64,000 nt of DNA from a virus. The translations under genes were made by a program, and so were the position numbers. The stretch is from positions 1-64,000 of the IMG/VR virus record IMGVR_UViG_3300035661_000038; one strand, given 5' to 3'. The first letter of the stretch is position 1; every line of letters begins with the position of its first letter. The notes beneath the pieces were generated by a model. It was not told where the DNA came from, ran no database searches, and worked only from the letters and a program-made list of their open reading frames with translations. Below, piece by piece: positions 1 through 64,000 of this stretch.

Positions 1-134
1 TTCGTCGTCTTGATCGCGTAGGTCGTCATCGTCGTCTCTCCTTGCCCCCTCGGGGGCCGTCGTCAGCGTCCGTCGCTGACAAGAGAGAGTCTCCGCGATC
101 GCGCGGAAGAATGCAAACTTTTTTTTTTCACCCG
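1..134 (-). repeat. Direct repeat copy A (promoter + leader + first codons MTTYAIKTT); truncated by the window edge
   Basis: Identical to 62546-62678 except for T10 vs T9 in the homopolymer. Confidence 0.95.
88..128 (-). promoter_or_regulatory. Sigma70-like promoter: A-tract (UP-like), -35 TTGCAT, 17 bp spacer, -10 GAGACT
   Basis: Read on the - strand; followed by two small hairpins, RBS AAGGAG and ATG at 29. Confidence 0.6.
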
Positions 135-167
135 AAATCTGCCGCGAATTCACGCGGCGACGCGCCG

Positions 168-189
168 GACCAAAAAGCGCCTTTTGGTC
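168..189. repeat. 22-bp dispersed palindrome, copy 1
   Basis: GACCAAAAAGCGCCTTTTGGTC; overlaps the TGA stop of 188..697. Confidence 0.95.
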
Positions 190-697
190 AGCGGTCAAGC
201 GCTCGCGAGAGGCGCGCCGCGAGGTCGAGCACCTCCGCATAGCGCGCCGCCGACGCATCGGCGCGGTCGGCGTGGCGCGCAAGGATGCGCGCGAAATTGC
301 GCACCACCTCGACGAGATCCTCTGCACGCAATTGCGCGTCCGCCGCCGGCACGACACGCGGCTTGAGCGCAAGCCCGTCGAAGTTGTCAACGTCGCGCGC
401 GACGAAGACGATCTGACCACGCTCGCTCACCGCGAGGCACGGCCGGCCGTCCATCGGCAGCGAGTCGTCGAGATTCTTGCGACGAAGGTGCGCACCGCGC
501 CACGGCACTCCAACGCCACCCATCAGGTCCGCCATCCCACGGAGCTGAGCGCCGTCGAGCGCGTTCATCACCTCACCCTCCGCCGCACGAATCGCCGCCA
601 CCGCCACCGCGCGCGCATCCGCACGCGCATCATCGAGCGCGCGCGACGCCTCGACCGCGCGCGCCGTCGCGCGTCGCAACACGTCCACCTCGGTCAC
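188..697 (-). CDS. Hypothetical protein
   Basis: 169 aa, GC3-rich codons, GTGA overlap with the upstream gene. Confidence 0.75.
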   Translation of the reverse strand: MTEVDVLRRATARAVEASRALDDARADARAVAVAAIRAAEGEVMNALDGAQLRGMADLMGGVGVPWRGAHLRRKNLDDSLPMDGRPCLAVSERGQIVFVARDVDNFDGLALKPRVVPAADAQLRAEDLVEVVRNFARILARHADRADASAARYAEVLDLAARLSRALDR

Positions 698-963
698 GTC
701 ACACTCCGCGGTCGCCCCGTCGCTCCGCGACCGCGCAAGTCGAAACGCCCCTTGGCCTTCGCCTCCGTGCGGGTGCGTTCAACATCCGCGCGCATGTCGA
801 GCTTGGCGATCCAGCGAATGAGCGTGACGACACTGACGCCGATCTGCTCGGCGGCGCGGTTCTGGAAACCATCGGCGCGCGCAAACGCCTCCAGGATCTC
901 GACGCGGGCGCGCGCCGGATCCGTGGTGATGAGGGCACCGATCTCGGTTTGCCGAAAGGCCAT
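694..963 (-). CDS. Fis-type helix-turn-helix protein
   Basis: ILEAFARADGFQNRAAEQIGVSVVTLIRWIAKL resembles the Fis/HTH_8 pattern. Confidence 0.7.
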   Translation of the reverse strand: MAFRQTEIGALITTDPARARVEILEAFARADGFQNRAAEQIGVSVVTLIRWIAKLDMRADVERTRTEAKAKGRFDLRGRGATGRPRSVT

Positions 964-974
964 GACATTGATGT

Positions 975-1256
975 CTATGCCGCGGAGTCCCCACGCTCAA
1001 CCAACTCCGATGACAACGGTAACCGGAACCTCGACGCGGCGAGCTCGCGGATGCGCTTCGCCTCGCCGCGGAGCCCGACGCGGTTGGCGAGGTGGACGAA
1101 GAACCCCGCCGAGCACCCAAGCAGATCCGCCGCGCGCCCCGTTGCGCCCGCCGTCGCATAGAGGCTCGCAAGGATCTCCGCACGCGCCTCATCCACGCGC
1201 CCGTCGCGAATCAGGAGGTAGACGTGATGTTGGTCTGCCTTGCGACGTCGAGGCAT
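975..1256 (-). CDS. Fis-type helix-turn-helix protein
   Basis: ILASLYATAGATGRAADLLGCSAGFFVHLANRVGL; start taken at MPRRRK. Confidence 0.6.
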   Translation of the reverse strand: MPRRRKADQHHVYLLIRDGRVDEARAEILASLYATAGATGRAADLLGCSAGFFVHLANRVGLRGEAKRIRELAASRFRLPLSSELVERGDSAA

Positions 1257-2197
1257 AGCCGCTCCCAAAGCTCCTCGGGGCTGATGCTGTCCGGATCCGT
1301 CTTCGGTCGCAAGCGCACGCGCCGATAGTCGACGTGGCGCCCGAGGCCCATCTTGAGCTCCTCGTCGACGAGATCGCCGGCGCGGTCGGAGTCAGTGAGG
1401 CTGACGACGCGAGAGAACGTCGCGAGCTTCGCAAACACGATCGCCGGCGCACGCGATCCTGAGAGCGTCGCGAGGCTCGCGACGCCGCCATGGGCAACCA
1501 ACGCCCGCTCGACCGCGAGCGCATTGAGCGCGCCCTCCAACACGACGACCAAATCGCGCTGCGCGCGCGACGGCCACCGCTCCTCGCCAAACATCACCCC
1601 AAAATCAGGCCGCTCCTCGCCTCGCGGCGCGAGGTAGCGCTTCACCGCCGGGTCGCGAGAAATGGTCCGTGCAGCGTACCCAGCAGGCGTCCCCGCAGCG
1701 TCGCGCGTGACGAGGACGATGCGCCCGGCGAGCCGTCCATCCACCGCATACCCGACGCGCCAACGCTCGACCTGCCACGCATCAATCCCTCGCGCCTCCG
1801 CGTACCGTCGCATCGGTGTCGGCCACGCCGAGAGCGGCTCGAAGACCACCTCTAACGGCACGCGGAACGGCCGCGCGCCGACCGGCCTCACGTCCACGCG
1901 CGCGGCGAGCGCGGGCGCCCGCGCACCGTACCCGGCCTCAACCTCCGCGAGCCACTCGCGCGCCACGTGGTAGCCGACATCGCGCACCGTCATCACAAGG
2001 TCGACGAGGTGGCCGCCGTAGTGGCACGACGCGCAGTAATGCGCCCCGCGCCGCGCACCCGACGCCATGATCGACCACGACGGGTTCGCGTCCTCATGCG
2101 TCCCGCTCGGGCACTTCGCCCATAGCCGCACCCCGCGCTCCGTCTCCTTGGTGACGTCGATGCGCAGCCGCCCAAGCACGTCCTGCACGTCAACCAT
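1211..2197 (-). CDS. dnaG: DNA primase (CHC2 zinc finger + TOPRIM)
   Basis: CPSGTHEDANPSW..CASC zinc ribbon, LEGALNAL and DSDRAG TOPRIM motifs, adjacent to DnaB. Confidence 0.85.
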   Translation of the reverse strand: MVDVQDVLGRLRIDVTKETERGVRLWAKCPSGTHEDANPSWSIMASGARRGAHYCASCHYGGHLVDLVMTVRDVGYHVAREWLAEVEAGYGARAPALAARVDVRPVGARPFRVPLEVVFEPLSAWPTPMRRYAEARGIDAWQVERWRVGYAVDGRLAGRIVLVTRDAAGTPAGYAARTISRDPAVKRYLAPRGEERPDFGVMFGEERWPSRAQRDLVVVLEGALNALAVERALVAHGGVASLATLSGSRAPAIVFAKLATFSRVVSLTDSDRAGDLVDEELKMGLGRHVDYRRVRLRPKTDPDSISPEELWERLCLDVARQTNITSTS

Positions 2198-3656
2198 CGC
2201 GATCTCGCTTCGCCTTCTTCGGTCGCAAGAACGTCGTCGCCTCGTCGGCGTCGCCGCCCATCACGTCGTAAGGCACCGACCGACCACCTGAGATCGTGCC
2301 ACGCGTCGGATCAAGATCGAGCTCCACCGCGAGCGGCCACATGCCGTACCGCTGCTTAAGAACGATCGCCTCCAACGTGTTGTCCTCAACACGCTTCCAG
2401 TGCGCCGGCCGGTGAACGCCGATCATATTGTCGGCGACCTCGGTCCACGCGCCCGATCCCTTCACGCCCTCGCGCGTCGGACGCTTGTCCGGACGCTGCT
2501 CGATGTCCTTGAGGCGCTGCTGCGCGGCAAGCACGGAATGGATGCCGAGCTTGTCGGTCATCGCCTGCATACGGAAGAGAACACGCTTCTCCTCACTCGG
2601 GCTGTCGTCGACGATGCACCGCTCGAAGAGATCAGCGATGAACACCTCGCACTGCGACTCGACGATGTGCTGCTGCACGAGGTCGAGGTTCTTGCCATTG
2701 GACGGCTTCTCGCCACTCTCGCGCCAGAATGGGTTCGGGAAGAACTTCACCCACTTCGCGATTTCGTGCATTCGGTCGCGGTGCTCCTCACGCTGCTCAC
2801 GCGTCGCGCGACCGCTCATGAAATCGGCACGCGAGAACCCGCACGAAAGGATCGCGAGGAGCTCAATCGTCATCCCTGTCCCCGGCTCCCACGGCGCATA
2901 AAGCACGCGGCGCGCCTGACGCGCGATGCCGAGAGCCATGTGCGCCAGGAGCAGGCTCTTCCCCGAGCCAGGAAGCCCCGTGACGATCGTGACCATCTTC
3001 GGTGCTGCGCCGGGGATGAGCCGACGCGCGGGCACCGCCAGCGTGTCGTCCATGAAGTTATCGAGCCCATCGATCCCGAATGGGTAGACGGCCTGCCCAA
3101 GACACCGCCGTTCGATCTCTGCGGCCTGGCGTTCCACGAGCTCCTCGGGGTCTTCGAGCCACTGCGCCCCGCTGGCACCACCCTTGAAAAACTCGCCGAC
3201 CGACTGCGCGAGCGCGACGACGCGCGAGGGGTCCTCTCGGGGATTCTTGAGCGCATCAAGCAGCGCCGCCACCGGCCCCGTCGTCGCGCGCGCCCGCCGG
3301 TCATCCCAAAAAAGAGCACGCACGTGATGGTCGAGATTGACCGGGACATCGGGGCGAAGCTCGGCGAGCTGCGCCGCGTACCGCACCACTGACTCGTCAA
3401 CACCGACCTGCTGAAGCGTCGCGAGGTCGAAGTGGAGATTGCGCCGCACGAGGTCGAGCACCCCACCCCATAACGCGCGGTGCTCGGGGCTCTGGAACAC
3501 CGTCGCGCGCGGCAACAGCGGCAGAAGCTTCGCGCGTGTCTTGGCGTCGACAATGGCGGCGGCAAGCACTACCTGCTCGTTCACCGGGTCGACGGGGACG
3601 ACGACTTCCGACGTCTCGCCCGTCGACGCCCCCTTCACCCTCTGGCGCATCCGCAT
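2190..3656 (-). CDS. dnaB: Replicative DnaB-like (SF4) helicase
   Basis: NEQVVLAA N-terminal domain, Walker A GLPGSGKS, FIAD, GSGAWTEVAD, KQRYG; start after GAGGGAG. Confidence 0.88.
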   Translation of the reverse strand: MRMRQRVKGASTGETSEVVVPVDPVNEQVVLAAAIVDAKTRAKLLPLLPRATVFQSPEHRALWGGVLDLVRRNLHFDLATLQQVGVDESVVRYAAQLAELRPDVPVNLDHHVRALFWDDRRARATTGPVAALLDALKNPREDPSRVVALAQSVGEFFKGGASGAQWLEDPEELVERQAAEIERRCLGQAVYPFGIDGLDNFMDDTLAVPARRLIPGAAPKMVTIVTGLPGSGKSLLLAHMALGIARQARRVLYAPWEPGTGMTIELLAILSCGFSRADFMSGRATREQREEHRDRMHEIAKWVKFFPNPFWRESGEKPSNGKNLDLVQQHIVESQCEVFIADLFERCIVDDSPSEEKRVLFRMQAMTDKLGIHSVLAAQQRLKDIEQRPDKRPTREGVKGSGAWTEVADNMIGVHRPAHWKRVEDNTLEAIVLKQRYGMWPLAVELDLDPTRGTISGGRSVPYDVMGGDADEATTFLRPKKAKRDRDG

Positions 3657-3661
3657 CTCCC

Positions 3662-3868
3662 TCAGCCGACTCGTCGGCAGCGCACCGTCCGCGTCCCGTC
3701 CTCGAACCCAATCGTTACCGTGCCGTGGGCCTGGTGACGGCGCACGAACCAGAGCCACCAGAGCCACCGATCGACTCGCCACCACGGCGGGTCGAAGAGC
3801 TCGTACTCGCCCTCGCCGTAGCCCGTTCCAAGCCCGACGCGCGCCCCATCCATCCGCCGATACCTCAT
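3662..3868 (-). CDS. Small hypothetical protein (Trp-rich)
   Basis: MRYRRMDG...; fits operon packing. Confidence 0.5.
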   Translation of the reverse strand: MRYRRMDGARVGLGTGYGEGEYELFDPPWWRVDRWLWWLWFVRRHQAHGTVTIGFEDGTRTVRCRRVG

Positions 3869-4126
3869 CGCCACGCCCATCCCTTCCGCACCATCGACAT
3901 GCGCCCCCTCGGAGCAGCCGCGTCGGTCCGCGAAGGAATGCCGCGCAGCGCGCGTGAACGCTCTTTCAACGGAGCTCCACGGTGCGATTGGCGGTCGCGT
4001 TGAACATCACGTCGACCCACGACACCGACGTTCAACGCGACCTTGCGCCCATGTACCCGCACAAGACGCGGACCCACTGACAGAACGCCTACGACTACGG
4101 ATTCGCATTCGTTGCTCTGCACGAAC

Positions 4127-4480
4127 TCATGCGTCCTCGTTGACTTCCGCCACTGGCCAGACCGACCCCCGCGGGATAGCTCCCCATCGCCCTGTGTAGA
4201 CTCGGGTCTGGTCAAAATCGCGCGCCAGGCGCCAGCGCCGCCGTAACTCGACACACAGCTCCTCGCGGCGTTCACCGTTGCGAAAGAGCAGCGTCGCCAC
4301 CATGCCGGATCCCGCAGTCTCGTCGTCGTCGCGAATGTCGCAGACCAGCGCCGAACACCACAGAGGACTGCCGTCACGTTCGCAGTTTAGGCAGTCGTCT
4401 GGATGCACGATCATGCCGACCTGCACGAACGGCACGTGTCTCCCGGCGACGATGATGTCCGATTCGTAATCTTCGCTCAT
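4127..4480 (-). CDS. Hypothetical protein
   Basis: MSEDYESD..., ATGA overlaps. Confidence 0.6.
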   Translation of the reverse strand: MSEDYESDIIVAGRHVPFVQVGMIVHPDDCLNCERDGSPLWCSALVCDIRDDDETAGSGMVATLLFRNGERREELCVELRRRWRLARDFDQTRVYTGRWGAIPRGSVWPVAEVNEDA

Positions 4481-4635
4481 GTGGCTGCTTCCTCGATCTC
4501 GCCGAGCTGCCGGATTTTCGGCAACGCACCGCTGCACATCGTCTCGCGTTCGTAGTTGCGAACCATCCCGCAACGCGGGCAGACGAACCAACACTCGCGC
4601 TCGTGCAACACCCAATCGCGCCCGGCGCTACTCAT
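4477..4635 (-). CDS. Small zinc-ribbon-like protein
   Basis: CPRCG..C motif, ATGA overlaps. Confidence 0.55.
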   Translation of the reverse strand: MSSAGRDWVLHERECWFVCPRCGMVRNYERETMCSGALPKIRQLGEIEEAAT

Positions 4636-4830
4636 GCGGCACCCCCATTCGAGCCGCACTCGACGGTGAGGCTGTTAACCGCGCGCTTCATTCGCGCGGC
4701 GTAAAACTTCGGGACGCGGAGTTTGTGAACCTGCCTGTGAGCCGCGGCCTTGTTCAAAGGCTTCCTTCCAAAGTGAGTTTCAACCCGCGATTGCCCGTCT
4801 TCTTCATCGTCTTCGCGTCCATCTCCGCGC

Positions 4831-5337
4831 TCACTTTCCGCGCGCCGACTCACGCGCCATCGCAATCCGATAGTCCGTCAACAACCGCCCACTGAACTGC
4901 AACGCCCACGAGATCGATCCGCCCTCGCGACCATTCTCCCGGCGAAACTTCTCGCGCTCCTTCTCGCGCTTCCAAGTCCACCAAACGAAGTCGGCGAGCT
5001 CCTGGGGCTCATTGCCAAAGTGCGCGCGCATCGTCGCCGCCGCCACGAACGACGCCTTGAGACGTTCAGCGGGCGAGAGCGCCGGCGCGACGCCGTAGAC
5101 GCGCTCGTGCATCGCCGAGAACAGCGCCACGAAGTCAATCGCCTTCGCTCCGGACCAGTCGCCGCTCGCCGCCATCGCCGCGGCGCGCGCAAGCGCTTCG
5201 TCGAACCGCTTCTGCGAGACACCACGCGGTCGCTTCGCTCGCGCACGCCCAAAGCTGTCGAGCGACTCGTCAGAGGCAGGCGGCAGAACGAGCGCGAGCT
5301 GAGGGCGCGGGATCGGAATCCTCGGCACCGCCGTCAC
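4831..5337 (-). CDS. Hypothetical protein (replication module)
   Basis: 168 aa, GTGA coupling. Confidence 0.7.
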   Translation of the reverse strand: MTAVPRIPIPRPQLALVLPPASDESLDSFGRARAKRPRGVSQKRFDEALARAAAMAASGDWSGAKAIDFVALFSAMHERVYGVAPALSPAERLKASFVAAATMRAHFGNEPQELADFVWWTWKREKEREKFRRENGREGGSISWALQFSGRLLTDYRIAMARESARGK

Positions 5338-6029
5338 CGAACCGCGCCATCCACCTTGCGCATCTCGGCAATGAACGCCGCGAGACGCTCGGCGAACGAT
5401 TCCTCGAAGAGCTTGTCCGCCGCTCGCTTGGCGCGACGACCGGCGTCAGCGTGGGTCTCGCCGGCGCGCACACGCGTCGTGACCGTGAAGGGGCCGACGC
5501 GGAACGAATTGTACGGCTTCGGCGTGTAAAGACACTCTGCCGCCGTTGCCGAGACGCTATCGCCCTCATCGCCCGAGGGGAACACGTTCGGCCCCACGCC
5601 CGCCGCCTCGTTGGCCTTCTCCTCACGCGCCGCGCGCCGCGTCTCAGGCGTCGACGTCGGCTCTGCAAGCGGCTTGCGCGTCGGCGGCTTCACACCATCG
5701 AGCCCGCCGTGCCCATTTGCGCACGACGCGCCGCCATCGGTCTCGCGCTGCGGCCCGTTGCACTCGGGGCAGAGCAGTCCGTTCAGCGGGAACGACTCGA
5801 ACGGCGGATCGGCGAACGGCTCGCGCGACTGCGCGAGCTCGTTGACCGCGCCGGAGGCGGGCGGATGACGGTCAAAGTCCTCGACCGTCGCAGGCCGCGG
5901 CGGCGCGGGGTCACGGCCATCGTCATCGGGATTGAGAACGGGGGTGCGCGTGCGGGGAACTCGGGCCATGGTGCGATTGGGTTCCTTCCTCGGAAGCGTC
6001 AGCGGGTCGACAAGCCTACGCCCGCTCAA
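5334..6029 (-). CDS. Hypothetical protein with CPEC..CANGH Zn-binding motif; start uncertain
   Basis: Pro-rich N-terminal half, globular C-terminal part. Confidence 0.6.
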   Translation of the reverse strand: MSGRRLVDPLTLPRKEPNRTMARVPRTRTPVLNPDDDGRDPAPPRPATVEDFDRHPPASGAVNELAQSREPFADPPFESFPLNGLLCPECNGPQRETDGGASCANGHGGLDGVKPPTRKPLAEPTSTPETRRAAREEKANEAAGVGPNVFPSGDEGDSVSATAAECLYTPKPYNSFRVGPFTVTTRVRAGETHADAGRRAKRAADKLFEESFAERLAAFIAEMRKVDGAVR

Positions 6030-6088
6030 CCCGCCTCACCGAAATGCCGCGCCCGCGCAGGATTCTCAACAATCACTGCGCCGAGCCA

Positions 6089-7612
6089 TCACCGGCGCAT
6101 CTCACGCAGGTACGCGCGACCGTTCACCCACGCGCCCTCGCTCCACACAACGACCGTCTTGTTCCACCGCACAAGGTTCTCGATCGCCTTCTTGCCCGAG
6201 ACGCGCTTGTCCCAAAAATAGTACAGATGCGCCGAGTCCTTCCCGAGCCGACACGCGCGCCCCTTCACCTGAGCAAGCCCCTGCTTGTGATTGGCAAGCG
6301 GCGTCACCACGAACACGTTCGCGAGCGCGGGTACGTCCTTCCCCGTGCCAAACGCTTGGATCGTGCCGAGGGCCACCTGGACATCGCCCGAGCGCAGCCC
6401 GCGAATCGTCTCGCCAAACTGCTTCTTCCACCCCGCCCCCCCGAGAACAAAGCCAGTGCGCACACCAGTGGCGGCGATCCGCCGATCGAGCTCAACAGCG
6501 TGCTCCACACGCTGCGAGAGCACCGCCGCGCTCGCTCCACCCTCGCGCACAACCCAATCGGTGATGAGCTCGTTGCGCGCACGGTCGTAAGTCATCTCTT
6601 CGATGAGTCGCGACTGCACCGACGCGAACCGCACACGGTTACGCGAGCGCGCCACGTCGACGAACGCCGCCTTGTACCAAGGGGCGTCGAAGTCGGTCGG
6701 CACCACGCGCACCTCGACATCGAGAATGAACCCCTGGGCGGCAAGGTCACGCGCACTCGCTTCGAAAGCCACGGCGCCGAACAGGTCATGGACTAGAAAT
6801 TCCTTCCGGTCCTTGCGCGACGAATCGTTGGAGAACCCGACGCGAAACCGCGACGGTGACCGATCAACAACATCGAAGATCGTCCGTGCGGCAGCGCCGT
6901 GCACTTCGTCGTACACGAACACGCCGAACTTGCCCGCGATCGCCTCGAACGCCTCGGGGCGCGCGTGGAGCGTGTCGTCGGTGGCGATGGTGATCGGGCG
7001 CACCCGCCACTCACCCGCGCCGATGCGACCGATCTGGTCCGGGCGTAGTCCGAGCTCCCGCTGCACGCGCTCGTACCACTGGTCGAGCAATCCCACGTCC
7101 GGCACCACCACGAGCGCCGGAAGCTTCGCCGCGGCGATGAGTGCCATCGCGATCGTCGTCTTCCCGCCACCAGTGCCGAGGTGGACGATGCAGTTCTCTC
7201 GCTTCAACACCGCGTCGCGCGCGGCGACCTGATAGGGGCGAAGCTCGATGCCTTGGAGGTCGGGGATGTCGTAGTGGGAAAAGAGCAGGTCCGCGTCCCC
7301 CACCGAGCGGGCGTCGACCTGCTCGTAATCGACGCCGTACGCGTCGAGCACGTCACACACGCGCGAGAGCCCGCCGCGCGGGAACGTCATCACGCCGGCG
7401 TCCTCAGACCACGTCGCGATCTCGCGCGTCTCGCCAGCGAGGGGGATACGCGCGGCCTTGCGCTTCTTGTACTCGGGATTTTCGTACGTGAAGTCGGCGC
7501 GCAGCCTCAGCACCGCGTCGTCGGAGATGTCCGCGAGCCGCACACGCACCCGATCGTCCACTACGACGCGCGCCGCGCCGGCCCGAGCTCCGAGGAACGC
7601 CGTCTGATCCAT
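6089..7612 (-). CDS. SF2 (DExH, ResIII/UvsW-like) helicase
   Basis: LRPYQ, GTGGGKT, DEVH, GTGKDVPAL, QVKGRACR. Confidence 0.88.
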   Translation of the reverse strand: MDQTAFLGARAGAARVVVDDRVRVRLADISDDAVLRLRADFTYENPEYKKRKAARIPLAGETREIATWSEDAGVMTFPRGGLSRVCDVLDAYGVDYEQVDARSVGDADLLFSHYDIPDLQGIELRPYQVAARDAVLKRENCIVHLGTGGGKTTIAMALIAAAKLPALVVVPDVGLLDQWYERVQRELGLRPDQIGRIGAGEWRVRPITIATDDTLHARPEAFEAIAGKFGVFVYDEVHGAAARTIFDVVDRSPSRFRVGFSNDSSRKDRKEFLVHDLFGAVAFEASARDLAAQGFILDVEVRVVPTDFDAPWYKAAFVDVARSRNRVRFASVQSRLIEEMTYDRARNELITDWVVREGGASAAVLSQRVEHAVELDRRIAATGVRTGFVLGGAGWKKQFGETIRGLRSGDVQVALGTIQAFGTGKDVPALANVFVVTPLANHKQGLAQVKGRACRLGKDSAHLYYFWDKRVSGKKAIENLVRWNKTVVVWSEGAWVNGRAYLREMRR

Positions 7613-7635
7613 CCGCCGAATGATGCCGCGCGCAG

Positions 7636-7657
7636 GACCAAAAAGCGCCTTTTGGTC
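7636..7657. repeat. 22-bp dispersed palindrome, copy 2
   Basis: Lies between the stop at 7659 and the helicase start at 7612. Confidence 0.95.
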
Positions 7658-7658
7658 G

Positions 7659-8015
7659 TCAGCGAACCGCGCGTCCCTCACACGCCGCCGCGACCGCCGC
7701 GAGGAGTGCGTCACCCGTCCTGGCCTTCTCCGCGGCGAGGCGAGTGTTGCGAACAACGCTCGCCGCGTCCGTGCCGCGTGACTCGCGCTTCCTCGCCGTC
7801 GTGTTGTATCGCCCGAGCGCCGCACAGAGCTCGCTAGGGAGGCTCCACGCGTGGCGCACGAGCGCCGCGTAGACCACCGCCGGATCACGCTCCTCGCACA
7901 CCGCCCGAAGCGCCGTTTGGGCGGCGCTGAGCTGCGTCGAGCTCGAAGACGGCACGGGCGAGACGGGGGACGAGTCGATGGAGCGGATCGGGATGCTGGC
8001 CATCACGCTGCTCAA
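7659..8015 (-). CDS. Hypothetical protein
   Basis: 118-aa ORF; start uncertain. Confidence 0.5.
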   Translation of the reverse strand: MSSVMASIPIRSIDSSPVSPVPSSSSTQLSAAQTALRAVCEERDPAVVYAALVRHAWSLPSELCAALGRYNTTARKRESRGTDAASVVRNTRLAAEKARTGDALLAAVAAACEGRAVR

Positions 8016-8098
8016 TGCCGCGGATGGAGGCGTGAGAGAGCGAGTCGAAAATTTCTCCCGCTCCGCGGCATCCCTCGCGCGTGCGCGCGATCTCAGAT

Positions 8099-8167
8099 TT
8101 AAGATCTTAAGATCTTAAGATCAGTGGCCTACGAGGATCTCTTCTCGCTTCGCGAGAAGAGATCCTC
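8099..8167. repeat. TTAAGATC x3 tandem plus perfect 16-bp inverted repeat; candidate replication origin
   Basis: Tandem at 8099-8122; arms 8133-8148 and 8152-8167; AT-rich; directly upstream of the replication genes. Confidence 0.6.
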
Positions 8168-8202
8168 TCGGCAGGCGACGCGCCGGAGCGCGTCGCGCCG
8201 TT

Positions 8203-8475
8203 TCAGGGAACGAACTCATTCGTCGAGAGCCATTCGGCATAATCGATCGCCAGTCGCTTTCGCCGACACTCGTCGAGCCACTGCCTCACCCGCTCTCGCT
8301 CACGCTCGCAAGCAGCGTGGTCGATGAGGTTGTCGAGGTCGAGCGTGTAGAAGAGCCGCCCCACGTCGTTGAACCATCCGTGGCGCGAGTGCCGAGGGTG
8401 AGTTGCGACCGCGCGCGAGACGATCTCCGCCTCTGACGGTCCGCAGACGATCGAGTCCAAGACCATCGCGCTCAC
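8203..8475 (-). CDS. Hypothetical protein
   Basis: GGAGG RBS then GTG/ATG; MVLDSIVCG... Confidence 0.55.
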   Translation of the reverse strand: MSAMVLDSIVCGPSEAEIVSRAVATHPRHSRHGWFNDVGRLFYTLDLDNLIDHAACERERERVRQWLDECRRKRLAIDYAEWLSTNEFVP

Positions 8476-8494
8476 CGTCGCCGCCCTCCGATCG

Positions 8495-8863
8495 TCAACG
8501 AACCGAGAGGTTGACGGTGGGCGATTTGGCGCCCGCCACCTTGCCCATGGCGGTGTGCCGAGCAGCTTCGACGAAGCCTTGGGTCCCGAAGTAGGCAACC
8601 ACAATCGCGAGCACCGTCTCTTTCACCTCTGCCCACGTAGCGTGATGGGTGAAAACGAGCGTGAAGCATCCGATAAGCGTGAGGATGAGCACCAACCACT
8701 TCTTCGATCCGAGCGCGTTCAGCGCCGCGTCACGGAACGACGCGTTGGCCGGGTCGAACAGCACCTTCAGGTCGCTCACCATCGCCGCGGGGCTCGTCGG
8801 CGGGAGCAGCCCCGCTGGGAGCGTCGGCGGGGCGGGGTCGGGGGTCAGGGTGGGGTCGGACAC
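8495..8863 (-). CDS. Holin-like two-TM membrane protein
   Basis: GSKKWLVLILTLIGCFTLVF and TVLAIVVAYFGTQG hydrophobic segments; AGGAGG RBS. Confidence 0.6.
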   Translation of the reverse strand: MSDPTLTPDPAPPTLPAGLLPPTSPAAMVSDLKVLFDPANASFRDAALNALGSKKWLVLILTLIGCFTLVFTHHATWAEVKETVLAIVVAYFGTQGFVEAARHTAMGKVAGAKSPTVNLSVR

Positions 8864-8945
8864 GATCGCGCCTCCTAGGGCCGGTTCCGTCGCCCGGAGC
8901 ACGGTTCCCGAGGCGGGGCGACGGCGCCGAGCGGGGAGCCCCGAC

Positions 8946-8967
8946 GACCAAAAAGCGCCTTTTGGTC
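8946..8967. repeat. 22-bp dispersed palindrome, copy 3 (extended 8941-8972)
   Basis: ccgacGACCAAAAAGCGCCTTTTGGTCgtcgg. Confidence 0.95.
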
Positions 8968-8983
8968 GTCGGCGAGGACGAGC

Positions 8984-9421
8984 CTACTTCGGAGCGTCGA
9001 GTCGCTCCAGGATGGTCGCAAGTGTGCTCTCCACGTTGCGCATCTGCCGTTCCCACTCCGCGCGGGGCACCTGCTGACGCTTGATCTCTTCGAGGTCGCG
9101 CGTGATGCCATCGTGGGCCTGGCGAAGCAGCGCAATCTCCCCCTGCTGCTTGACGGCGAGCTTCTCGGCCTCGTTGATGCGCTTCTCTGCCTCGCGGAGC
9201 TCGCCTTGAAGGCGCTCGCGCTCCTTGCGTGCGTCGGCCTCGACGGTATCGACGCGCGCCTTGGTCGCGTTGTAGCTGTCCTTGGATGCCTGGGCCTCGG
9301 AGATGATCTTCCCCTCGACCACCTCGCGCTCACGCTTGAGCGTGTAGCGGAGGATCGCCGCGTAGCCGCCGACGATCACCAACCCAACGGAAGTCACCAC
9401 GGACAAGTCGATGGCTGCCAT
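8984..9421 (-). CDS. N-terminal TM + coiled-coil protein (lysis-associated?)
   Basis: One TM segment followed by a charged heptad region. Confidence 0.65.
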   Translation of the reverse strand: MAAIDLSVVTSVGLVIVGGYAAILRYTLKREREVVEGKIISEAQASKDSYNATKARVDTVEADARKERERLQGELREAEKRINEAEKLAVKQQGEIALLRQAHDGITRDLEEIKRQQVPRAEWERQMRNVESTLATILERLDAPK

Positions 9422-9470
9422 CGGCTCTACTGGCTATCAGATGAGCCGACGCGCGCGGCATTTTGATCGC

Positions 9471-9705
9471 GTGACCCGACGAATTCGCTTCGTTTTTCGC
9501 GCTCGTACTTTCCGCGTGCGTCACGGATGCGGTCGACGAGACGCCACGCTCGAGCATCGCCACCCCAAACCACCTTGCCGACGCGTGCACGGGCGGCCAA
9601 TGGCACCTCTACGGTGGCGGATCGGTGCTCGATTGCACCGATCCGCGCGAGCTCGTCTGCATCACCGACGTGTCGCCGCGCTACTGCGCGGCGAACGCCG
9701 ACTAG
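9471..9705 (+). pseudogene. Frameshifted Cys-rich lipoprotein gene (77 aa if T5 becomes T4)
   Basis: MTRRIRFVF/ALVLSAC lipobox; downstream frame has coding-like GC3 and ends at TAG 9703-9705. Confidence 0.6.
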
Positions 9706-11363
9706 AGCCGATAGCCGGCCACGTACACCGTCGGCGCGCTGTTGCCCGAGGTGCCAGCGGTCCCCTGCACGTAGGCGCAGTGCCACGTGTGTGGCACCCA
9801 CGGCGCCGTCGCACCAGGCACGCTCGGTGGCAGCGCCAGGGCGCCCGCGTGGGAGAATAGACGCATCACCGCGTCCGCCGCGTAAACGAACGAGAGCGTG
9901 TTCTGCGGGTCGGTGATCGAGTACATCGACCCCAACGTCGCCGTCGCAGCCGACTCGTTGAACACTTGGAACATACCCGAGATCGGGCTGTCGACCGCGC
10001 CGCCCGTCCCCCAGTGCGCCGTGGCGTGCAGCCGCACTGCCGTCGCGCCCACTGGCACGTGCACGTCCTCGATCAGATCGAACGTCCATCGGTCGTACCC
10101 GAAGGACGTCGTGTGCGTGCCCGCGAGGCCAGCGATCGGCGTCGTCCCGTACCACGCCGTCGAGTACCACCCGTCCGCTCCGACCGCGGTGGGGAAGATG
10201 CCTCCGTTGCCGGCCATGTACACAGTGCACGGCGCCGTGAACACACGGAATGCGGTAGTCGTGGTTGCGGAGTTGAACCCGAGGTTGGTCGGGAACGCAA
10301 TCGCCTCTACCGGCTCACCGGTGTCGGCGAGGGGGGCCTGCTGCGAGGCGATGACCACCCCGCGCATCGACCCTGGCACGCGCGGGGTCGCGGTGTAGCG
10401 TGCCCAGCGCGGCAGCCCAAAGGGGAATGCCAGATAGAGGTGCCACCAGCCCGCGACCATCCCCGTGATGAAATTCGGGACGGCGTAGTCGTTCGTCGAA
10501 AGGTTATACCCGCCTGCCGGCGCGGTGCCGCCGATGTGGCGGCCGTTGTAGATGCCCTCGACGACGCCATTGAAGAACTTGCGGTTGCCGGAGACGCTGG
10601 CATCGCCCTCGTACTGGTAGCCCGCGTAAGCGGACGCGTGCGTGATCTTGTTCTGCCGTCGCACGTCGCCTGTGAACGCGTAGTCGGAGAACAACGGACG
10701 TACGTCGTAGCAAACCACGTCGTCGTAGGTCGCAGCGCCGACGGGCACGATCGCCACCATCAGCGGGCACCACCCGAGCGCCAACCCCGGCCACCCGCCA
10801 CCCGATGCACCACGGCGCACGCGGTACTGGAGCCGCACCGCCGCCACCTTGTCGACCGTCGCTGCGGTGAACGCGCCCGTGACGGGGTTGTAGATATCGC
10901 GACTCGCGGTCTCGATGACCGTCTCGCCAGTGCCGGTGCCAGCGCCGTCCTCGCCGACCAGCGCGCACTCCACGATGTCGATGCGGATGCCACCGGCGGG
11001 GTTCGCTACCCACGGCAACACCGCTGTGTCAGTGACGCCGGGATCGTCAACGAGCTTGGCCTGGGAGTCGTCCGCGCTCGCATCGGCGTCGGGGCGCTGG
11101 ACGATGACGACGCCGGGATCGATGGTGAGCGTCTGAGCGCCGATTGCCGGCTTCACGAGCAGCCCCCCGAGCACCGTCGCGACCAGCGGCCCACCCACGC
11201 CTGAGGGCAGCGTTTCGTTGCCCGAGATCGAGGTCTGTGTCAGCAGCCAGATTCGCAGGAAATCCGCGAGCCCCGCGCTCGCGAATGCCTGGATCCGGTT
11301 GATGTCCGTCGAAACCGCACGCTCGCGCGTGTTGATCTGCAACCGCTTGGGTCCACTCGCCAT
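9702..11363 (-). CDS. Tail fibre / receptor-binding protein
   Basis: Last gene of the baseplate module; RIDIVEC anchor-type N-terminus, beta-rich C-terminus. Confidence 0.65.
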   Translation of the reverse strand: MASGPKRLQINTRERAVSTDINRIQAFASAGLADFLRIWLLTQTSISGNETLPSGVGGPLVATVLGGLLVKPAIGAQTLTIDPGVVIVQRPDADASADDSQAKLVDDPGVTDTAVLPWVANPAGGIRIDIVECALVGEDGAGTGTGETVIETASRDIYNPVTGAFTAATVDKVAAVRLQYRVRRGASGGGWPGLALGWCPLMVAIVPVGAATYDDVVCYDVRPLFSDYAFTGDVRRQNKITHASAYAGYQYEGDASVSGNRKFFNGVVEGIYNGRHIGGTAPAGGYNLSTNDYAVPNFITGMVAGWWHLYLAFPFGLPRWARYTATPRVPGSMRGVVIASQQAPLADTGEPVEAIAFPTNLGFNSATTTTAFRVFTAPCTVYMAGNGGIFPTAVGADGWYSTAWYGTTPIAGLAGTHTTSFGYDRWTFDLIEDVHVPVGATAVRLHATAHWGTGGAVDSPISGMFQVFNESAATATLGSMYSITDPQNTLSFVYAADAVMRLFSHAGALALPPSVPGATAPWVPHTWHCAYVQGTAGTSGNSAPTVYVAGYRL

Positions 11364-11421
11364 GCGGGCGAGGCTACAGCGCTCGCGGTCACCGCGTCAC
11401 GGGCTGCGCCGGGCGTGTCAA

Positions 11422-11553
11422 CTCGTCGTGCTTGAACGGAACGGCCGTATCGCAGGGTTGGCCGCGTGGGTGGAACGATTCGAGGTCACGACGTTTCGGA
11501 TCTACGCGCGCCTCTCGCGCGGATGGAGCGTCGAGCAGACGATCACGACGCCC
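11422..11553 (+). pseudogene. Remnant of an HNH homing-endonuclease C-terminal DNA-binding domain
   Basis: LERNGRIAGLAAWVERFEVTTFRIYARLSRGWSVEQTITTP; nuclease domain absent. Confidence 0.6.
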
Positions 11554-11559
11554 GTATGG

Positions 11560-13260
11560 TCACGGACCACACCCGATCGATTCCACGTAGAGGTCATACC
11601 CGACGCCCGCCGCCTTGGCCGCAGCGATCGCATTCCACACCGCGCGGTACGTCGAGCTCGCGCCCGGCGCATCGCCGTCGAAGAACGTGTGCAGCGTCGG
11701 CGGCGCGTCGTACGGGTTCAGCGACGTGAAGGCATCGCCGATCGCGCCGTCGTAGAAGAACCCGTTTTCCCCGAGCTGAAGAAACGGCACGCCCACCAGA
11801 AAGAACGCGCGCATCTCGACTGAATCGAGCCAGAGCTTGAAGCGGTCGCTCGGGCGCGCTGCGAAATCCATGTCGTACGCGAACATCCGCGACGGATCGC
11901 CCGAGAACGGGTCGGGGCCGTGGGTGGAGTCGCCCGTCGCCGAGCCGCCCGCGTCGTAGAAGAGGCCGGGGAAGTAAGCGGTGTCGCCGACCTCGCGCAG
12001 GCACGCCGCCGAACCGGTCGTGGAGAGGACGCGGTTGGCCGCGCGACGGATGGCGTTAGGCGAGACGGTATCGACGATCTGAGCGACGCGCTTAGCGTAC
12101 GCATCGTCACTCTCGCCCGTCGCGCGTGAGATCCCGCGCTCAGCGCCGATCTGATCGAGGAACCCAAGCCGCCCCCCCTCGGGGCTCGCCGCGTTGGTGA
12201 CTACGATCCCCATGTCCGTCGCCCAGTCGAGTACGCGCCACGTCGCCGTCTCGATCTCCGGCGTCGGCATCGTCGTCTTCGTCAATATCGTCACGGTCGT
12301 CGACGCGCCTGAGATCGTTCCGTTGAGGTGTCCTCCGACCGACGCAGGCACGCCATCCAAGAGCACGTAACCGACGCGCACCCCTGAGCCGCCCGCGCGC
12401 GCGGCGACGATGCGCCCGCGGCCGATGACGGTGGACGTCGCATCGAGCACTGCAACCTCCTCGCCCACTACGAACGGACCACCCACGATCGCCGCCGCCT
12501 CGAAGCATTGCATCAGCTCCAGCGTCAGCCGCCCGCCCACCGACACCGCCGGCTCGGGACCCGTATAACCGATGGCACGTGCGCGCAGCCCCGCGTTCGC
12601 CCCGTGGTCGAGCACGATGTACTGGCCGACGTGCTCCGGTATCACCACGTCGGGCGAATCCGCCACGACCAGCGTCGCGGTCGTGTCCCCGACAACGCTG
12701 GTAACCGCGATGGTCGCGTGCTCGTTGTTCAGCCCGCTACCGGGCTGATCGATGAGCGTGATCGTGTTCGCGAGCGGGTTGTTGTAGCCGTACCCGACGC
12801 GCTCTGCCGCCGCCGTCACCACAAACGGCCCAGCCTCACCTGGAAGAAAGATGTGGTCGGCGAGCAACGTGAAGCGTCGTCCGGTCGCGACTCGCACGGT
12901 GCCAATGTCACTCCATTCGTACGCCTGCTCTTCGAACCAAACGAGCCCTGCGCCGATGACGACAGGTTCGTGCGTGTCGCCGGTACGCGTGAGCGTGAGC
13001 GTGACGGTCGCCTTGCTCGCACCGAGCGCGGGGCTCGACGTCTGCCCGCTCCACGGGCGTACGTAGAGCGCCTGCGTAGTCGTCTCGATAGCCTGCGAGA
13101 CACGCGCGCCTGCTTCAGCGAGCTGGCCGTAGACCTCCAGCCCGTTACCGTCGCCAGCGGCGAAGAACGCGTCGCCGTACGCGGGGTCGACTGCGGAGCG
13201 CCAGATCGTCAGCAAGTCGTCGCGAGTGAGGGGACCGCTCTGCGCGGCGGAATCGGTCAC
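11560..13260 (-). CDS. Baseplate wedge / tail protein
   Basis: Follows baseplate J; LDQIGAERGISRATGESDDAY motif of gpI-like wedge proteins. Confidence 0.65.
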   Translation of the reverse strand: MTDSAAQSGPLTRDDLLTIWRSAVDPAYGDAFFAAGDGNGLEVYGQLAEAGARVSQAIETTTQALYVRPWSGQTSSPALGASKATVTLTLTRTGDTHEPVVIGAGLVWFEEQAYEWSDIGTVRVATGRRFTLLADHIFLPGEAGPFVVTAAAERVGYGYNNPLANTITLIDQPGSGLNNEHATIAVTSVVGDTTATLVVADSPDVVIPEHVGQYIVLDHGANAGLRARAIGYTGPEPAVSVGGRLTLELMQCFEAAAIVGGPFVVGEEVAVLDATSTVIGRGRIVAARAGGSGVRVGYVLLDGVPASVGGHLNGTISGASTTVTILTKTTMPTPEIETATWRVLDWATDMGIVVTNAASPEGGRLGFLDQIGAERGISRATGESDDAYAKRVAQIVDTVSPNAIRRAANRVLSTTGSAACLREVGDTAYFPGLFYDAGGSATGDSTHGPDPFSGDPSRMFAYDMDFAARPSDRFKLWLDSVEMRAFFLVGVPFLQLGENGFFYDGAIGDAFTSLNPYDAPPTLHTFFDGDAPGASSTYRAVWNAIAAAKAAGVGYDLYVESIGCGP

Positions 13261-14366
13261 GCAGCCTCCGTGACGTTCGCGATCGTCGTGCGCAGCGTCA
13301 TGCCCGGATCCGGATACACATCACCCGCGGGAGCGACGATCGAACCCGAATTCACGATCAACCCGTTCTGCTTGAAGCGTACGAGCACTGCCGCGAGCTC
13401 GCCGACCAACAACGGCGCCGATACTGGTAGCGAATTCACGTACTCGATCACCGCGGTAATGACCTGCTGGGTGAGCGTCACCGTGTCGACACCGCTCTGG
13501 AAGGCCAGCTTGAGCACGATCGAGACGATGCTCGGCATCGACGGCCACACGATCACGCGGATGCCCGCGGCGCGGTAGTCCGCGAGCGCTGCAATCACCG
13601 TCCGCGTCATCGCCGCGCTCGCGACGCCCGATGAGTCGGCGATGTAGAGGTTGACGATGCGCGCGGGGCTCGCGGTGCCTTCGATCGCTTCGACGGCGGT
13701 AGCGCTGACGATGCCCGGGACGGTGAGCGCGCCGAATTCGATCGCGCCGAGCGTCCCACGACGGACGCTGAGCCAGAAGTTGCGCATTCGGTTGCGGAAC
13801 GTCTCGTCGTCCTCGCGGTCTTCGCCGTGTGCGGTGGGATCGTCGTTGGTGAGCTGGAGCGTCGTATCGAAGACCGCGTTGGAGGGCGCAAACTTGCGGA
13901 TCTGGTTGCGACCAACTTGGGGCGCCTTGCCCGCCTGCACCGCGCGCACGTCCGCTGTCGCCGTCAGGTCAAGCGCGCCGAAGTGAGCGGCGGTCGTGGT
14001 GATGTACTCGGCGCCGTTCAGCGCCACGAGCTTGGTTCCGATCGGAATGGTGCCGTTGCCGGCCGCGGTCGACACGCGCCAGAACCGCACCGTCCCCACC
14101 GCCGGCGTCGCGCCCTTGCGCGCCTCGCCATAGCGATCGAACACCAGCCGGTCGAGGTCATCTCCCTCTGCCGAATCGAGGAACAGCCGCGCCGTCGCGT
14201 ACGCGAGGTGGCGGACGATGTGCGCGAGCATCACCGCGCCCGAACCGACGAACAGGTTCGCGTCGGAGCCGCGCTTGTCGACCTCGTTGGGGTCGATGAG
14301 CTGCGCGCGCGTGAGCATGTACGCGCGGCCGATACCGTAGAGGTCGAGCCTTGTAGGGAAGTCCAC
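13257..14366 (-). CDS. Baseplate J-like protein
   Basis: AEGDDLDRL, GEDREDDETFRNR, RRGTLGAIE..ALTVPGI. Confidence 0.88.
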   Translation of the reverse strand: MDFPTRLDLYGIGRAYMLTRAQLIDPNEVDKRGSDANLFVGSGAVMLAHIVRHLAYATARLFLDSAEGDDLDRLVFDRYGEARKGATPAVGTVRFWRVSTAAGNGTIPIGTKLVALNGAEYITTTAAHFGALDLTATADVRAVQAGKAPQVGRNQIRKFAPSNAVFDTTLQLTNDDPTAHGEDREDDETFRNRMRNFWLSVRRGTLGAIEFGALTVPGIVSATAVEAIEGTASPARIVNLYIADSSGVASAAMTRTVIAALADYRAAGIRVIVWPSMPSIVSIVLKLAFQSGVDTVTLTQQVITAVIEYVNSLPVSAPLLVGELAAVLVRFKQNGLIVNSGSIVAPAGDVYPDPGMTLRTTIANVTEAA

Positions 14367-14419
14367 TTGTCTTTTCCTCTATTCTCGCGCGACGGATGGT
14401 TGCCCGCGAGGCTACGGCG

Positions 14420-15328
14420 TCACGCAGCCATCGGGAACGCAGCCGGCACGTTGAGCGCCTGACCCGTGGTCATTCGCACGAGGATCGTGAAGCGCACGAG
14501 GTTGTTCGCCGCATCGATCGTCGCGCTGACGCGCACCTTGGCCACGTCCGGCTCCTGCGCGATCTGCTTCTCGGCCTCGGAGACGAGATGCTGCACGGTC
14601 ATCGCCGTCGCGAGCTTCTTGAGCCGCTGGGGGATGCCGACGCCGTACGACGGCCCAAGGTGAGCGAAGCTCCCCGGCCGCGTCACCAAGCGGCGGAAGA
14701 TGCGCTTCTTCAACCCCACCGCTCCCTCATCGTAGGCATAGTCGCCGCGGCCGTTGGTCCGGTAGGTGCCCGTCGGCAAAGCGATCGCGTTCGAGCTCGA
14801 CGTGATGAGACCAGCATTGTCGTTGGTCGTGGCGAGCGGCGGATAGGCGAAGTCCCGCGAGCGTCGCGGTGAGTCGAGCGACGGCTGCGCGATCCCCATG
14901 TGCACGCCGACGAACGGCAACGTCACCGGGTCGACTGCGGTGCGCGTCGCGTTCCACACGCCATTGCTCGTCACCGTGTACTGCGCCGGGTGCGGCGACA
15001 TCGGCCGGTCGAGCGCCAGATCGATGCATGCGCCGTACAACGCGCCCACGTCGCTCAGCGGCGAGAGCACCGCAGAAATCACGCTCACCGCACGCGCCGG
15101 CGCGCCGTCGAGTCCTTTCGTCGAGGGGTCGACGGTGACCGCGTACTTCTCGATCATTGCGGCGTCCTGCGGGTCGCCGATGCCCGAGAAATAGACGAGA
15201 TCCGAGTACGTCAGGCGCAGCCGGTTCTCAGCAACTGGCACGACCGACACGAGCGCGAACGTGAGGCCGCTTGCGGCTCCCGCACCGAAACTCGCCGATC
15301 CGAACCCGCTACCTCCGAAGCCGCTCAT
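14420..15328 (-). CDS. Baseplate gpW/gp25-like protein with N-terminal beta domain
   Basis: RRLVTRPGSFAHLGPSYGVG..QEPDV C-terminal domain. Confidence 0.7.
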   Translation of the reverse strand: MSGFGGSGFGSASFGAGAASGLTFALVSVVPVAENRLRLTYSDLVYFSGIGDPQDAAMIEKYAVTVDPSTKGLDGAPARAVSVISAVLSPLSDVGALYGACIDLALDRPMSPHPAQYTVTSNGVWNATRTAVDPVTLPFVGVHMGIAQPSLDSPRRSRDFAYPPLATTNDNAGLITSSSNAIALPTGTYRTNGRGDYAYDEGAVGLKKRIFRRLVTRPGSFAHLGPSYGVGIPQRLKKLATAMTVQHLVSEAEKQIAQEPDVAKVRVSATIDAANNLVRFTILVRMTTGQALNVPAAFPMAA

Positions 15329-15337
15329 CCCGATCTC

Positions 15338-16657
15338 CTAGAGCTTCCCAATGGCGGCCATCGTTGCCTGGATGCCCGTGAGTCCGAGGTACGTGCGCAT
15401 GATGCGCACGTCCGCGATGCACCCGCGGAAGGGCGACATCGCGTCGATGGCGTTGAAGAAGCAGAATTCGTCGAAGGGGTTGGTGGGACCGCCGCCCGCA
15501 TTGATGCTCCGCACGAAGGGGCAGCCGTTCACCGACAGCTCGCACGAGCCACTGCCGTTCGACGCGAACCGAATCGCAATGCGCGGCGTGTTCGGAATCG
15601 CGATTTTGACACTCGTACGCGAGGCGCCCACGTACAACTCCGCGCCGATCGTGAACCCAGAGATGTAAATGCGAACGCCCTGGGTGGCGCCCGTGCCGTT
15701 CATTTCGAAGATCGTCTGCGTGCCCGCCGACGAATCGTCGAACCCGTCGCACTGCACCGTGATGTCGACCGTCATACCACCAGTCGGATCCCAGTTGACC
15801 TCGGTCGCATGGATACGATGCGCGGTCGGGGGCGAGCTGTAGATGTCGGGCGCGAACCGCACTGCCGGCGTACCGCGTCCGTACAGCGTCGTGTCCTGGT
15901 AGATGAATGCCTCAGAGAACGTCGCAGTGAGCGGGTTGGCACCGCCGACGATCGAATTGGCGAAGATGCCCCCGCTCTCGTTGAACTTGTACCAGTGCGT
16001 GCAGGAGGCAGCGCATGCCGCGTACGCGCCGGTCATAACGACGGTCGCCGGCAGATCGTTCGCGGTGATCGCGCGCATAACGCCGTCGCCGTCGTAGAAG
16101 TGCGTCGCGATGCCGTCGATGATCACACCCCCGCGCGTATCGGGCGTCGGCTTGGGAAGCGCGGCTGCGGGTACGAGACCCAGCGTGCCGTCGCCGAGTG
16201 CGACCTGGTCCGCGGTGCCAATACCCTGGATCGCCATCATCAGGATCTTGGCGATCCGCTTCCACCCCTTCGTCGGTTCGTCGACCGGGCGGAAGTTGCC
16301 GAGCGTCGTGACCCCATTGTTGTCGATGGTGTCGCCCCGAGCGTCGTACCCGGGCACGACGTTGCCGAACGCGTCCGGCACCCCGAAGCCGAGCTGCGCC
16401 AGCCGCACTCCGTCCACCGACCAGAGCGACACCATGTAGAGGCCCGCGACGTCAGGCGTGAACGACGCCGAGACCCCCGCTTCGCCCAGGTTGCCCTCGG
16501 GGAGCGCCGAGCCGTAGGGCACGTCGTCGAGCTTGTATTGCCCAAACGCGGTGTCGGAGTTGGACACCGTGACGGCGTTGTCGATTACCCCGTCGACAGG
16601 GCTCGTGTTCGTCGCGTACGTGCCGTGCGGAGCCTGCGTGAATGTGAGGGTCGTCAT
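15338..16657 (-). CDS. Virion protein with C-terminal LamG/concanavalin-like domain
   Basis: HWYKFNES..LSVNG..FRGCIADVRIM. Confidence 0.6.
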   Translation of the reverse strand: MTTLTFTQAPHGTYATNTSPVDGVIDNAVTVSNSDTAFGQYKLDDVPYGSALPEGNLGEAGVSASFTPDVAGLYMVSLWSVDGVRLAQLGFGVPDAFGNVVPGYDARGDTIDNNGVTTLGNFRPVDEPTKGWKRIAKILMMAIQGIGTADQVALGDGTLGLVPAAALPKPTPDTRGGVIIDGIATHFYDGDGVMRAITANDLPATVVMTGAYAACAASCTHWYKFNESGGIFANSIVGGANPLTATFSEAFIYQDTTLYGRGTPAVRFAPDIYSSPPTAHRIHATEVNWDPTGGMTVDITVQCDGFDDSSAGTQTIFEMNGTGATQGVRIYISGFTIGAELYVGASRTSVKIAIPNTPRIAIRFASNGSGSCELSVNGCPFVRSINAGGGPTNPFDEFCFFNAIDAMSPFRGCIADVRIMRTYLGLTGIQATMAAIGKL

Positions 16658-16691
16658 CGCCCTTGGAGGCTACGCGGCGCACCCCACGCAG

Positions 16692-17015
16692 TCACGACCC
16701 GGGCGACAGGTCGTCGTAGTCGTTGTCCGGGTCGTGGGGTGTCGTCGACGAGCGCCCGCCGCCCCACGGCTTCGTCGACACCGAAATCGGGTTGTTCGTG
16801 GAGCAGTTGAACGCGATCGCCGGGATCGGAATCGGAAGGAAGGGAAGGAGCTGCCCGACACTGGGGAGCCGCGGCACGAGCCCTGGGAACGTCTGGAGCG
16901 GGAGCTTGAAGCCACAGAGCTGCGCCGCGGGCACCGGCGACGGCTGGAACGAGCTCGCCGCCGCGGCGGCGTCCTGGACCGCGGGGGGCGGTGCGTCGGG
17001 GGGAGGAGCGGCCAC
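16692..17015 (-). CDS. Small Pro-rich protein (baseplate region)
   Basis: 107 aa, directly after the spike gene. Confidence 0.55.
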   Translation of the reverse strand: MAAPPPDAPPPAVQDAAAAASSFQPSPVPAAQLCGFKLPLQTFPGLVPRLPSVGQLLPFLPIPIPAIAFNCSTNNPISVSTKPWGGGRSSTTPHDPDNDYDDLSPGS

Positions 17016-17025
17016 GGTGCGAATG

Positions 17026-18024
17026 TTACCCGAGTTGAAGACCCGGCACGGCGGCGCCGACGCCCGATGGCGGTGCGGCCATCGCCGCGCGCAGTGCCAC
17101 CGCGAGCCCCGGGATCGTGTCGTACGAGGCCGTCGCCGCGACGCCCACCGCTGTTGCTACGGGCACCCCTGTTGAAACGCCACTGGTGAGCGCAGCAGTG
17201 ATGGCAGGACCAACAAGGCTACCGCCGCCGGGCACAGCACCGGTGGCGGTGATGGTGGGCGCGAGCCACTTCAAGATCGCGACCACGATGGACCAGACCT
17301 GTTCGACGGTGACGCCGTGACCGATCGGCTGCGCACCCGACGTCGAGATCGTGAGCATCCCCGGCGAGAAGAACAGCGCGTCGCCGCCGTCGGCGAGCTG
17401 GAGCTTGGCGCTGCCCGCTTCGAGGTGGAGGCGCTTGTCGGCGACGTGGATCTCCACGAAGCAATCGGCGTCGCCGTTGCGGAACCCAAGCACGTCGGCG
17501 CCGAGTTGGAGCAGCGCCTTGTCCGCGTTGGCGAGGGTAAATGCGCCCGCCTCCGAAATCGCGAGGAACGCCTTCGTCGGTGCCGAATAGAGTAAATAGC
17601 TCGACCCCGCCTCGAAAATGTACGGCGCGCGCGTGCGCTTGAACGCGAAGTTGTTCTGCGTGACGTCGTTGCCTGCCACCATCGTCGGGAAGCGATCGAC
17701 CTTGTTCGCGAGCCGATGAGTGATGACCGGGATCGCGCGTTCGTCACCATCGGGAATGGCGACGAGAACCTCTTCGCCAGCGACGAACGGGTGCCATTCA
17801 CCCTCGCCATCACCGCCCGTCGCCATGCCGACGCGACACGGCACGATATGCCCCGAGGCGAGCAGCTTCACGAGCACCAGCGGTCCGGGGTTGTCTGGGT
17901 CGGCGAGGTCGACGGAGCGCTGGCCCTCCTGGTCGGGCATCACCTGTCCGTACGTCCCCCATTGCCGCGAGTCAGTGCCCGGGCCTGCGACGAGCTCGCG
18001 GATCGCAACGGCGTCGACATGCAT
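17026..18024 (-). CDS. Baseplate spike (gpV/gp5 OB-fold)
   Basis: GDGEGEWHPFVAGEEVLVAIPDGD. Confidence 0.8.
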   Translation of the reverse strand: MHVDAVAIRELVAGPGTDSRQWGTYGQVMPDQEGQRSVDLADPDNPGPLVLVKLLASGHIVPCRVGMATGGDGEGEWHPFVAGEEVLVAIPDGDERAIPVITHRLANKVDRFPTMVAGNDVTQNNFAFKRTRAPYIFEAGSSYLLYSAPTKAFLAISEAGAFTLANADKALLQLGADVLGFRNGDADCFVEIHVADKRLHLEAGSAKLQLADGGDALFFSPGMLTISTSGAQPIGHGVTVEQVWSIVVAILKWLAPTITATGAVPGGGSLVGPAITAALTSGVSTGVPVATAVGVAATASYDTIPGLAVALRAAMAAPPSGVGAAVPGLQLG

Positions 18025-18034
18025 GTGCGCGAGC

Positions 18035-19786
18035 CTACGCCGAGGCCGCGGCGTCCGCCGAGCCGTCGTCGGAGCCGAAGACCGAATCCGCGCGTACCTC
18101 GATGTAGTTCATGCCCTCGATGTCGAAGGCCACGCCCTCGTCGATGTGCCACTGCGTCGCGATCGTCTTGGTGCGGAACACCGTCTGGAACCCCGAGTCG
18201 CCGTACGCCTTCGCGTACGCGTCGGCGAACCCGCTGTCGAACCCGATATCGCGGAGGAACTGTGCCGCGCGCTGCGCGACGACCAAGTACTGCTCGATCT
18301 GGTTCACTGTCGGCCCCGTCGGATCGCGGTTCACCAGGAGCTCGAACGGGTCGCCTGCGCGCATGTCGAGGATATCCGGATCGAGGTTGCCGCCACCGAG
18401 CGAGGCGAGGTTCCTGGTGGAGACCTTAATTGAGAGCTCGTTGCGCCCGACGGTCTCGTAGATGTGCTTCGCGATTGCGATGAGTGCCGCCTCGGAGCGG
18501 AAGCCCGACACCTTGTGCACGCTCCACTTCGCATCGGTGCCGCCATCCCCCGGTAGCCCCATCGCGAGGAAATCGTCCTTGCCCGGGAACCGCCCGACGA
18601 GCAGCCGCTTCTCTGCGGGGAGGTAACAGCGCACCTCGATGTTGCTCGGGGCCTGGCGGTTGTACGCGCGACCGATGCCGATCTTGAGCACATTTCGCCC
18701 GTAGATGAAGACGCGGTGCGCGACACCCGCGCGAGGCATGAACGGGTCCGTGGGGCGCGGCGCGATCGTCGACGAGTAGAGCGTGCGCGCGCGCGTGATG
18801 ACGACGGTCGTGCCCTCCAAGAAAATGAGGTGCCCGAGCGCGCCCGCGGCGTCCGTCAGGTAATCCCAAACCGAGAGCTTGCCCGCGCCGCCGCTCGCGC
18901 CGCCTGCGCCCGCGGGTGGAGGCCCGAGGTTGGGCGCGTAGGTGCCCTTCGCGAGTACTGATTCCAGCGTGGGCGCGGTGCCGACGCCGCGGTACTCGAT
19001 GGAGAGGCCGACGAACTGCGGGAAGTGCGCGAGATACTTCGCGACCGATTGCGGAAATTCGATCTTCGCGTCGAGCACGAGCGCCGGCGGTGCCTCCTGG
19101 TCGATGAGGACCTGGGTGTTGTCGCGGCACTCCAATGTCGCTGTCGGCTCGCTCTCATCGTTGATGTCGACGTCCCACTTGTCGACCCACCCTTCAAACC
19201 GGAGGTTGGTGCGCGCGCGGCCGTTCGAGTCCACGTACTCGTCGGGCAAACCCACCGACGTCGCGCCCTCGCCGCGTCGCTCGTCGCGCATCTGCGCGCC
19301 GTGCTCTTCGACCGGGATCGTGCCGAGGTAGAACTGCACCGCGCACGCTCGGATCACTCGCGGATCGATCGGGCAGTCGACGAACTTGATCACGAAGCGC
19401 AGTGTGTCCGCTGCGCGCACGCCGTTCTGCGTCCACTGCGCCTCGCGCGGGATGATGCCTTCGATGAAGTGGGTGCGACCGTCGCTTGACGATCGCTGCT
19501 CCTGGGGGGAGCCGGTCTTCTGGTCGGTGGGTGTGCCGCCCTGAGGCATGAGCACCCACCGACGCGCGAACGGCGCGCCCGGGTTGAAGGGCACACTCTG
19601 GTCCTCGACCACGCGAAGCTCCGCGCGTGCATCGCTCGTGCCTTTCGCGTTCTTCGCCGGCTTCTTCGGCACGCGACTCTTGAGCGGTCCGGTGTCACCG
19701 AACTCCTCGAACCGGATACCCAAGCGGACCTTCGCCCGCGGGACATACGTCTGCTCGGGCGTGATGGTGTCGAAGTCGTCGGCCAC
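18035..19786 (-). CDS. Baseplate hub (gpD/gp27-like)
   Basis: FEGWVDKW..LECRD; position between LysM and spike genes. Confidence 0.7.
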   Translation of the reverse strand: MADDFDTITPEQTYVPRAKVRLGIRFEEFGDTGPLKSRVPKKPAKNAKGTSDARAELRVVEDQSVPFNPGAPFARRWVLMPQGGTPTDQKTGSPQEQRSSSDGRTHFIEGIIPREAQWTQNGVRAADTLRFVIKFVDCPIDPRVIRACAVQFYLGTIPVEEHGAQMRDERRGEGATSVGLPDEYVDSNGRARTNLRFEGWVDKWDVDINDESEPTATLECRDNTQVLIDQEAPPALVLDAKIEFPQSVAKYLAHFPQFVGLSIEYRGVGTAPTLESVLAKGTYAPNLGPPPAGAGGASGGAGKLSVWDYLTDAAGALGHLIFLEGTTVVITRARTLYSSTIAPRPTDPFMPRAGVAHRVFIYGRNVLKIGIGRAYNRQAPSNIEVRCYLPAEKRLLVGRFPGKDDFLAMGLPGDGGTDAKWSVHKVSGFRSEAALIAIAKHIYETVGRNELSIKVSTRNLASLGGGNLDPDILDMRAGDPFELLVNRDPTGPTVNQIEQYLVVAQRAAQFLRDIGFDSGFADAYAKAYGDSGFQTVFRTKTIATQWHIDEGVAFDIEGMNYIEVRADSVFGSDDGSADAAASA

Positions 19787-19942
19787 GCGACGAGGCTACA
19801 CCGAGGCATCGAGTCGGCCACGGGCAAGACCTATCTCAGCAACGAGCTCGACGAGGCGATCCTGCACGACTTCGTTTCGAATCCGACGAACGCGCTCGCG
19901 ATCGACAACTTCGCGAGCCGCTTCGTCCTCTCGCGCATCGCC

Positions 19943-21214
19943 TCACGCCCCAGTCGGTCGCCCCGTCGTCAACGCCGGGATGACAACCGGATGGCCAACT
20001 GCCGGTGAGACCTGGGACCACGGCAGTCGGTTCGCCTTGGCGATGTCGGCGGCGTGGTCCGGGTCGCCGTAGTAGGTCATCGAGAGGCCCACGAGCGTGT
20101 CTCCTTCGCGAGCGACGTGGACCGCGAGGATGTCGCCCTGGCGTGCGCCCGAGAGAGTCGCAGCGGTGGACGATGCCTGGAGCGGCGCGCGCTCCGCGAC
20201 GAACGCCCGGATTGACGTCATCAGCGTCACCGCGTCGTCGACGACGACGCGCGCGGTGTCGGCGGTGCCCGCGAAGTACCGCGCCGCGCGCACCACATCG
20301 ATCGTCCCGGTCTTTGTCGAGAGGAGCTCGGCGGGCACCTGGCCGAGCGTGTCGCCGAAGTCGTTGGCCGTGCGCGCGATGTCTGCCGACATCGCGACCG
20401 CCGCCGTCTGCACCTGCGCCGGCACCGTCGCGATCTTCTGCGCGATGCCGGCGAGCGACTTGAGTTGCCCGGTGACGTACTGCACCTTGCGCGACGCCTG
20501 CGCGAGCACCTCGGACGGGTAGTCGGCGAGCGATTCGAGCTGACCGAGGGTGAGCGAGTTGGGCGCGCCGATCGACGCCGCGCGCGCGAGCTCGGTGGAG
20601 ACCTTGCCGGCGGCGATCGATCCGGTGGTCGCGATCGACGCAGCCCATGCCGCTGCCGACGCTTGGCTACGCGCGACCTGTGCGACGAGATTCGCGTCGC
20701 GCGACGAGATCGGCGACGTCGGACGGCCGCCGCGTCCCTTCCACGCGAACTCGACGCTCCACGCGATGTCGTGTGCGCGCGTCGTTGGGAACTCCCACGA
20801 CGTCGCTCGACCCTCGCGCACCACCGAGTCGTTGTCCCAGAAGTCCGGGCCGCTCGACCTCCACGTCACCCGGAGCAGTGCCCCCTCCGATAGCAGCGCC
20901 TCGAACGCATCGCGAAGCTGCTGAGGAGCGACGAGCGAGGTGATCGTTCCGTCAGAGTCAGTGAACGTCGAGCCGCTCTTGGCGAGGAGCGTGCGCTTCC
21001 ACTCGCCCTCCCACGTGCTCGGCAACTCCGAGAACGCGAGAAGCTGCTGTGTGGCGTTCTTGTTCCCGGGATACCAGGTGGTCGGCACCTTCTGCGCCGA
21101 CTTCCACGACGCCCCCTGGTGGGGGAGGCCGTTGCCCGCGAGAAACAGAGCGCGCGGGCGCCGACCGATGACGTCGACCTCTTCGATGAGGAGGAAGCTG
21201 GCGTACGCACCCAC
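19943..21214 (-). CDS. Tail tube initiator with C-terminal LysM
   Basis: HVAREGDTLVGLSMTYYGDPDHAADIAKAN; follows the tape measure. Confidence 0.75.
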   Translation of the reverse strand: MGAYASFLLIEEVDVIGRRPRALFLAGNGLPHQGASWKSAQKVPTTWYPGNKNATQQLLAFSELPSTWEGEWKRTLLAKSGSTFTDSDGTITSLVAPQQLRDAFEALLSEGALLRVTWRSSGPDFWDNDSVVREGRATSWEFPTTRAHDIAWSVEFAWKGRGGRPTSPISSRDANLVAQVARSQASAAAWAASIATTGSIAAGKVSTELARAASIGAPNSLTLGQLESLADYPSEVLAQASRKVQYVTGQLKSLAGIAQKIATVPAQVQTAAVAMSADIARTANDFGDTLGQVPAELLSTKTGTIDVVRAARYFAGTADTARVVVDDAVTLMTSIRAFVAERAPLQASSTAATLSGARQGDILAVHVAREGDTLVGLSMTYYGDPDHAADIAKANRLPWSQVSPAVGHPVVIPALTTGRPTGA

Positions 21215-21247
21215 GGGATCCTCCTGCTAGACGAGCGGAGGTCTGAC

Positions 21248-21269
21248 GACCAAAAAGCGCCTTTTGGTC
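21248..21269. repeat. 22-bp dispersed palindrome, copy 4
   Basis: Intergenic, 16 bp past the stop at 21286. Confidence 0.95.
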
Positions 21270-21285
21270 GCTGCCCCCGAGAGGC

Positions 21286-21498
21286 TCACTGGCCGCGCTT
21301 CGTGGCCCACTTCATCAGCGGGTTGTCCGAGCCGGCGCCCGCCTTGCCTCCGCTCTTCTTGGCCGTCTTCTCGTTGGCCGACGAGCTCTCAGTGTCCGAC
21401 CCCGAGTCGCTCGACGAGCTCTCGATGTCCGACCCCGAGTCGCTCGACGAGGAATCGGAACCCGCGATCTTCTTCTTGATGAACTCCGGCATGGACAT
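21286..21498 (-). CDS. Small Ser/Lys-rich protein with internal 33-bp repeat
   Basis: SSSDSGSD x2; C-terminal NPLMKWATKRGQ. Confidence 0.6.
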   Translation of the reverse strand: MSMPEFIKKKIAGSDSSSSDSGSDIESSSSDSGSDTESSSANEKTAKKSGGKAGAGSDNPLMKWATKRGQ

Positions 21499-21571
21499 CG
21501 GTGTTGCTCCGCGTCGAGGGATGGCGGGGCGGTGCGCCCCGCAAGCTCACCCCGCCGACGCTATCACGCAC

Positions 21572-23509
21572 TCACGAGCCGAACACCCCCGCCATCCGCG
21601 ACTGCGTGCGCGAGGCGGCCGCCTTCGAGACATCACGCTGGAACGCGACGAATACGCGATCCGGATCCTGGTCACGGAAGTCCTGCTTGAGGTTGAACGT
21701 CTGCCCGCCGTTCATGTTGATCGCTGCGCCCTTGCCGGCCGAGTTGGAGATGATCTTCTTGAGCTGCTCGCCGACGAGTGACTTGAGCGTGGCGTTCTTG
21801 ATGTTGTCGCCGAACCCCTCCAGCGCCCCGCTCGCGAGTATCCCCGACTCGATGAGCACGCGCTGGAGGTCTTTCGACTTTTCGAAGACGCCCTCTGCGT
21901 ACTTGCGCGCTGCATCGTCGTGAGCCTTCGTCGCGGCCTGGTACGCCATCACGAAGTCCGCCGCGCCGCCGAAGTCGTTCGTCTTCGCCTTGAGCGCCGC
22001 CTGATGGAACGCTTCGCCGCCGCCACTGGTGACGGCGTACGAGTTGATGTCGAGCGCGCCCTGGATGTAGCGATGGATCTCGTCCGCGCTCATCCCCGCC
22101 GCCGTCGCGGCGTCGTGGAACTTTTGCTGCGCCTTCTGGAGCTTGTCGATCGGCGCGTTCATGTCGCCAGCGATCCGGTTCATCTTCCTCAGCGCGCTCT
22201 CGGTCTTCGAGTCGAGCTCCCCCGGCACCGCACTACTGCCGGTGCCCGTGGCCATCTCGAAACCCTTCTTCGCGACGTAGCGCACCCCCTCCGAGAGCCC
22301 GCCAGTGACAATGCCGCTGATGATGCGGCTTGCGGTCATCGTGTAGTCGACGATCGCGCGCGCTGCGTCGACGACATCTTTGAACGCCTTGGCGACGGAT
22401 GCGCCGTCATTCTTGATGTCGTCCCAGGCATCGAGGATGTCGTCCATCGTCGTCGAGAGCGAATTGCTGATCGAATTGGCGTCGTTCGACTCCAATGAGA
22501 CGAACGTGCGCATGAAGTCGCCGACGAACTTGATGAACTCGGCGACCCGTTGACCGAAATTCTTCGCGTACGTGGCGATGAGCTCCTGGTGCTCCAGGAA
22601 GAACGTGCGGATGACGTTGATCTCGGAGATGACGGCCTTGACGATCGGCGCGCCCATGTCTTCGAGAATCTGGCGCTTCATGTCGGCCATCGACTGCTTG
22701 GCCGCGTTGAAGCTCAGGGGCATCTCTTTCGCTTTCTCAGCCATCTTTGTGACGGCCTTCTCCCCAAGCTCCAGCATCTTGTCGGGAGACATCTTTTGGA
22801 GCTGCGTGGCGACCTGCTTCGCGTTGCCGTGGAGCACGCTCGTCGCGGCGATGAGCTGAACCACCGGGTTCTTCGCCCTCACAACGCCTGCCTCCATCGC
22901 GGCGAACCCCTCCGACAGCTCGCTCATGCCGAGCCCCGAGATGCGCCCCGCCTTGGCCATTGCCGTTGTGAGCTCCTGGACCTGATCGACGCTCTTGCCC
23001 GAGCGCTCAGCGATCGCCGTAAACGCGTCGGTCATCTGCTCTGCCGAAACGCCCATCGCAATCGCGGTGTCTTCGAGCTCGTTGTGGACGAGCTTGGAGA
23101 CACTTTTGATTTGATTGAGCGATGCGTTCTCCCCCGCCATCATCATCATCGCGGAGCCGACCTTCTTGACCTCCTCGCCCTCCACCATCGCCGCATGGAA
23201 CGCCGATTCGGCGAGCGCACCCGCACCCGCGATGCCCGCGCCGATCGCTGCGACGCCCGCCGCCATCGCGACCACCGAGCCCTCGACGACGTACTTCATG
23301 TTCTCGAAGCCGCTCGTCGCCGACTTGTGCCCCTTGGCGAGCCCCGTGAAATACGCATCCGCGCTCTTCTCGTTGGCATGGGTCTGCTGCTCGACCTTCT
23401 TGGACGCCGCCGCAACGCGACCAAGCGAGGTTTCGATCTGCTTCGCCGTCTCGGCCGCGACATCATCGAGCACCAGTCGAATCCGAACCTCAGCCGACGG
23501 GTCTGACAT
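21572..23509 (-). CDS. Tape measure protein
   Basis: 645 aa, helical and Ala-rich, follows the tail chaperones. Confidence 0.8.
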   Translation of the reverse strand: MSDPSAEVRIRLVLDDVAAETAKQIETSLGRVAAASKKVEQQTHANEKSADAYFTGLAKGHKSATSGFENMKYVVEGSVVAMAAGVAAIGAGIAGAGALAESAFHAAMVEGEEVKKVGSAMMMMAGENASLNQIKSVSKLVHNELEDTAIAMGVSAEQMTDAFTAIAERSGKSVDQVQELTTAMAKAGRISGLGMSELSEGFAAMEAGVVRAKNPVVQLIAATSVLHGNAKQVATQLQKMSPDKMLELGEKAVTKMAEKAKEMPLSFNAAKQSMADMKRQILEDMGAPIVKAVISEINVIRTFFLEHQELIATYAKNFGQRVAEFIKFVGDFMRTFVSLESNDANSISNSLSTTMDDILDAWDDIKNDGASVAKAFKDVVDAARAIVDYTMTASRIISGIVTGGLSEGVRYVAKKGFEMATGTGSSAVPGELDSKTESALRKMNRIAGDMNAPIDKLQKAQQKFHDAATAAGMSADEIHRYIQGALDINSYAVTSGGGEAFHQAALKAKTNDFGGAADFVMAYQAATKAHDDAARKYAEGVFEKSKDLQRVLIESGILASGALEGFGDNIKNATLKSLVGEQLKKIISNSAGKGAAINMNGGQTFNLKQDFRDQDPDRVFVAFQRDVSKAAASRTQSRMAGVFGS

Positions 23510-23620
23510 GGGGTCTCTCCCGCGCCCCTCACGGGCGCTAGGGCGCGCGAGGGCGCCCCGCTCGTCACTCTACCGGCCCGCGCACCCGGAGGCCGCTAGA
23601 ACGGCTCCCCGGGCCTCGCG

Positions 23621-23974
23621 TCACACCTCCCCGAGCAGGTCTTCACTCCCGCCGCCCTCATCGTCCAGGAGCTCCTTGAGATCCTGGAATTTCTCATCAA
23701 GCACCGACACCGGCAGATCGTCCCAAACGAACATCGACTGGCGCCCGTAACGCGCGAGGAAAACGATCTGCCGTCGCCGCGCCTTCTTCGCGAGCTCGAT
23801 GTCGTAGTCGACGAACAGGTGCCAGTGCGCGTCGATGAGAGTGCCGTACACCACGAGGAGCCGCCGGATCGTCTCCTCGATCTCGCGCTCCTCTTCTGCG
23901 TCGCAATCGCCCTCCGCGCGCCTTACGGCGAGCGAACCGCGCTTCTGACAGCGACGCAGCGCAGTAGAAAATCC
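23621..23974 (-). CDS. Tail assembly chaperone, -1 frame extension (GT-like)
   Basis: The -1 frame is open from the G GAT TTT site (23974-23968) to the stop at 23621. Confidence 0.65.
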   Translation of the reverse strand, partial: GFSTALRRCQKRGSLAVRRAEGDCDAEEEREIEETIRRLLVVYGTLIDAHWHLFVDYDIELAKKARRRQIVFLARYGRQSMFVWDDLPVSVLDEKFQDLKELLDDEGGGSEDLLGEV

Positions 23975-24618
23975 ACCGTCTCCTCGCCGCTCGCGTTATG
24001 CGCGCGGTGGTAGAGGCCGATGATGAGGCGGCGGCCCTTGGCGCCGATCTCGCGCCAGAACGTCTCTACGTTCGAGAGCGGCCCCTGGGTCCAGTCGCAC
24101 TTCATCCCGTCGATCGACCGGAGCATCTGCTTCGCGAGCTCGCCGACCGCGCGCTGGGAGTCGCCACCGGCGCGCTTGTAGGCGGCGTTCTCGTCGGCGG
24201 GCGTCAGGTCCCAGAGGATGCACGTGCGGTCGCCCTTGCCCGGGGTGCGCGTGAGGCCCTTCCGAATCCTGACGAAGTACACCTGGACGCCGGGCGGGAT
24301 CTTGAACCCGTCGGGCACCTTCGCCCACGAAGGGAGCTTGCGCGGATCGCTGCACTCACGCATCTCCGCATCGCGCGTGTCCTCTTCCTCGTTCTCGCTT
24401 GCGTCGTCACCGTCCTCGTCGACGGCGATGACCGGTTGGTCGGGCTCCTCTGCGTCGGCTGCGATGCTCGCGGCCTCGTCGTCACTCGCCCGCTTGTCGA
24501 TCGTGGCCTTGGCTGCCGCCGCGAACCCCGTCGACTTCGGCGCGGTCGCGGCCCCGAGGATCGACGCTTTCGGGTCTGCGGGTTCCGTCTCGATCAGGTC
24601 TTCGATGTCCATCGTCAT
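23923..24618 (-). CDS. Tail assembly chaperone (G-like)
   Basis: Between tube and tape measure; GGAGG RBS; slippery site near the 3' end. Confidence 0.7.
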   Translation of the reverse strand: MTMDIEDLIETEPADPKASILGAATAPKSTGFAAAAKATIDKRASDDEAASIAADAEEPDQPVIAVDEDGDDASENEEEDTRDAEMRECSDPRKLPSWAKVPDGFKIPPGVQVYFVRIRKGLTRTPGKGDRTCILWDLTPADENAAYKRAGGDSQRAVGELAKQMLRSIDGMKCDWTQGPLSNVETFWREIGAKGRRLIIGLYHRAHNASGEETVDFLLRCVAVRSAVRSP

Positions 24619-24661
24619 GCGCCTCCGAGTGACGAAGCTACACCGCGGCATTGACCGACGC

Positions 24662-24910
24662 ATGACCGAGACGCGAATCGAGGGAACCCCCACCGGCGCG
24701 CTCGATGTGAAGCGCTTCTACATGCGCGACGTGTACCTCGTCGCGAGGTGCCCCAAGTGTGACTACGAGACCAAGCACGACTTCGCGAGCGACTACCTCG
24801 CCTATCCGGAGGTGAACCGCCCGTTTGACCACGGCTGCTACTGCCCCAAGTGCGACCACGAGTGGACCGTGCGCCTGACGCTCTCACTCGCCCTCGCGGT
24901 GACGTCATGA
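24662..24910 (+). CDS. Zinc-finger protein (two CPKCD motifs)
   Basis: 82 aa; ATGA overlap with the next gene. Confidence 0.7.
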   Translation: MTETRIEGTPTGALDVKRFYMRDVYLVARCPKCDYETKHDFASDYLAYPEVNRPFDHGCYCPKCDHEWTVRLTLSLALAVTS

Positions 24911-25245
24911 GCAAGACCACCGCCGAAGAACGCGCCTACCAAGACGGTCGGCGCGAGACGTTCGCGCGCTTGCTCTCGCACTTCGCCAGCGAGCTCTACA
25001 CGACGCGCCCCAACATGCTCACGTGCTCGCCTGAGAAGCGATGCGCGGTGCTCGAAGCCGAGCGCCTCGACACCATCACCGCGCTCCGCGAGTTCTGCGC
25101 TGAGCTCGGATACAACGATTGGCCCGACTCGCTGTACCTGCGCGACGTCGTGGCGAAGCACCTCGCGCGCACGCAGCGACAGCGATTCAGCGACCGTCTG
25201 CGCGAACTCGCAAACGACGCTTTCGAGAAGCTGCCGCCGAAATAG
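24907..25245 (+). CDS. Hypothetical protein
   Basis: 112 aa MSKTTAEE...; coding-like codons. Confidence 0.7.
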   Translation: MSKTTAEERAYQDGRRETFARLLSHFASELYTTRPNMLTCSPEKRCAVLEAERLDTITALREFCAELGYNDWPDSLYLRDVVAKHLARTQRQRFSDRLRELANDAFEKLPPK

Positions 25246-25393
25246 GAAAGACCCCCGTGGGGCGGAGGCGCGACCGGACCAAGACCCGGATTCCTTCCCA
25301 CGAGGGCCACATCATCGAGCTCGCTCGGGAGGAGACGAGCCCGATCCGATCGCGCCGCCGGGGCGCTCTCGCGCCGCCCGGCCTTGGTGAATC

Positions 25394-25828
25394 TCAGAGC
25401 TGCGGTTGGAAGTCGTCGCACTCGAACGACATCTTCACCTTCACGTAGTCGCCACGCGACGACACCGCCACCGGCGTCGCGCCCCACGCGACATCGGGGA
25501 AGAGCACCGTGGGCGTCGTGCCGTCAGGGAAGTTGCAGATCGCGACCACGTTGAACACGAGGTCGGGCTGCACCCGCGACGCCTTGTCCTTGATGGCGGC
25601 GAGGAGCCGGAACCAATCCGACGAGTGAAGGTGGAGCTCGAAGTCCCCCTTGCACCCGTTGTAAATCGAGTCCTTCCGGTTGGTCTTCTCGCCGAGGTAG
25701 CCCTGGCTCTTGATCTCGAACTCCGGCTCGAAGTTGAAGTTCTGGATCTCGGTGAGCGTGTCCTCCAGGTCGGCGCCCCGGGTGATGAGCAACTGCACTT
25801 CCTGTCCGCGGATCCTCTGCTTGGCCAC
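25394..25828 (-). CDS. Tail tube protein
   Basis: 144 aa after the sheath; AGGAG RBS; ends KMSFECDD. Confidence 0.8.
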   Translation of the reverse strand: MAKQRIRGQEVQLLITRGADLEDTLTEIQNFNFEPEFEIKSQGYLGEKTNRKDSIYNGCKGDFELHLHSSDWFRLLAAIKDKASRVQPDLVFNVVAICNFPDGTTPTVLFPDVAWGATPVAVSSRGDYVKVKMSFECDDFQPQL

Positions 25829-25866
25829 GTGTGTTCTCCTTTCGAGTTACCCGCGACTCACGCGGC

Positions 25867-28134
25867 CTAGGGGAGCTGCTCGACGACGGAGACCGTCGTG
25901 CCGACCGTCGCCTGAATGACGATGAAGTCCATCGTCGAGAGCGTCCGCACGTTCACGATCACCCGGAACATCCCCGCGGCGATTGTCTCGGGTGTGTTCG
26001 GCGTCACGGCGTCGACCGTGTAGCCGGCGATGCGCTGCGCGGCGGGTTGCTTCGACGAGAGGAGTCCTTCGAGGAAGCTCGTGATCTGCCCGGCAAACGC
26101 CTTGCGTCGCGCCTGGGTGTTGACCTTCTTGCCATATCGCTTCGCGAAGATCGCGATCGAATCCTCGACGTAATCAGCCATCCGTCGGCGGTTGATGTTG
26201 ACGAGGCTCGGGTTGGCCGTCGGGTCGACGCTCGTGACGCCGCTCTGGAAGACGGGCACGCCCGCGTCGATGCGCAGCGCGCAAATGCCCGCCTTCTTGA
26301 ACGCCGTGTAGTCGTCGACGAGGAGCGGGCTGACCTTCGACTGCGCGCGCGCCTGCGTGTCGACGCCGTTCACCGCCACGAGATAGTCGGTCTGCTCGCC
26401 CGGGTTCTGCTCGGGCTGCTGCTGGCTCATGATCGACGCAAGGAACCCATCGGCCCCAACGTCCACCGAACCGTCGGCGGTGAAGCCGACGCCACCCGAG
26501 AGGCCGACGCGCGCGATGACCGGCACCGTCGTGTTCGCCCCCGGCCACACGTAGATGACCCGCTGGTCGCGGTACGCGCCGACGCCCGGAGCAACGGTGG
26601 ACGACTTGGCCGCGGCCTTGGGCGTGCCGAGGGGCGGGCGGATGATGGCGATGCGCCCGAGGCACCCGCCCGCGCTCGCCGCGATGGCGTTGGCGCGGAG
26701 CGCATTGCGCACGGCGTTCGACTGGCGCGCCGAGTAGACGATGTTCACGTCACTCGACGCCGAGCTCGGGTCGAGGGTTGCATTGAGCGCCGTCTGGTAC
26801 GCGGCGTCGATTTGCGTCTCGGTGAGCGCGGCGCTCGTGGCTTGCGCGTTGATGACGGAGAACGACCCCGCCGTGATTGGCGTCGTCGACGAGACGGTGT
26901 TGATGTACGCGGCCGCGGCCGCGATTCCGCTGCCGTCGTCGGTTGCGTGTCGCACGGGCACCGACCACGGCCCCGCCGTCGACGCTGCGACACCGCCGAT
27001 GGTGACGCCGCTCGCCGAGAACACGATGTCCTGCGTTGTGACGAACGTCCTCGTCGCGCGCGGCGTGCTGTTGTGGACGATGGTCCCCGCGGGAATGAGC
27101 CCCGAGGTCGGACGGCTCGCGGTCGCCGTTGCTCCGACGACGAAACCAAGCGCGGTGGCGGTCGTGTGCGTGCCGACGGTGATGGAGCTCGCGACGGTCG
27201 CCGACACGCGCAGCGTCCCATCCGGAAGCGTGTCGACGAGGGTGTTTGCGATCGCAGCCTCGATGACCGCCTTGACTTCGGCGGGGGTGACGGCGGCGAT
27301 GTTGGCAAGGTTCTTCGAGCCGGTGCCCGTGGTCGTCCCTGCGGTCAGGTTCAGTGCCGCGAGCACGCCCGCCGAGCCGGCGATGATGCGGACTTGGCCG
27401 CCGGTGCCGAGCTGTCGACCCGTGAGGCGAAGCTGGCCGCCATCCGTATCGGCGAAGTTGAACCCGGCGTAGAGGTTGATACGCGCGGCGACGAGGGCGA
27501 ACGTCGTGTCGCCCGCGAGGAACGTCACCGTGAAGTTCGGGTGGACGTTGATGTCGTCGAACCCGAGCGTCAGCGTCTCACCCCCGACGAACCCCGCCGG
27601 CGAGCCTGCGCCCGCGCCGGTGACGGTCGCGGCAGTCGCGTCGAACGTCGCGTCGACCTGACCGGCGCCGAGATCGAACGAGACGATCTGGCCTGGCGCG
27701 AGCACGTACCGGAACGCGCTCGCGCCGAGCAGGAAGGGCAGCGCGGTGAAAGCGACGCTGCCGACACTCGTATCGACGCGGCACACCTGGAGCGCGGAGA
27801 ACTTCTTCCCCGACAGCTGCACCGCGCCGTTGCCGTTCCACGTCTCGCCGACGATCACGTCGTCGGCGTAGCGGATGCGCGCGCACGGGTTGTTTGCCTG
27901 GGAGAGGGCGCCGCCGATGTACCCGAGCCCGCCGAACGTCGTCTGCACGTCCGTCGCGCTCACCACGTCGGTCGGCACGTTGTACGGCCCGTTCTCGAAC
28001 TCGCCGACGAGCAGCACCTTGCCGGCGCCGACTGCGGTGATCGACTCGGGCGGGGTCAGATCGAGGATGTTGACGGCCTCGACCTGGAGCAGCACATCAA
28101 GACCAGGATCGTCCGTGAACTTGCGGATGAACAT
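25867..28134 (-). CDS. Tail sheath protein
   Basis: LVGEFENGPYNVP N-terminus; NINRRRMADYV..MDFIVIQ C-terminus. Confidence 0.88.
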   Translation of the reverse strand: MFIRKFTDDPGLDVLLQVEAVNILDLTPPESITAVGAGKVLLVGEFENGPYNVPTDVVSATDVQTTFGGLGYIGGALSQANNPCARIRYADDVIVGETWNGNGAVQLSGKKFSALQVCRVDTSVGSVAFTALPFLLGASAFRYVLAPGQIVSFDLGAGQVDATFDATAATVTGAGAGSPAGFVGGETLTLGFDDINVHPNFTVTFLAGDTTFALVAARINLYAGFNFADTDGGQLRLTGRQLGTGGQVRIIAGSAGVLAALNLTAGTTTGTGSKNLANIAAVTPAEVKAVIEAAIANTLVDTLPDGTLRVSATVASSITVGTHTTATALGFVVGATATASRPTSGLIPAGTIVHNSTPRATRTFVTTQDIVFSASGVTIGGVAASTAGPWSVPVRHATDDGSGIAAAAAYINTVSSTTPITAGSFSVINAQATSAALTETQIDAAYQTALNATLDPSSASSDVNIVYSARQSNAVRNALRANAIAASAGGCLGRIAIIRPPLGTPKAAAKSSTVAPGVGAYRDQRVIYVWPGANTTVPVIARVGLSGGVGFTADGSVDVGADGFLASIMSQQQPEQNPGEQTDYLVAVNGVDTQARAQSKVSPLLVDDYTAFKKAGICALRIDAGVPVFQSGVTSVDPTANPSLVNINRRRMADYVEDSIAIFAKRYGKKVNTQARRKAFAGQITSFLEGLLSSKQPAAQRIAGYTVDAVTPNTPETIAAGMFRVIVNVRTLSTMDFIVIQATVGTTVSVVEQLP

Positions 28135-28344
28135 CGCAACGCCTCCGACTGGTGAACTCGGTCCCGGCGCGCCTTCCGGTCTCGATGGAGCGAGACTCGC
28201 ACGCACCCGTCAACGGTGTCACGCGCCGACGTGCTCGCGGACGCGTTACTGCCCCGCCTGCGCGTCCACGAGCGTCGGGTGACATCCCGGAGCCCCAACC
28301 GGTCGCGCGCGTCCTAGCGCCCCTCGGGGCGCCCGCGTGCGCGG

Positions 28345-28366
28345 GACCAAAAAGCGCCTTTTGGTC
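28345..28366. repeat. 22-bp dispersed palindrome, copy 5
   Basis: Overlaps the TGA of 28365..29126. Confidence 0.95.
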
Positions 28367-29126
28367 AGGGCGTCCGAACGATCGTCGGTTCGGTGACGGC
28401 GCCGTCGTCGGCGAGCTCGGCGGCGGTCGCCGGATTGAACGCATCACCCGGCGCCTTCACGTCGACGAGCGCGCCCATGTTGGTCTCGACGTAGTTCACC
28501 AACGCGACCTCTGTCAGCACCATCATCACCTGGATCTCGGCGATGAAACGGCGCTTGGTGTTCGAGCCGTAGTCGCGTGAAAGCGATCGTTTCTGCACCT
28601 GAAACGCGACGAGCTGGTTGTAGTAGCTCGGCATCTTGAAGCGGATGCCGAACATGCACTCCGTCGGCGTCAGCGCCGCGACGATGCCTGCGACGAGCCC
28701 GCGCCTCATCGCGATCGTCGGCGCGACGACTTCAATCGTAAACGTCTCGCGGTACTCGCTCATCCACTGCACGACCGTCCCCGGCCAGTAGACGTCGCGC
28801 GATTCCTCTTCGATGAAGTTGCCGAGCCCCAGCGCATCGCTCGTGCCCTCCGCGGGTACGAACGTCACCGCGGGAAGCTGCGCATCGTCCGCGTCCTCGC
28901 TGGGTTCGATCTTGATGTTCGCCGACGGCACCTGGAACGGCACCGGTGGCCCGCCCACATCGCCCGCCCGGTAGAACGTCAGCTCCGAGAGGTACAGCTT
29001 GAGCACCTTCAACGCAGCGGTGCGTCCGTCGTGCGGCTGAGGCGGCGGATCGGGGCGCGGCGGAACGACCTCGCCGAAAGGCTCGCGCCAGATCAGAGAG
29101 CGGAGGCGCTGCGAGAACGTGGGCAT
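28365..29126 (-). CDS. Tail terminator / neck protein
   Basis: Synteny; LPAVTF motif. Confidence 0.55.
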   Translation of the reverse strand: MPTFSQRLRSLIWREPFGEVVPPRPDPPPQPHDGRTAALKVLKLYLSELTFYRAGDVGGPPVPFQVPSANIKIEPSEDADDAQLPAVTFVPAEGTSDALGLGNFIEEESRDVYWPGTVVQWMSEYRETFTIEVVAPTIAMRRGLVAGIVAALTPTECMFGIRFKMPSYYNQLVAFQVQKRSLSRDYGSNTKRRFIAEIQVMMVLTEVALVNYVETNMGALVDVKAPGDAFNPATAAELADDGAVTEPTIVRTP

Positions 29127-29136
29127 GACGCCCAGC

Positions 29137-29667
29137 CTACCGCCCGAGCTCGCGCGAAACCTCTTCCTGCACGAACTGCTGCACCTTGCCGAGGGCGCGC
29201 TCCATCACGCGCAACCCGCGCCCGCCGCCAAAGATGCCCCGTTTCTTCATCGACTGCGCAATCGCCCACGCCGCGCTGCGCGCCGCCGCCGCGGGATCCT
29301 CGCCCGGCTCGACTTGGACGATGCCCTTGCGCTGCGCCCACGCCGCGATCTCGTCGATCATTCGGCGCCCGATCTTGATGTTCTCCGCACGCGCGCCCCA
29401 CTCGATGATGGGCGCATACGGCAGCGGGTTGTAGACGTCGGAGCTCAACGCCGTGTGCGTGACCGCCCACGCCATCCGGTAGAGCCCGCGGTCGACAGGC
29501 AGATGCGCCCCAGGCACTTCTGCCGGCGTGTTGGGGATGACCGTCGACTTGATGTGCGAGAGCAGCCGCGTCGCTGCGCTGTAGACGCCGCGCCGATACG
29601 CATTCTGGACCTGCGCACCGATCGCATTCCCAAGGTCCGGGAGCTGGCGAATGTCGAAGCTCTGCAC
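29137..29667 (-). CDS. HK97 gp10-like neck/tail-completion protein
   Basis: PVDRGLYRMAW..NPLPYAPIIEWG. Confidence 0.75.
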   Translation of the reverse strand: MQSFDIRQLPDLGNAIGAQVQNAYRRGVYSAATRLLSHIKSTVIPNTPAEVPGAHLPVDRGLYRMAWAVTHTALSSDVYNPLPYAPIIEWGARAENIKIGRRMIDEIAAWAQRKGIVQVEPGEDPAAAARSAAWAIAQSMKKRGIFGGGRGLRVMERALGKVQQFVQEEVSRELGR

Positions 29668-29676
29668 GCCCCGAGA

Positions 29677-30267
29677 CTACTCGTTGTCCGCGTCGGGCAT
29701 TTCCTCAAGCTCGTCGTACTCAGGGGTCTTCGCCGGGATGTCCGTGCGCCCGCCAAACGTGCCGACGCGCTCCAGCGCCATCACCCACTGAACGTTCTCC
29801 GCGTCCATCGCTGGCGGCGAGAGGAGCCGAAATCGCATCGGCTCGGGCGTCGCCTCATGGCGGCCGTCCTCGAAGAGCTCGTAGTAGAAGTCCCACGGCT
29901 GCGGGATCGTGTCGACGCGCCGCCCATCGGGCAGGAGCTTCCCCGAGAGCGTGCCGAAGTCGAACGACGTCGACACTTCGCGCAGCCGAATCGATCCGAC
30001 CGGGTAGGCGCCCGCCGCGAATGGCCCGCGTGTGATCGCATCAAGCGACTCGCTGACCGGCGTTGGCAGAATCTCGACGCGCGCGATCTCCTGGTCGGTG
30101 CCCTCGCCGCGCTCCTCTCCCGTCGCCCGCGTCCACACGAGGAATACCCGGTACGGGCGCGCCCCGAGATTGGTCGCGATCTGGCGTACGCGGTCCGCCA
30201 CGCCACCCATCCGAGCGACGAGCGACCGCTTAGCCTCGCGCGGCGAAAGAGGGCGCGGTTTGGGCAT
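29677..30267 (-). CDS. Head-closure / adaptor protein
   Basis: Synteny; start MPKPR after GAGG. Confidence 0.55.
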   Translation of the reverse strand: MPKPRPLSPREAKRSLVARMGGVADRVRQIATNLGARPYRVFLVWTRATGEERGEGTDQEIARVEILPTPVSESLDAITRGPFAAGAYPVGSIRLREVSTSFDFGTLSGKLLPDGRRVDTIPQPWDFYYELFEDGRHEATPEPMRFRLLSPPAMDAENVQWVMALERVGTFGGRTDIPAKTPEYDELEEMPDADNE

Positions 30268-30274
30268 CGCCGCC

Positions 30275-30586
30275 TCAGCCGTCCATGCCCGCGTCCGGCG
30301 TCGCGACCGGCGCACAGCTCTCGCCGCGAACCTTTGCCAGCGCCACACGGTGCGCCGACAACACGACGTCGAGCCACGGCACCAGCGTCGCATCGATCCC
30401 GCAGATCGCCGCGACCTCGGGCGTCGGCTTGAGCAGGTTCGCGACGATGCACGCGCTCTGCGTGCCGTCGATGACCCACTTCGCGTCCTTCTTCGCCTCC
30501 GCGCACGTCGCGCCGAAGCCACTCATCGCCACCGCGCCGCCGAGAGCGAGCGCGCGCGCGCGCATCGCAATTCCGAGCTTCATCAT
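30275..30586 (-). CDS. Small exported/membrane Cys-containing protein
   Basis: Signal-like N-terminus, 4 Cys, AGGAGG RBS. Confidence 0.6.
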   Translation of the reverse strand: MMKLGIAMRARALALGGAVAMSGFGATCAEAKKDAKWVIDGTQSACIVANLLKPTPEVAAICGIDATLVPWLDVVLSAHRVALAKVRGESCAPVATPDAGMDG

Positions 30587-30592
30587 GTCCTC

Positions 30593-31027
30593 CTAGTTGC
30601 TCACGGGCACGTTGATCGACCCACCGACGCCCGACGGCCCGTCGCCGGCGATCGATCCGCCAAAGCGGAAGTCGAAGGGGTTGGGCATCACGCCGAGCAG
30701 GTTGCCGAGCGCGCTGCGCCAGTACTTGTACCGCTGAACCAACTTCTCGAAGTGGTCGTCGCGGAGCTCGATGGATCCAACCTTCTTGGCTTCGAGGTCA
30801 GGCATCGACTCAGCGAGCGTCTCTTCGATCTCGTCGAGCCGCGCGAGGTAGTCGCGGAAGAGGCCCAGCGCCTCAGGCAGGATCTTGGGGAACGCCCCCT
30901 CGATCATGAACTGCGTCTGTGTCGCCGCCGGGATGCCCCCGTTGAAGGTCATCGCCGACGTGACGTTGAGGTAACCGAGGTGCTTGCGAGCTCGCACCTG
31001 GTCCTCGGGGCTCACATGCACGGGCAC
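30593..31027 (-). CDS. Head-tail connector-like protein
   Basis: Synteny; KKVGSIEL motif. Confidence 0.6.
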   Translation of the reverse strand: MPVHVSPEDQVRARKHLGYLNVTSAMTFNGGIPAATQTQFMIEGAFPKILPEALGLFRDYLARLDEIEETLAESMPDLEAKKVGSIELRDDHFEKLVQRYKYWRSALGNLLGVMPNPFDFRFGGSIAGDGPSGVGGSINVPVSN

Positions 31028-31059
31028 TGGTCCATCTCCTTCCGCTGACTACCGCCCAC

Positions 31060-31494
31060 TCACGCAGTCATCGTCATCGCGTCGTCCTTGGGCTCCTCAC
31101 TCGCGGGCGCTGCGGGCGGTGAAGGCGGATCGATGTCTTCGAGCACGATGCCCTGCGATCGCAGGTACTCGATGTCGTACTGCGTGCTCTCGACGATCTT
31201 CCCCGCGGGCATCGCCGACTTGAAGCCGTTGAAGACGACGTGACCGCCGTTCATCACCTGATAGCGGCGCGCCTTCGGGGCGTTGGGGCGCTCCTCACGC
31301 ATCGCGCTCGCGATGACGTGGCCCTGCTGGCTCGCGGCGCGAGGGGCCTGGGCGGGGATGATGCCCGCCGAGCCGCCGCGCATCGACGGCACCGCACTCA
31401 CGCCGATCGGGCGCTGGATGAATCCTTCGTTTTCTCCCCCCGCGGCGGGCGGGGGAGCCTTCTGCTGCGTGTTCTGAACCGGAGATCGGGCCAT
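31060..31494 (-). CDS. Hypothetical protein after the MCP
   Basis: GGAGG RBS, MARSPVQ start. Confidence 0.6.
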   Translation of the reverse strand: MARSPVQNTQQKAPPPAAGGENEGFIQRPIGVSAVPSMRGGSAGIIPAQAPRAASQQGHVIASAMREERPNAPKARRYQVMNGGHVVFNGFKSAMPAGKIVESTQYDIEYLRSQGIVLEDIDPPSPPAAPASEEPKDDAMTMTA

Positions 31495-31585
31495 GTAGGT
31501 TGCACCTCCGCGGCCCACGATAGCAAAGCGGCGTCGACACGCGAGGATCGACGCCGCTTTGCTCACTCCGGATCGCGCGAGAGGA

Positions 31586-32989
31586 TTACTGCGCGAACTC
31601 CACGACCAACGCGCGCTTGTAGCGCTGTGGACCGCTCGGCGCCGTGATGTCCGTCGGCATCGCGAACGCCGTCGTGATCGACCACGCGGCCGACACGTAG
31701 TGGCCCAGGCGATCGAGCGGCGCGCGCAAGTAGAGGCGCACGTGCTCGGCGGAAACCGCGATGCCGTTCTGCACCACGTCGAACTCGCCGACCTTGCCGA
31801 TCAGCCCCGCCTCGCTGACGTACTGCGACTCGTCGAAGCCCTTCTCGTAGCCCATCCCCTGCCCGGTGATGATGATGCGGCCGATGTTGACGCCGTTGTT
31901 GTTCGTCGACTCGGCGCCGATCTCGCGCGAGTAGTACGCCTTCGTCCCGGTGGCGGTGCGCGCGCCGCAGTTGAGCGGGTTCGGCGCTTCGTTGTTCAGG
32001 TAGAACATCACGCCCGAGGTGTGGCCGATGAAGCCCGCGCTGTACGCCGCGCCCTCAGGGAGCGACTGGTTGAGGCGCTGATACACCGGGTCCGCGAACA
32101 TGCCGGCGTTGCCGATCGGCGAGATGTGCGCGTGATAGTAGCCGTCGTCGTGCGGGGAGACGTTGTTTGAGCGCAGCACGGCCACCGCGTTGATGATCGT
32201 CTGGAGCTGGAGCGTGTCGGATGCGCTGATCGAGTCGACCGAGAGGCCACCCGAGGAACGAATGACCGTCGGCGCGTCGACCGAAACGATCGGCGAGCGG
32301 ATCGGGGCACCACCGCCGCCGAGCGCCGCCTGGAGGTAGAGCGTCCCGGGACCGTACGCATCGGTCGGATCGTCGGCGTTGCAGCCGATGACGTTCGCCG
32401 CGATCGGGGTGACGCCATTGTAGACGGTGACCGCGAGCGGGTTGGCCGGCGAGACGGGCTGCGGCTTGGCCGAGACCGACGTGTTGAGAACGGTCGTGAA
32501 GCCGTTCAGCGACGCGACACGCAGCGTGGTGTCACCGGCGACGGCCGCGGAGATGAGGTTCGACTGACCCGAGAGGTAAGCCTTGAACATCGCGTTGCGC
32601 GCGACGCGGTTGACCGACTGGCCCGCCTGGAGGCCGAACGTCTTGACCTTGTTGAGGAACAGGTCCGCGTTCGACGTGACGCTCGTCGGCATGTGCACGT
32701 CGATCGCCGACGCGATGAGGTTCAGCTGCACGAGCCACTGCTCGTACGGCACCTCCTGCGGCAGCGGCTCGGCGCCGACCGCGAGCGGTTCGACGACGGG
32801 CGACATCAGCCCGGAGCGCGTCTCGTAGAGCTCCTGGCCGGTCTGCGCGTCCCACTTCTCCCAAGGGAACTCCGCGCGATACGCGAGGTTGGGGAAGAGG
32901 CCGTCGTAGAAGTACCGCGCGAGCAGGCCCTTCTGGTTCAGATCGAGAACGGTAGGCGGGATGCCGAGGACGATGCCGGGATTGGCCAT
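31586..32989 (-). CDS. Major capsid protein
   Basis: 467 aa after the scaffold; YHAHISP, PLDRLGH..AW; strong codon bias. Confidence 0.85.
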   Translation of the reverse strand: MANPGIVLGIPPTVLDLNQKGLLARYFYDGLFPNLAYRAEFPWEKWDAQTGQELYETRSGLMSPVVEPLAVGAEPLPQEVPYEQWLVQLNLIASAIDVHMPTSVTSNADLFLNKVKTFGLQAGQSVNRVARNAMFKAYLSGQSNLISAAVAGDTTLRVASLNGFTTVLNTSVSAKPQPVSPANPLAVTVYNGVTPIAANVIGCNADDPTDAYGPGTLYLQAALGGGGAPIRSPIVSVDAPTVIRSSGGLSVDSISASDTLQLQTIINAVAVLRSNNVSPHDDGYYHAHISPIGNAGMFADPVYQRLNQSLPEGAAYSAGFIGHTSGVMFYLNNEAPNPLNCGARTATGTKAYYSREIGAESTNNNGVNIGRIIITGQGMGYEKGFDESQYVSEAGLIGKVGEFDVVQNGIAVSAEHVRLYLRAPLDRLGHYVSAAWSITTAFAMPTDITAPSGPQRYKRALVVEFAQ

Positions 32990-33126
32990 GAGGGAAACCT
33001 CCGCGTCGAGTGCTCATCACGCTGCGCCGTCGAGGCGCGCGCTGGGTGGAGCAGCGATTCGGATCCCGGTTCCCCGCCTGTTGTCCCGCCGGCGTCTGCG
33101 TGAGGGATCTGCCCGTTGCACTCGCG

Positions 33127-33156
33127 AGAATCGGTCGCCGCGCAGCGCAACGTCAA
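33127..33156 (-). promoter_or_regulatory. Putative MCP promoter (TTGACG-18-GATTCT)
   Basis: In the scaffold-MCP gap. Confidence 0.4.
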
Positions 33157-33170
33157 GCCCGAGAACACAA

Positions 33171-33200
33171 CGAGCCCCGAGGATCTCTCCCCGGGGCTCG
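33171..33200. terminator. GC-rich hairpin after the scaffold gene
   Basis: cgagccccgagga/tccccggggctcg. Confidence 0.45.
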
Positions 33201-33209
33201 CTCTCACGC

Positions 33210-33231
33210 GACCAAAAGGCGCTTTTTGGTC
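33210..33231. repeat. 22-bp dispersed palindrome, copy 6 (inverted core GGCGCT)
   Basis: Overlaps the TGA of the scaffold gene. Confidence 0.95.
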
Positions 33232-34078
33232 AGGGCAGGCCGAACGCCTTCATTTGCGCGCGCGTGTACGCCTGAGGGTGCTTCGGGTCGACGCGTGCCC
33301 AATCGATCGCACCCGTGTTGCTGCCCGGCTTGGGTGCGGGACGCTTGTCACCGCCGACGCCGTTGTTGAGGAGCGCCTTGGACGGCTTCTTCTCACCGCC
33401 GCTATCGCCACTCGCCGGCGGCGCGCTTTTGGCGAACTTCGGCTTGTCCTTCGCGAGCTGCTCGAACCATTCCGCCACGTCGGTGTCCTTGAGCTTCGCG
33501 ACCTCCCGCGGCGAGAGGTTCTTGCGCAGGTGGTTGGCGAACCGCTCCATCGCGTCCTCCAACAAGTCCTCGTCGATGAACTTCGAGGCGAGAGACGAGA
33601 CACGGCGCTCCTGCACCGAGATGATGTGCTTGTCCTCGGCCGCCGCCGCGCGCGCCTCCGCAGCCTCCGCGCGCGCCTTCTCGCGGGCGAGCTCCTCTTT
33701 CATCTTCTCCTCTTCGGAGAGCTTCGCTTTGCGCGCCTCTTCGGCGTCGGCTTCGAGCTTGGCGAGCTTGGCAAGCTTGCTCTTGATCTCTTCGGGATCC
33801 GTCGTGCCGAAGTGCTCCTTGAGCTGCGACTTCGAGTAGCGCGTGAGGCGCTTCTTCAACGCCGCACCCGAGATCTGGTACGGCTGCTTCTCGTCGAGCT
33901 CGTCTTCGCCGTCGACGAGCTCGCGCGGGCTCTTGGGCTCGGGGGCGGACTTTTCTTCGGGGGCGGTCTTCGCCTGCGCGGCGGACGGCTGTTGCGCCGA
34001 GGGCTTGGGGGCCTCGGGCGTAGCGGAGGTCTCGGGGGTCTTGGTCTCGTTGGTCTCGTTGGTCGCGCCGTTCGTCAT
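33230..34078 (-). CDS. Capsid scaffolding protein
   Basis: Charged coiled coil, KLSEEEK, LAKDKPKF; upstream of the MCP. Confidence 0.75.
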   Translation of the reverse strand: MTNGATNETNETKTPETSATPEAPKPSAQQPSAAQAKTAPEEKSAPEPKSPRELVDGEDELDEKQPYQISGAALKKRLTRYSKSQLKEHFGTTDPEEIKSKLAKLAKLEADAEEARKAKLSEEEKMKEELAREKARAEAAEARAAAAEDKHIISVQERRVSSLASKFIDEDLLEDAMERFANHLRKNLSPREVAKLKDTDVAEWFEQLAKDKPKFAKSAPPASGDSGGEKKPSKALLNNGVGGDKRPAPKPGSNTGAIDWARVDPKHPQAYTRAQMKAFGLP

Positions 34079-34175
34079 CAGGGAATCCTCCGCGGGCGCG
34101 CCAAAATGACGTTGGGCGCGAACCCGTGCGAAGAATCTCGCAGAGCTCGCGCCCAACGTCACGCGTGGTCGCGAA

Positions 34176-34892
34176 TCAGACCGCCGGCGAGGTGCCTTCG
34201 AGCAGCCCGTCCACGTCGATCGCGCTCGCGACTGCGAACTTCACGCGCGCGCTCGTCACGGCGTCGGCTGCCGCGAAGTGAACTTCCGTCTTGGCGAGGT
34301 TGAGTGCGGAGAACGTCGACGCCGGCAGCGTGTCGGCCGGCGCCTGGATCATCAACTTCGCCGTGAGCGCACCCGAGAGCGACTCCGACTCCATCAGGAA
34401 AAGCACGCCGCGCGCAGTGTACTGCGCCGGGATCGTCGCAACGCCCGCTGCCCCGGAAACCGGCAGCGTCAGCTCCACGACGTCGTACTTCTCGGGCTCG
34501 TAGCAGATGTCGAGCGCGGTCCACGCGTCGGCCGCGGCGAAAAGGAGATCGCCGTTCGGCGCGACGGAGCAGTGACCCGCGGCGGGCGCCGTGTTCACGG
34601 CGTTGTAGAGGCCGTGGTCGATCGTGAGCGCGCCCTTGGCACCGGCACCGGCGCGCGCGTACACGCTCTTGATCGTGTGGCACTTCGCCGACTCGGCGAG
34701 GGTGAGCGAGTTGACCGCCATCTGGAGCACGTACGGGTTGGTCGTCGCGTCGACCGACTTGTTGCGCAGGAACGTGCGCAGCGAGCGGATGACGGCGCCG
34801 AACGCGATGAGCTGGAGGCCCGTGGAGATCCACCCGAGCAGCGCCGAGTTGAGGCGCCCGAGCACGGTGTTGCTGTAGTCCTTGACCGACAT
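34176..34892 (-). CDS. Putative head decoration / structural protein
   Basis: 238 aa in the head module, strong codon bias. Confidence 0.55.
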   Translation of the reverse strand: MSVKDYSNTVLGRLNSALLGWISTGLQLIAFGAVIRSLRTFLRNKSVDATTNPYVLQMAVNSLTLAESAKCHTIKSVYARAGAGAKGALTIDHGLYNAVNTAPAAGHCSVAPNGDLLFAAADAWTALDICYEPEKYDVVELTLPVSGAAGVATIPAQYTARGVLFLMESESLSGALTAKLMIQAPADTLPASTFSALNLAKTEVHFAAADAVTSARVKFAVASAIDVDGLLEGTSPAV

Positions 34893-35030
34893 CGCTGTAG
34901 TCCTTTCGACGGTGGTTGAGGCGCGACGTCTTCGCCGCCGTGCGGGAGACTACACGCGTCAGCGGTGCAAATGCGAAAGGGGCCGGGCCGACTCGGCCCG
35001 ACCCCCTCGGATGTCGCGGGCGCGCCGCCC

Positions 35031-35453
35031 TCAGAGCGGTCCGCCCACGAGCCACTCCACTGTCCCGGAGCCCTCGACTTCGAGCAGCGTCAGCCATCGC
35101 GTCGGGTCGAACTCTTGGATGATCTGCCCGCCGCCGACGGAGCTACCGACGTTGGTGACGGCCGACGTGACGCCGCCCGCAGGGTTGTTGAACGTCATCC
35201 GCACCTGCATCGGCGCGTTCGTCTTGAGGTAGAGGAACGTGCCCTGCGTCACGGTGTCGGTGGCGCCGACACCCGAGAGCGCGACGAACGCGAGCGGACT
35301 TGCGACGTTGCGCTTCTGCATCCCCGAGTCGACCAGGAGCGGCTTGAGCGATGGTGAGAGCGAGAGCGGCACTGACGACGCGCCTGCTGGAAACGCGCCG
35401 CTCGCGTCTGACGGCTGGACGTAGAGCGTGCCTGAGAGCGTCGCGTTGGGCAT
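35031..35453 (-). CDS. Hypothetical structural protein (beta-rich)
   Basis: 140 aa; TGATG coupling. Confidence 0.6.
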   Translation of the reverse strand: MPNATLSGTLYVQPSDASGAFPAGASSVPLSLSPSLKPLLVDSGMQKRNVASPLAFVALSGVGATDTVTQGTFLYLKTNAPMQVRMTFNNPAGGVTSAVTNVGSSVGGGQIIQEFDPTRWLTLLEVEGSGTVEWLVGGPL

Positions 35454-35770
35454 CAGCGGTCCCGCAAGTTCTTGAACGGCTTGGACGTCGAGGTCGGCGG
35501 CTGACCCGGCGAAGCCGTGTCCTTGAACGGCGTGCCCGCGATCTTGCTCGCCGGATCGGGGGTGACGTGCGGCTGGCTCGCCGGGCGCGCCTGCTGCGGG
35601 CGGTTCGGGAACAGGTCCGCGGGCAGCGCGCCCGCAGGCGCGGCGGGGCTGGCGCTGGGACGACTGGCGATGAGATCCTTCGGCGGCGGCGCGCCGGCAG
35701 CAGGCTGGATCGAGACGCCGGCAGAGCCGGCCGCGTCGGCGATGAACGGGGGGTGATTCGGCTGTGCCAT
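35453..35770 (-). CDS. Pro/Ala-rich small protein ending KPFKNLRDR
   Basis: GAGGAG RBS. Confidence 0.65.
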   Translation of the reverse strand: MAQPNHPPFIADAAGSAGVSIQPAAGAPPPKDLIASRPSASPAAPAGALPADLFPNRPQQARPASQPHVTPDPASKIAGTPFKDTASPGQPPTSTSKPFKNLRDR

Positions 35771-35793
35771 CGTTTCGATCTCCTCTTTGGGGG

Positions 35794-35997
35794 TCACTTC
35801 ATGTTGCGGAACGGCTTCGCCCCAGGTCCGCGACCGTGGTCCGGATACGAGGGAGCGAGAGGCGGCGAGACGTCGGCAATCTTCGCCGAGTCGCGCTCGG
35901 TGAGGCCGTGGTCGCGCGCGGGGAGCGTCGCGGCCTCGCCATCGGTGTGACCGGCAGGGGCCGGGGCGGGCGTGAGCTTGTACGACTTCGCGGACAT
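35794..35997 (-). CDS. Pro-rich small protein ending KPFRNMK
   Basis: GGAGG RBS. Confidence 0.6.
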   Translation of the reverse strand: MSAKSYKLTPAPAPAGHTDGEAATLPARDHGLTERDSAKIADVSPPLAPSYPDHGRGPGAKPFRNMK

Positions 35998-36022
35998 CGA
36001 CAGGACCTCCCAGCGAGCCCGC

Positions 36023-36044
36023 GACCAAAAGGTGCCTTTTGGTC
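36023..36044. repeat. 22-bp dispersed palindrome, copy 7 (core GGTGCC)
   Basis: Intergenic. Confidence 0.95.
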
Positions 36045-36099
36045 GTCGAGGCTGACCCGAGAGGTAACAGCCGCACCCCACCGGAGCAACGCTACTCGC

Positions 36100-37272
36100 T
36101 CAGGAGTCGCCCCCGCCCTCGTGCGAGGGCGTCTCCACGGCCGCGTCGTTCGAGCGCTCGGCGGGACGTTCTTGGGCCTTCTGCTCGGGGCGCCGCGGCG
36201 ACGGCTTGCCGAACTGTTCGATGGGCACCGTTGACCGCAGCGGGATCGGGGGCATCGCCTTCGCCTTGTGCCCATTCTTCGACGGCGGATGCTCCGCAGC
36301 CCACCGCGCCGCCACCTCGCCAGGACTCTTCGGGTGCATCTCCGCGGGGAGCTCCCACGCAATGCGGTGCGTGACCATCGCCTCGCGATCGTTCGGGCGC
36401 GCGGGCGGATGCTGCACGAGCCCCGTCCAAGTCTCGAACGCCTCGGTGGGGCGGCGGATCTGACCGTGGACGGCGTATGAGTCAGCGGCCGTCCGATTGT
36501 CGAAGATCGCAATCAAGATCTTCACGACGTCGCCTAGCTCGTCATCCGCCTCGCGCATCGCCTCGAACGCGCCGCGGTTGAACGCGCCGGCAAGCTCGGT
36601 GCGCACGATGCGCTCGGCCCACGACCGCGGCGCACCCTGGAGGAACGGCGACCGCACCGTGATCTCGTCACGCATCTCGGAGAACGACTTACGCGCGATG
36701 AGCCCGCGCTGAAGCGTCTTCTCGAAGACCGAGATGGTGTTGAGGCCGTAGCGCGCGAGAATCCCTTCCTTCGCCGGCACTGGTTCGACGAGCTCGCCGA
36801 GTCGTCCGACCCGCGAAGCGGGCTCACCCGAGCTCGCGAGCCGCGAGAGAATCGACGACTGCGTGCCCTGCACCGCCGCGTCGATCATGCGCGCCTCGTT
36901 GAGCGCAAGGGGCTGGACGCCGATACCGCGGAACGCCTTGTCCGCCTCGTGGAGGTACTCGGCGGTGTTCGTCGCTGCCTGCTCGGCGGCGCTCATACCG
37001 TCAGAGAGGATCTGGTGCGCGAGCTTCTTGTTGAGGTCACGCTGGACTTGCTTCACCTGCTCCAGCGTCGCGCGGAGTTGGGCGTGGGTGAACGTGTCGT
37101 CGCCAAGCCCGCGCCCAACCGCCTCGCGGATGCGTTTCTCCAAGTCGCGTTGCGACTCCGCGAGCATCGCCCGGGTCGACTTGAGCCCCTTCTCCGACGA
37201 GATGCGCAACACGTCCGCGCGGTTCTTCGCGAGGACTGCGCGCGCCCTCTCAGCCGCCTTCGCATTCGCCAT
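36100..37272 (-). CDS. Head morphogenesis protein (Mu gpF / SPP1 gp7-like)
   Basis: AERIVRTE, DNRT..HGQ, PPARPNDR. Confidence 0.85.
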   Translation of the reverse strand: MANAKAAERARAVLAKNRADVLRISSEKGLKSTRAMLAESQRDLEKRIREAVGRGLGDDTFTHAQLRATLEQVKQVQRDLNKKLAHQILSDGMSAAEQAATNTAEYLHEADKAFRGIGVQPLALNEARMIDAAVQGTQSSILSRLASSGEPASRVGRLGELVEPVPAKEGILARYGLNTISVFEKTLQRGLIARKSFSEMRDEITVRSPFLQGAPRSWAERIVRTELAGAFNRGAFEAMREADDELGDVVKILIAIFDNRTAADSYAVHGQIRRPTEAFETWTGLVQHPPARPNDREAMVTHRIAWELPAEMHPKSPGEVAARWAAEHPPSKNGHKAKAMPPIPLRSTVPIEQFGKPSPRRPEQKAQERPAERSNDAAVETPSHEGGGDS

Positions 37273-37324
37273 CGTACCCGCGAGCCTACAGCGTCGATCG
37301 GTCCGCTCGGATCCACATCGCACG

Positions 37325-37486
37325 CTAGCTCTCCAACGGAATCACCCACACGTAGCCGTTGCAGTCGGAGAAGCGTGCCGACTTCGCGCGGTGCGACGAG
37401 ATCTCGAACCCCTACCCGGAGAAAAACCGAATCCAGAACGAGCCGCGGACGATGGAGCCCTAGACCGGATCGAGATGGAATCTCAT
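37325..37486 (-). pseudogene. Decayed small gene
   Basis: ATG overlapping the upstream stop; protein-like FWIRFF..RFSDCNGYVWV broken by stops and a frameshift. Confidence 0.35.
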
Positions 37487-38301
37487 CACTCGTCGGATGT
37501 CGCGCCCGAGCGCAGCCGTCGACCGCCGGCGATCGCGTTGAACCGCGCGAGCAAGTCGAGCCGCCGGAACTCCAAGTGCATGTTGCCGTTCTTGTACGTC
37601 TTGAACGCGAAGTACGGCGTCTCGCCGTGTCCGGTGAACGCCTTGTCGCGGATGAGCGACGAGATCGCGCTGTAGTGGGTCTTCGTGATTTGGCCGCGCC
37701 CGTCGAGCGCCGAAAAGACGTTCTCCAATGCCGTGAGGTACTCGTCGGTGCGGTAGTGGTTCACGCGCCACGACGAGCAGAGCTTCCCCCACGGCTCGAC
37801 GACGTGCATGAGCACGATCTTGCGCGGCACTTCGTACTCGCTGTTCTGCTTGTACTTGGAGCGTCGCGGCCGCAGCCAGTCGAAGACCTCTTCGATCGCC
37901 TCGGCCAGCATCACGTCGAGGTTGGCCGAGATGCTTGTCACGAAGTCGCTGACCGAGCGCTCCGTCACCTCGGGGAGCTCGCGGCGCTCGACCTGGCGCT
38001 GGAGCTCCTGCCACCGCGTCGCGCTCATCATCCGCCGCAGCTCCAACCGCTCGATGAGCACCTGCCAAACGTCGTGGCGCATCGCGAGCAACGCATCGTT
38101 CACCGCGCGGTCACCGAGTGCGAAGTAACGATCGCCCGTGACGCGGATTGTCCGGCACGAATCCGCACGGAACGCGTCGTTGAGCCGTATCTCTGCCTCC
38201 TGGAGCTCGGCGTACGCGACGCGAATCTTCGCGACCGCCTCCTCGTAGACGCGTACGAGCTCGGTGATGGTGAGGCGGCGGGCGAGTGTGACGCGGGGCA
38301 T
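37486..38301 (-). CDS. DUF4942-like protein (stand-alone)
   Basis: YKQNS..VPRKIV and ETPYFAFKTYKNGNMHLEFRRLDLL. Confidence 0.75.
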   Translation of the reverse strand: MPRVTLARRLTITELVRVYEEAVAKIRVAYAELQEAEIRLNDAFRADSCRTIRVTGDRYFALGDRAVNDALLAMRHDVWQVLIERLELRRMMSATRWQELQRQVERRELPEVTERSVSDFVTSISANLDVMLAEAIEEVFDWLRPRRSKYKQNSEYEVPRKIVLMHVVEPWGKLCSSWRVNHYRTDEYLTALENVFSALDGRGQITKTHYSAISSLIRDKAFTGHGETPYFAFKTYKNGNMHLEFRRLDLLARFNAIAGGRRLRSGATSDE

Positions 38302-38387
38302 CCACCGTTCGATGCCGCCTCGGGTGCGCGAACGACAGGGCCCCCGATCGCAACAGCGACCGGGGGCCCCTCATCACCGCACCGTGC

Positions 38388-38630
38388 TCAGACGGTCGCC
38401 GGCGTCTTCATCGCTTCGAGTGCGGCCTCGATCTGCGCGATGAGGTCGTTGGCCGCCTGCGTGGTCGTGGTCACATCACTCGCGGCCGCCGTCACGGCCG
38501 CCTGCGCGGCGACGAGCGACGCCTGCGCGTTCGCGAGCGCAGCAGCGGCGACCTGTTCTGCCGAGCGCGCGGCCTTGAGCTGGTCGATCTGCGCGAGCAC
38601 TGCCGAAATCGGATCGATCGGGTCACCCAT
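38388..38630 (-). CDS. Ala-rich coiled-coil protein
   Basis: 80 aa, MGDPIDP start. Confidence 0.6.
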   Translation of the reverse strand: MGDPIDPISAVLAQIDQLKAARSAEQVAAAALANAQASLVAAQAAVTAAASDVTTTTQAANDLIAQIEAALEAMKTPATV

Positions 38631-38692
38631 GTGACTTCTCTTTTCGTGATGCCGGTGACGCCGGCGGGGTTGGTGTCGCGCGAGCGACATGC

Positions 38693-40885
38693 TCACGCGT
38701 CGTCATCCTTCTTCAGCGGGAGCCCACCGCCCAGCGACGGGGCCGCTGGCGGCTTCAGCGGGCCCGCAGGCGCGCCCGAGGGAGCTCCAGGGAGCTTGGG
38801 GCCGCCCGGAGACGGCGGGCCCTTCCTCGGAGCGCCAGGGAGCTCGAGCGGGGGTGTCTTGAGAGCGTCGGCGGGCGGCGGCTCGCCGACCTTGCCGAGC
38901 TCCGCGTTCGCAGCGCTCGCGACCGTTTTCGCGTTCTTGGCCTTGAACTCGGCCATCGTCAGGTCGCCATCGGGACCCGGCAGCGGCGGCAGGTTGATGC
39001 TCGCGCGCGCCTCGTTGACCGTAATGATGGTCGCGAGATCGGTGGGCGCGAGAGTGATACCGCCCGCGACCTTGCCGCCCTTCGGCTTCGTGCCGTCCTC
39101 GTCATCGGCAGGCGTGTCGGTGGGCTTCGCGCCGATGTCGACACTGCGCGAGATCGTCGCGCCGCTCGGGAGCTCCTGAGTGTGCGTGACCGAACCCGCG
39201 GCTGCGTCATCGACGTCGCCGAGCATCGCCGCCGTCTTTGTCTCTTCTTCGGCGAGACCCGCCTGCATTGCCTTCCACTCTGCCTCAGGGTCATGGCCGA
39301 CGAGCGAGGCCATATAGCGGGTGGCCGTCTGCTGCGTCATGAACGCCTTGCCCCCCGTCGCGGCGGTGAGCGCGGGCGCGGCCTTGGAGAGGTCATCGAC
39401 CGTCGGCGAGAAGAACGACGGCCACTGGAGCTCCACCTCACCGCTCTCGCCCGGTGAGCGCTCGACCACCGTCACCGTCTCCTCGCCCGTGGGCAGGCCG
39501 TTGTCGTCCAACACCGGCGCGCGCTCGAATCGCGGCGGGTAGTTCAGTCTGACCTCTTGCTCTTCTTCGCTGCCGTCGTCCTGCGTGACGGTGACGCGCG
39601 TGCCGATCATCCTCGTGGCGACCGAGTTGATCTGGTCGAGCATCCGCACGATGAGCGCGCCGTACTGCTCGCGGAGCACCGCCGCCTTGCCGAGCATCGG
39701 TTCGAAGAGCGTCTCAATCGTCACCGACGAGACGCCGTTCGCCGCGATTTCTGACGGGTCCGGCACAATGCACTGCGCCGTCTCCAACGCCGACCGGCGC
39801 TTGGATTCGAACAGCTTGAGGCCCGCCTCGATGCTCGTGCCCGCGAGCTCCATGTACTCCGCGTCGCCGTCCTTGCCGGTGACGATCGCGTTGTCGGAGC
39901 CTTTCTTGACCGCGCCGCGCGCGACGAGCTCGGGGTCCATCTTGAGCTTCAATGTCGGGTCGAGGTTGAGCACCCCGCCACGCGCAAGCACCGAGTAGAG
40001 GATGTCGAGCGTGTCGCACGTCTCGTAGAGCCCGTCGTAGTCGGGCAGCCCGTCGATGTCCTCGTCATTCGGGAGGTTCTGGCACCAGTGGAAGTGACAC
40101 GCGCCTTCGCCGTGCGCGACCGACTTCTCCACCGTCCAGTTCGGGATCTCCACCGACTTGTCGAAGCGCACCGGGGCAAACACGATGTCCTCGTCCAGCG
40201 TCCAATCGCGCCGATACCAGAACCAATTCATCGCCCACGCGCGCTTCGTCGCGTCCCACTCCTCTTTCTCGAACAGGTAGCACTCCGTCGCCCACGCCGG
40301 CACGAGCGCTGAGCGGTCGGCCCATTCGTGGACAAAGATGTTCTTCGCATTGTGGACTTCGATGCGCGGGCGCCCGTTCACGAACGACCACGACATGCCG
40401 ACAGAGCCCATCCCGCCGCCGAGCGTGCGCGCGCGGATCATCTTCACCGGCAACCCCGCAAGCCGCGAGGTGGCCTGGGTGAAGTCGCGGCGCGCGTCGT
40501 CGCCCTCGACGCGAAGCTGAGGGAAGCGGTTCTTGCCGAACAGCAGGTTCGTGAACGCGCCGACGATGATCGGCCCGAGGCGGTAGGGGGAGCTCGGACG
40601 GCGGTTCCTCATCGGCACGAAGAACGGCACCTTCTCCTGCGAGATCATCGGCTGCGTCGCGCCGGCGCCGGTCGCCTTAGAGATCGAACGACCGTCGAAG
40701 TCGTACAGCTTGCCGTCGTGCTGTCGGTTTTCGAGATACTGCTGGCGCCGGTTCAGCTCGCGAAAGCGCGCCGTGTCGAGGATGGCGCGCGACGGCGCGA
40801 ACCCCTGATTGAACGGGTCCGCGCCGCCCACCGCCTTACCGTATGAGGACTGCCCGACCGCCTGCCCGTTCGCCATCATCGACAT
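38693..40885 (-). CDS. Portal protein with long C-terminal extension
   Basis: SPP1 gp6-like layout (ANGVSSVTIETLF), TVNEARASINLPPL, upstream of the gpF-like gene. Confidence 0.8.
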   Translation of the reverse strand: MSMMANGQAVGQSSYGKAVGGADPFNQGFAPSRAILDTARFRELNRRQQYLENRQHDGKLYDFDGRSISKATGAGATQPMISQEKVPFFVPMRNRRPSSPYRLGPIIVGAFTNLLFGKNRFPQLRVEGDDARRDFTQATSRLAGLPVKMIRARTLGGGMGSVGMSWSFVNGRPRIEVHNAKNIFVHEWADRSALVPAWATECYLFEKEEWDATKRAWAMNWFWYRRDWTLDEDIVFAPVRFDKSVEIPNWTVEKSVAHGEGACHFHWCQNLPNDEDIDGLPDYDGLYETCDTLDILYSVLARGGVLNLDPTLKLKMDPELVARGAVKKGSDNAIVTGKDGDAEYMELAGTSIEAGLKLFESKRRSALETAQCIVPDPSEIAANGVSSVTIETLFEPMLGKAAVLREQYGALIVRMLDQINSVATRMIGTRVTVTQDDGSEEEQEVRLNYPPRFERAPVLDDNGLPTGEETVTVVERSPGESGEVELQWPSFFSPTVDDLSKAAPALTAATGGKAFMTQQTATRYMASLVGHDPEAEWKAMQAGLAEEETKTAAMLGDVDDAAAGSVTHTQELPSGATISRSVDIGAKPTDTPADDEDGTKPKGGKVAGGITLAPTDLATIITVNEARASINLPPLPGPDGDLTMAEFKAKNAKTVASAANAELGKVGEPPPADALKTPPLELPGAPRKGPPSPGGPKLPGAPSGAPAGPLKPPAAPSLGGGLPLKKDDDA

Positions 40886-40888
40886 CCG

Positions 40889-41191
40889 TCAGCCTCCCGC
40901 GCGAGCTCGTGCCTGCGCGATGCGGTCCGCAACCGTCCCCCGTCTCGCCACCGGCGCCGGTAGAGGCTCGCGCGTCGCCTCACGCGCCTCTGCCACCATG
41001 CGCTGTGCCGCTGGCGACAACGCCACTGGTGGGATCGGTGTGTCATCCTCGTCGTCCGATGGCGACTCGCCAGCGAACGCCGTCTCGCTCTCGGAGGACA
41101 GCGGCGGCTTGAACGCCGCCACGCGCAGGCCGATTCGGATGAGTGCGACGCCAGCGAGCTCGCGCACGCGGGTGAGGAAGTCGACGAGCAT
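40889..41191 (-). CDS. Hypothetical protein
   Basis: 100 aa; tight packing. Confidence 0.55.
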   Translation of the reverse strand: MLVDFLTRVRELAGVALIRIGLRVAAFKPPLSSESETAFAGESPSDDEDDTPIPPVALSPAAQRMVAEAREATREPLPAPVARRGTVADRIAQARARAGG

Positions 41192-41193
41192 CG

Positions 41194-41688
41194 TCAGTAG
41201 CCGATCGTGGTGAGATCAGCGGCCATCGCGAACTCGTACTCCCCCGCCGGCGCAGCCGCCGGGTTGGTGTCGTTGACGACGAGCATCACGAGCTCGCCAC
41301 CCGCGGTCATGTCCGCGAGCGACGCAGCGTCGGCGCTCTTGGCGCGCTGGGAGATGCCAAGCGTGTCGAAGAACGAGATCTTGCCGTCTTCGAGGTTCGT
41401 CACCGGCCCGAGCGCAAACCAGCGCTGGGTCAACGAGTCGTACACGTAGAGCTGCGCGGGGAGCGCGACCGGCGTACCAATTCCCTTGTAGTTCATCGCG
41501 ACCGCGATGCGGTGCGCCGGCCACCCGTTCACGTCGAGGAATCGGTGAGCGAGCACGTTGTCGAGCTCGTCTCCCCCGACCATCACCGGCGCCGAGACGC
41601 CGTAGACCGGCGCGCCGGGCACCACGTCACTGCCGAGCGCGGTGCCACCGGCGCCCTTCCACCGCGAGAACTTCTTGTGCATATGCAT
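41194..41688 (-). CDS. Hypothetical protein
   Basis: 164 aa, AAGGAG RBS. Confidence 0.7.
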   Translation of the reverse strand: MHMHKKFSRWKGAGGTALGSDVVPGAPVYGVSAPVMVGGDELDNVLAHRFLDVNGWPAHRIAVAMNYKGIGTPVALPAQLYVYDSLTQRWFALGPVTNLEDGKISFFDTLGISQRAKSADAASLADMTAGGELVMLVVNDTNPAAAPAGEYEFAMAADLTTIGY

Positions 41689-41720
41689 CGCCGCCGTCTC
41701 CTTCGGAGCCCGGCTGCGAC

Positions 41721-41742
41721 GACCAAAAGGCGCCTTTTGGTC
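41721..41742. repeat. 22-bp dispersed palindrome, copy 8 (perfect, core GGCGCC)
   Basis: Overlaps the TGA of 41741..42295. Confidence 0.95.
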
Positions 41743-42295
41743 AGACCAGGCTCACCGCGGCCCAGGCTACACGAAGCCCCGGCCCAGCGCCGTAGAGCCC
41801 GAGCCCGAGGTAGCCGTCATTCGGCGAGAAGACGCGCGCCGACCCGCGCACGATCCATCCGCCCTCGGGGCGCTCGGCGCCCAGCATCGAGAGATCGAAC
41901 GCCGGCTCGCGTTCGTCCGCTGCGAAGCCCGGTCGCTGGGCGAGCGCTTGAGTGGTGTCGGGAGTGATGCGGATCTGCCCCGTGAAGCGATCCGTCTTCT
42001 CCGCGTCGACGTTGCGCACGAGTCGCGCCGCCCACCGGATCATCTGATGGCGCTGGGTTACGAACATCAGCATCGGGCACACGAGCCCCGGGTGACTCGG
42101 CAACGGCCATCCCGCGCCCCACGCGCGCTTGAAGTACCCGCCGACCGCTGAGAGGTGGAACAGGGTCGGATCCACCGGCAAGAGCGTCACCCCGTGCGAT
42201 GCGAGGATCGCGGCTTGGGCCGCGTCGACGATCGCCCCTTCCCAAAAGTCTCCCGTCAGGTCCTCGACGACGATGTGGTGCTGTCCGTTCTGCAT
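41741..42295 (-). CDS. Hypothetical protein
   Basis: 184 aa, AGGAGG RBS. Confidence 0.7.
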   Translation of the reverse strand: MQNGQHHIVVEDLTGDFWEGAIVDAAQAAILASHGVTLLPVDPTLFHLSAVGGYFKRAWGAGWPLPSHPGLVCPMLMFVTQRHQMIRWAARLVRNVDAEKTDRFTGQIRITPDTTQALAQRPGFAADEREPAFDLSMLGAERPEGGWIVRGSARVFSPNDGYLGLGLYGAGPGLRVAWAAVSLV

Positions 42296-42345
42296 GGCTC
42301 GCGCGCCTCCTAGCGCGCGAGCCTACGACGGCCACTGCGCGCGCG

Positions 42346-42978
42346 TCACGAGCTCGACGAGCTCGGCGCCGGGTGCGCACTCGCCCACGCCGTCGCAAAG
42401 CCGACGCGGTGCTTCGCGTGCAAGCTTCCCTCAACGCAGCGTCCGTTCGTGTAAATCGAAAAGACGTCCGCGCCCGCGAGTGCCTTCTTGGCGGCGTTTA
42501 GCGGGTGTTTCGCGTCGGAGCAGATCGCCCGCGAGACACGAAGCTTGTGAAGCGCGGCGCGCGCACACTTCTTCCGGTCGACGACGAGCTCGTCCGCAGT
42601 CCACCCCTCCGCGGTCTCCATCCCGCGTCCCTTCACGTACCGCGCGTCGACGAGCACTTGGAGTAAGCACACCTCGCCCGCGGGACCGCGGACGGCGCCA
42701 GTGTCCACGAGTAGGTCGTAACCGCTCTCGAAGCGTGCGATCGACATCAGCAACAGCGCCGTCCTCGCGCGCGCGTCCGCCCCCTCGAAGACCGGCGTCT
42801 CGTTCGCGTCGCTCGCGACCTCGATGAAGTCGCGCGCAATCGACTCGCGGCGCGCGAGGTACGCCGCCGGCGTCTCCCCGTTCAATGCGAGCTTCGAAAA
42901 CGGGCCTGGTTGCGTTTCCGCGGGCACCGGGAACCACGAAAGCGACGCCGCAACGAGCCAGGCGATGAGGTGCTTCAT
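42346..42978 (-). CDS. Exported lytic-transglycosylase / lysozyme-like protein
   Basis: Hydrophobic N-terminus MKHLIAWLVAASL; IARFESGY and CLLQV match SLT motifs I/II. Confidence 0.6.
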   Translation of the reverse strand: MKHLIAWLVAASLSWFPVPAETQPGPFSKLALNGETPAAYLARRESIARDFIEVASDANETPVFEGADARARTALLLMSIARFESGYDLLVDTGAVRGPAGEVCLLQVLVDARYVKGRGMETAEGWTADELVVDRKKCARAALHKLRVSRAICSDAKHPLNAAKKALAGADVFSIYTNGRCVEGSLHAKHRVGFATAWASAHPAPSSSSS

Positions 42979-43012
42979 TGGACCGCGGAGAATGCCGCGG
43001 CCGCGTACGGAG

Positions 43013-43759
43013 TCACGCGGGATCGGCGATGAAGCTCGCGTTGAGAGCGGCCACAATTGACTCTGCACGTGAGCCTTCCGCGGGACCGCTGCTCTTCTGG
43101 AAGGCCATCGCGCGGAGCAACACCTTGAGTTGATCGAGCGAGCCGAAGAACACGTCGTGGTCGACGCGAGGGCTCGTGATGCCCGGCACGCTGCACCCGT
43201 TGTCGCCTGCGTACTGCCACCCGATTGCGCTCGACCACGCGCGAGGGATCGTCGGCCGGCGCACACCGTAGTGCGCGACGATGAGCGGGCGCGTCGCGAT
43301 CGCGAGCTCGCGCGCGGGCGCCCACCGATCGGCGAACCCGGGACCCGTGTAGACGAAGAACTGCGTCTGAAAAAGCCGCTCTCCCTCGTCGAGGAACGCC
43401 GCGAGTTCTTCGGGCTCGTGGCCGCCACCGGCCACCTCCCAATCGACCATCGGCGCGAGGTCGAGCCCCGGGCGGAAGTCCTTGCAGCGGTCGCGGAGGA
43501 TGCGCGCCTGCGTGCGCGGATCCACGCCGCCGTGGATCGCGTGGTACGGACCCGCGAAGAAGTCCGCCGCGCGCGCGTTCGCCCAATTCTCGACCCAGCG
43601 TTCGTCCGCCGTCGACCAGTCGCTCTCGCCCTCGCGAATCCAACCGAACGCGATCGCTGCCGCGGCAACGGCGTGCCAATCGATCGGTCCCTGGAATTTC
43701 GAAATGTCGATTCCTTCGAGGCCAGGGATGGGCGAGGTGGGAACGCAAACGGCGGTCAT
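43013..43759 (-). CDS. GH25 muramidase (endolysin)
   Basis: GIDISKFQG, GPYH, PMVDWE, YTG, WQY, VDHDVF. Confidence 0.9.
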   Translation of the reverse strand: MTAVCVPTSPIPGLEGIDISKFQGPIDWHAVAAAAIAFGWIREGESDWSTADERWVENWANARAADFFAGPYHAIHGGVDPRTQARILRDRCKDFRPGLDLAPMVDWEVAGGGHEPEELAAFLDEGERLFQTQFFVYTGPGFADRWAPARELAIATRPLIVAHYGVRRPTIPRAWSSAIGWQYAGDNGCSVPGITSPRVDHDVFFGSLDQLKVLLRAMAFQKSSGPAEGSRAESIVAALNASFIADPA

Positions 43760-43783
43760 GCGCCCAAGGCTACCGCGGAACGG

Positions 43784-43822
43784 CGAAACCCCTACCCCTA
43801 CAAGACCGGAGAAGGGGTTTCG
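43784..43822. terminator. Inverted repeat between the lipoprotein and GH25 genes
   Basis: cgaaacccct...aggggtttcg. Confidence 0.4.
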
Positions 43823-43855
43823 TCGTCGCCAATCACCGGCGCAGCGCTCGCAATC

Positions 43856-44149
43856 CTAGCGCGCCGCGCAGCGCACGTTCGGGCACGCGCGAATCGCCGC
43901 CACCGTCGTCGCGTCCGCGATGCACCGCGCATCGAACGCGAGCCGCGGATCCTTGCGACCGAGCACCGCTTCGCACGTATCCCCGCCCGGCGCAGGATCG
44001 CCCTCGGGACAGTCGTGGATGCGGAGGTTGAAGCACGCCAGCGCCTCAACCTCCGCATCCACCGCCGGCGTCACCGGACCTCGCGGCGTCGGGCGCGAGC
44101 AACACGCCCCGACCACCGCCACGACTCCAACCGCGAGCGCGCGGATCAC
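43856..44149 (-). CDS. Cys-rich lipoprotein
   Basis: AVGVVAVVGAC lipobox, 8 Cys. Confidence 0.7.
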   Translation of the reverse strand: MIRALAVGVVAVVGACCSRPTPRGPVTPAVDAEVEALACFNLRIHDCPEGDPAPGGDTCEAVLGRKDPRLAFDARCIADATTVAAIRACPNVRCAAR

Positions 44150-45066
44150 GCTGACACCTCCGGAATCACCGTCGCGGCGCTCTTGTCCTCCGCGATCTTG
44201 CGCTTCGGCGCCTCAGGCTTCGGCCCCACCGTCACCGCGTAGAGGTCACTCGTGCGCGGGTCGCAGAGCAGTGCCTTGCGGAACGTGAACCGCCCAAGCC
44301 CCTTGCCCCAGTCCTCCCACGGGCTGATGCCCTCGAAGACGATCTCTCCCGTCGCCGGATCGGTCTCGTACGCGAGGATGATGACCGCGTGGTTGCACGG
44401 CACGCGCGGATCAGGTTCGGGGCCGACGTCGCCCGAGCCGTCGTAGTTCTGGAACACGTTGCCCACCGCGATTGCGAACAGCACCGGGTAGCCTTGCGAG
44501 ATCGCGTGGCACACCTCGGTCACCCGGTGGTCACCGTCACTCGTGATCTCATAAACGCCGGTCAGACGAAACGCCGTCGCGTCCTTGACCGCCTGGAGAT
44601 CGGGCTCGTCGTTGATGTGATTGTCGAGCGCATCCGCGTCCGACGGCAGATCGGCTTCGAGGCACACACCCCATTCAGCCGCCGCAGCGAATCCATCACT
44701 CGGGCTGCACCCGTCGTCGGTGAGCGGCGTGTTCGCGTCGCCGCGTGCCCAGCATCGCGCGAAGTCGTAGCAGCCGCGCGCCGAGTGCTCAGGCGGGTTG
44801 TGCACACCCATCACCGCGAGGCGCGTGTCGATCGCACGCCACAACGCGAAGCCGACACAGCTCGATGTGGCGCGCTGACTCTTGAACGGCGGCGTCGCGG
44901 GCATCAGCGACCAGCTCAGGGGGAGTCGCACCGGCGCGCCGAGCAGATGCTTGGCACTCTGGTGCTTCGCCTTCTGCGCGGGCGTGTCGGGCTTGTACCC
45001 GAGGGCACGCGCGGGCGGCGGGATGATGGTCGTGGGCGCGGGCGGCGGATCGGTCGGTTCGCTCAT
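44146..45066 (-). CDS. Papain-like (C1A) cysteine peptidase
   Basis: QRATSSCVGFA, NHAV, WEDWG. Confidence 0.85.
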   Translation of the reverse strand: MSEPTDPPPAPTTIIPPPARALGYKPDTPAQKAKHQSAKHLLGAPVRLPLSWSLMPATPPFKSQRATSSCVGFALWRAIDTRLAVMGVHNPPEHSARGCYDFARCWARGDANTPLTDDGCSPSDGFAAAAEWGVCLEADLPSDADALDNHINDEPDLQAVKDATAFRLTGVYEITSDGDHRVTEVCHAISQGYPVLFAIAVGNVFQNYDGSGDVGPEPDPRVPCNHAVIILAYETDPATGEIVFEGISPWEDWGKGLGRFTFRKALLCDPRTSDLYAVTVGPKPEAPKRKIAEDKSAATVIPEVSA

Positions 45067-45099
45067 GCACCCGAGGCTATCGTGCGCGCATCGAGCACG

Positions 45100-45477
45100 T
45101 CACGACACCGCGCGCGTGATGTCTGAGGTCGGGTCGATCAAGATCGTGCCGCTGTCGATCGTCGACACCACCCCCGTCGCGTCCATCGCCTGCACGTCGT
45201 AGAGCAGCTTGGTCGGCGTGTCGGGGAAGAGCCGCGTCTTGCTCGCGGGCATCGTCACCGTCAGCGCGCCCAGGTTCACGTCGGTCACGACGATTCCACC
45301 CGAGCCGTCGCCTGTCTTCGCCGCGAACACCGCGTACTCGTCCGGGTCGCTCGCGAACCGCTTCACCGTGAACCAGAACGTCCACCCTGGCACCGGCATC
45401 ACCGCGCCCGTGATCGAGTCGCGCACGACGAGCTTGATGACCAACGTGTCGCCGCGCGTCATCGTCTGCACACTCAT
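45100..45477 (-). CDS. BppU-N-like beta-sandwich virion protein
   Basis: RGDT..FTVK..YDVQ. Confidence 0.6.
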   Translation of the reverse strand: MSVQTMTRGDTLVIKLVVRDSITGAVMPVPGWTFWFTVKRFASDPDEYAVFAAKTGDGSGGIVVTDVNLGALTVTMPASKTRLFPDTPTKLLYDVQAMDATGVVSTIDSGTILIDPTSDITRAVS

Positions 45478-47063
45478 CTCGGATCTCCTCGAGGCTTGCT
45501 CGTCGAGACGACCACCGCGATCGGAGCCGTCGACTTCACCACCGTAGCAGCCGGATGGGACGCGACGCCTTCGAGGCACGGTTGGGCGATCGGAGCCGTC
45601 GACTTCACTACCGTAGCAGCCGGATGGGACGCGTTTGCGGGCGCGACGCCTTCAAGGCGCGATTGTGCGACGGCGACACCCACCGACGTTGACGTGATCG
45701 GGAAGAGCACCGCCCCGACGCCCCCGACACGCGCGAGCCCCGAGCTCGTACCAATGCCGATGAACGCAGCGATGCCAGCACCTCCGACCGTCGCCGCGCC
45801 CGAGCTCGTGCCAATGCCGATGTACGCAGCGATGCCGACGCCCCCGACCGACGCCGCGCCCGAGCTCGTACCCGTAGCGATTCGGATCTGGACAGCAATA
45901 CCCGAGACCGTGGCTGCGCCCGCGCTCGCGGCAGTTGCGAGTGCGGTCGCCGCACCCGTGCCCGCCACCGTAGCGGCCCCGCCGACAACTCCGATTCCGG
46001 TGAACCGACTAGCACCCGTTCCGGCGACGCTCGCCGCTCCTACGACCGCCCCGGTGCCTATCGCGAGCGCAACGCCGGTGCCCACTACCGTGCCCACGCC
46101 CACCGAGACGCCGAGCCCGGTGAAGGTCAACGAGCCCGTGCCCGCTACCGTGCCCGCACCCGACGAGACACCGAACCCGGCGAAGGTCGACGAGCCCGTG
46201 CCCGCTACCGTGCCCGCACCCGACGAGACACCGGTACCTATCGCGAGCGCAACGCTCGTGCCTGCTACCGACGCCGTACCCGACGAGACACCGGTACCTA
46301 TCGCGAGCGCAACGCTCGTGCCTGCTACCGACGCCGTGCCCGACGAGACACCGAACCCGGCGAAGGTCGACGAGCCCGTGCCAATGACGCTCGCCGCGCC
46401 TGTCACCGCGCCCGTAGCCGTCCAGGTGGCGGCCCCGACGCCAGAGACCAACGCGCTACTCGACGCTGCGCCCGTAGCCGTCCAAGTAGCCGCGCCGACG
46501 CCGGTGACCGCGGCGGCACCCAAACTCGAACCTGTCGCGATCGCGAGCGGCGCGCCGACGCCGGTAACCGCGGCAGCACCCGAGCTCGAACCCATCACGG
46601 TCGCGAGCGGTGCACCCGTACCCGAGACCGCGGCAGCACCCGAGCTCGAACCTGTCGCGATCGCGTTCGCGACGCCGGTGCCCGAGACCGCAGCGACACC
46701 TGAACTCGAACCTGTCGCGATCGCGAGCGGCGCGCCGATGCCCGAAACCGCAACGGCACCCGAGCTCGAACCTGTCGCGATCGCGATCGCGACGCCGGTG
46801 CCCGCGACGCTCGCCGCACCAACACTCGCGCCAGTGCCGATCACAAGCGCAACGCCGGTGCCCGAAACCGCGACCGCACCCGAGCTCGAACCTGTCGCGA
46901 TCGCGATCGGCGCGCCGATGCCCGAGACGCTCGCCGCACCGACGCTCGCGCCAGTGCCGATCACAAGCGCAACGCCGGTGCCCGCGACGCTCGCCGCACC
47001 GACGCTCGCGCCGGTGCTAGTAACGACGCTCGCGCCGCTGAGCAGTGCGAGCAGAAGAGACAT
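45474..47063 (-). CDS. G/A/S/T/V-rich protein built of ~20-aa repeats (fibre-like)
   Basis: ~60-bp tandem units (ATGSSSGAAAVSGxGAPLAI); ASHPAATVVKSTAPIA x2 at the C-terminus. Confidence 0.75.
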   Translation of the reverse strand: MSLLLALLSGASVVTSTGASVGAASVAGTGVALVIGTGASVGAASVSGIGAPIAIATGSSSGAVAVSGTGVALVIGTGASVGAASVAGTGVAIAIATGSSSGAVAVSGIGAPLAIATGSSSGVAAVSGTGVANAIATGSSSGAAAVSGTGAPLATVMGSSSGAAAVTGVGAPLAIATGSSLGAAAVTGVGAATWTATGAASSSALVSGVGAATWTATGAVTGAASVIGTGSSTFAGFGVSSGTASVAGTSVALAIGTGVSSGTASVAGTSVALAIGTGVSSGAGTVAGTGSSTFAGFGVSSGAGTVAGTGSLTFTGLGVSVGVGTVVGTGVALAIGTGAVVGAASVAGTGASRFTGIGVVGGAATVAGTGAATALATAASAGAATVSGIAVQIRIATGTSSGAASVGGVGIAAYIGIGTSSGAATVGGAGIAAFIGIGTSSGLARVGGVGAVLFPITSTSVGVAVAQSRLEGVAPANASHPAATVVKSTAPIAQPCLEGVASHPAATVVKSTAPIAVVVSTSKPRGDPR

Positions 47064-47071
47064 CGATCAGC

Positions 47072-48511
47072 TCACTCCCAGTAGCCGGTGAACGAAACCA
47101 AGAACGTAATGACGCCCGAGCTCGTGGCAGTACCGAGGTTCTTGAGCACCGTCTGGATGAACTCGCCGGGCTGCACAACGATCGGCGCCGCCGAAAAGTC
47201 CGCGATCACCGATCGATCGTCACGAACGCCAACCGCGGCAGAGGCCGCGAACACCTGAATCCCAAGCGGCACACGACGCGGCGCCTTCGTCGTCACGGTC
47301 TCCGTGGTTGCGAGCGAAACAGCGGTGTGCCCGAATGCAAGCGACCACGCGGCGATGACGGGGCCGCCCGCAAGCACCGTGGTCACCGCGCCTTCGATCT
47401 TGACCCCGGTGATGTAGAGCGACTTGCCGGGGATGGTCGCGGTGCCTGCGGGCACCTGGTAGCTGCTGATGATCCCATCGGTGCCGGCCGCGAGCGTCGG
47501 CTGAAGCGAAAACTGCCCGCCGAGTCCCGAGCCAAGCGCGGCGGTCGTGTTCGACGCCGCTGCACCAGTACCCGCGGCAAGGTTGTTCGTGTAGAGCGCC
47601 GTCGAGCCCATCGTGCCGCCCGTCGGCCCCTGGCAGCTCATGTCGCCGCAGCCGACCGCCTGGTGACCCCACGGCTTGTTCGTCGCGATGTCGCCAAGCG
47701 ACACGTCGACGAGCCCGACCTTCATCACCTGCGCCGCGCTCGTGGCGCCCGTGTTGTACGTACGCAGCAAGATCGGCAACGACTGCACCGCCATCACAGC
47801 ACCAGCCGCGGCCACTCGCGGGACGATGCCGACGAGCACGTTATCGATCCAGAACGTCACGTCGTCATCGCTAATCCCGACGATAAAGTGCCGGGTAGTA
47901 TTGGTCCCGACGAGAGACGCCGCCGAGAGCGCGGGCGTCACCTGCTCGACGCCCGCCGAGTCGATGTAGACGCCCTTGAACGAGCCATCGGCGAAGTAGC
48001 GGAAAAACGCACCTGCCGTCGGTGCAGTCGTGCCGGTGGCGATGCCGAAACCCCACTCACTCACGTTGTTCGCTTGTGGGAGCTGGGCGAACTGCAACGT
48101 GCACTCGAACCACAGCACGCTCGTGCCCTTGAAGGTGAAGCTGCGATAACTCGACACGCGCGCGACGGCGCCAGACGCGGTAGACGCGCCTGCGTTCAAC
48201 GTGAGCAGCCCACCCGCCACGGTGACGGTCGCGGTCGTGGCGGGAGCCGTCCAGATCGCCGAATTCAGCGCCGTGCCGGGAAAAAGCTCTGTGAAGAGCA
48301 CCGTGTCGATGCTCACGCGAAGGCGGAAGTCCTTCGAGGCTTCGAGTGCGCGCACGAGGCGCGTGGCCGTGGCGGTGCCGGCATCGACCTCGGATGCGAG
48401 CGACGCAAACCCCGACTTGGTCTCATCCGAGTTGAGCGCGATCTCCAACTCGTGATTCGCGTTGACTTCGGCGACGACGCCCCCGAGCCCCTGAATCGGA
48501 AGTCCAGCCAT
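47072..48511 (-). CDS. Putative virion structural protein (lectin-like beta fold)
   Basis: 479 aa, T/A/G-rich, VTFWIDNVLV. Confidence 0.55.
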   Translation of the reverse strand: MAGLPIQGLGGVVAEVNANHELEIALNSDETKSGFASLASEVDAGTATATRLVRALEASKDFRLRVSIDTVLFTELFPGTALNSAIWTAPATTATVTVAGGLLTLNAGASTASGAVARVSSYRSFTFKGTSVLWFECTLQFAQLPQANNVSEWGFGIATGTTAPTAGAFFRYFADGSFKGVYIDSAGVEQVTPALSAASLVGTNTTRHFIVGISDDDVTFWIDNVLVGIVPRVAAAGAVMAVQSLPILLRTYNTGATSAAQVMKVGLVDVSLGDIATNKPWGHQAVGCGDMSCQGPTGGTMGSTALYTNNLAAGTGAAASNTTAALGSGLGGQFSLQPTLAAGTDGIISSYQVPAGTATIPGKSLYITGVKIEGAVTTVLAGGPVIAAWSLAFGHTAVSLATTETVTTKAPRRVPLGIQVFAASAAVGVRDDRSVIADFSAAPIVVQPGEFIQTVLKNLGTATSSGVITFLVSFTGYWE

Positions 48512-48790
48512 TCAGTTCCACACCCACCGGACAGTCCACTGCCCAGTGAGGCTCCAATCGGAAGTTGCGTAGATGGTGAAACCCGTGCCCGCGACGATTT
48601 GCCCGACGCGCACGATGATGGGCACGATGCGGTGCTCCACCTCGTTGTGATCGGCGGAAGTCTCTGCCATGAGCCACGCCTCCGCGACGGAGCTAGCCGA
48701 GATGCCCGCCTGGCCCGTGACCACAACCGAAGCCACGGGACTACCCGGCGCAGCGCCGAAGTCGAGCGTCGCAGTGCCAGTAGCACCCAT
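48512..48790 (-). CDS. Small structural protein
   Basis: GTATLDFG..GFTIYA..WTVRWVW. Confidence 0.6.
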   Translation of the reverse strand: MGATGTATLDFGAAPGSPVASVVVTGQAGISASSVAEAWLMAETSADHNEVEHRIVPIIVRVGQIVAGTGFTIYATSDWSLTGQWTVRWVWN

Positions 48791-48791
48791 G

Positions 48792-49229
48792 TCAGGTCTC
48801 CGTCACCGACGACGCGGCTGCGATCTGCGGCGTGACGCCGTTCGTGATCACGATGTTCGGAGTCAGCGTGCCTGAGTAGAGGATCTCACCCGCACCGCTC
48901 GCGAGCGAGCCGATCGAAAAGTGCGTCGCCGTCACGGAACCACCCGTGCACGCGGCGAACGTCACCGCCGAGACGAAGGTCACGACGTTGGACGCGACGT
49001 TGAAGCCGGCCGCCGAGCGCGCAACCGCGACGCGCGCGTAGCCACCGGCATACGCGACTTCGTTGGTCGACTGGTCGCCAGCGCTCGGGTCGGCCGTGTG
49101 CAACGCCACGTAGAGCGAGCCCGCCGTGCTCGATGGCTGTAGCCCGCCCGCGTTGCCAATATTCGCGATCGCCGTGTTCTGAAAAATCAGCTTGAGCAAG
49201 TCGTTGTCGAACGTCGTTCCCTTCGGCAT
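48792..49229 (-). CDS. Conserved fibre-associated phage protein
   Basis: LYVALHTADP..NEVAYAGGYARVAV..ILYSGTL. Confidence 0.7.
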   Translation of the reverse strand: MPKGTTFDNDLLKLIFQNTAIANIGNAGGLQPSSTAGSLYVALHTADPSAGDQSTNEVAYAGGYARVAVARSAAGFNVASNVVTFVSAVTFAACTGGSVTATHFSIGSLASGAGEILYSGTLTPNIVITNGVTPQIAAASSVTET

Positions 49230-49318
49230 GTCCACGAGGCTACGCGGGCCACCGCACGACACAAGCGCTTAGCCCCGAGGCACCAGAAGGGATTCTGGCA
49301 ACGCCATGATTCGCCGAG

Positions 49319-49702
49319 CTATCTGCGTGGGAGCATCCCGCGCAGCTCCTCGGGCGTGCCGCGCTCCAATCGCTTCGAAAGCGGCGCGAGCTCCCCCACA
49401 CGCGGGCCGCGCGCTGAGATCGACTTCGACGTCTCGAGCTCGGGCATCGGGTACGCGATCGGCTCCTTGTCGGCGAGCATAAGCAGCGCCACCTCCGCGC
49501 GCGTCGCGTTGCGCGTCGCGGTCGCGAGCTTCTTGCGCGCAAGCTCGCGCGCCGGCGACTGCTGCGGGCTCTTCTCGTAGCGGCGCCGCGCCTTGCGCAG
49601 CTTCGCCGACCACACCTGGTACGCGCGGATCGCCTCCGCGAGCTCGCGTGAGATCACCGCGAACGAATCCGCCTCCACCGTCGCGCCCACGAGCCCCTTC
49701 AC
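49319..49702 (-). CDS. Hypothetical protein
   Basis: GTGA-coupled start VKGLVG. Confidence 0.55.
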   Translation of the reverse strand: MKGLVGATVEADSFAVISRELAEAIRAYQVWSAKLRKARRRYEKSPQQSPARELARKKLATATRNATRAEVALLMLADKEPIAYPMPELETSKSISARGPRVGELAPLSKRLERGTPEELRGMLPRR

Positions 49703-50058
49703 GCCGCACCCCCCGGTGCACTCATCCCCAACCGCGCGTCCCGCGTCGCCGCATCGCGCACGACCATCCGCGCCGCCTCGACGAGCAGCGCGTTCCAGCC
49801 CTTCGGGTCCTGAGCGCTGCGCGCGAGCGCGATCGCGTCGACGTAGACACGCGCCTCGATGGTGAACGTCTGCCCCTTCGGGTCGGGCGTGAACTCGATC
49901 GCGAGGTCGAGCGGGCTCTGCTGCGTCTTCGGGTCCTCGTGCCAGAGCGACCACGCGATCGTCATCGTCTCACCCGAGAGCAACCCGTGCGTCTTCGGCT
50001 CTTTGACTGCCGCGCGCACCCCACGATCGATCTCCAACGACGTTCCGATCTTCTTCAC
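49699..50058 (-). CDS. Hypothetical protein
   Basis: 119 aa, GGAGG RBS. Confidence 0.65.
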   Translation of the reverse strand: MKKIGTSLEIDRGVRAAVKEPKTHGLLSGETMTIAWSLWHEDPKTQQSPLDLAIEFTPDPKGQTFTIEARVYVDAIALARSAQDPKGWNALLVEAARMVVRDAATRDARLGMSAPGGAA

Positions 50059-50390
50059 GGCAACCTCCGCGGCGGCTTGAGCACCTTAGGTCCTAACCGC
50101 CAATCCTCGGTCAGTGCAAACGACCCCATAGCGAACCGCCGCTCTGCGTAGTTCTCCACCGGCCCGATATCGCCCGTCTTGCCGAGCCGCGCGAGCACCC
50201 CCTCCACCCATTGGCGCTGTCCCGCGGTGAGCACGCGACCGAGTACAATGCGGCCACGGTGATGGTTAAGAGTGTTGATCTCGGCGGCATCGAGACGATC
50301 GGGATCGTCCAGCGCCAGATCGATCATCGCCCCGTCTCGCCGCCGCTGAGCGGCGGCGAGTTGCTCATCTGAAAGTCCAATGCGGCTCAT
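50055..50390 (-). CDS. Hypothetical protein
   Basis: MSRIGLSD start. Confidence 0.55.
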   Translation of the reverse strand: MSRIGLSDEQLAAAQRRRDGAMIDLALDDPDRLDAAEINTLNHHRGRIVLGRVLTAGQRQWVEGVLARLGKTGDIGPVENYAERRFAMGSFALTEDWRLGPKVLKPPRRLP

Positions 50391-50489
50391 GTCGGTCAAG
50401 CCTAGATGCCGCGCCCGCGCCGCGCACAAATCGATCAATCGACCCGGCCGCCGTCGACCCACTCTGCGCACACGTCGCCAACGAGGTAC

Positions 50490-50511
50490 GACCAAAAGGT
50501 GCCTTTTGGTC
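50490..50511. repeat. 22-bp dispersed palindrome, copy 9 (core GGTGCC)
   Basis: Abuts the stop of the ParB-N gene. Confidence 0.95.
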
Positions 50512-50512
50512 G

Positions 50513-50929
50513 TCAGCGCAGGTGTGCCCACCGTGCGAGCCCGCTTACCCCGTCGAGGTCGACGACACGCGCCGGCGCCGTCGTCTCACCGCGTTGGACG
50601 GCAGCCGCGAGGCGATGATGCCCGTCAAAGATCCGCAACTCCCCGTCCCGCCGAAACACCGTTGGTAGGTCCACGAGCATCCCCCGCGCGTTGCGCTTGC
50701 CCTTAGCGACGTCGGGGGGGTCCTTCGCGAACCGCGCGACTTCCGCCGGGTCGACGGTCGGCTGAGTCGCAACGAGCTCCGAGAGCGTCACACGCTCGAC
50801 CGGCGCGCGCTCGACGAGCTTGTCGAACGCCGCCGTCGGCACCGAGAGGCGCGGGCGCGCGTCACGTACCGGCCACGGCACCGGCACGCCGTCGCCGCGG
50901 CGCATGTCGGGCTTCCTCTCGCCGGGCAT
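50513..50929 (-). CDS. ParB/Srx N-terminal domain protein (no HTH)
   Basis: LSELVATQ..LPTVFR..IFDGHHRLAAA. Confidence 0.8.
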   Translation of the reverse strand: MPGERKPDMRRGDGVPVPWPVRDARPRLSVPTAAFDKLVERAPVERVTLSELVATQPTVDPAEVARFAKDPPDVAKGKRNARGMLVDLPTVFRRDGELRIFDGHHRLAAAVQRGETTAPARVVDLDGVSGLARWAHLR

Positions 50930-50990
50930 GCACGCGAGCTTACACCGAGCGGCACGCGCACGAGGCACCCCGAGAAGCGCCGAAAACGAC

Positions 50991-51022
50991 TCGACCCCGG
51001 CCCATGGTCGGACCGGGGTCGA
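50991..51022 (-). terminator. Hairpin followed by a T-run on the - strand
   Basis: tcgaccccgg...ccggggtcga. Confidence 0.5.
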
Positions 51023-51084
51023 AAACGCGCGAGCGAGGCGCCTAGCGGCTCTGCACCGTCCAGTTGGTCACATCACACCAATCA

Positions 51085-51522
51085 TCACGCGTGCGCATAG
51101 CCATCGGCCTTGACGTAATCGGCGATCGCCACGAACGCATCCGCGTCCGCCTCGAACACCCGCTGAGCGAGGCTCGTGAAGATGGTCCGCTTCACCGCGA
51201 GCCCCGACGCGCACACCAGCTTGTGCTTCGCGAGCGCGTACCCGAGCTCGATGTACGCGCCGCGCGAGGCCGTCACCGGCGCAAGGAACCACACGATGTC
51301 CGCGCGATCGATGCCGTCAGTGAGGTCGTTCGTCGCGCGGTGCACGCGCTCCTCGTCGGTGAGCATCGCGTCGCCGCCCTTGGCGATGCTCGCTTCGATG
51401 CCGTCGGTCCAGTCCACGGTGATCTCCACGCCGATGTCACGGAGCGCTTTGAGCCAGGCGCGCACCCGCACGAGCTCCAGCCCCGACCCCGCGACGTAGA
51501 CCCGAAGCGCTCGCTCGCTCAT
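51085..51522 (-). CDS. Nucleoside 2-deoxyribosyltransferase-like protein (in frame with a coiled-coil ORF from 51942)
   Basis: VYVAG, DWT, DGIDRADIV, SRGAYIELGYALA. Confidence 0.75.
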   Translation of the reverse strand: MSERALRVYVAGSGLELVRVRAWLKALRDIGVEITVDWTDGIEASIAKGGDAMLTDEERVHRATNDLTDGIDRADIVWFLAPVTASRGAYIELGYALAKHKLVCASGLAVKRTIFTSLAQRVFEADADAFVAIADYVKADGYAHA

Positions 51523-51938
51523 CGGCCGACCATAGCGCACTGCGCGCCCCCCGAACGCCGTCCAAGAAGAATCGTCGACCCGTCGCGCACCCTCACGCGC
51601 GATGGTTTCCGCCGTGCCCAGGTCCGTGGCCTTCCTCGCTGCGCCGCGGATGCGCTCGGCGCGCTTCGCAATCTTCTTCCTGAGCTCCGCAACGTCATTG
51701 CGGACAACGTGGCCCTCGTGATCCACCTTCAACCCGCACGGGCACGCGTCCGCGAACCGTCGATAAAGCTCGTCGAAGCGCCGCGCCTCATCCTCGCGCC
51801 GCTCCTTCGCGCGCTTCCTCGCGGCCTTGGACCGCGCTTTGAGCCGAGCGACGACACGGCGCCCGGCATCGCGCTCAGCGCGCGCCTCTTCGAGCTCCTC
51901 GCGCAACCGCGCGATCACGTCCTCGGGGTCGCGCGCCG

Positions 51939-52124
51939 TCACGGCACCTCCACGACGCGCCACGCGCCTTCCAGGGCAACGATGAGCGCGGCCTGCTCGG
52001 CGTTCTCTCGCGTGGGGAACCGCGCGGCGTCCGCGCGCCGGCCCCAAAGATGGAGCGCGCTCCCGCACGCGTACTCGACGAGGCGCGGTTCACACGGGTC
52101 GTTCCGTTCGATCACGAAGGCCAT
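51939..52124 (-). CDS. Small hypothetical protein
   Basis: GGAGG RBS, MAFVIER..AARFPTRENAE. Confidence 0.6.
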   Translation of the reverse strand: MAFVIERNDPCEPRLVEYACGSALHLWGRRADAARFPTRENAEQAALIVALEGAWRVVEVP

Positions 52125-52290
52125 CAGCGCACCTCCGGGACAAACGCGAGGCGCTGCGGACGAGGAGCGGGCGAGGGGATGGGCGCTCGGGGCATACGCT
52201 CTCGATGCCGCGCGTGAGCGCGCCTGCGCCCCGAGGACGCGTCGAGGTGGGAGCGGACGACGGTTGCCCCGTCTGCGGGCGGCGGACGCG

Positions 52291-52413
52291 CTAGGCGGCC
52301 CGCTCGCGCGCCTCGCGGGCGCTCTTCTCGCGGTGGCACGAGATGCAAAGCGTCTGGAGGTTCGCGAGCCCGCCCGCGCCCCCGCGCCGTCCCTGCACCG
52401 CGGTCGATGCCAC
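52291..52413 (-). pseudogene. C-terminal fragment of an HNH endonuclease
   Basis: GGAGGLANLQTLCISCHREKSARE*; N-terminal half missing. Confidence 0.65.
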
Positions 52414-52417
52414 TGAC

Positions 52418-52439
52418 GACCAAAAAGCGCCTTTTGGTC
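52418..52439. repeat. 22-bp dispersed palindrome, copy 10 (extended 52413-52444)
   Basis: ctgacGACCAAAAAGCGCCTTTTGGTCgtcag. Confidence 0.95.
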
Positions 52440-52440
52440 G

Positions 52441-52644
52441 TCAGTCACCCCGGCCTTCGCGCGCGGCCTTCTGGTGGGCCTTGAAGGCACGCTCGCCGAT
52501 GGCCTTCTTGCGCAACCACACGGCCAGCGCCTTCGGGTCGTCGATGTCATCCTTGCCTTCGAGATCGCCAGCGAGCTTAGACGCGCCCTTCGACCTCGCC
52601 CACACCATCAGTCCCTTGTTCTGCTCAGGCACCGTCTTAGCCAT
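52441..52644 (-). CDS. Small basic protein
   Basis: 67 aa; NKGLMVWARSKG..DDPKALAVWL. Confidence 0.7.
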   Translation of the reverse strand: MAKTVPEQNKGLMVWARSKGASKLAGDLEGKDDIDDPKALAVWLRKKAIGERAFKAHQKAAREGRGD

Positions 52645-52654
52645 GAGCCCGAGA

Positions 52655-54400
52655 CTACCGCGCGAGCAGGTCGAACCCGAGCCCGCCGCCTGAGGGACCG
52701 GCGTTGCCCCCAGAGGGGATGCCGAGCTGGCGCGCGCGCTCGCGAGCCATGTAAAGCGCCATCAGCACGTCGTCAGTGTGGTTGGTCGGCGTGTAGTAGA
52801 GGCACGCGTCGACGAGGCGCTGGACCTGCGGATGGCACTTACCGTGCTGGTCGTTGGGGATGAGCCACGCGCCGTTGCGCATCTCGATGAAGAACGCGGG
52901 CACGCCCGTGTCCGGGTGAGCCTTGGCGCGTCCCGTCGTCAGCCCGTCGATGGGCACGAGCTTGTTCTTGGCGCGCGTGAACTGCTTGATGAAGTCCTGC
53001 GCGGCGTTGTTCTCGACCATGACGAGCGGGTCGAACTCGCGCACGCGGTATTGCTCCCACTTGGCGATGATCTTGTCGACGATGGTAGGTCCGTCGAGCT
53101 GGCCGCAGTCGACGTCGAGCAGAAGCCGCGTCCCGTCGTCCCAAACCTCGAACGTCACGATCGCGGTGTCGTCGTGCTCCTCGCCGGGAGACACCGCGAG
53201 GTCGACGCCGATAACGCACCACTTCGCGCGCGCTGTCGGCTTCGATTGCAACGAATAGATGCCCGCCTCGCGTGCAAGGCGCTTGGCGAGCTCGATCCAC
53301 TCCACCTTGCACAACGCCGTATCGTCGTCGCGGCACACCTGGCACTGCACCCGATTGAATTCGGCGGGGCTCTGCGTCCGGCGAAGGTTGTCGATGACGG
53401 CGACCGAGTGCCGCTCAGGCCACAGCGGCACCTGGTTGAGCGGATCGGGATCGTGCGCCGTCAAGCGCAGCGTACCCGTCGTCGCGCCGTCGACTCCGGG
53501 CACCTCGGGGCGCACGTGGGGGGCAATCTCGTCGTCGATGCCCCACGTGTCCGGCCCCTCGGTGCCGTCGAGATACTTCACGGGCGGCAGGCTGTACTTG
53601 ATGCTCCCCAGAATCGACATCCGCAACGTCGGCCACCCCGCGCGCTCGGCGCGGTGGAGCAAGTCGTCGGGGTGCCACGCCGTGTTGAGCATCACCGCCT
53701 TGGCATCCGCGGGATCGAGACGCGCGAGCGCCGTGGAATCGATCCACGTGTGCACCTTGTCGCGCTGCGCCTTGGTCGCGGTGTTGTCGCGCGTGAGGAT
53801 GTCGTCGATGACGAGCCACTTGATGCGCTTGCCGGGGAGGCGCTTCGAGTCCATCCCGCACCCCATCAGCGACGGAGTGCGGATGCCATAAGGTCGGTCG
53901 ACCACGAGCGAGTTGACCGTCCACGGCTCCCCCTTGCGCGTCGTGCGACGAAGGTCAGGGAAGACGAGCCGCAGCCGCGCGGAGGTCTCGATGTAGCTGC
54001 GCACCATCTGCAACGGGTCACGCGTCTGCGCCTCGGTGGCAGAAATGTACGCGGCACGCGTGCTCGGATCGTTGCCGAGCATCCAAAGCGTGATCCCGCT
54101 CGCGGTGAACGTCTTGGCGAACCCGGGAGGCATGAAGATGACCGACTTCGAGTGCTTCTCGATGAAGTCGAGCATCACGCGCTGATGCGGCAGAACGCGT
54201 AGGTAGTCCTGGGTCATCTCGTCGCGGAGCACGAACTCAAAGAAGTCGACGAGGCTCGTGCGCGCGCGTTGGGCGCGACGAAGCACCGCCAGCCCCGCGC
54301 GCTTGGCGATCTCGGGATCAGTGAGCGGGGCGGGGTCGTCGGGCGGGAACAGGCGGGGCAAGCGCAAATCGTTCGCGGGGCTGGTCATCGTGTCGCGCAT
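52655..54400 (-). CDS. terL: Terminase large subunit
   Basis: LPHQ, MPPGFAKT, LVIDD, NTAWHPDDL, IGVDLA, VENNAAQ, HTDDVLMA. Confidence 0.92.
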   Translation of the reverse strand: MRDTMTSPANDLRLPRLFPPDDPAPLTDPEIAKRAGLAVLRRAQRARTSLVDFFEFVLRDEMTQDYLRVLPHQRVMLDFIEKHSKSVIFMPPGFAKTFTASGITLWMLGNDPSTRAAYISATEAQTRDPLQMVRSYIETSARLRLVFPDLRRTTRKGEPWTVNSLVVDRPYGIRTPSLMGCGMDSKRLPGKRIKWLVIDDILTRDNTATKAQRDKVHTWIDSTALARLDPADAKAVMLNTAWHPDDLLHRAERAGWPTLRMSILGSIKYSLPPVKYLDGTEGPDTWGIDDEIAPHVRPEVPGVDGATTGTLRLTAHDPDPLNQVPLWPERHSVAVIDNLRRTQSPAEFNRVQCQVCRDDDTALCKVEWIELAKRLAREAGIYSLQSKPTARAKWCVIGVDLAVSPGEEHDDTAIVTFEVWDDGTRLLLDVDCGQLDGPTIVDKIIAKWEQYRVREFDPLVMVENNAAQDFIKQFTRAKNKLVPIDGLTTGRAKAHPDTGVPAFFIEMRNGAWLIPNDQHGKCHPQVQRLVDACLYYTPTNHTDDVLMALYMARERARQLGIPSGGNAGPSGGGLGFDLLAR

Positions 54401-54417
54401 GACCGTGAGGCTACACC

Positions 54418-54439
54418 GACCAAAAAGCGCCTTTTGGTC
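54418..54439. repeat. 22-bp dispersed palindrome, copy 11
   Basis: 4 bp upstream of the TAGCCT box preceding terL. Confidence 0.95.
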
Positions 54440-54440
54440 G

Positions 54441-54647
54441 TCAGCCGCCGCGCGCGAGCTCGTAGAGTGCGTCGAGTCCCGCCCGGGCGTCGCCGTCGCA
54501 GAAGATCGCCCGCTGCACCGTCGCCACAAGCTCGGCAGCCCTCGCCTCTCGCGCCTCTCGCGCGAGCCGGGCGCGCGTCGGGTGGCGACACCCCTCGCAA
54601 CACGGCGACGTCCGCCCCGAGAACACGATCGTCGAGGGCGAGCTCAC
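54441..54647 (-). CDS. Small hypothetical protein
   Basis: 68 aa; GTGA coupling. Confidence 0.45.
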   Translation of the reverse strand: MSSPSTIVFSGRTSPCCEGCRHPTRARLAREAREARAAELVATVQRAIFCDGDARAGLDALYELARGG

Positions 54648-54874
54648 GGCAGCTCCGAGAGCGACGGCGCGACGATGGTCTCATCGCTCGTCATCCACGA
54701 GACGATGCGAATGACCTGGCCGCACTCGGTGCACTCGACGATGCGCTGCTCCCCCTCGCCGTACGAGACGGCGTAGACGCACTTGCGGCACCCGGGACAC
54801 AACGTCTCAGGCTTCACGCCCATCGCGTCGAGCGTCTCAACGGCCGCGGCGATAAGCGACGGCGACGGCTTCAC
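54644..54874 (-). CDS. Zinc-ribbon protein
   Basis: CPGC..CTECG. Confidence 0.6.
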   Translation of the reverse strand: MKPSPSLIAAAVETLDAMGVKPETLCPGCRKCVYAVSYGEGEQRIVECTECGQVIRIVSWMTSDETIVAPSLSELP

Positions 54875-55824
54875 GACCGGCCTCGCTGCCGCGCTTCGCG
54901 CTCCTCAACCAACCGTTGCGCGATGTCGCGACACCTAATCGTCTCGCGACCGAAGCAGTGGGTGTTGCACAGCTCACACTCGCACTCGATCGGGTGAGCG
55001 CGAGTCGCGGCGTCGGCGATGACCCGGAGGCACGCGGAGCACGTCCCCGTCTCAGGCCGGGGACCGACAGGTGACGGGTCGGTGCCCGCCTCCAACGCCG
55101 TCAGCTCCGCCGCAAGGAGCACCGGCAGCGCCTTGGTCACCGCGTCGGGCACCGCCCGCGCCACAACATCGGTGGTGCTCGCGCGGCACCGCCCCGCGTC
55201 GCCGATCGGTTGATAGAGCGACACCGCCCATACGATCTGCTTACGGTCGAGCGGTGGGCGCACGAGTACTCGAACCGAGCCCTCGCGCGCGACGAACGCC
55301 GCGAACTCGTCGCGCATCGCCGGCGTCAAGCGCACGGCGAACGGCTGCCCGGAAATGTAAACCGAGATCCAGTCGTCATCGGGGCGCGGACGCCCGAGCA
55401 CCTCCGCGTCGATCGCCGGGTCGAGGCCGGCACGCGACTCCGCGCGCGGGCTCGCGATGCCCTCGTGGACCTCGGCCGCGCGGCGCGCCACCCACGTCGC
55501 CTTCGGAATGGCATAGATGCGCGTGAGCTCGGCATCCAAGAGGTCCGACGCACGCACGCCGACCGCCGAGCAGTAGGCAAGAAGCGTCACCGCCACGGCG
55601 CCCGCTTCCTCAAGCGGGTCGCCCGGCGGTCGCCCGTAAACGCGCTTCACGACGGCCTCGACGACGGCCGATGAGAGGTGCTCCGCTTGAGCAAGCTCGA
55701 CGGCCTCTTCGACGAGCCGGACGATGCGTTCGGCGCGGTCACGCGCGAGCCCCTCACCGAACGTCTCGCACACCCACGCATGGAGCCGCTCCTGTTCGCG
55801 GTCCAGATCCAAGGTCTCACTCAT
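54871..55824 (-). CDS. MazG-like NTP-pyrophosphatase domain + Cys-rich C-terminus
   Basis: WVCETFG..RLVEEAVELAQA..LEEAGAV. Confidence 0.6.
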   Translation of the reverse strand: MSETLDLDREQERLHAWVCETFGEGLARDRAERIVRLVEEAVELAQAEHLSSAVVEAVVKRVYGRPPGDPLEEAGAVAVTLLAYCSAVGVRASDLLDAELTRIYAIPKATWVARRAAEVHEGIASPRAESRAGLDPAIDAEVLGRPRPDDDWISVYISGQPFAVRLTPAMRDEFAAFVAREGSVRVLVRPPLDRKQIVWAVSLYQPIGDAGRCRASTTDVVARAVPDAVTKALPVLLAAELTALEAGTDPSPVGPRPETGTCSACLRVIADAATRAHPIECECELCNTHCFGRETIRCRDIAQRLVEEREARQRGRS

Positions 55825-55950
55825 CGCTGTCTCTCCGGCTTTTCACCAACCAACATCGACAACGCGCCGAACACGCACCGCCTCGTCCGACCGCGCAAGT
55901 CAGTCCGGTGAACGACTTCGATCACCACGCCGAGGACGATGCCGCGCGGG

Positions 55951-56547
55951 TCACTCAGCAGCATCGTCCTCACGCGCAGCTACCCGCGCCGCGAGCTCTA
56001 CCGGCGCCACCGCCAATGCGTCGTAGGCGCGCGCCTTGGCGTCGCGCTCCGCGTCCTCGCGAAGAAGCGCCTGGATCTCGTCCTCGCTCATCTCGCCGAG
56101 CACCGCCGTGACCGACTGCGCGATGGCGACCGCCGCTTTGACCTCGACCTGCTGCGGGGCGAGATCGCCAGCGATCTCAGCGGAGAGCTTCTCCAGCGTC
56201 GCCACCGCACTCCACTTCTTCTCCGCTGTCGCCTTCTGGATCTGCGTCTGGATGCGACGCAACCGCCGCTCTTTGCGCAGCCCCAAGGCCATCTCACCCT
56301 CGCGGATCCACACCGTGTGGATCCGCTGAATGAGCGTATCGACGCGCGACTTGGTGATGCGGTAGCCGATGCCACCCGCCTGCGGATCTCGCTCCGAGAG
56401 GCGCGCGATCGTCGAGGCGTCGAGCCCCTGGACGTACAGCTGCTCGACCCACGCGCGTTGCGCGCGAGCCTCCGCGGCGGTGAACTTTTTCCGCGCGTAG
56501 GCCCGTTTTTTCTGCGGCTGCGGAGGGCGAATGGGGGTTCGCGGCAT
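55951..56547 (-). CDS. Putative terminase small subunit (HTH)
   Basis: LYVQGLDASTIA HTH-like segment, MSEDEIQAL tail, upstream of terL. Confidence 0.55.
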   Translation of the reverse strand: MPRTPIRPPQPQKKRAYARKKFTAAEARAQRAWVEQLYVQGLDASTIARLSERDPQAGGIGYRITKSRVDTLIQRIHTVWIREGEMALGLRKERRLRRIQTQIQKATAEKKWSAVATLEKLSAEIAGDLAPQQVEVKAAVAIAQSVTAVLGEMSEDEIQALLREDAERDAKARAYDALAVAPVELAARVAAREDDAAE

Positions 56548-56719
56548 GTTACTTTTTTTTTTATAGGAGCACGTGCATCTGTGCGGCGTCGAGCGCACGT
56601 CGAGGTTGAACGCTGCCGCACGGGGCGCATCGCCACGGAGCACGAGAGGCTCTCGGCGAGATCGTCGTCGAACCGATCGAGCTTGCGCTTCGACAGCCGC
56701 TCCTGTCGCTCCAGGTCCT

Positions 56720-56980
56720 TCACGCGCGAGTCGATGCCTTCGTGAGCCGCGCGACGACTCGCGGCACGCTCCGCTCCGCTTCATCGGGGCTCGCCGCGTA
56801 GATGCAGATCGCCCGGGTCGGCGAGACAGTGAGGAAGTGCTGCATCAGGCGCGTCGCCTCACCCGAGGGGGCAACGCGGATGTAGTGGGGCGGGAGGCGT
56901 CGACCGCCCAGGTACGGGTGAAGGTGGAGCTCGCCTGTCGAGAGCACCACGACCGCGCCGACCACCTCGATCCGACTCAT
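56720..56980 (-). CDS. Hypothetical protein
   Basis: 86 aa; ATGA overlap. Confidence 0.55.
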   Translation of the reverse strand: MSRIEVVGAVVVLSTGELHLHPYLGGRRLPPHYIRVAPSGEATRLMQHFLTVSPTRAICIYAASPDEAERSVPRVVARLTKASTRA

Positions 56981-57357
56981 CGGGGGAGCTCCCGCCTCGG
57001 GTCGCGACCAAAAGGCGCTTTTTGGTCGTCGGCGAGGAGCCCTCCAGAGGCGCTAGGAAGCGCCGGGGAGTCCGGACGGGTAGACGGACGTCCGGCGCCC
57101 GAAAACGCCTCCACGTGCCCAAAGAACGCCGCGGCGGCGGCGTCGTGCTCCACGGCCGCAATTCGGTAAGCCTCTGCCCGCCCAAGCACCCGGTAGCGCG
57201 CCATCTGCTCCGAGCGAATCACCCGCATCCACTGCTCGCGGCGCGCGTCGGCGCAGAGCTCGGCGCGCATCGAGGCGCTCAGGAACCAATCCGACGCCAC
57301 GAGGACATTCGACGTCACCGAGACCATCGCCAACACGACCAACCAACCCGGGATCAT
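56977..57357 (-). CDS. Hypothetical membrane protein; 3' end probably read-through
   Basis: MIPGWLVVLAMVSV. Confidence 0.45.
   Translation of the reverse strand: MIPGWLVVLAMVSVTSNVLVASDWFLSASMRAELCADARREQWMRVIRSEQMARYRVLGRAEAYRIAAVEHDAAAAAFFGHVEAFSGAGRPSTRPDSPALPSASGGLLADDQKAPFGRDPRRELPR
57006..57027. repeat. 22-bp dispersed palindrome, copy 12 (core GGCGCT)
   Basis: 26 bp upstream of the ATG at 56980. Confidence 0.95.
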
Positions 57358-57716
57358 CGTCGCAACCTCTACCGCGACCACGCGCCCGAGCTCACCGCCG
57401 CGCGCATCGCGTCCTTCGCCATCTCCACGACGCACTCGTCCCATAGCTTCCCGCGAAGCGCGCGCACGAATCGCGCATCCACGCTCCACTCCCCCTCGAC
57501 GCGGGCAGCGTGCGGCAGGTCCACGAGCCTCACTCTCACGCGCACCCGCCGCCGCCCTTCGCGTGCCGCCCCGAGCTCCCACCGGAGCACCGACCGGGAC
57601 AACCTCACCTCGCCGCGCTCAACGTCCATCCACCGTCGATGCCGCGGAAACCGCTTCGAAACCACACGAGCAATCGAGCGCCGTCTGCGCGTTGCGCACG
57701 TGGAGCTCGTAGTCGT

Positions 57717-58274
57717 TCACGACGCGCCGCCCTTCGCGCGCGCGAGCTCGTCGCGCTTGGCGATTGCGGCCGCCTCACTCTGGACGCGCTGCTGCTTCTG
57801 CCAGAGCACCGCCGCCTCTTCGCCCTTCGTGTCGACGATGTCCTCATAAGCGTTCACGTGATCGAGGCACGCGCGAAGCGACGGACAGAACGCCGCGCGT
57901 CGTGGGAACCCCGGACCCTTGCGGAACCACGCCACGCACACGAGGTCGGCGAGCGGGCCGGGCGCGCCGATGGCGATTTGGATGCCGGCGCCGACGCGAT
58001 CGCGCGTGCGAATGAAGTAGTGGTCGACATCCTCGCGGTGTTGGTCGATGAGGTGGTCGAGCTCGCGCGGCAGCCCGGTGCCCGGGATCGCCGCGTCCAC
58101 GTCGTCGCCCTTCACGCGCGCCGGCGAGCTCGTCCCACGCACGTCGAGCGAGCCGTCAGCGCGCGCCGTCAGCGTGTAGCCCCCGGGCACGTCAGTCACA
58201 TCCACGATCCCACCAGACGGGTCACGCACCGCCGGAGCATCCTCGTTCATCGCTTTCATCGGAATTCTGGCCAT
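57717..58274 (-). CDS. Hypothetical protein
   Basis: 185 aa, GGGAG RBS. Confidence 0.7.
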   Translation of the reverse strand: MARIPMKAMNEDAPAVRDPSGGIVDVTDVPGGYTLTARADGSLDVRGTSSPARVKGDDVDAAIPGTGLPRELDHLIDQHREDVDHYFIRTRDRVGAGIQIAIGAPGPLADLVCVAWFRKGPGFPRRAAFCPSLRACLDHVNAYEDIVDTKGEEAAVLWQKQQRVQSEAAAIAKRDELARAKGGAS

Positions 58275-58286
58275 CGGTCTCTCCCT

Positions 58287-58511
58287 TCAACAGAACCGGC
58301 GCTTGAACCCTTGCGAGCGCCGACGTTTGGCGCGCTGGCGCGCCTTGATGTGGTGACGGGCGATGTGCCCGCCGGGTCCTTGGTCGTCACCGACGACGCG
58401 GTAGACAGCGCGCGCCGGGTGGCGCTCACACGCAATCGCATAAGCGTCGGCGTACGTCGCCGCCGCGATGGTGTCGCGCATGCCGTCAGTGAACTCGACA
58501 CGCCAGATCAT
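58287..58511 (-). CDS. Small hypothetical protein
   Basis: MIWRVEFTDG, GGAGG RBS. Confidence 0.6.
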   Translation of the reverse strand: MIWRVEFTDGMRDTIAAATYADAYAIACERHPARAVYRVVGDDQGPGGHIARHHIKARQRAKRRRSQGFKRRFC

Positions 58512-58726
58512 CGCCCCCTCCGTCGCGCGAACGCCGCATCGCTCTCGCCGACGAAACGCCGGTTGGCCTTGTCGACGCACTTGAAGCCGATGGCGCCGGC
58601 GAGGAGCGCGGCACGATACGACTGCCGGGCGCCGTACCGCCGCTCGTCTGCGCGACCAGCGATGTAGCCAAATACGAGGCAGAGGAACGCGATCCCGATC
58701 CACACGATCTCAACGAGCTCGGCCAT
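58508..58726 (-). CDS. Small membrane protein
   Basis: IVWIGIAFLCLVFGYIAG. Confidence 0.55.
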   Translation of the reverse strand: MAELVEIVWIGIAFLCLVFGYIAGRADERRYGARQSYRAALLAGAIGFKCVDKANRRFVGESDAAFARRRGR

Positions 58727-60261
58727 CACAACACCCCGCGCACGAGATAGAGCGAGCGCTGGGCGCGCGTCGCCGCGACATAGGCCAGATTCTCCTCCTG
58801 GCCACCGCGCCCGGGGCGGTACGTGTCCCAAAGAAGCCACGCGCGCCCGCGCTCCAAACCCTTCGCCTTATGCGTCGACGAGAGAGTGATACGGGCGCTC
58901 TCATCGTTATCGTCGAAAAGGCGCGTGATCCGCACGTCGACCTCCGAGAGCGTCCGCGCACCCTCCGAGAGCGCGTGGAGACATGCCGCGCGATCCTCCA
59001 CCGGCTCGACCTCACCCGGCGGGTCCATCCGCGCGAGCCGCAGCCGCTCCGACAACAACCACTCGTCGACGATGACCCGAAAGCGCTCGACGCCGCGCGG
59101 GTCGTTCAGGTCGACGCCGCACCGACGCACGAAGTTGGAAAGGCTTGCCCCGACGTCACGCCCAAGGACGACAGCGCGACGTCCCTCGCGGAGGAACCCG
59201 AGGCACAGCCGCATCAGCGGTGCGTTGGTCCGCGAGAGAATGAAGTCACCGGGCGAGGCTGTGCGAAGCAACGTCGCTTCGTCGACATCGTGAGCAACCT
59301 CACCGAGCGGCGCGCCCGGAAAGGATTCGAGATCGGGCACCCACTGGCGCGCAAAGTCGACGATACGGCTGCCGCAGCGGTAGCAAACCGACAGCGGCAG
59401 CGTCCGCGCGGCGAGACGCGACGTGAGCTTGGCCATCGAAGCGCTGTCCGCGCCACGGAATGCATAGATGGCCTGGCGCGAGTCGCCGACAACGCAGATC
59501 CGCCCCGCCAGCGTCACCGCCCCGAGCACCAGCTTGGCCTGCGCCGGCGTGAGATCCTGGGCCTCGTCGACCAGCACCCGGTCGTACGTCTTCCCCCGGA
59601 GCCCAAGCACGACGGGGAGCCACACCTGGTCATCGAAGTCGACGACGCCCTGAGTGAGGTCGCGCGCCGCCGCCATCACTGCGAGCACGTCCCGCGCGTA
59701 CTCGGCGCGGTTCGCGTGCGGAACGTCGACCCCGTACGCGTCGACGACTCGGTTCACTTCGTCAGCCGTCTCAGCGAGCGTCGCCTTGGCGAACTTCACC
59801 CCCTGGACGACGGCGTGACGGCGCTCGTAAGTGCCCGGCGCGTTCTTGTAGAGGTCACGCGCGAGCTTGGACGCGCGATCGCGGTCCACCTCGAACTTGC
59901 GACCGAACGCGCGCATCAGCGTCCGAAACCCGTACGAGTTGAGCCCGAGGACATCGGCCGAGCGCGGCGCCTGGCGCTTGAGCTCGTCAGTGATGCGCGT
60001 GTTGAACGCCGTGAGCAGCGTCTCATCGCGCCGAGTGCGCTGCGTGATCTCGACGATCGTCTTTGTCTTGCCCGAACCCGCGCGCGCCTCGACGACGGTG
60101 TGACCGTCGCCGCTCGTCGCGTCGGTGAAGATCGCCTCTTGGTAGGAGCTCCAGCGCCACGACTTCGACGCCTCGGGTGCGCGCGCCGGCACGCCCTCCA
60201 ACCAGTCGTCGATCGACCCCTGAGAGGCTTGGGCCTCGGGGGACCACGGGACGCGCGCCAT
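58726..60261 (-). CDS. UvrD/Rep-like SF1 helicase
   Basis: ARAGSGKT, VDEAQD, GDSRQAIYAFRGA, HKAKGLE, YVAATRA. Confidence 0.92.
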   Translation of the reverse strand: MARVPWSPEAQASQGSIDDWLEGVPARAPEASKSWRWSSYQEAIFTDATSGDGHTVVEARAGSGKTKTIVEITQRTRRDETLLTAFNTRITDELKRQAPRSADVLGLNSYGFRTLMRAFGRKFEVDRDRASKLARDLYKNAPGTYERRHAVVQGVKFAKATLAETADEVNRVVDAYGVDVPHANRAEYARDVLAVMAAARDLTQGVVDFDDQVWLPVVLGLRGKTYDRVLVDEAQDLTPAQAKLVLGAVTLAGRICVVGDSRQAIYAFRGADSASMAKLTSRLAARTLPLSVCYRCGSRIVDFARQWVPDLESFPGAPLGEVAHDVDEATLLRTASPGDFILSRTNAPLMRLCLGFLREGRRAVVLGRDVGASLSNFVRRCGVDLNDPRGVERFRVIVDEWLLSERLRLARMDPPGEVEPVEDRAACLHALSEGARTLSEVDVRITRLFDDNDESARITLSSTHKAKGLERGRAWLLWDTYRPGRGGQEENLAYVAATRAQRSLYLVRGVL

Positions 60262-60428
60262 CACTCCCACCTATCCAGGTCAACGATTGAGACGACGCCG
60301 CACGCCTGGTCGGCAGCGTCGCACCTTATGACCTTGGCCGAGCGCGCACGGTCGCAAAACTCGTCGTGCCAGTCGTCATCGAGCTGCGGTGCCGTCGTCA
60401 ACGCGGCCACGAGGGGATGCTGGTCCAT
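60261..60428 (-). CDS. Small hypothetical protein (55 aa, not in the ORF track)
   Basis: AAGGAG RBS, MDQHPLV..DRWE*, TGATG coupling to the helicase. Confidence 0.5.
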   Translation of the reverse strand: MDQHPLVAALTTAPQLDDDWHDEFCDRARSAKVIRCDAADQACGVVSIVDLDRWE

Positions 60429-60464
60429 CGGGTCTCTCCTTGGTTCAGGTTCAAGTCACACCAG

Positions 60465-60555
60465 TGCCCCCATGAGGAGTCGAACCTCATGCACCAAGCC
60501 ACGCGCGCGAAACGACCAGAAAGCGCGAGACGACTCGGAGAACCGCTCAGGGGCA
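60465..60555 (-). ncRNA. tRNA-like structure (acceptor stem + T-arm + long central stem, no D stem)
   Basis: TGCCCCT/GGGGGCA stem; ATGAGG-TTCGACT-CCTCAT arm; CCGAGTCG/TGGCTTGG stem. Confidence 0.5.
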
Positions 60556-60593
60556 ATCGAGGAGCGCGCGACGGCGCGCTCCTCAGGGAGCTC

Positions 60594-62267
60594 TCAGCCC
60601 TCGAATGGCATCCAGGGGAGCGGCGCCGGCTTGGCGTTGCGGCGACCGTAGAGGAGCTGCCCCGCGGCGCGCTGGATGTCGTCCTCGGCCCACGGGTCCT
60701 GGTTGACCTCGTGCGCGTAACGAGTGAACGCGTTCACGACGGCGGCGCGCGTCGGACCCGCGGCGGCGGAAGTGTCCTTCGCCCACATCTCCATCAGCTT
60801 CGGCACGACCACTGCCGAGCGGCCGCGTACGGGCACGAGCTCGCGCTCGACGATCGCGGAGAAGAGACCGGGCAGCGCATCCTCGACGCGGATCGGCATG
60901 TCCGGGTTCTGCGCGCGCGCCTCTTCGACGACGTTGTCCGAGACCGCGTACCCCCATGCGCGCTGGAAGTGCTCGATCTTGCCGAGCGCCGCGCGGAACC
61001 CCTGACGAAACTTCGCCACCATCGCCGCGACCGAGCCGACGTGGCGAATGCGGAACAGGTCCTGCGTCGCCTGGTCGATGACAATAAGGTTCAAGCAGAG
61101 GTTCTGAAAGACGACCGCGGATCCGCGGAGCGAGCCGCCGCCGGTGTCGTCAGTGCGCACGACGACGCCGGCCTTGAAGAACTCGCCGGCCACGTACTTC
61201 TCCGGCCGGATGTTCGAATGAAACATCACCTCGAACTTGGCGCGGTTGCCGTCGTAGTCGACCGTCCCGCGAGCGTCGGCGGGCGCGGCGATCGCGAGCG
61301 CCTCCGCGATTCGGTCGACGTCGAACGCGCTGTACGACGGCGACACGACACCGAAGACCTCGCGCCCCGAAGCACCGTTGCGCGTGCGGAACTTGAGCAT
61401 GTCGACCTCAAAATCCTCGCGCCGGTGCGAAGGACGCTTGGCCTGCTCCGCAGCGTGCAGCGCACGGCGCGCGTCCTCGTCATCGGCGAGCGCCTCCAGC
61501 CACGCGTTGACATTGTGACGGCGAAGCTCGGGCCAGCACTTCGCAAGATACGCCGCACCGCCGAACCCGAGCCGCGAGCACAGCCCATCGAACGCCGCCC
61601 GCGCGAGGACGTAACGCCGCTCCGTCTTGCAGTCGACCAGCGAGCCGTCGACGTCCATCGACAGGTCGTGCGTCGCCACGAGCTCGTCAGATCGATGCTC
61701 GGCGGTGATGCGATCGACGAACTCGCCGCAATACTCGCGGACGAGCGGCTTGGCGTCGTGCTCGACGCGCGAACGGCGCGCCTTGTCGACACCCGCCCGC
61801 ACGACCATCGTCCCGCGGGCGAAGTGCGGCTGTTCCGGGGCGAAGCCGGCCTTCTCAGCGGCAAGCAGATCCGCGCCCGAGCGGAGCGCGCCTTCGAGAT
61901 CGACGCTCTGACCGCGGATGGCCGCGGAGGCGACGAGGGTGGGGCGCGCGAGCGTCGCGACGGCTCGGGCGGGGGTTTCGATGGGGACGACGCTCGGGAC
62001 GCTCGGCGAAGCGACGGCGGTCTGGACGGTGGCGCTCGCCATGACGTCAGCAGAGGTGAGGACCTTCGGCACGCCCGCGCCGGGGTGGCGCGAGACAAGC
62101 TCGTCGCATGCCCGCTCCCAGTCCGCCGGCTCGACCACGATCGATTCGCCGGCGAGCGAGACGCACACGAGGGGACGCGAGGCATCAGCGCCAGCGAAGG
62201 CTTCGATCGGGAAGCGCTCAAACGCAGGAATGGAGGCGTCGGCAGAAGTGAACGGAATACGGGGCAT
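60594..62267 (-). CDS. DUF932-like protein with N-terminal extension
   Basis: FGVVSPSYSAFD..GVVVRTDDTGGGSL..LCLN..IRHVG..VVNAFT. Confidence 0.7.
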   Translation of the reverse strand: MPRIPFTSADASIPAFERFPIEAFAGADASRPLVCVSLAGESIVVEPADWERACDELVSRHPGAGVPKVLTSADVMASATVQTAVASPSVPSVVPIETPARAVATLARPTLVASAAIRGQSVDLEGALRSGADLLAAEKAGFAPEQPHFARGTMVVRAGVDKARRSRVEHDAKPLVREYCGEFVDRITAEHRSDELVATHDLSMDVDGSLVDCKTERRYVLARAAFDGLCSRLGFGGAAYLAKCWPELRRHNVNAWLEALADDEDARRALHAAEQAKRPSHRREDFEVDMLKFRTRNGASGREVFGVVSPSYSAFDVDRIAEALAIAAPADARGTVDYDGNRAKFEVMFHSNIRPEKYVAGEFFKAGVVVRTDDTGGGSLRGSAVVFQNLCLNLIVIDQATQDLFRIRHVGSVAAMVAKFRQGFRAALGKIEHFQRAWGYAVSDNVVEEARAQNPDMPIRVEDALPGLFSAIVERELVPVRGRSAVVVPKLMEMWAKDTSAAAGPTRAAVVNAFTRYAHEVNQDPWAEDDIQRAAGQLLYGRRNAKPAPLPWMPFEG

Positions 62268-62297
62268 TGATCTCTCCCGGTTGGGGTCGGGGATCGC

Positions 62298-62319
62298 GAC
62301 CAAAAAGCACCTTTTGGTC
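62298..62319. repeat. 22-bp dispersed palindrome, copy 13 (core AGCACC)
   Basis: Upstream of the DUF932 RBS. Confidence 0.95.
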
Positions 62320-62356
62320 GTCGAAGCGCCGCGCGGGGCTCGTCTCGATGCCGCGC

Positions 62357-62574
62357 TCAGCCCTTCGTCCTCGGATCGCGGACGTACGACTACGCCTCGA
62401 CCGGCGTCGCGCAGAGCGAGCCGAGCACGATACGGCCATCGTCCCAGTACTCGATCTCTCCCTCGACTCCGATGTACGAGGCAGCACTCGCAAGCACGGC
62501 CTCGACGTCATCGCTCGTCGCATCGCCTCACGCAGATACGCACCGTTCGTCGTCTTGATCGCGTAGGTCGTCAT
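62357..62574 (-). pseudogene. Frameshifted small gene behind repeat copy B
   Basis: MTTYAIKTTNGAYL, then protein-like GDATSDDVEAVLASAASYIGVEGEIEYWDDGRIVLG in another frame. Confidence 0.5.
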
Positions 62575-62678
62575 CGTCGTCTCTCCTTGCCCCCTCGGGG
62601 GCCGTCGTCAGCGTCCGTCGCTGACAAGAGAGAGTCTCCGCGATCGCGCGGAAGAATGCAAACTTTTTTTTTCACCCG
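62546..62678 (-). repeat. Direct repeat copy B (promoter at 62633-62672)
   Basis: Matches 1-134. Confidence 0.95.
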
Positions 62679-62928
62679 CGTTTCAGCGGGTCAACGTGAA
62701 GATGCGCGACGCCGAACGCGTGGACATGACGACGAACCTGACCCGAGTAGCAGACCACGAGATGCGTTGTGCCGCAGCGCTCGCAAAAAAAGCTCGACGC
62801 GCTGCGGGAACCATTCGCCGCTCTCGTCGGCGCGCCGCCGCTCCCATCGCGCGAGGACGTGCGGCGCGAACACCGGTCGCTCAGTGACGTGAGTGTCGGT
62901 CTCGTCGTCGCGCGACATCCGAACCACG

Positions 62929-63246
62929 TCACGACCTCCGCTGCGCCACGCGTCGATCGAGGCGCGGCCAAAGCAACCACCTCACGACGTATCGCGAGCC
63001 GCCACGACCAATGCGGTGCACCGAGAACACCTTCCACACGTGGCAATGCGTCGGCGAACGCAACGTTGCGATCGCGAGTCGAAACCACCGCGGCACCGCT
63101 TGGCCGTGGTCGACCTCGACGAAGAACACGCCGAACTGCTTGAGCGACCGACGAAACCGCCGCACGAGCCACGCCGCCGCGCGCGGGCCATGGGCGAGCG
63201 CGAGGAACGCATCGAGCTCGCGCGAGGTCGACGAAATGCCCTCCAT
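62929..63246 (-). CDS. Hypothetical protein
   Basis: 105 aa, TGATG coupling. Confidence 0.55.
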   Translation of the reverse strand: MEGISSTSRELDAFLALAHGPRAAAWLVRRFRRSLKQFGVFFVEVDHGQAVPRWFRLAIATLRSPTHCHVWKVFSVHRIGRGGSRYVVRWLLWPRLDRRVAQRRS

Positions 63247-63560
63247 CAGCCCGGCGCCCCCGACGCGGCCGCGAGCGACCTGCGAAGCGTCTTGATTTCG
63301 TGCTCCTGGGTCGCGATGACATCTTCGCGTTCGAGAAGCTCGTCACGCGCGTCCTTGAGTTGTCGTTCGAGCTCCACCACGCGTGCGCTGTGCCGCGCGC
63401 TGATCTCATTCGTCTCAGTCCACGCCGCCTTCAAACGCGCGATCTCCACGTCACGCGACTTGATCGCCACCTCTGCCTCACGCGCCTGCTCCGCGAGCGT
63501 CGCGCCGTAAAGCTGGACCACCGCGGCGAGCGCGTTGTGCACGTCGACCGCGCGACTCAT
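63246..63560 (-). CDS. Coiled-coil protein
   Basis: 104 aa, GGAGG RBS. Confidence 0.65.
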   Translation of the reverse strand: MSRAVDVHNALAAVVQLYGATLAEQAREAEVAIKSRDVEIARLKAAWTETNEISARHSARVVELERQLKDARDELLEREDVIATQEHEIKTLRRSLAAASGAPG

Positions 63561-63913
63561 CGCGTCCTCCGCGCCGCCTTGGTGGCCGTGACGCGCGCAC
63601 CCTCCGCGCGTCCGATCTGGAGTCCGCGCTCGTACCCCGCCGCATCGCCCGCGGCGTAGCCGGCGTCGTACGCCTGACGAATGATCGTTTCTGCATGCGC
63701 GCGGTCGCGCTCGTACGACGTCTGCGTGGTGCGCTCGACGATGATGACCCCGACACCCGCCGCTTCGGGCGCCGAGTCATCGCGCAGCTTCACGTCCAGG
63801 TAACGCTCGCCGTACCGAGCGCGCGCCCACTGCACCGCATCGTACGCGCTCGGCGCATCAGCGAAGACCGGCGCATCGCAGCTCTCACCCTTGAGATAGA
63901 TCTCGAAAATCAT
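63557..63913 (-). CDS. Hypothetical protein
   Basis: 118 aa, GAGGTG RBS, AYDAGYAAG motif. Confidence 0.65.
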   Translation of the reverse strand: MIFEIYLKGESCDAPVFADAPSAYDAVQWARARYGERYLDVKLRDDSAPEAAGVGVIIVERTTQTSYERDRAHAETIIRQAYDAGYAAGDAAGYERGLQIGRAEGARVTATKAARRTR

Positions 63914-64000
63914 CCGATCACCTCATTGCCGTTCGGGCCAGCGATGACATTGGCCTGGTAACGAAGCGCCGCCGCAATCATCGCCGGCCCGATGTCCTCA

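Follow-up and report, generated by a model that had tools for sequence, protein, structure and literature searches.

Distribution of the palindromes

The window analysed here, a 64,000-nt stretch of viral DNA, belongs to a complete phage genome of 81,955 bp in which the minus strand carries 108 of 111 genes and 92% of the sequence is coding (8.2% non-coding). Dispersed along it are 13 copies of a 22-bp palindrome, GACCAAAA-N6-TTTTGGTC, with invariant 8-bp arms, at the same coordinates and with the same core variants as in the original prediction, and a scan of the rest of the contig, which that prediction proposed, brought three more (64363, 71377 and 76401). The 16 copies compare with 0.01 expected by chance, and none of the sequence shuffles reached 13. 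Both octamers occur genome-wide exclusively inside full sites, with no lone half-site in the complete genome, and no copy was counted twice, since the 94-bp terminal repeat does not contain one. On the plus strand the core reads AGCGCC eight times, GGCGCT, GGTGCC and GGCGCC twice each, and AGCACC and GGCACC once each. Both orientations of the asymmetric cores are seen, as had been claimed, though not equally: the coding strand has G..T nine times and A..C twice, a bias with p=0.065.

Eleven of the 16 sites are intergenic (p=3.5e-9 against the non-coding share), and most start 0-20 nt past a stop codon, 17-33 nt ahead of the next start, or both. The description of the sites as lying at gene ends therefore fits most copies, which sit at junctions, but not all: the copy at 76401 is in frame within the PolB ORF, and those at 57006 and 64363 fall among the final codons of genes. 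Likewise, the claim that the stop codon TGA falls in the arm or its extension in eight of 13 copies is right in its count, provided that the minus strand is read: four sites (168, 28345, 33210 and 41721) share their first two bases with a TGA there, and another four (7636, 50490, 52418 and 54418) come immediately after TGAC.

On the minus strand, copy 1 (168..189) has the coding-strand core GGCGCT and an arm overlapped by the TGA of the upstream gene 188-697; copy 2 (7636..7657) precedes the SF2 helicase gene and adjoins the TGAC that ends gene 7659-8003; and copy 3 (8946..8967) lies 16 nt past a stop and 82 nt ahead of the next start, with flanks that lengthen the palindrome to CCGAC/GTCGG. 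Copy 4 (21248..21269) stands 33 nt ahead of the start of core gene 19943-21214, and copy 5 (28345..28366), its arm overlapped by a stop, 210 nt ahead of the tail sheath gene. A stop also overlaps the arm of copy 6 (33210..33231), whose coding-strand AGCGCC is the minority orientation, and that of copy 8 (41721..41742), where the core GGCGCC is fully symmetric and the next ATG follows 32 nt on. Copy 7 (36023..36044; coding-strand GGCACC) lies 25 nt ahead of the ATG of gene 35794-35997, immediately upstream of that gene's ribosome-binding site, GGGAGG. Copy 9 (50490..50511) comes directly past the TGA of a ParBc_2-like gene, and copy 10 (52418..52439) has the longest flank symmetry, CTGAC/GTCAG, giving a 15-bp stem of -26 kcal/mol as RNA. 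Copy 11 (54418..54439) fills the junction ahead of terL, as anticipated, lying 17 nt before the ATG (at 54400) and followed by TGTAGCCT-N7-ATG. Copy 12 (57006..57027), also in the minority orientation, probably lies within the terminal ~23 codons of ORF 56977-57381, the TGA of which is shared in part with the next ATG, and copy 13 (62298..62319; coding-strand GGTGCT) lies 30 nt ahead of the ATG of a 557-aa gene (60594-62267).

The palindrome is private to the phage. Among ~186,000 prokaryote species-representative genomes (596 Gb) there was one match, unrelated, and thus no REP-like host-chromosome family of the kind that the original prediction had set against itself; the scan of IMG/VR gave single matches only.

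Palindromes of the related phages

The trait is conserved across a large uncultured myophage clade, in which each palindrome-bearing relative has its own, different sequence in 12-34 copies. Seven complete relatives carry 18-34 near-perfect copies of a lineage-specific 18-24-bp palindrome (18 in G003, 26 in G004, 18 in G005, 34 in G006, 18 in G007 and 27-31 in G008; most copies are perfect, at 17/18, 26/27, 17/18, 29/34 and 15/18). Copies are mostly all-or-none identical, with few degenerate versions, and intergenic enrichment recurs in each genome (p=1e-6 to 5e-22). A complete relative, G010, has no palindrome family.

Every one of the ~19 distinct motifs keeps its symmetry through the centre and has CpG in the middle, with self-complementary centres throughout (CCGG, TCGA, ACGT or GCGC). 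Across them the +/-2 positions covary (C/G, T/A, A/T, G/C), and these positions cannot pair in a hairpin because they would enclose a 2-nt loop. Together with the missing U-tract, this pattern speaks more for double-stranded DNA read with two-fold symmetry than for an RNA hairpin or terminator, and it lends strong support to the original proposal, made from one genome, that the sites are dsDNA targets of a dimeric protein.

Many site positions are syntenic although the sequence has changed: a site precedes terL in six of nine genomes, the core gene 19943-21214 in five, and the sheath and helicase genes in four each, and the variable C-terminal linker of PolB carries one in three genomes. Between G007 and L151/L153 a concerted symmetric change has occurred at orthologous junctions, with half-and-half hybrid sites. 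In G008 all 31 centres are asymmetric, CACGTA or TACGTG and never the symmetric forms, and their orientation is biased relative to transcription (25:6, p about 0.001). In G006, G007 and G008 the sites lie 10-25 nt ahead of starts, close to ribosome-binding sites. No position outside the palindrome is conserved within +/-45 nt in any of eight genomes, which leaves no flanking promoter or other motif; a T4-type PeSL cassette, a stem-loop with a conserved early promoter, was rejected on this ground. The suggestion that the sites bound recombination modules found no support, as by inspection the flanking genes are not enriched for lineage-unique genes.

Candidate readers and a proposed regulatory network

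Two proteins encoded by the phage are plausible readers of the sites. The first is an 89-aa Fis/NtrC-type HTH_8 protein (694..963, minus strand), with an HTH_8 Pfam match below the gathering score; the original prediction had named it among several proteins to examine, and it is a genuine HTH_8 candidate but, as a reader, a candidate only. In all relatives a small syntenic HTH gene comes after the primase, and two lineages encode it as a double HTH in tandem; the G008 HTH_8 protein is a tandem two-domain pseudo-dimer; the best PDB profile match of the family is the RacA HTH. The second, G000_004 (78960-80264, beyond the window end), combines a SAP domain, a Zn ribbon and a ParB/KorB-like DNA-binding domain. 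It has no Pfam match, and the clade can be called large because this protein falls into about 784 clusters at 50% identity. The structural matches of its residues ~201-320 are modest for a helical domain: Z 8.3 to ParB-parS (6s6h), 6.9 to Spo0J (1vz0), 6.7 to KorB (8qa8) and 6.2 to KorB-operator (1r71). ParB/Srx-like N-domains are found on proteins separate from G000_004, namely the ParBc_2-like protein (50513..50929, minus strand) and a second ParB-like protein beyond the window end (66479-67165).

Overall, we tentatively favour a model wherein the palindromes are cis-acting dsDNA sites that form a network modulating transcription across gene boundaries and are read two-fold by a helix-turn-helix protein of the phage, either a dimer or one with two tandem domains. 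Binding by such a protein, its identity and its effect on transcription are what we infer. Sites and reader would co-evolve, and hence each phage lineage would have its private palindrome at positions many of which are inherited; as the genome is 92% coding, the sites would occupy spots where 22 bp fit, in the gap between stop codon and ribosome-binding site or in a protein linker. Their role would be that of a genome-wide operator or roadblock network during the lytic cycle, perhaps working like the IncP KorB/KorA operators or the mycobacteriophage stoperators. The asymmetric-only centres of G008, alongside its tandem pseudo-dimer HTH_8 protein, speak for this model. At the same time, neither candidate reader tracks the sites, both being kept in the palindrome-free G010; tight adjacency to ribosome-binding sites would suit an RNA-level role too; a simple symmetric homodimer would not lead one to expect the orientation bias in G008 and in the phage under study; and near-perfect copies with almost no degenerate sites are unusual for ordinary transcription-factor regulons.

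The sequence itself is undescribed, as first supposed, but the kind of feature has precedent. The closest known case is that of the Cluster O mycobacteriophages (Corndog and relatives), which have 17-bp repeats, TGTTCGG-NNN-CCGAACA, of unknown function (PMC4351075). These also occur in tens of copies genome-wide, with invariant inverted-repeat arms, a variable centre and many intergenic and some genic positions, in phages without an integrase; they differ in their odd 3-bp spacer and are reported to be not closely linked to starts and to have no meaningful orientation (PMC4351075). That study compared five near-identical genomes only, and hence saw no sequence turnover (PMC4351075), whereas the palindromes described here are even-length, CpG-centred, in many cases syntenic, and different in sequence in each lineage of a deep clade. 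The IncP-1 plasmids RK2/RP4 (PMC11790492, PMC2665229) similarly disperse a dozen or so near-identical palindromic KorB/KorA operators over a mobile genome, where dimeric HTH proteins read them for global control, and one candidate reader here is predicted to have a KorB/ParB-like fold. Those, however, are plasmids and not phages, KorB has its own ParB CTPase domain, and its OB operator is 13 bp long and set at defined distances from promoters, unlike the 22-bp palindromes. The Cluster A stoperators of L5 and Bxb1 (PMC9283540, PMC6550527) share the many sites in short intergenic gaps genome-wide, a site sequence that co-evolves with its reader and a proposed block of transcription elongation, but they are asymmetric, monomer-bound 13-mers strictly oriented with transcription, in contrast to palindromes with a biased, not strict, orientation. 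Their phages are also temperate, with an integrase and an immunity repressor; the complete genome here has no integrase or resolvase (no PF00589 or PF00239 match), no such repressor was identified in it, and a lysogeny-type repressor network is not expected because the phage looks virulent.

A broader reading, which is speculative and which we consider distinctly improbable, is that a large uncultured virulent-type myophage clade uses a previously unrecognised, rapidly co-evolving pair of site and reader, either a split ParB/KorB-like system or a Fis-type HTH, in which private CpG-centred palindromes, set at inherited gene junctions and even in the PolB linker, are read to time or insulate transcription genome-wide and possibly serve as a self/non-self mark between co-infecting relatives. 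The split system may consist of a DNA-binding protein without the CTPase domain and stand-alone ParB N-domain proteins. Dispersed palindromes of invariant sequence had been described in a few phage groups, unexplained; what is new here is a deep clade with ~19 natural site "alleles" at inherited positions, a tractable system for co-evolution whose natural variants (symmetric sites, symmetric switches of a single base, a form that is obligately asymmetric and a relative, G010, from which the sites have been lost) predict specific outcomes of binding assays. Finding the reader would show how expression is partitioned or timed in large lytic phages whose genes form one long co-oriented array, and would provide orthogonal operator-repressor pairs for synthetic biology.

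Alternative explanations

Instead of being local operators, the sites might organise the phage chromosome as parS-, OB- or ram-like points of loading or anchoring, for condensation, replication-compartment or packaging organisation, or for silencing at long range by a sliding clamp; we regard this as possible but unlikely. HTH dimers read parS (...CACGTG...), the Noc NBS (...CCCGGG...) and the RacA ram, all of them perfect palindromes of 14-16 bp centred on ACGT or CCGG. The perfect CpG-centred palindromes of 16-24 bp in the phage clade mirror this architecture and are likewise dispersed in multiple copies, but parS, NBS and ram belong to bacterial chromosome-organising systems and often lie inside genes. 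G000_004, whose core domain best matches ParB/KorB DNA-binding domains and has DUF3102/HTH_ParB as Atlas look-alikes, would then work with the two ParB N-domain proteins encoded apart from it; the sites come with no promoter motif, and junction placement may only mirror where 22 bp fit in so densely coding a genome. This account is weakened by the irregular spacing of the sites (1.3-12 kb), the modest Z-scores, the presence of these proteins in G010 without sites, and the lack of any single protein that joins a ParB CTPase N-domain to an HTH.

Every site is transcribed, because nearly all genes are co-oriented, and an intercistronic RNA hairpin whose exact sequence is read by a phage RNA-binding protein or nuclease, for mRNA processing, end protection or translation tuning, deserves mention as a second, also unlikely, alternative. 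The hairpins predicted on the coding strand are stable (-12.7 to -26.2 kcal/mol, or -13 to -26 in round figures), although those on the other strand are equally so, and stop codons and ribosome-binding sites adjoin them. The commonest core of the phage under study would also close the coding-strand hairpin with G.U, as against A.C on the other strand (9 vs 2), and G008 has its own orientation bias; there, however, the favoured orientation gives a coding-strand C.A mismatch, the opposite of the phage under study, and so no consistent wobble logic emerges. Nor would an RNA hairpin account for symmetry at the level of the loop and covariation at unpairable central positions in ~19 lineages, or for minority-orientation sites at equivalent junctions, and no RNA-binding or nuclease candidate was found. 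RNase III would need longer stems than the 8-15 bp seen here; a T7-type site, an irregular dsRNA stem of ~20 bp or more, was rejected accordingly.

A selfish miniature palindromic element of the REP/REPIN or MITE type, multiplied in each lineage and tolerated only at gene boundaries, is highly unlikely. Its all-or-none identical copies, with few degenerate ones, the in-frame insertion in the variable PolB linker and the position just past stop codons would fit, and REP/REPINs with RAYT share the latter and a species-specific sequence (PMC3733652); some lineage motifs even start with GACG and end with CGTC, resembling CGTC-tagged REPs (PMC3733652). REP/REPINs, however, are imperfect palindromes in hundreds of chromosomal copies that need a RAYT gene, none of which is seen here: a RAYT/Y1 transposase search gave no PF01797 match at E<=0.1, with control genomes positive, integrase and resolvase are absent as well, and the motif is missing from the prokaryote genomes scanned (bar the unrelated match) and from other viruses. 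Moreover, the trait is kept across a deep clade, with positions inherited between relatives whose sequences differ and with concerted change.

Plain factor-independent terminators or attenuators at gene ends are the least probable explanation of all, for what they share with the sites, a stable hairpin directly past stop codons, is set against an A/U-rich stem, the absence of a T-run after any copy on the coding strand (as originally noted), symmetric centres, an identity across copies beyond what structure alone requires, sites inside ORFs, PolB included, and a scan for terminator-like patterns that were not enriched and included none of the 16 sites. A canonical terminator-like structure, a GC hairpin with a U-rich tail, instead lies separately, ~12 nt downstream of copy 6 (33210), which also speaks for the preferred reading of the palindromes as dsDNA sites.

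The palindrome family and its placement in the genome

All 13 of the 22-bp palindromes listed in the original prediction were found exactly where it had placed them, as matches to GACCAAAA-N6-TTTTGGTC, a pattern for which the shuffled window gave a mean of 0.01 matches and a maximum of 1. Scanning the rest of the contig, as had been proposed, added three further sites (64363, 71377 and 76401), bringing the complete genome to 16. Every GACCAAAA octamer and every TTTTGGTC octamer in the genome (16 of 16 in each case) belongs to a full site, so half-sites are absent, and raising the tolerance genome-wide to 4 mismatches yielded one extra match only, a poor one. The window covers the first 64 kb of a record that derives from a microbial-mat metagenome, measures 81,955 bp at 67% GC, and is classed in IMG/VR as having direct terminal repeats, with a CheckV completeness of 100%. 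The terminal repeat is an exact 94 bp and carries no site. Its first copy, the initial 94 bp of the genome, falls within a cassette of ~134 bp at 1-134 that recurs at 62541-62678, 62.5 kb away and with 6 differences; on the minus strand the cassette comprises an A-tract, promoter-like hexamers (TTGCAT-17-GAGACT), hairpins and the beginning of an ORF.

Genes were called with a custom codon-bias/codon-model script, which leaves start codons uncertain. Because 108 of the 111 called genes lie on the minus strand, the sites are to be read on that strand, where their commonest form is GACCAAAA-GGCGCT-TTTTGGTC. Read in this way, the claim that the upstream gene's TGA falls in the arm or its extension in 8 of the 13 window copies also holds: the TGA overlaps the first two bases of the sites at 168, 28345, 33210 and 41721, and the stop immediately precedes those at 7636, 50490, 52418 and 54418 as TGAC. 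Seven sites have the next start codon 17-33 nt downstream and stand immediately 5' of a GGAGG-type ribosome-binding site. Eleven of the 16 are intergenic in a genome that is 8.2% non-coding (p=3.5e-9); sites 57006 and 64363 fall within the final 11-23 codons of genes, site 71377 is placed at a gene start or inside one, and site 76401 is in frame within the ORF of a 941-aa family-B DNA polymerase (PolB).

Lineage-specific palindromes at inherited positions

Homologues of the phage's TerL number in the hundreds in metagenomes, on contigs of ~76-100 kb, and our comparison covered ~150 terL-centred loci and eight whole relatives, searched de novo for repeated inverted repeats. Several of these homologues are ~900-970 aa long and contain Hint/LAGLIDADG or homing-endonuclease domains, i.e. 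inteins; relatives' terminases with inteins are found among P0014, P0050, P0094, P0095 and P0114. Repeated palindromes are a clade-wide trait with lineage-specific sequence: the search among related phages suggested in the original prediction recovered palindrome families, each lineage having a different one. The relatives carry AGTCGAGGCCCGGGCCTCGACT (G003, 18 copies), CCCAAACCCGGGTTTGGG (G004, 26), ACGGATGATCGATCATCCGT (G005, 18), CCGCAACACGTGTTGCGG (G006, 34), ACGCCGGATCGATCCGGCGT (G007, 18) and ACCGCAACACGTATTGCGGT (G008, 27-31), the closest relative, G001, has six copies of T[CT]GAAAAACGTTTTTC[GA]A on a 43-kb fragment, and partial contigs supplied ~ten additional motifs. Perfect copies make up 17/18, 26/27, 17/18, 29/34 and 15/18 of the families in relatives, with 0-3 copies in reversed-sequence controls. 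All genomes show intergenic enrichment (p between 1e-6 and 5e-22), and conservation within +/-45 nt is confined to the palindrome itself in each genome compared. One complete relative, G010, has no palindrome family, even under relaxed criteria. On the strand opposite to the genes, at ~26-38 kb of its record (L222), a ~60-nt repeat recurs every 0.4-1 kb, in 14 copies; every copy has promoter-like hexamers (TTGAC...CATAAAC) followed by CGAAACCCGAACCC or AACCCAAAACC. A more distant relative, L059 (IMGVR_UViG_3300047160_015156), has a 31-nt repeat, TGAGTGTCGGGAGT-GAGGA-ACTCCCGGGGAG, in four copies, a hairpin with a non-palindromic, Shine-Dalgarno-like loop and a design unlike that of the palindromes.

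The positions of the sites are inherited and their sequences are not. Across ortholog groups from nine genomes, a site lies directly before terL in six, before the core gene at 19943-21214 in five, before the tail sheath gene, the SF2 helicase and the family of 71000-71452 in four each, and before the 467-aa gene at 31586-32989 in three, while the TerL tree indicates rapid motif turnover. The motifs of G007 and of loci L151/L153 are one symmetric base pair apart (GACG-C-CGG…CCG-G-CGTC vs GACG-T-CGG…CCG-A-CGTC); at two or three orthologous junctions, one of them beside terL, both have a site, and half-and-half hybrid sites are found in both lineages. Inherited sites have here changed in concert, and were not repeatedly inserted afresh. 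The proposal that the sites bound exchangeable recombination modules found no support, as genes flanking them are not, by inspection, enriched for lineage-unique genes.

Beyond its conserved core, PolB itself (genome 76044-78869; L187:14044-16869, minus strand) continues in five of the eight genomes into a Pro/Ala-rich linker that is not conserved and then a small additional C-terminal domain, a tail that may be a fused downstream gene or a separately made product. In the phage under study, G003 and G008, an in-frame palindrome sits in this variable linker, after the core and before the C-terminal domain, so that in three genomes the lineage's own palindrome is translated within the linker.

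Duplex DNA, RNA and other readings of the sites

Overall, we believe the palindromes are probably double-stranded DNA sites read by a protein, whether as operators or as organisers, and the original prediction of a site for a dimeric protein is strengthened by the comparative evidence. The four-base centre reads CCGG, TCGA, ACGT or GCGC in ~19 distinct lineage motifs; all of these centres are self-complementary and CpG-centred, and the +/-2 positions covary (C/G, T/A, A/T, G/C). These bases would be unpairable in a hairpin, where they would face each other across a two-base loop, and a stem-loop therefore gives no reason for their symmetry. Two-fold recognition of duplex DNA would account for it, which makes the centre, in our reading of the motifs, the strongest discriminator between DNA and RNA.

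Within duplex recognition, an operator or roadblock acting on transcription is a hypothesis that we hold tentatively, at somewhat less than even confidence; a ParB-like organiser, in place of a local operator, is its rival and a variant of the same DNA reading. Site placement is compatible with a role in expression: in gaps with >=70 spare nucleotides, some perhaps inflated by overlooked small genes, 18 sites are close to the upstream stop, 24 to the downstream start and 12 mid-gap, and in G006, G007 and G008 sites most often stand 10-25 nt before the next start. It would also be expected of a 20-bp element that fits only at gene boundaries in a genome that is 92% coding, and is thus not proof of a transcriptional role.

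An RNA hairpin read by a protein would also be consistent with the facts that all sites are transcribed, that they lie beside ribosome-binding sites and that their orientation is biased, but we consider it unlikely given the central covariation at unpairable positions. As RNA the sites fold at -13 to -26 kcal/mol, varying with the extent of the flanking (c)GAC/GTC(g) symmetry, and the non-coding strand folds about equally well. Site orientation is not random. The favoured orientation in the phage under study places G.U on the coding strand (9 vs 2), whereas that in G008 places C.A on the coding strand and U.G on the other, so the argument from wobble pairing fails across genomes. All 31 G008 sites are asymmetric at the centre (CACGTA 25, TACGTG 6; no CACGTG or TACGTA), mostly oriented with transcription, and the asymmetric form must therefore itself be selected.

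A REP/MITE-like selfish element is at odds with the inherited positions, with the lack of any RAYT, integrase or resolvase in the genome, and with the absence of the motif as a family from other genomes or viruses. A search of 596 Gb of species-representative prokaryote genomes for the motif with its observed transition-only core, which extends the proposed scan of host chromosomes, returned a single match, in an unrelated rumen Bacteroidaceae MAG, ruling out a host REP or uptake sequence; in 2.9 million viral contigs the motif occurs as isolated copies only. Among GenBank phages, neither megablast nor TerL (identity <=25%) revealed a close relative, and contigs of three DNA runs yielded only short identical fragments and noise, with nothing on site conservation. 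Plain terminators are argued against by the symmetric centres, by sites inside ORFs and by the missing U-tract, already noted in the original prediction, which follows no copy. The palindrome at 33210 is followed by a distinct hairpin, GC-rich and with a U-rich tail. The region's best canonical terminator-like structure, at 50990-51023 (minus), has a GC-rich stem of 15 bp and then UCGUUUUCGG; it lies between the genes at 51085-51942 and 50513-50929, and is unrelated to the palindromes in sequence. Scans for promoter and terminator consensus sequences gave no enrichment over shuffles.

The conserved inverted repeats of phiC31 and the parS, NBS and ram sites are possible analogues of the palindromes. 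The nearest described case is the 17-bp repeat of Cluster O mycobacteriophages, which has 34 copies, one third of them within genes, combines 7-bp arms that never vary with a variable 3-bp centre, occurs in phages without an integrase and is described as being of unknown function (PMC4351075). In mechanism, analogues are offered by the KorB/KorA operators of IncP-1 plasmids (PMC11790492, PMC2665229) and by Cluster A mycobacteriophage stoperators (PMC9283540, PMC6550527). Since stoperators are asymmetric, strictly oriented and from temperate phages, the palindromes do not belong among them.

Candidate readers

Two proteins are candidate readers of the palindromes. The first, G000_109 (window 694-963, minus; 89 aa), matches Pfam HTH_8 of the Fis family at E=7e-4, below the gathering score; its atlas look-alikes are HTH_8 clusters (score 0.93), by structure it resembles the C-terminal HTH of sigma-54 activators, and the best PDB match of its family profile is the RacA HTH (28 residues, E=6e-4). 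In all relatives the primase gene is followed by a small HTH gene, and in G006 (L205:10987-11511) and G008 (L219:15513-16007) the post-primase HTH_8 protein is internally duplicated into a tandem double HTH, a covalent pseudo-dimer. Such an arrangement fits a target with two half-sites and, in G008, an obligately asymmetric one. Both lineages use CCGCAA-N6-TTGCGG sites, those of G008 being all asymmetric.

The second candidate, G000_004 (genome 78960-80264; L187:16960-18264; 434 aa), combines a SAP-like N-terminus, a four-Cys zinc ribbon, a low-complexity linker and a conserved helical core, and belongs to a family of 784 clusters at E<1e-30. Its AlphaFold model (pLDDT 84-92 for residues 157-316), compared with 48,161 chains, has ParB-type DNA-binding domains as four of its six best matches, with Z scores that are modest for a helical domain: 8.3 for a ParB DNA-binding domain on parS, 6.9 for Spo0J, 6.7 for KorB and 6.2 for KorB on its operator. 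The atlas look-alikes are DUF3102 and HTH_ParB, and Foldseek with the whole model gave no significant match. Residue-to-base covariation of its HTH across 15 phylogenetically confounded lineages gave no clean code.

G010, which is without sites, has both candidates. The presence or absence of family 31, and then of family 51, looked promising at first as a discriminator and was set aside once a better domain HMM had recovered the HTH_8 gene from G010 and also from G011. The genome further encodes two ParB/Srx-like N-domain proteins, one at 66479-67165 and one at 50513-50929.

G000_004 adjoins the gene of a sigma-70 region-2-like core protein (genome 80299-80961; L187:18299-18961), whose best PDB matches are FliA and ECF sigmas. 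This protein was rejected as a reader because a 22-bp palindrome misfits -35/-10 geometry and the sites have no promoter motif coupled to them, a TANNNT box following a site only at terL. The sigma-like gene and the SAP/Zn-ribbon/ParB-HTH-like gene are core genes that neighbour each other in each of the eight complete genomes, and their adjacency suggests a putative transcription module of the phage's own.
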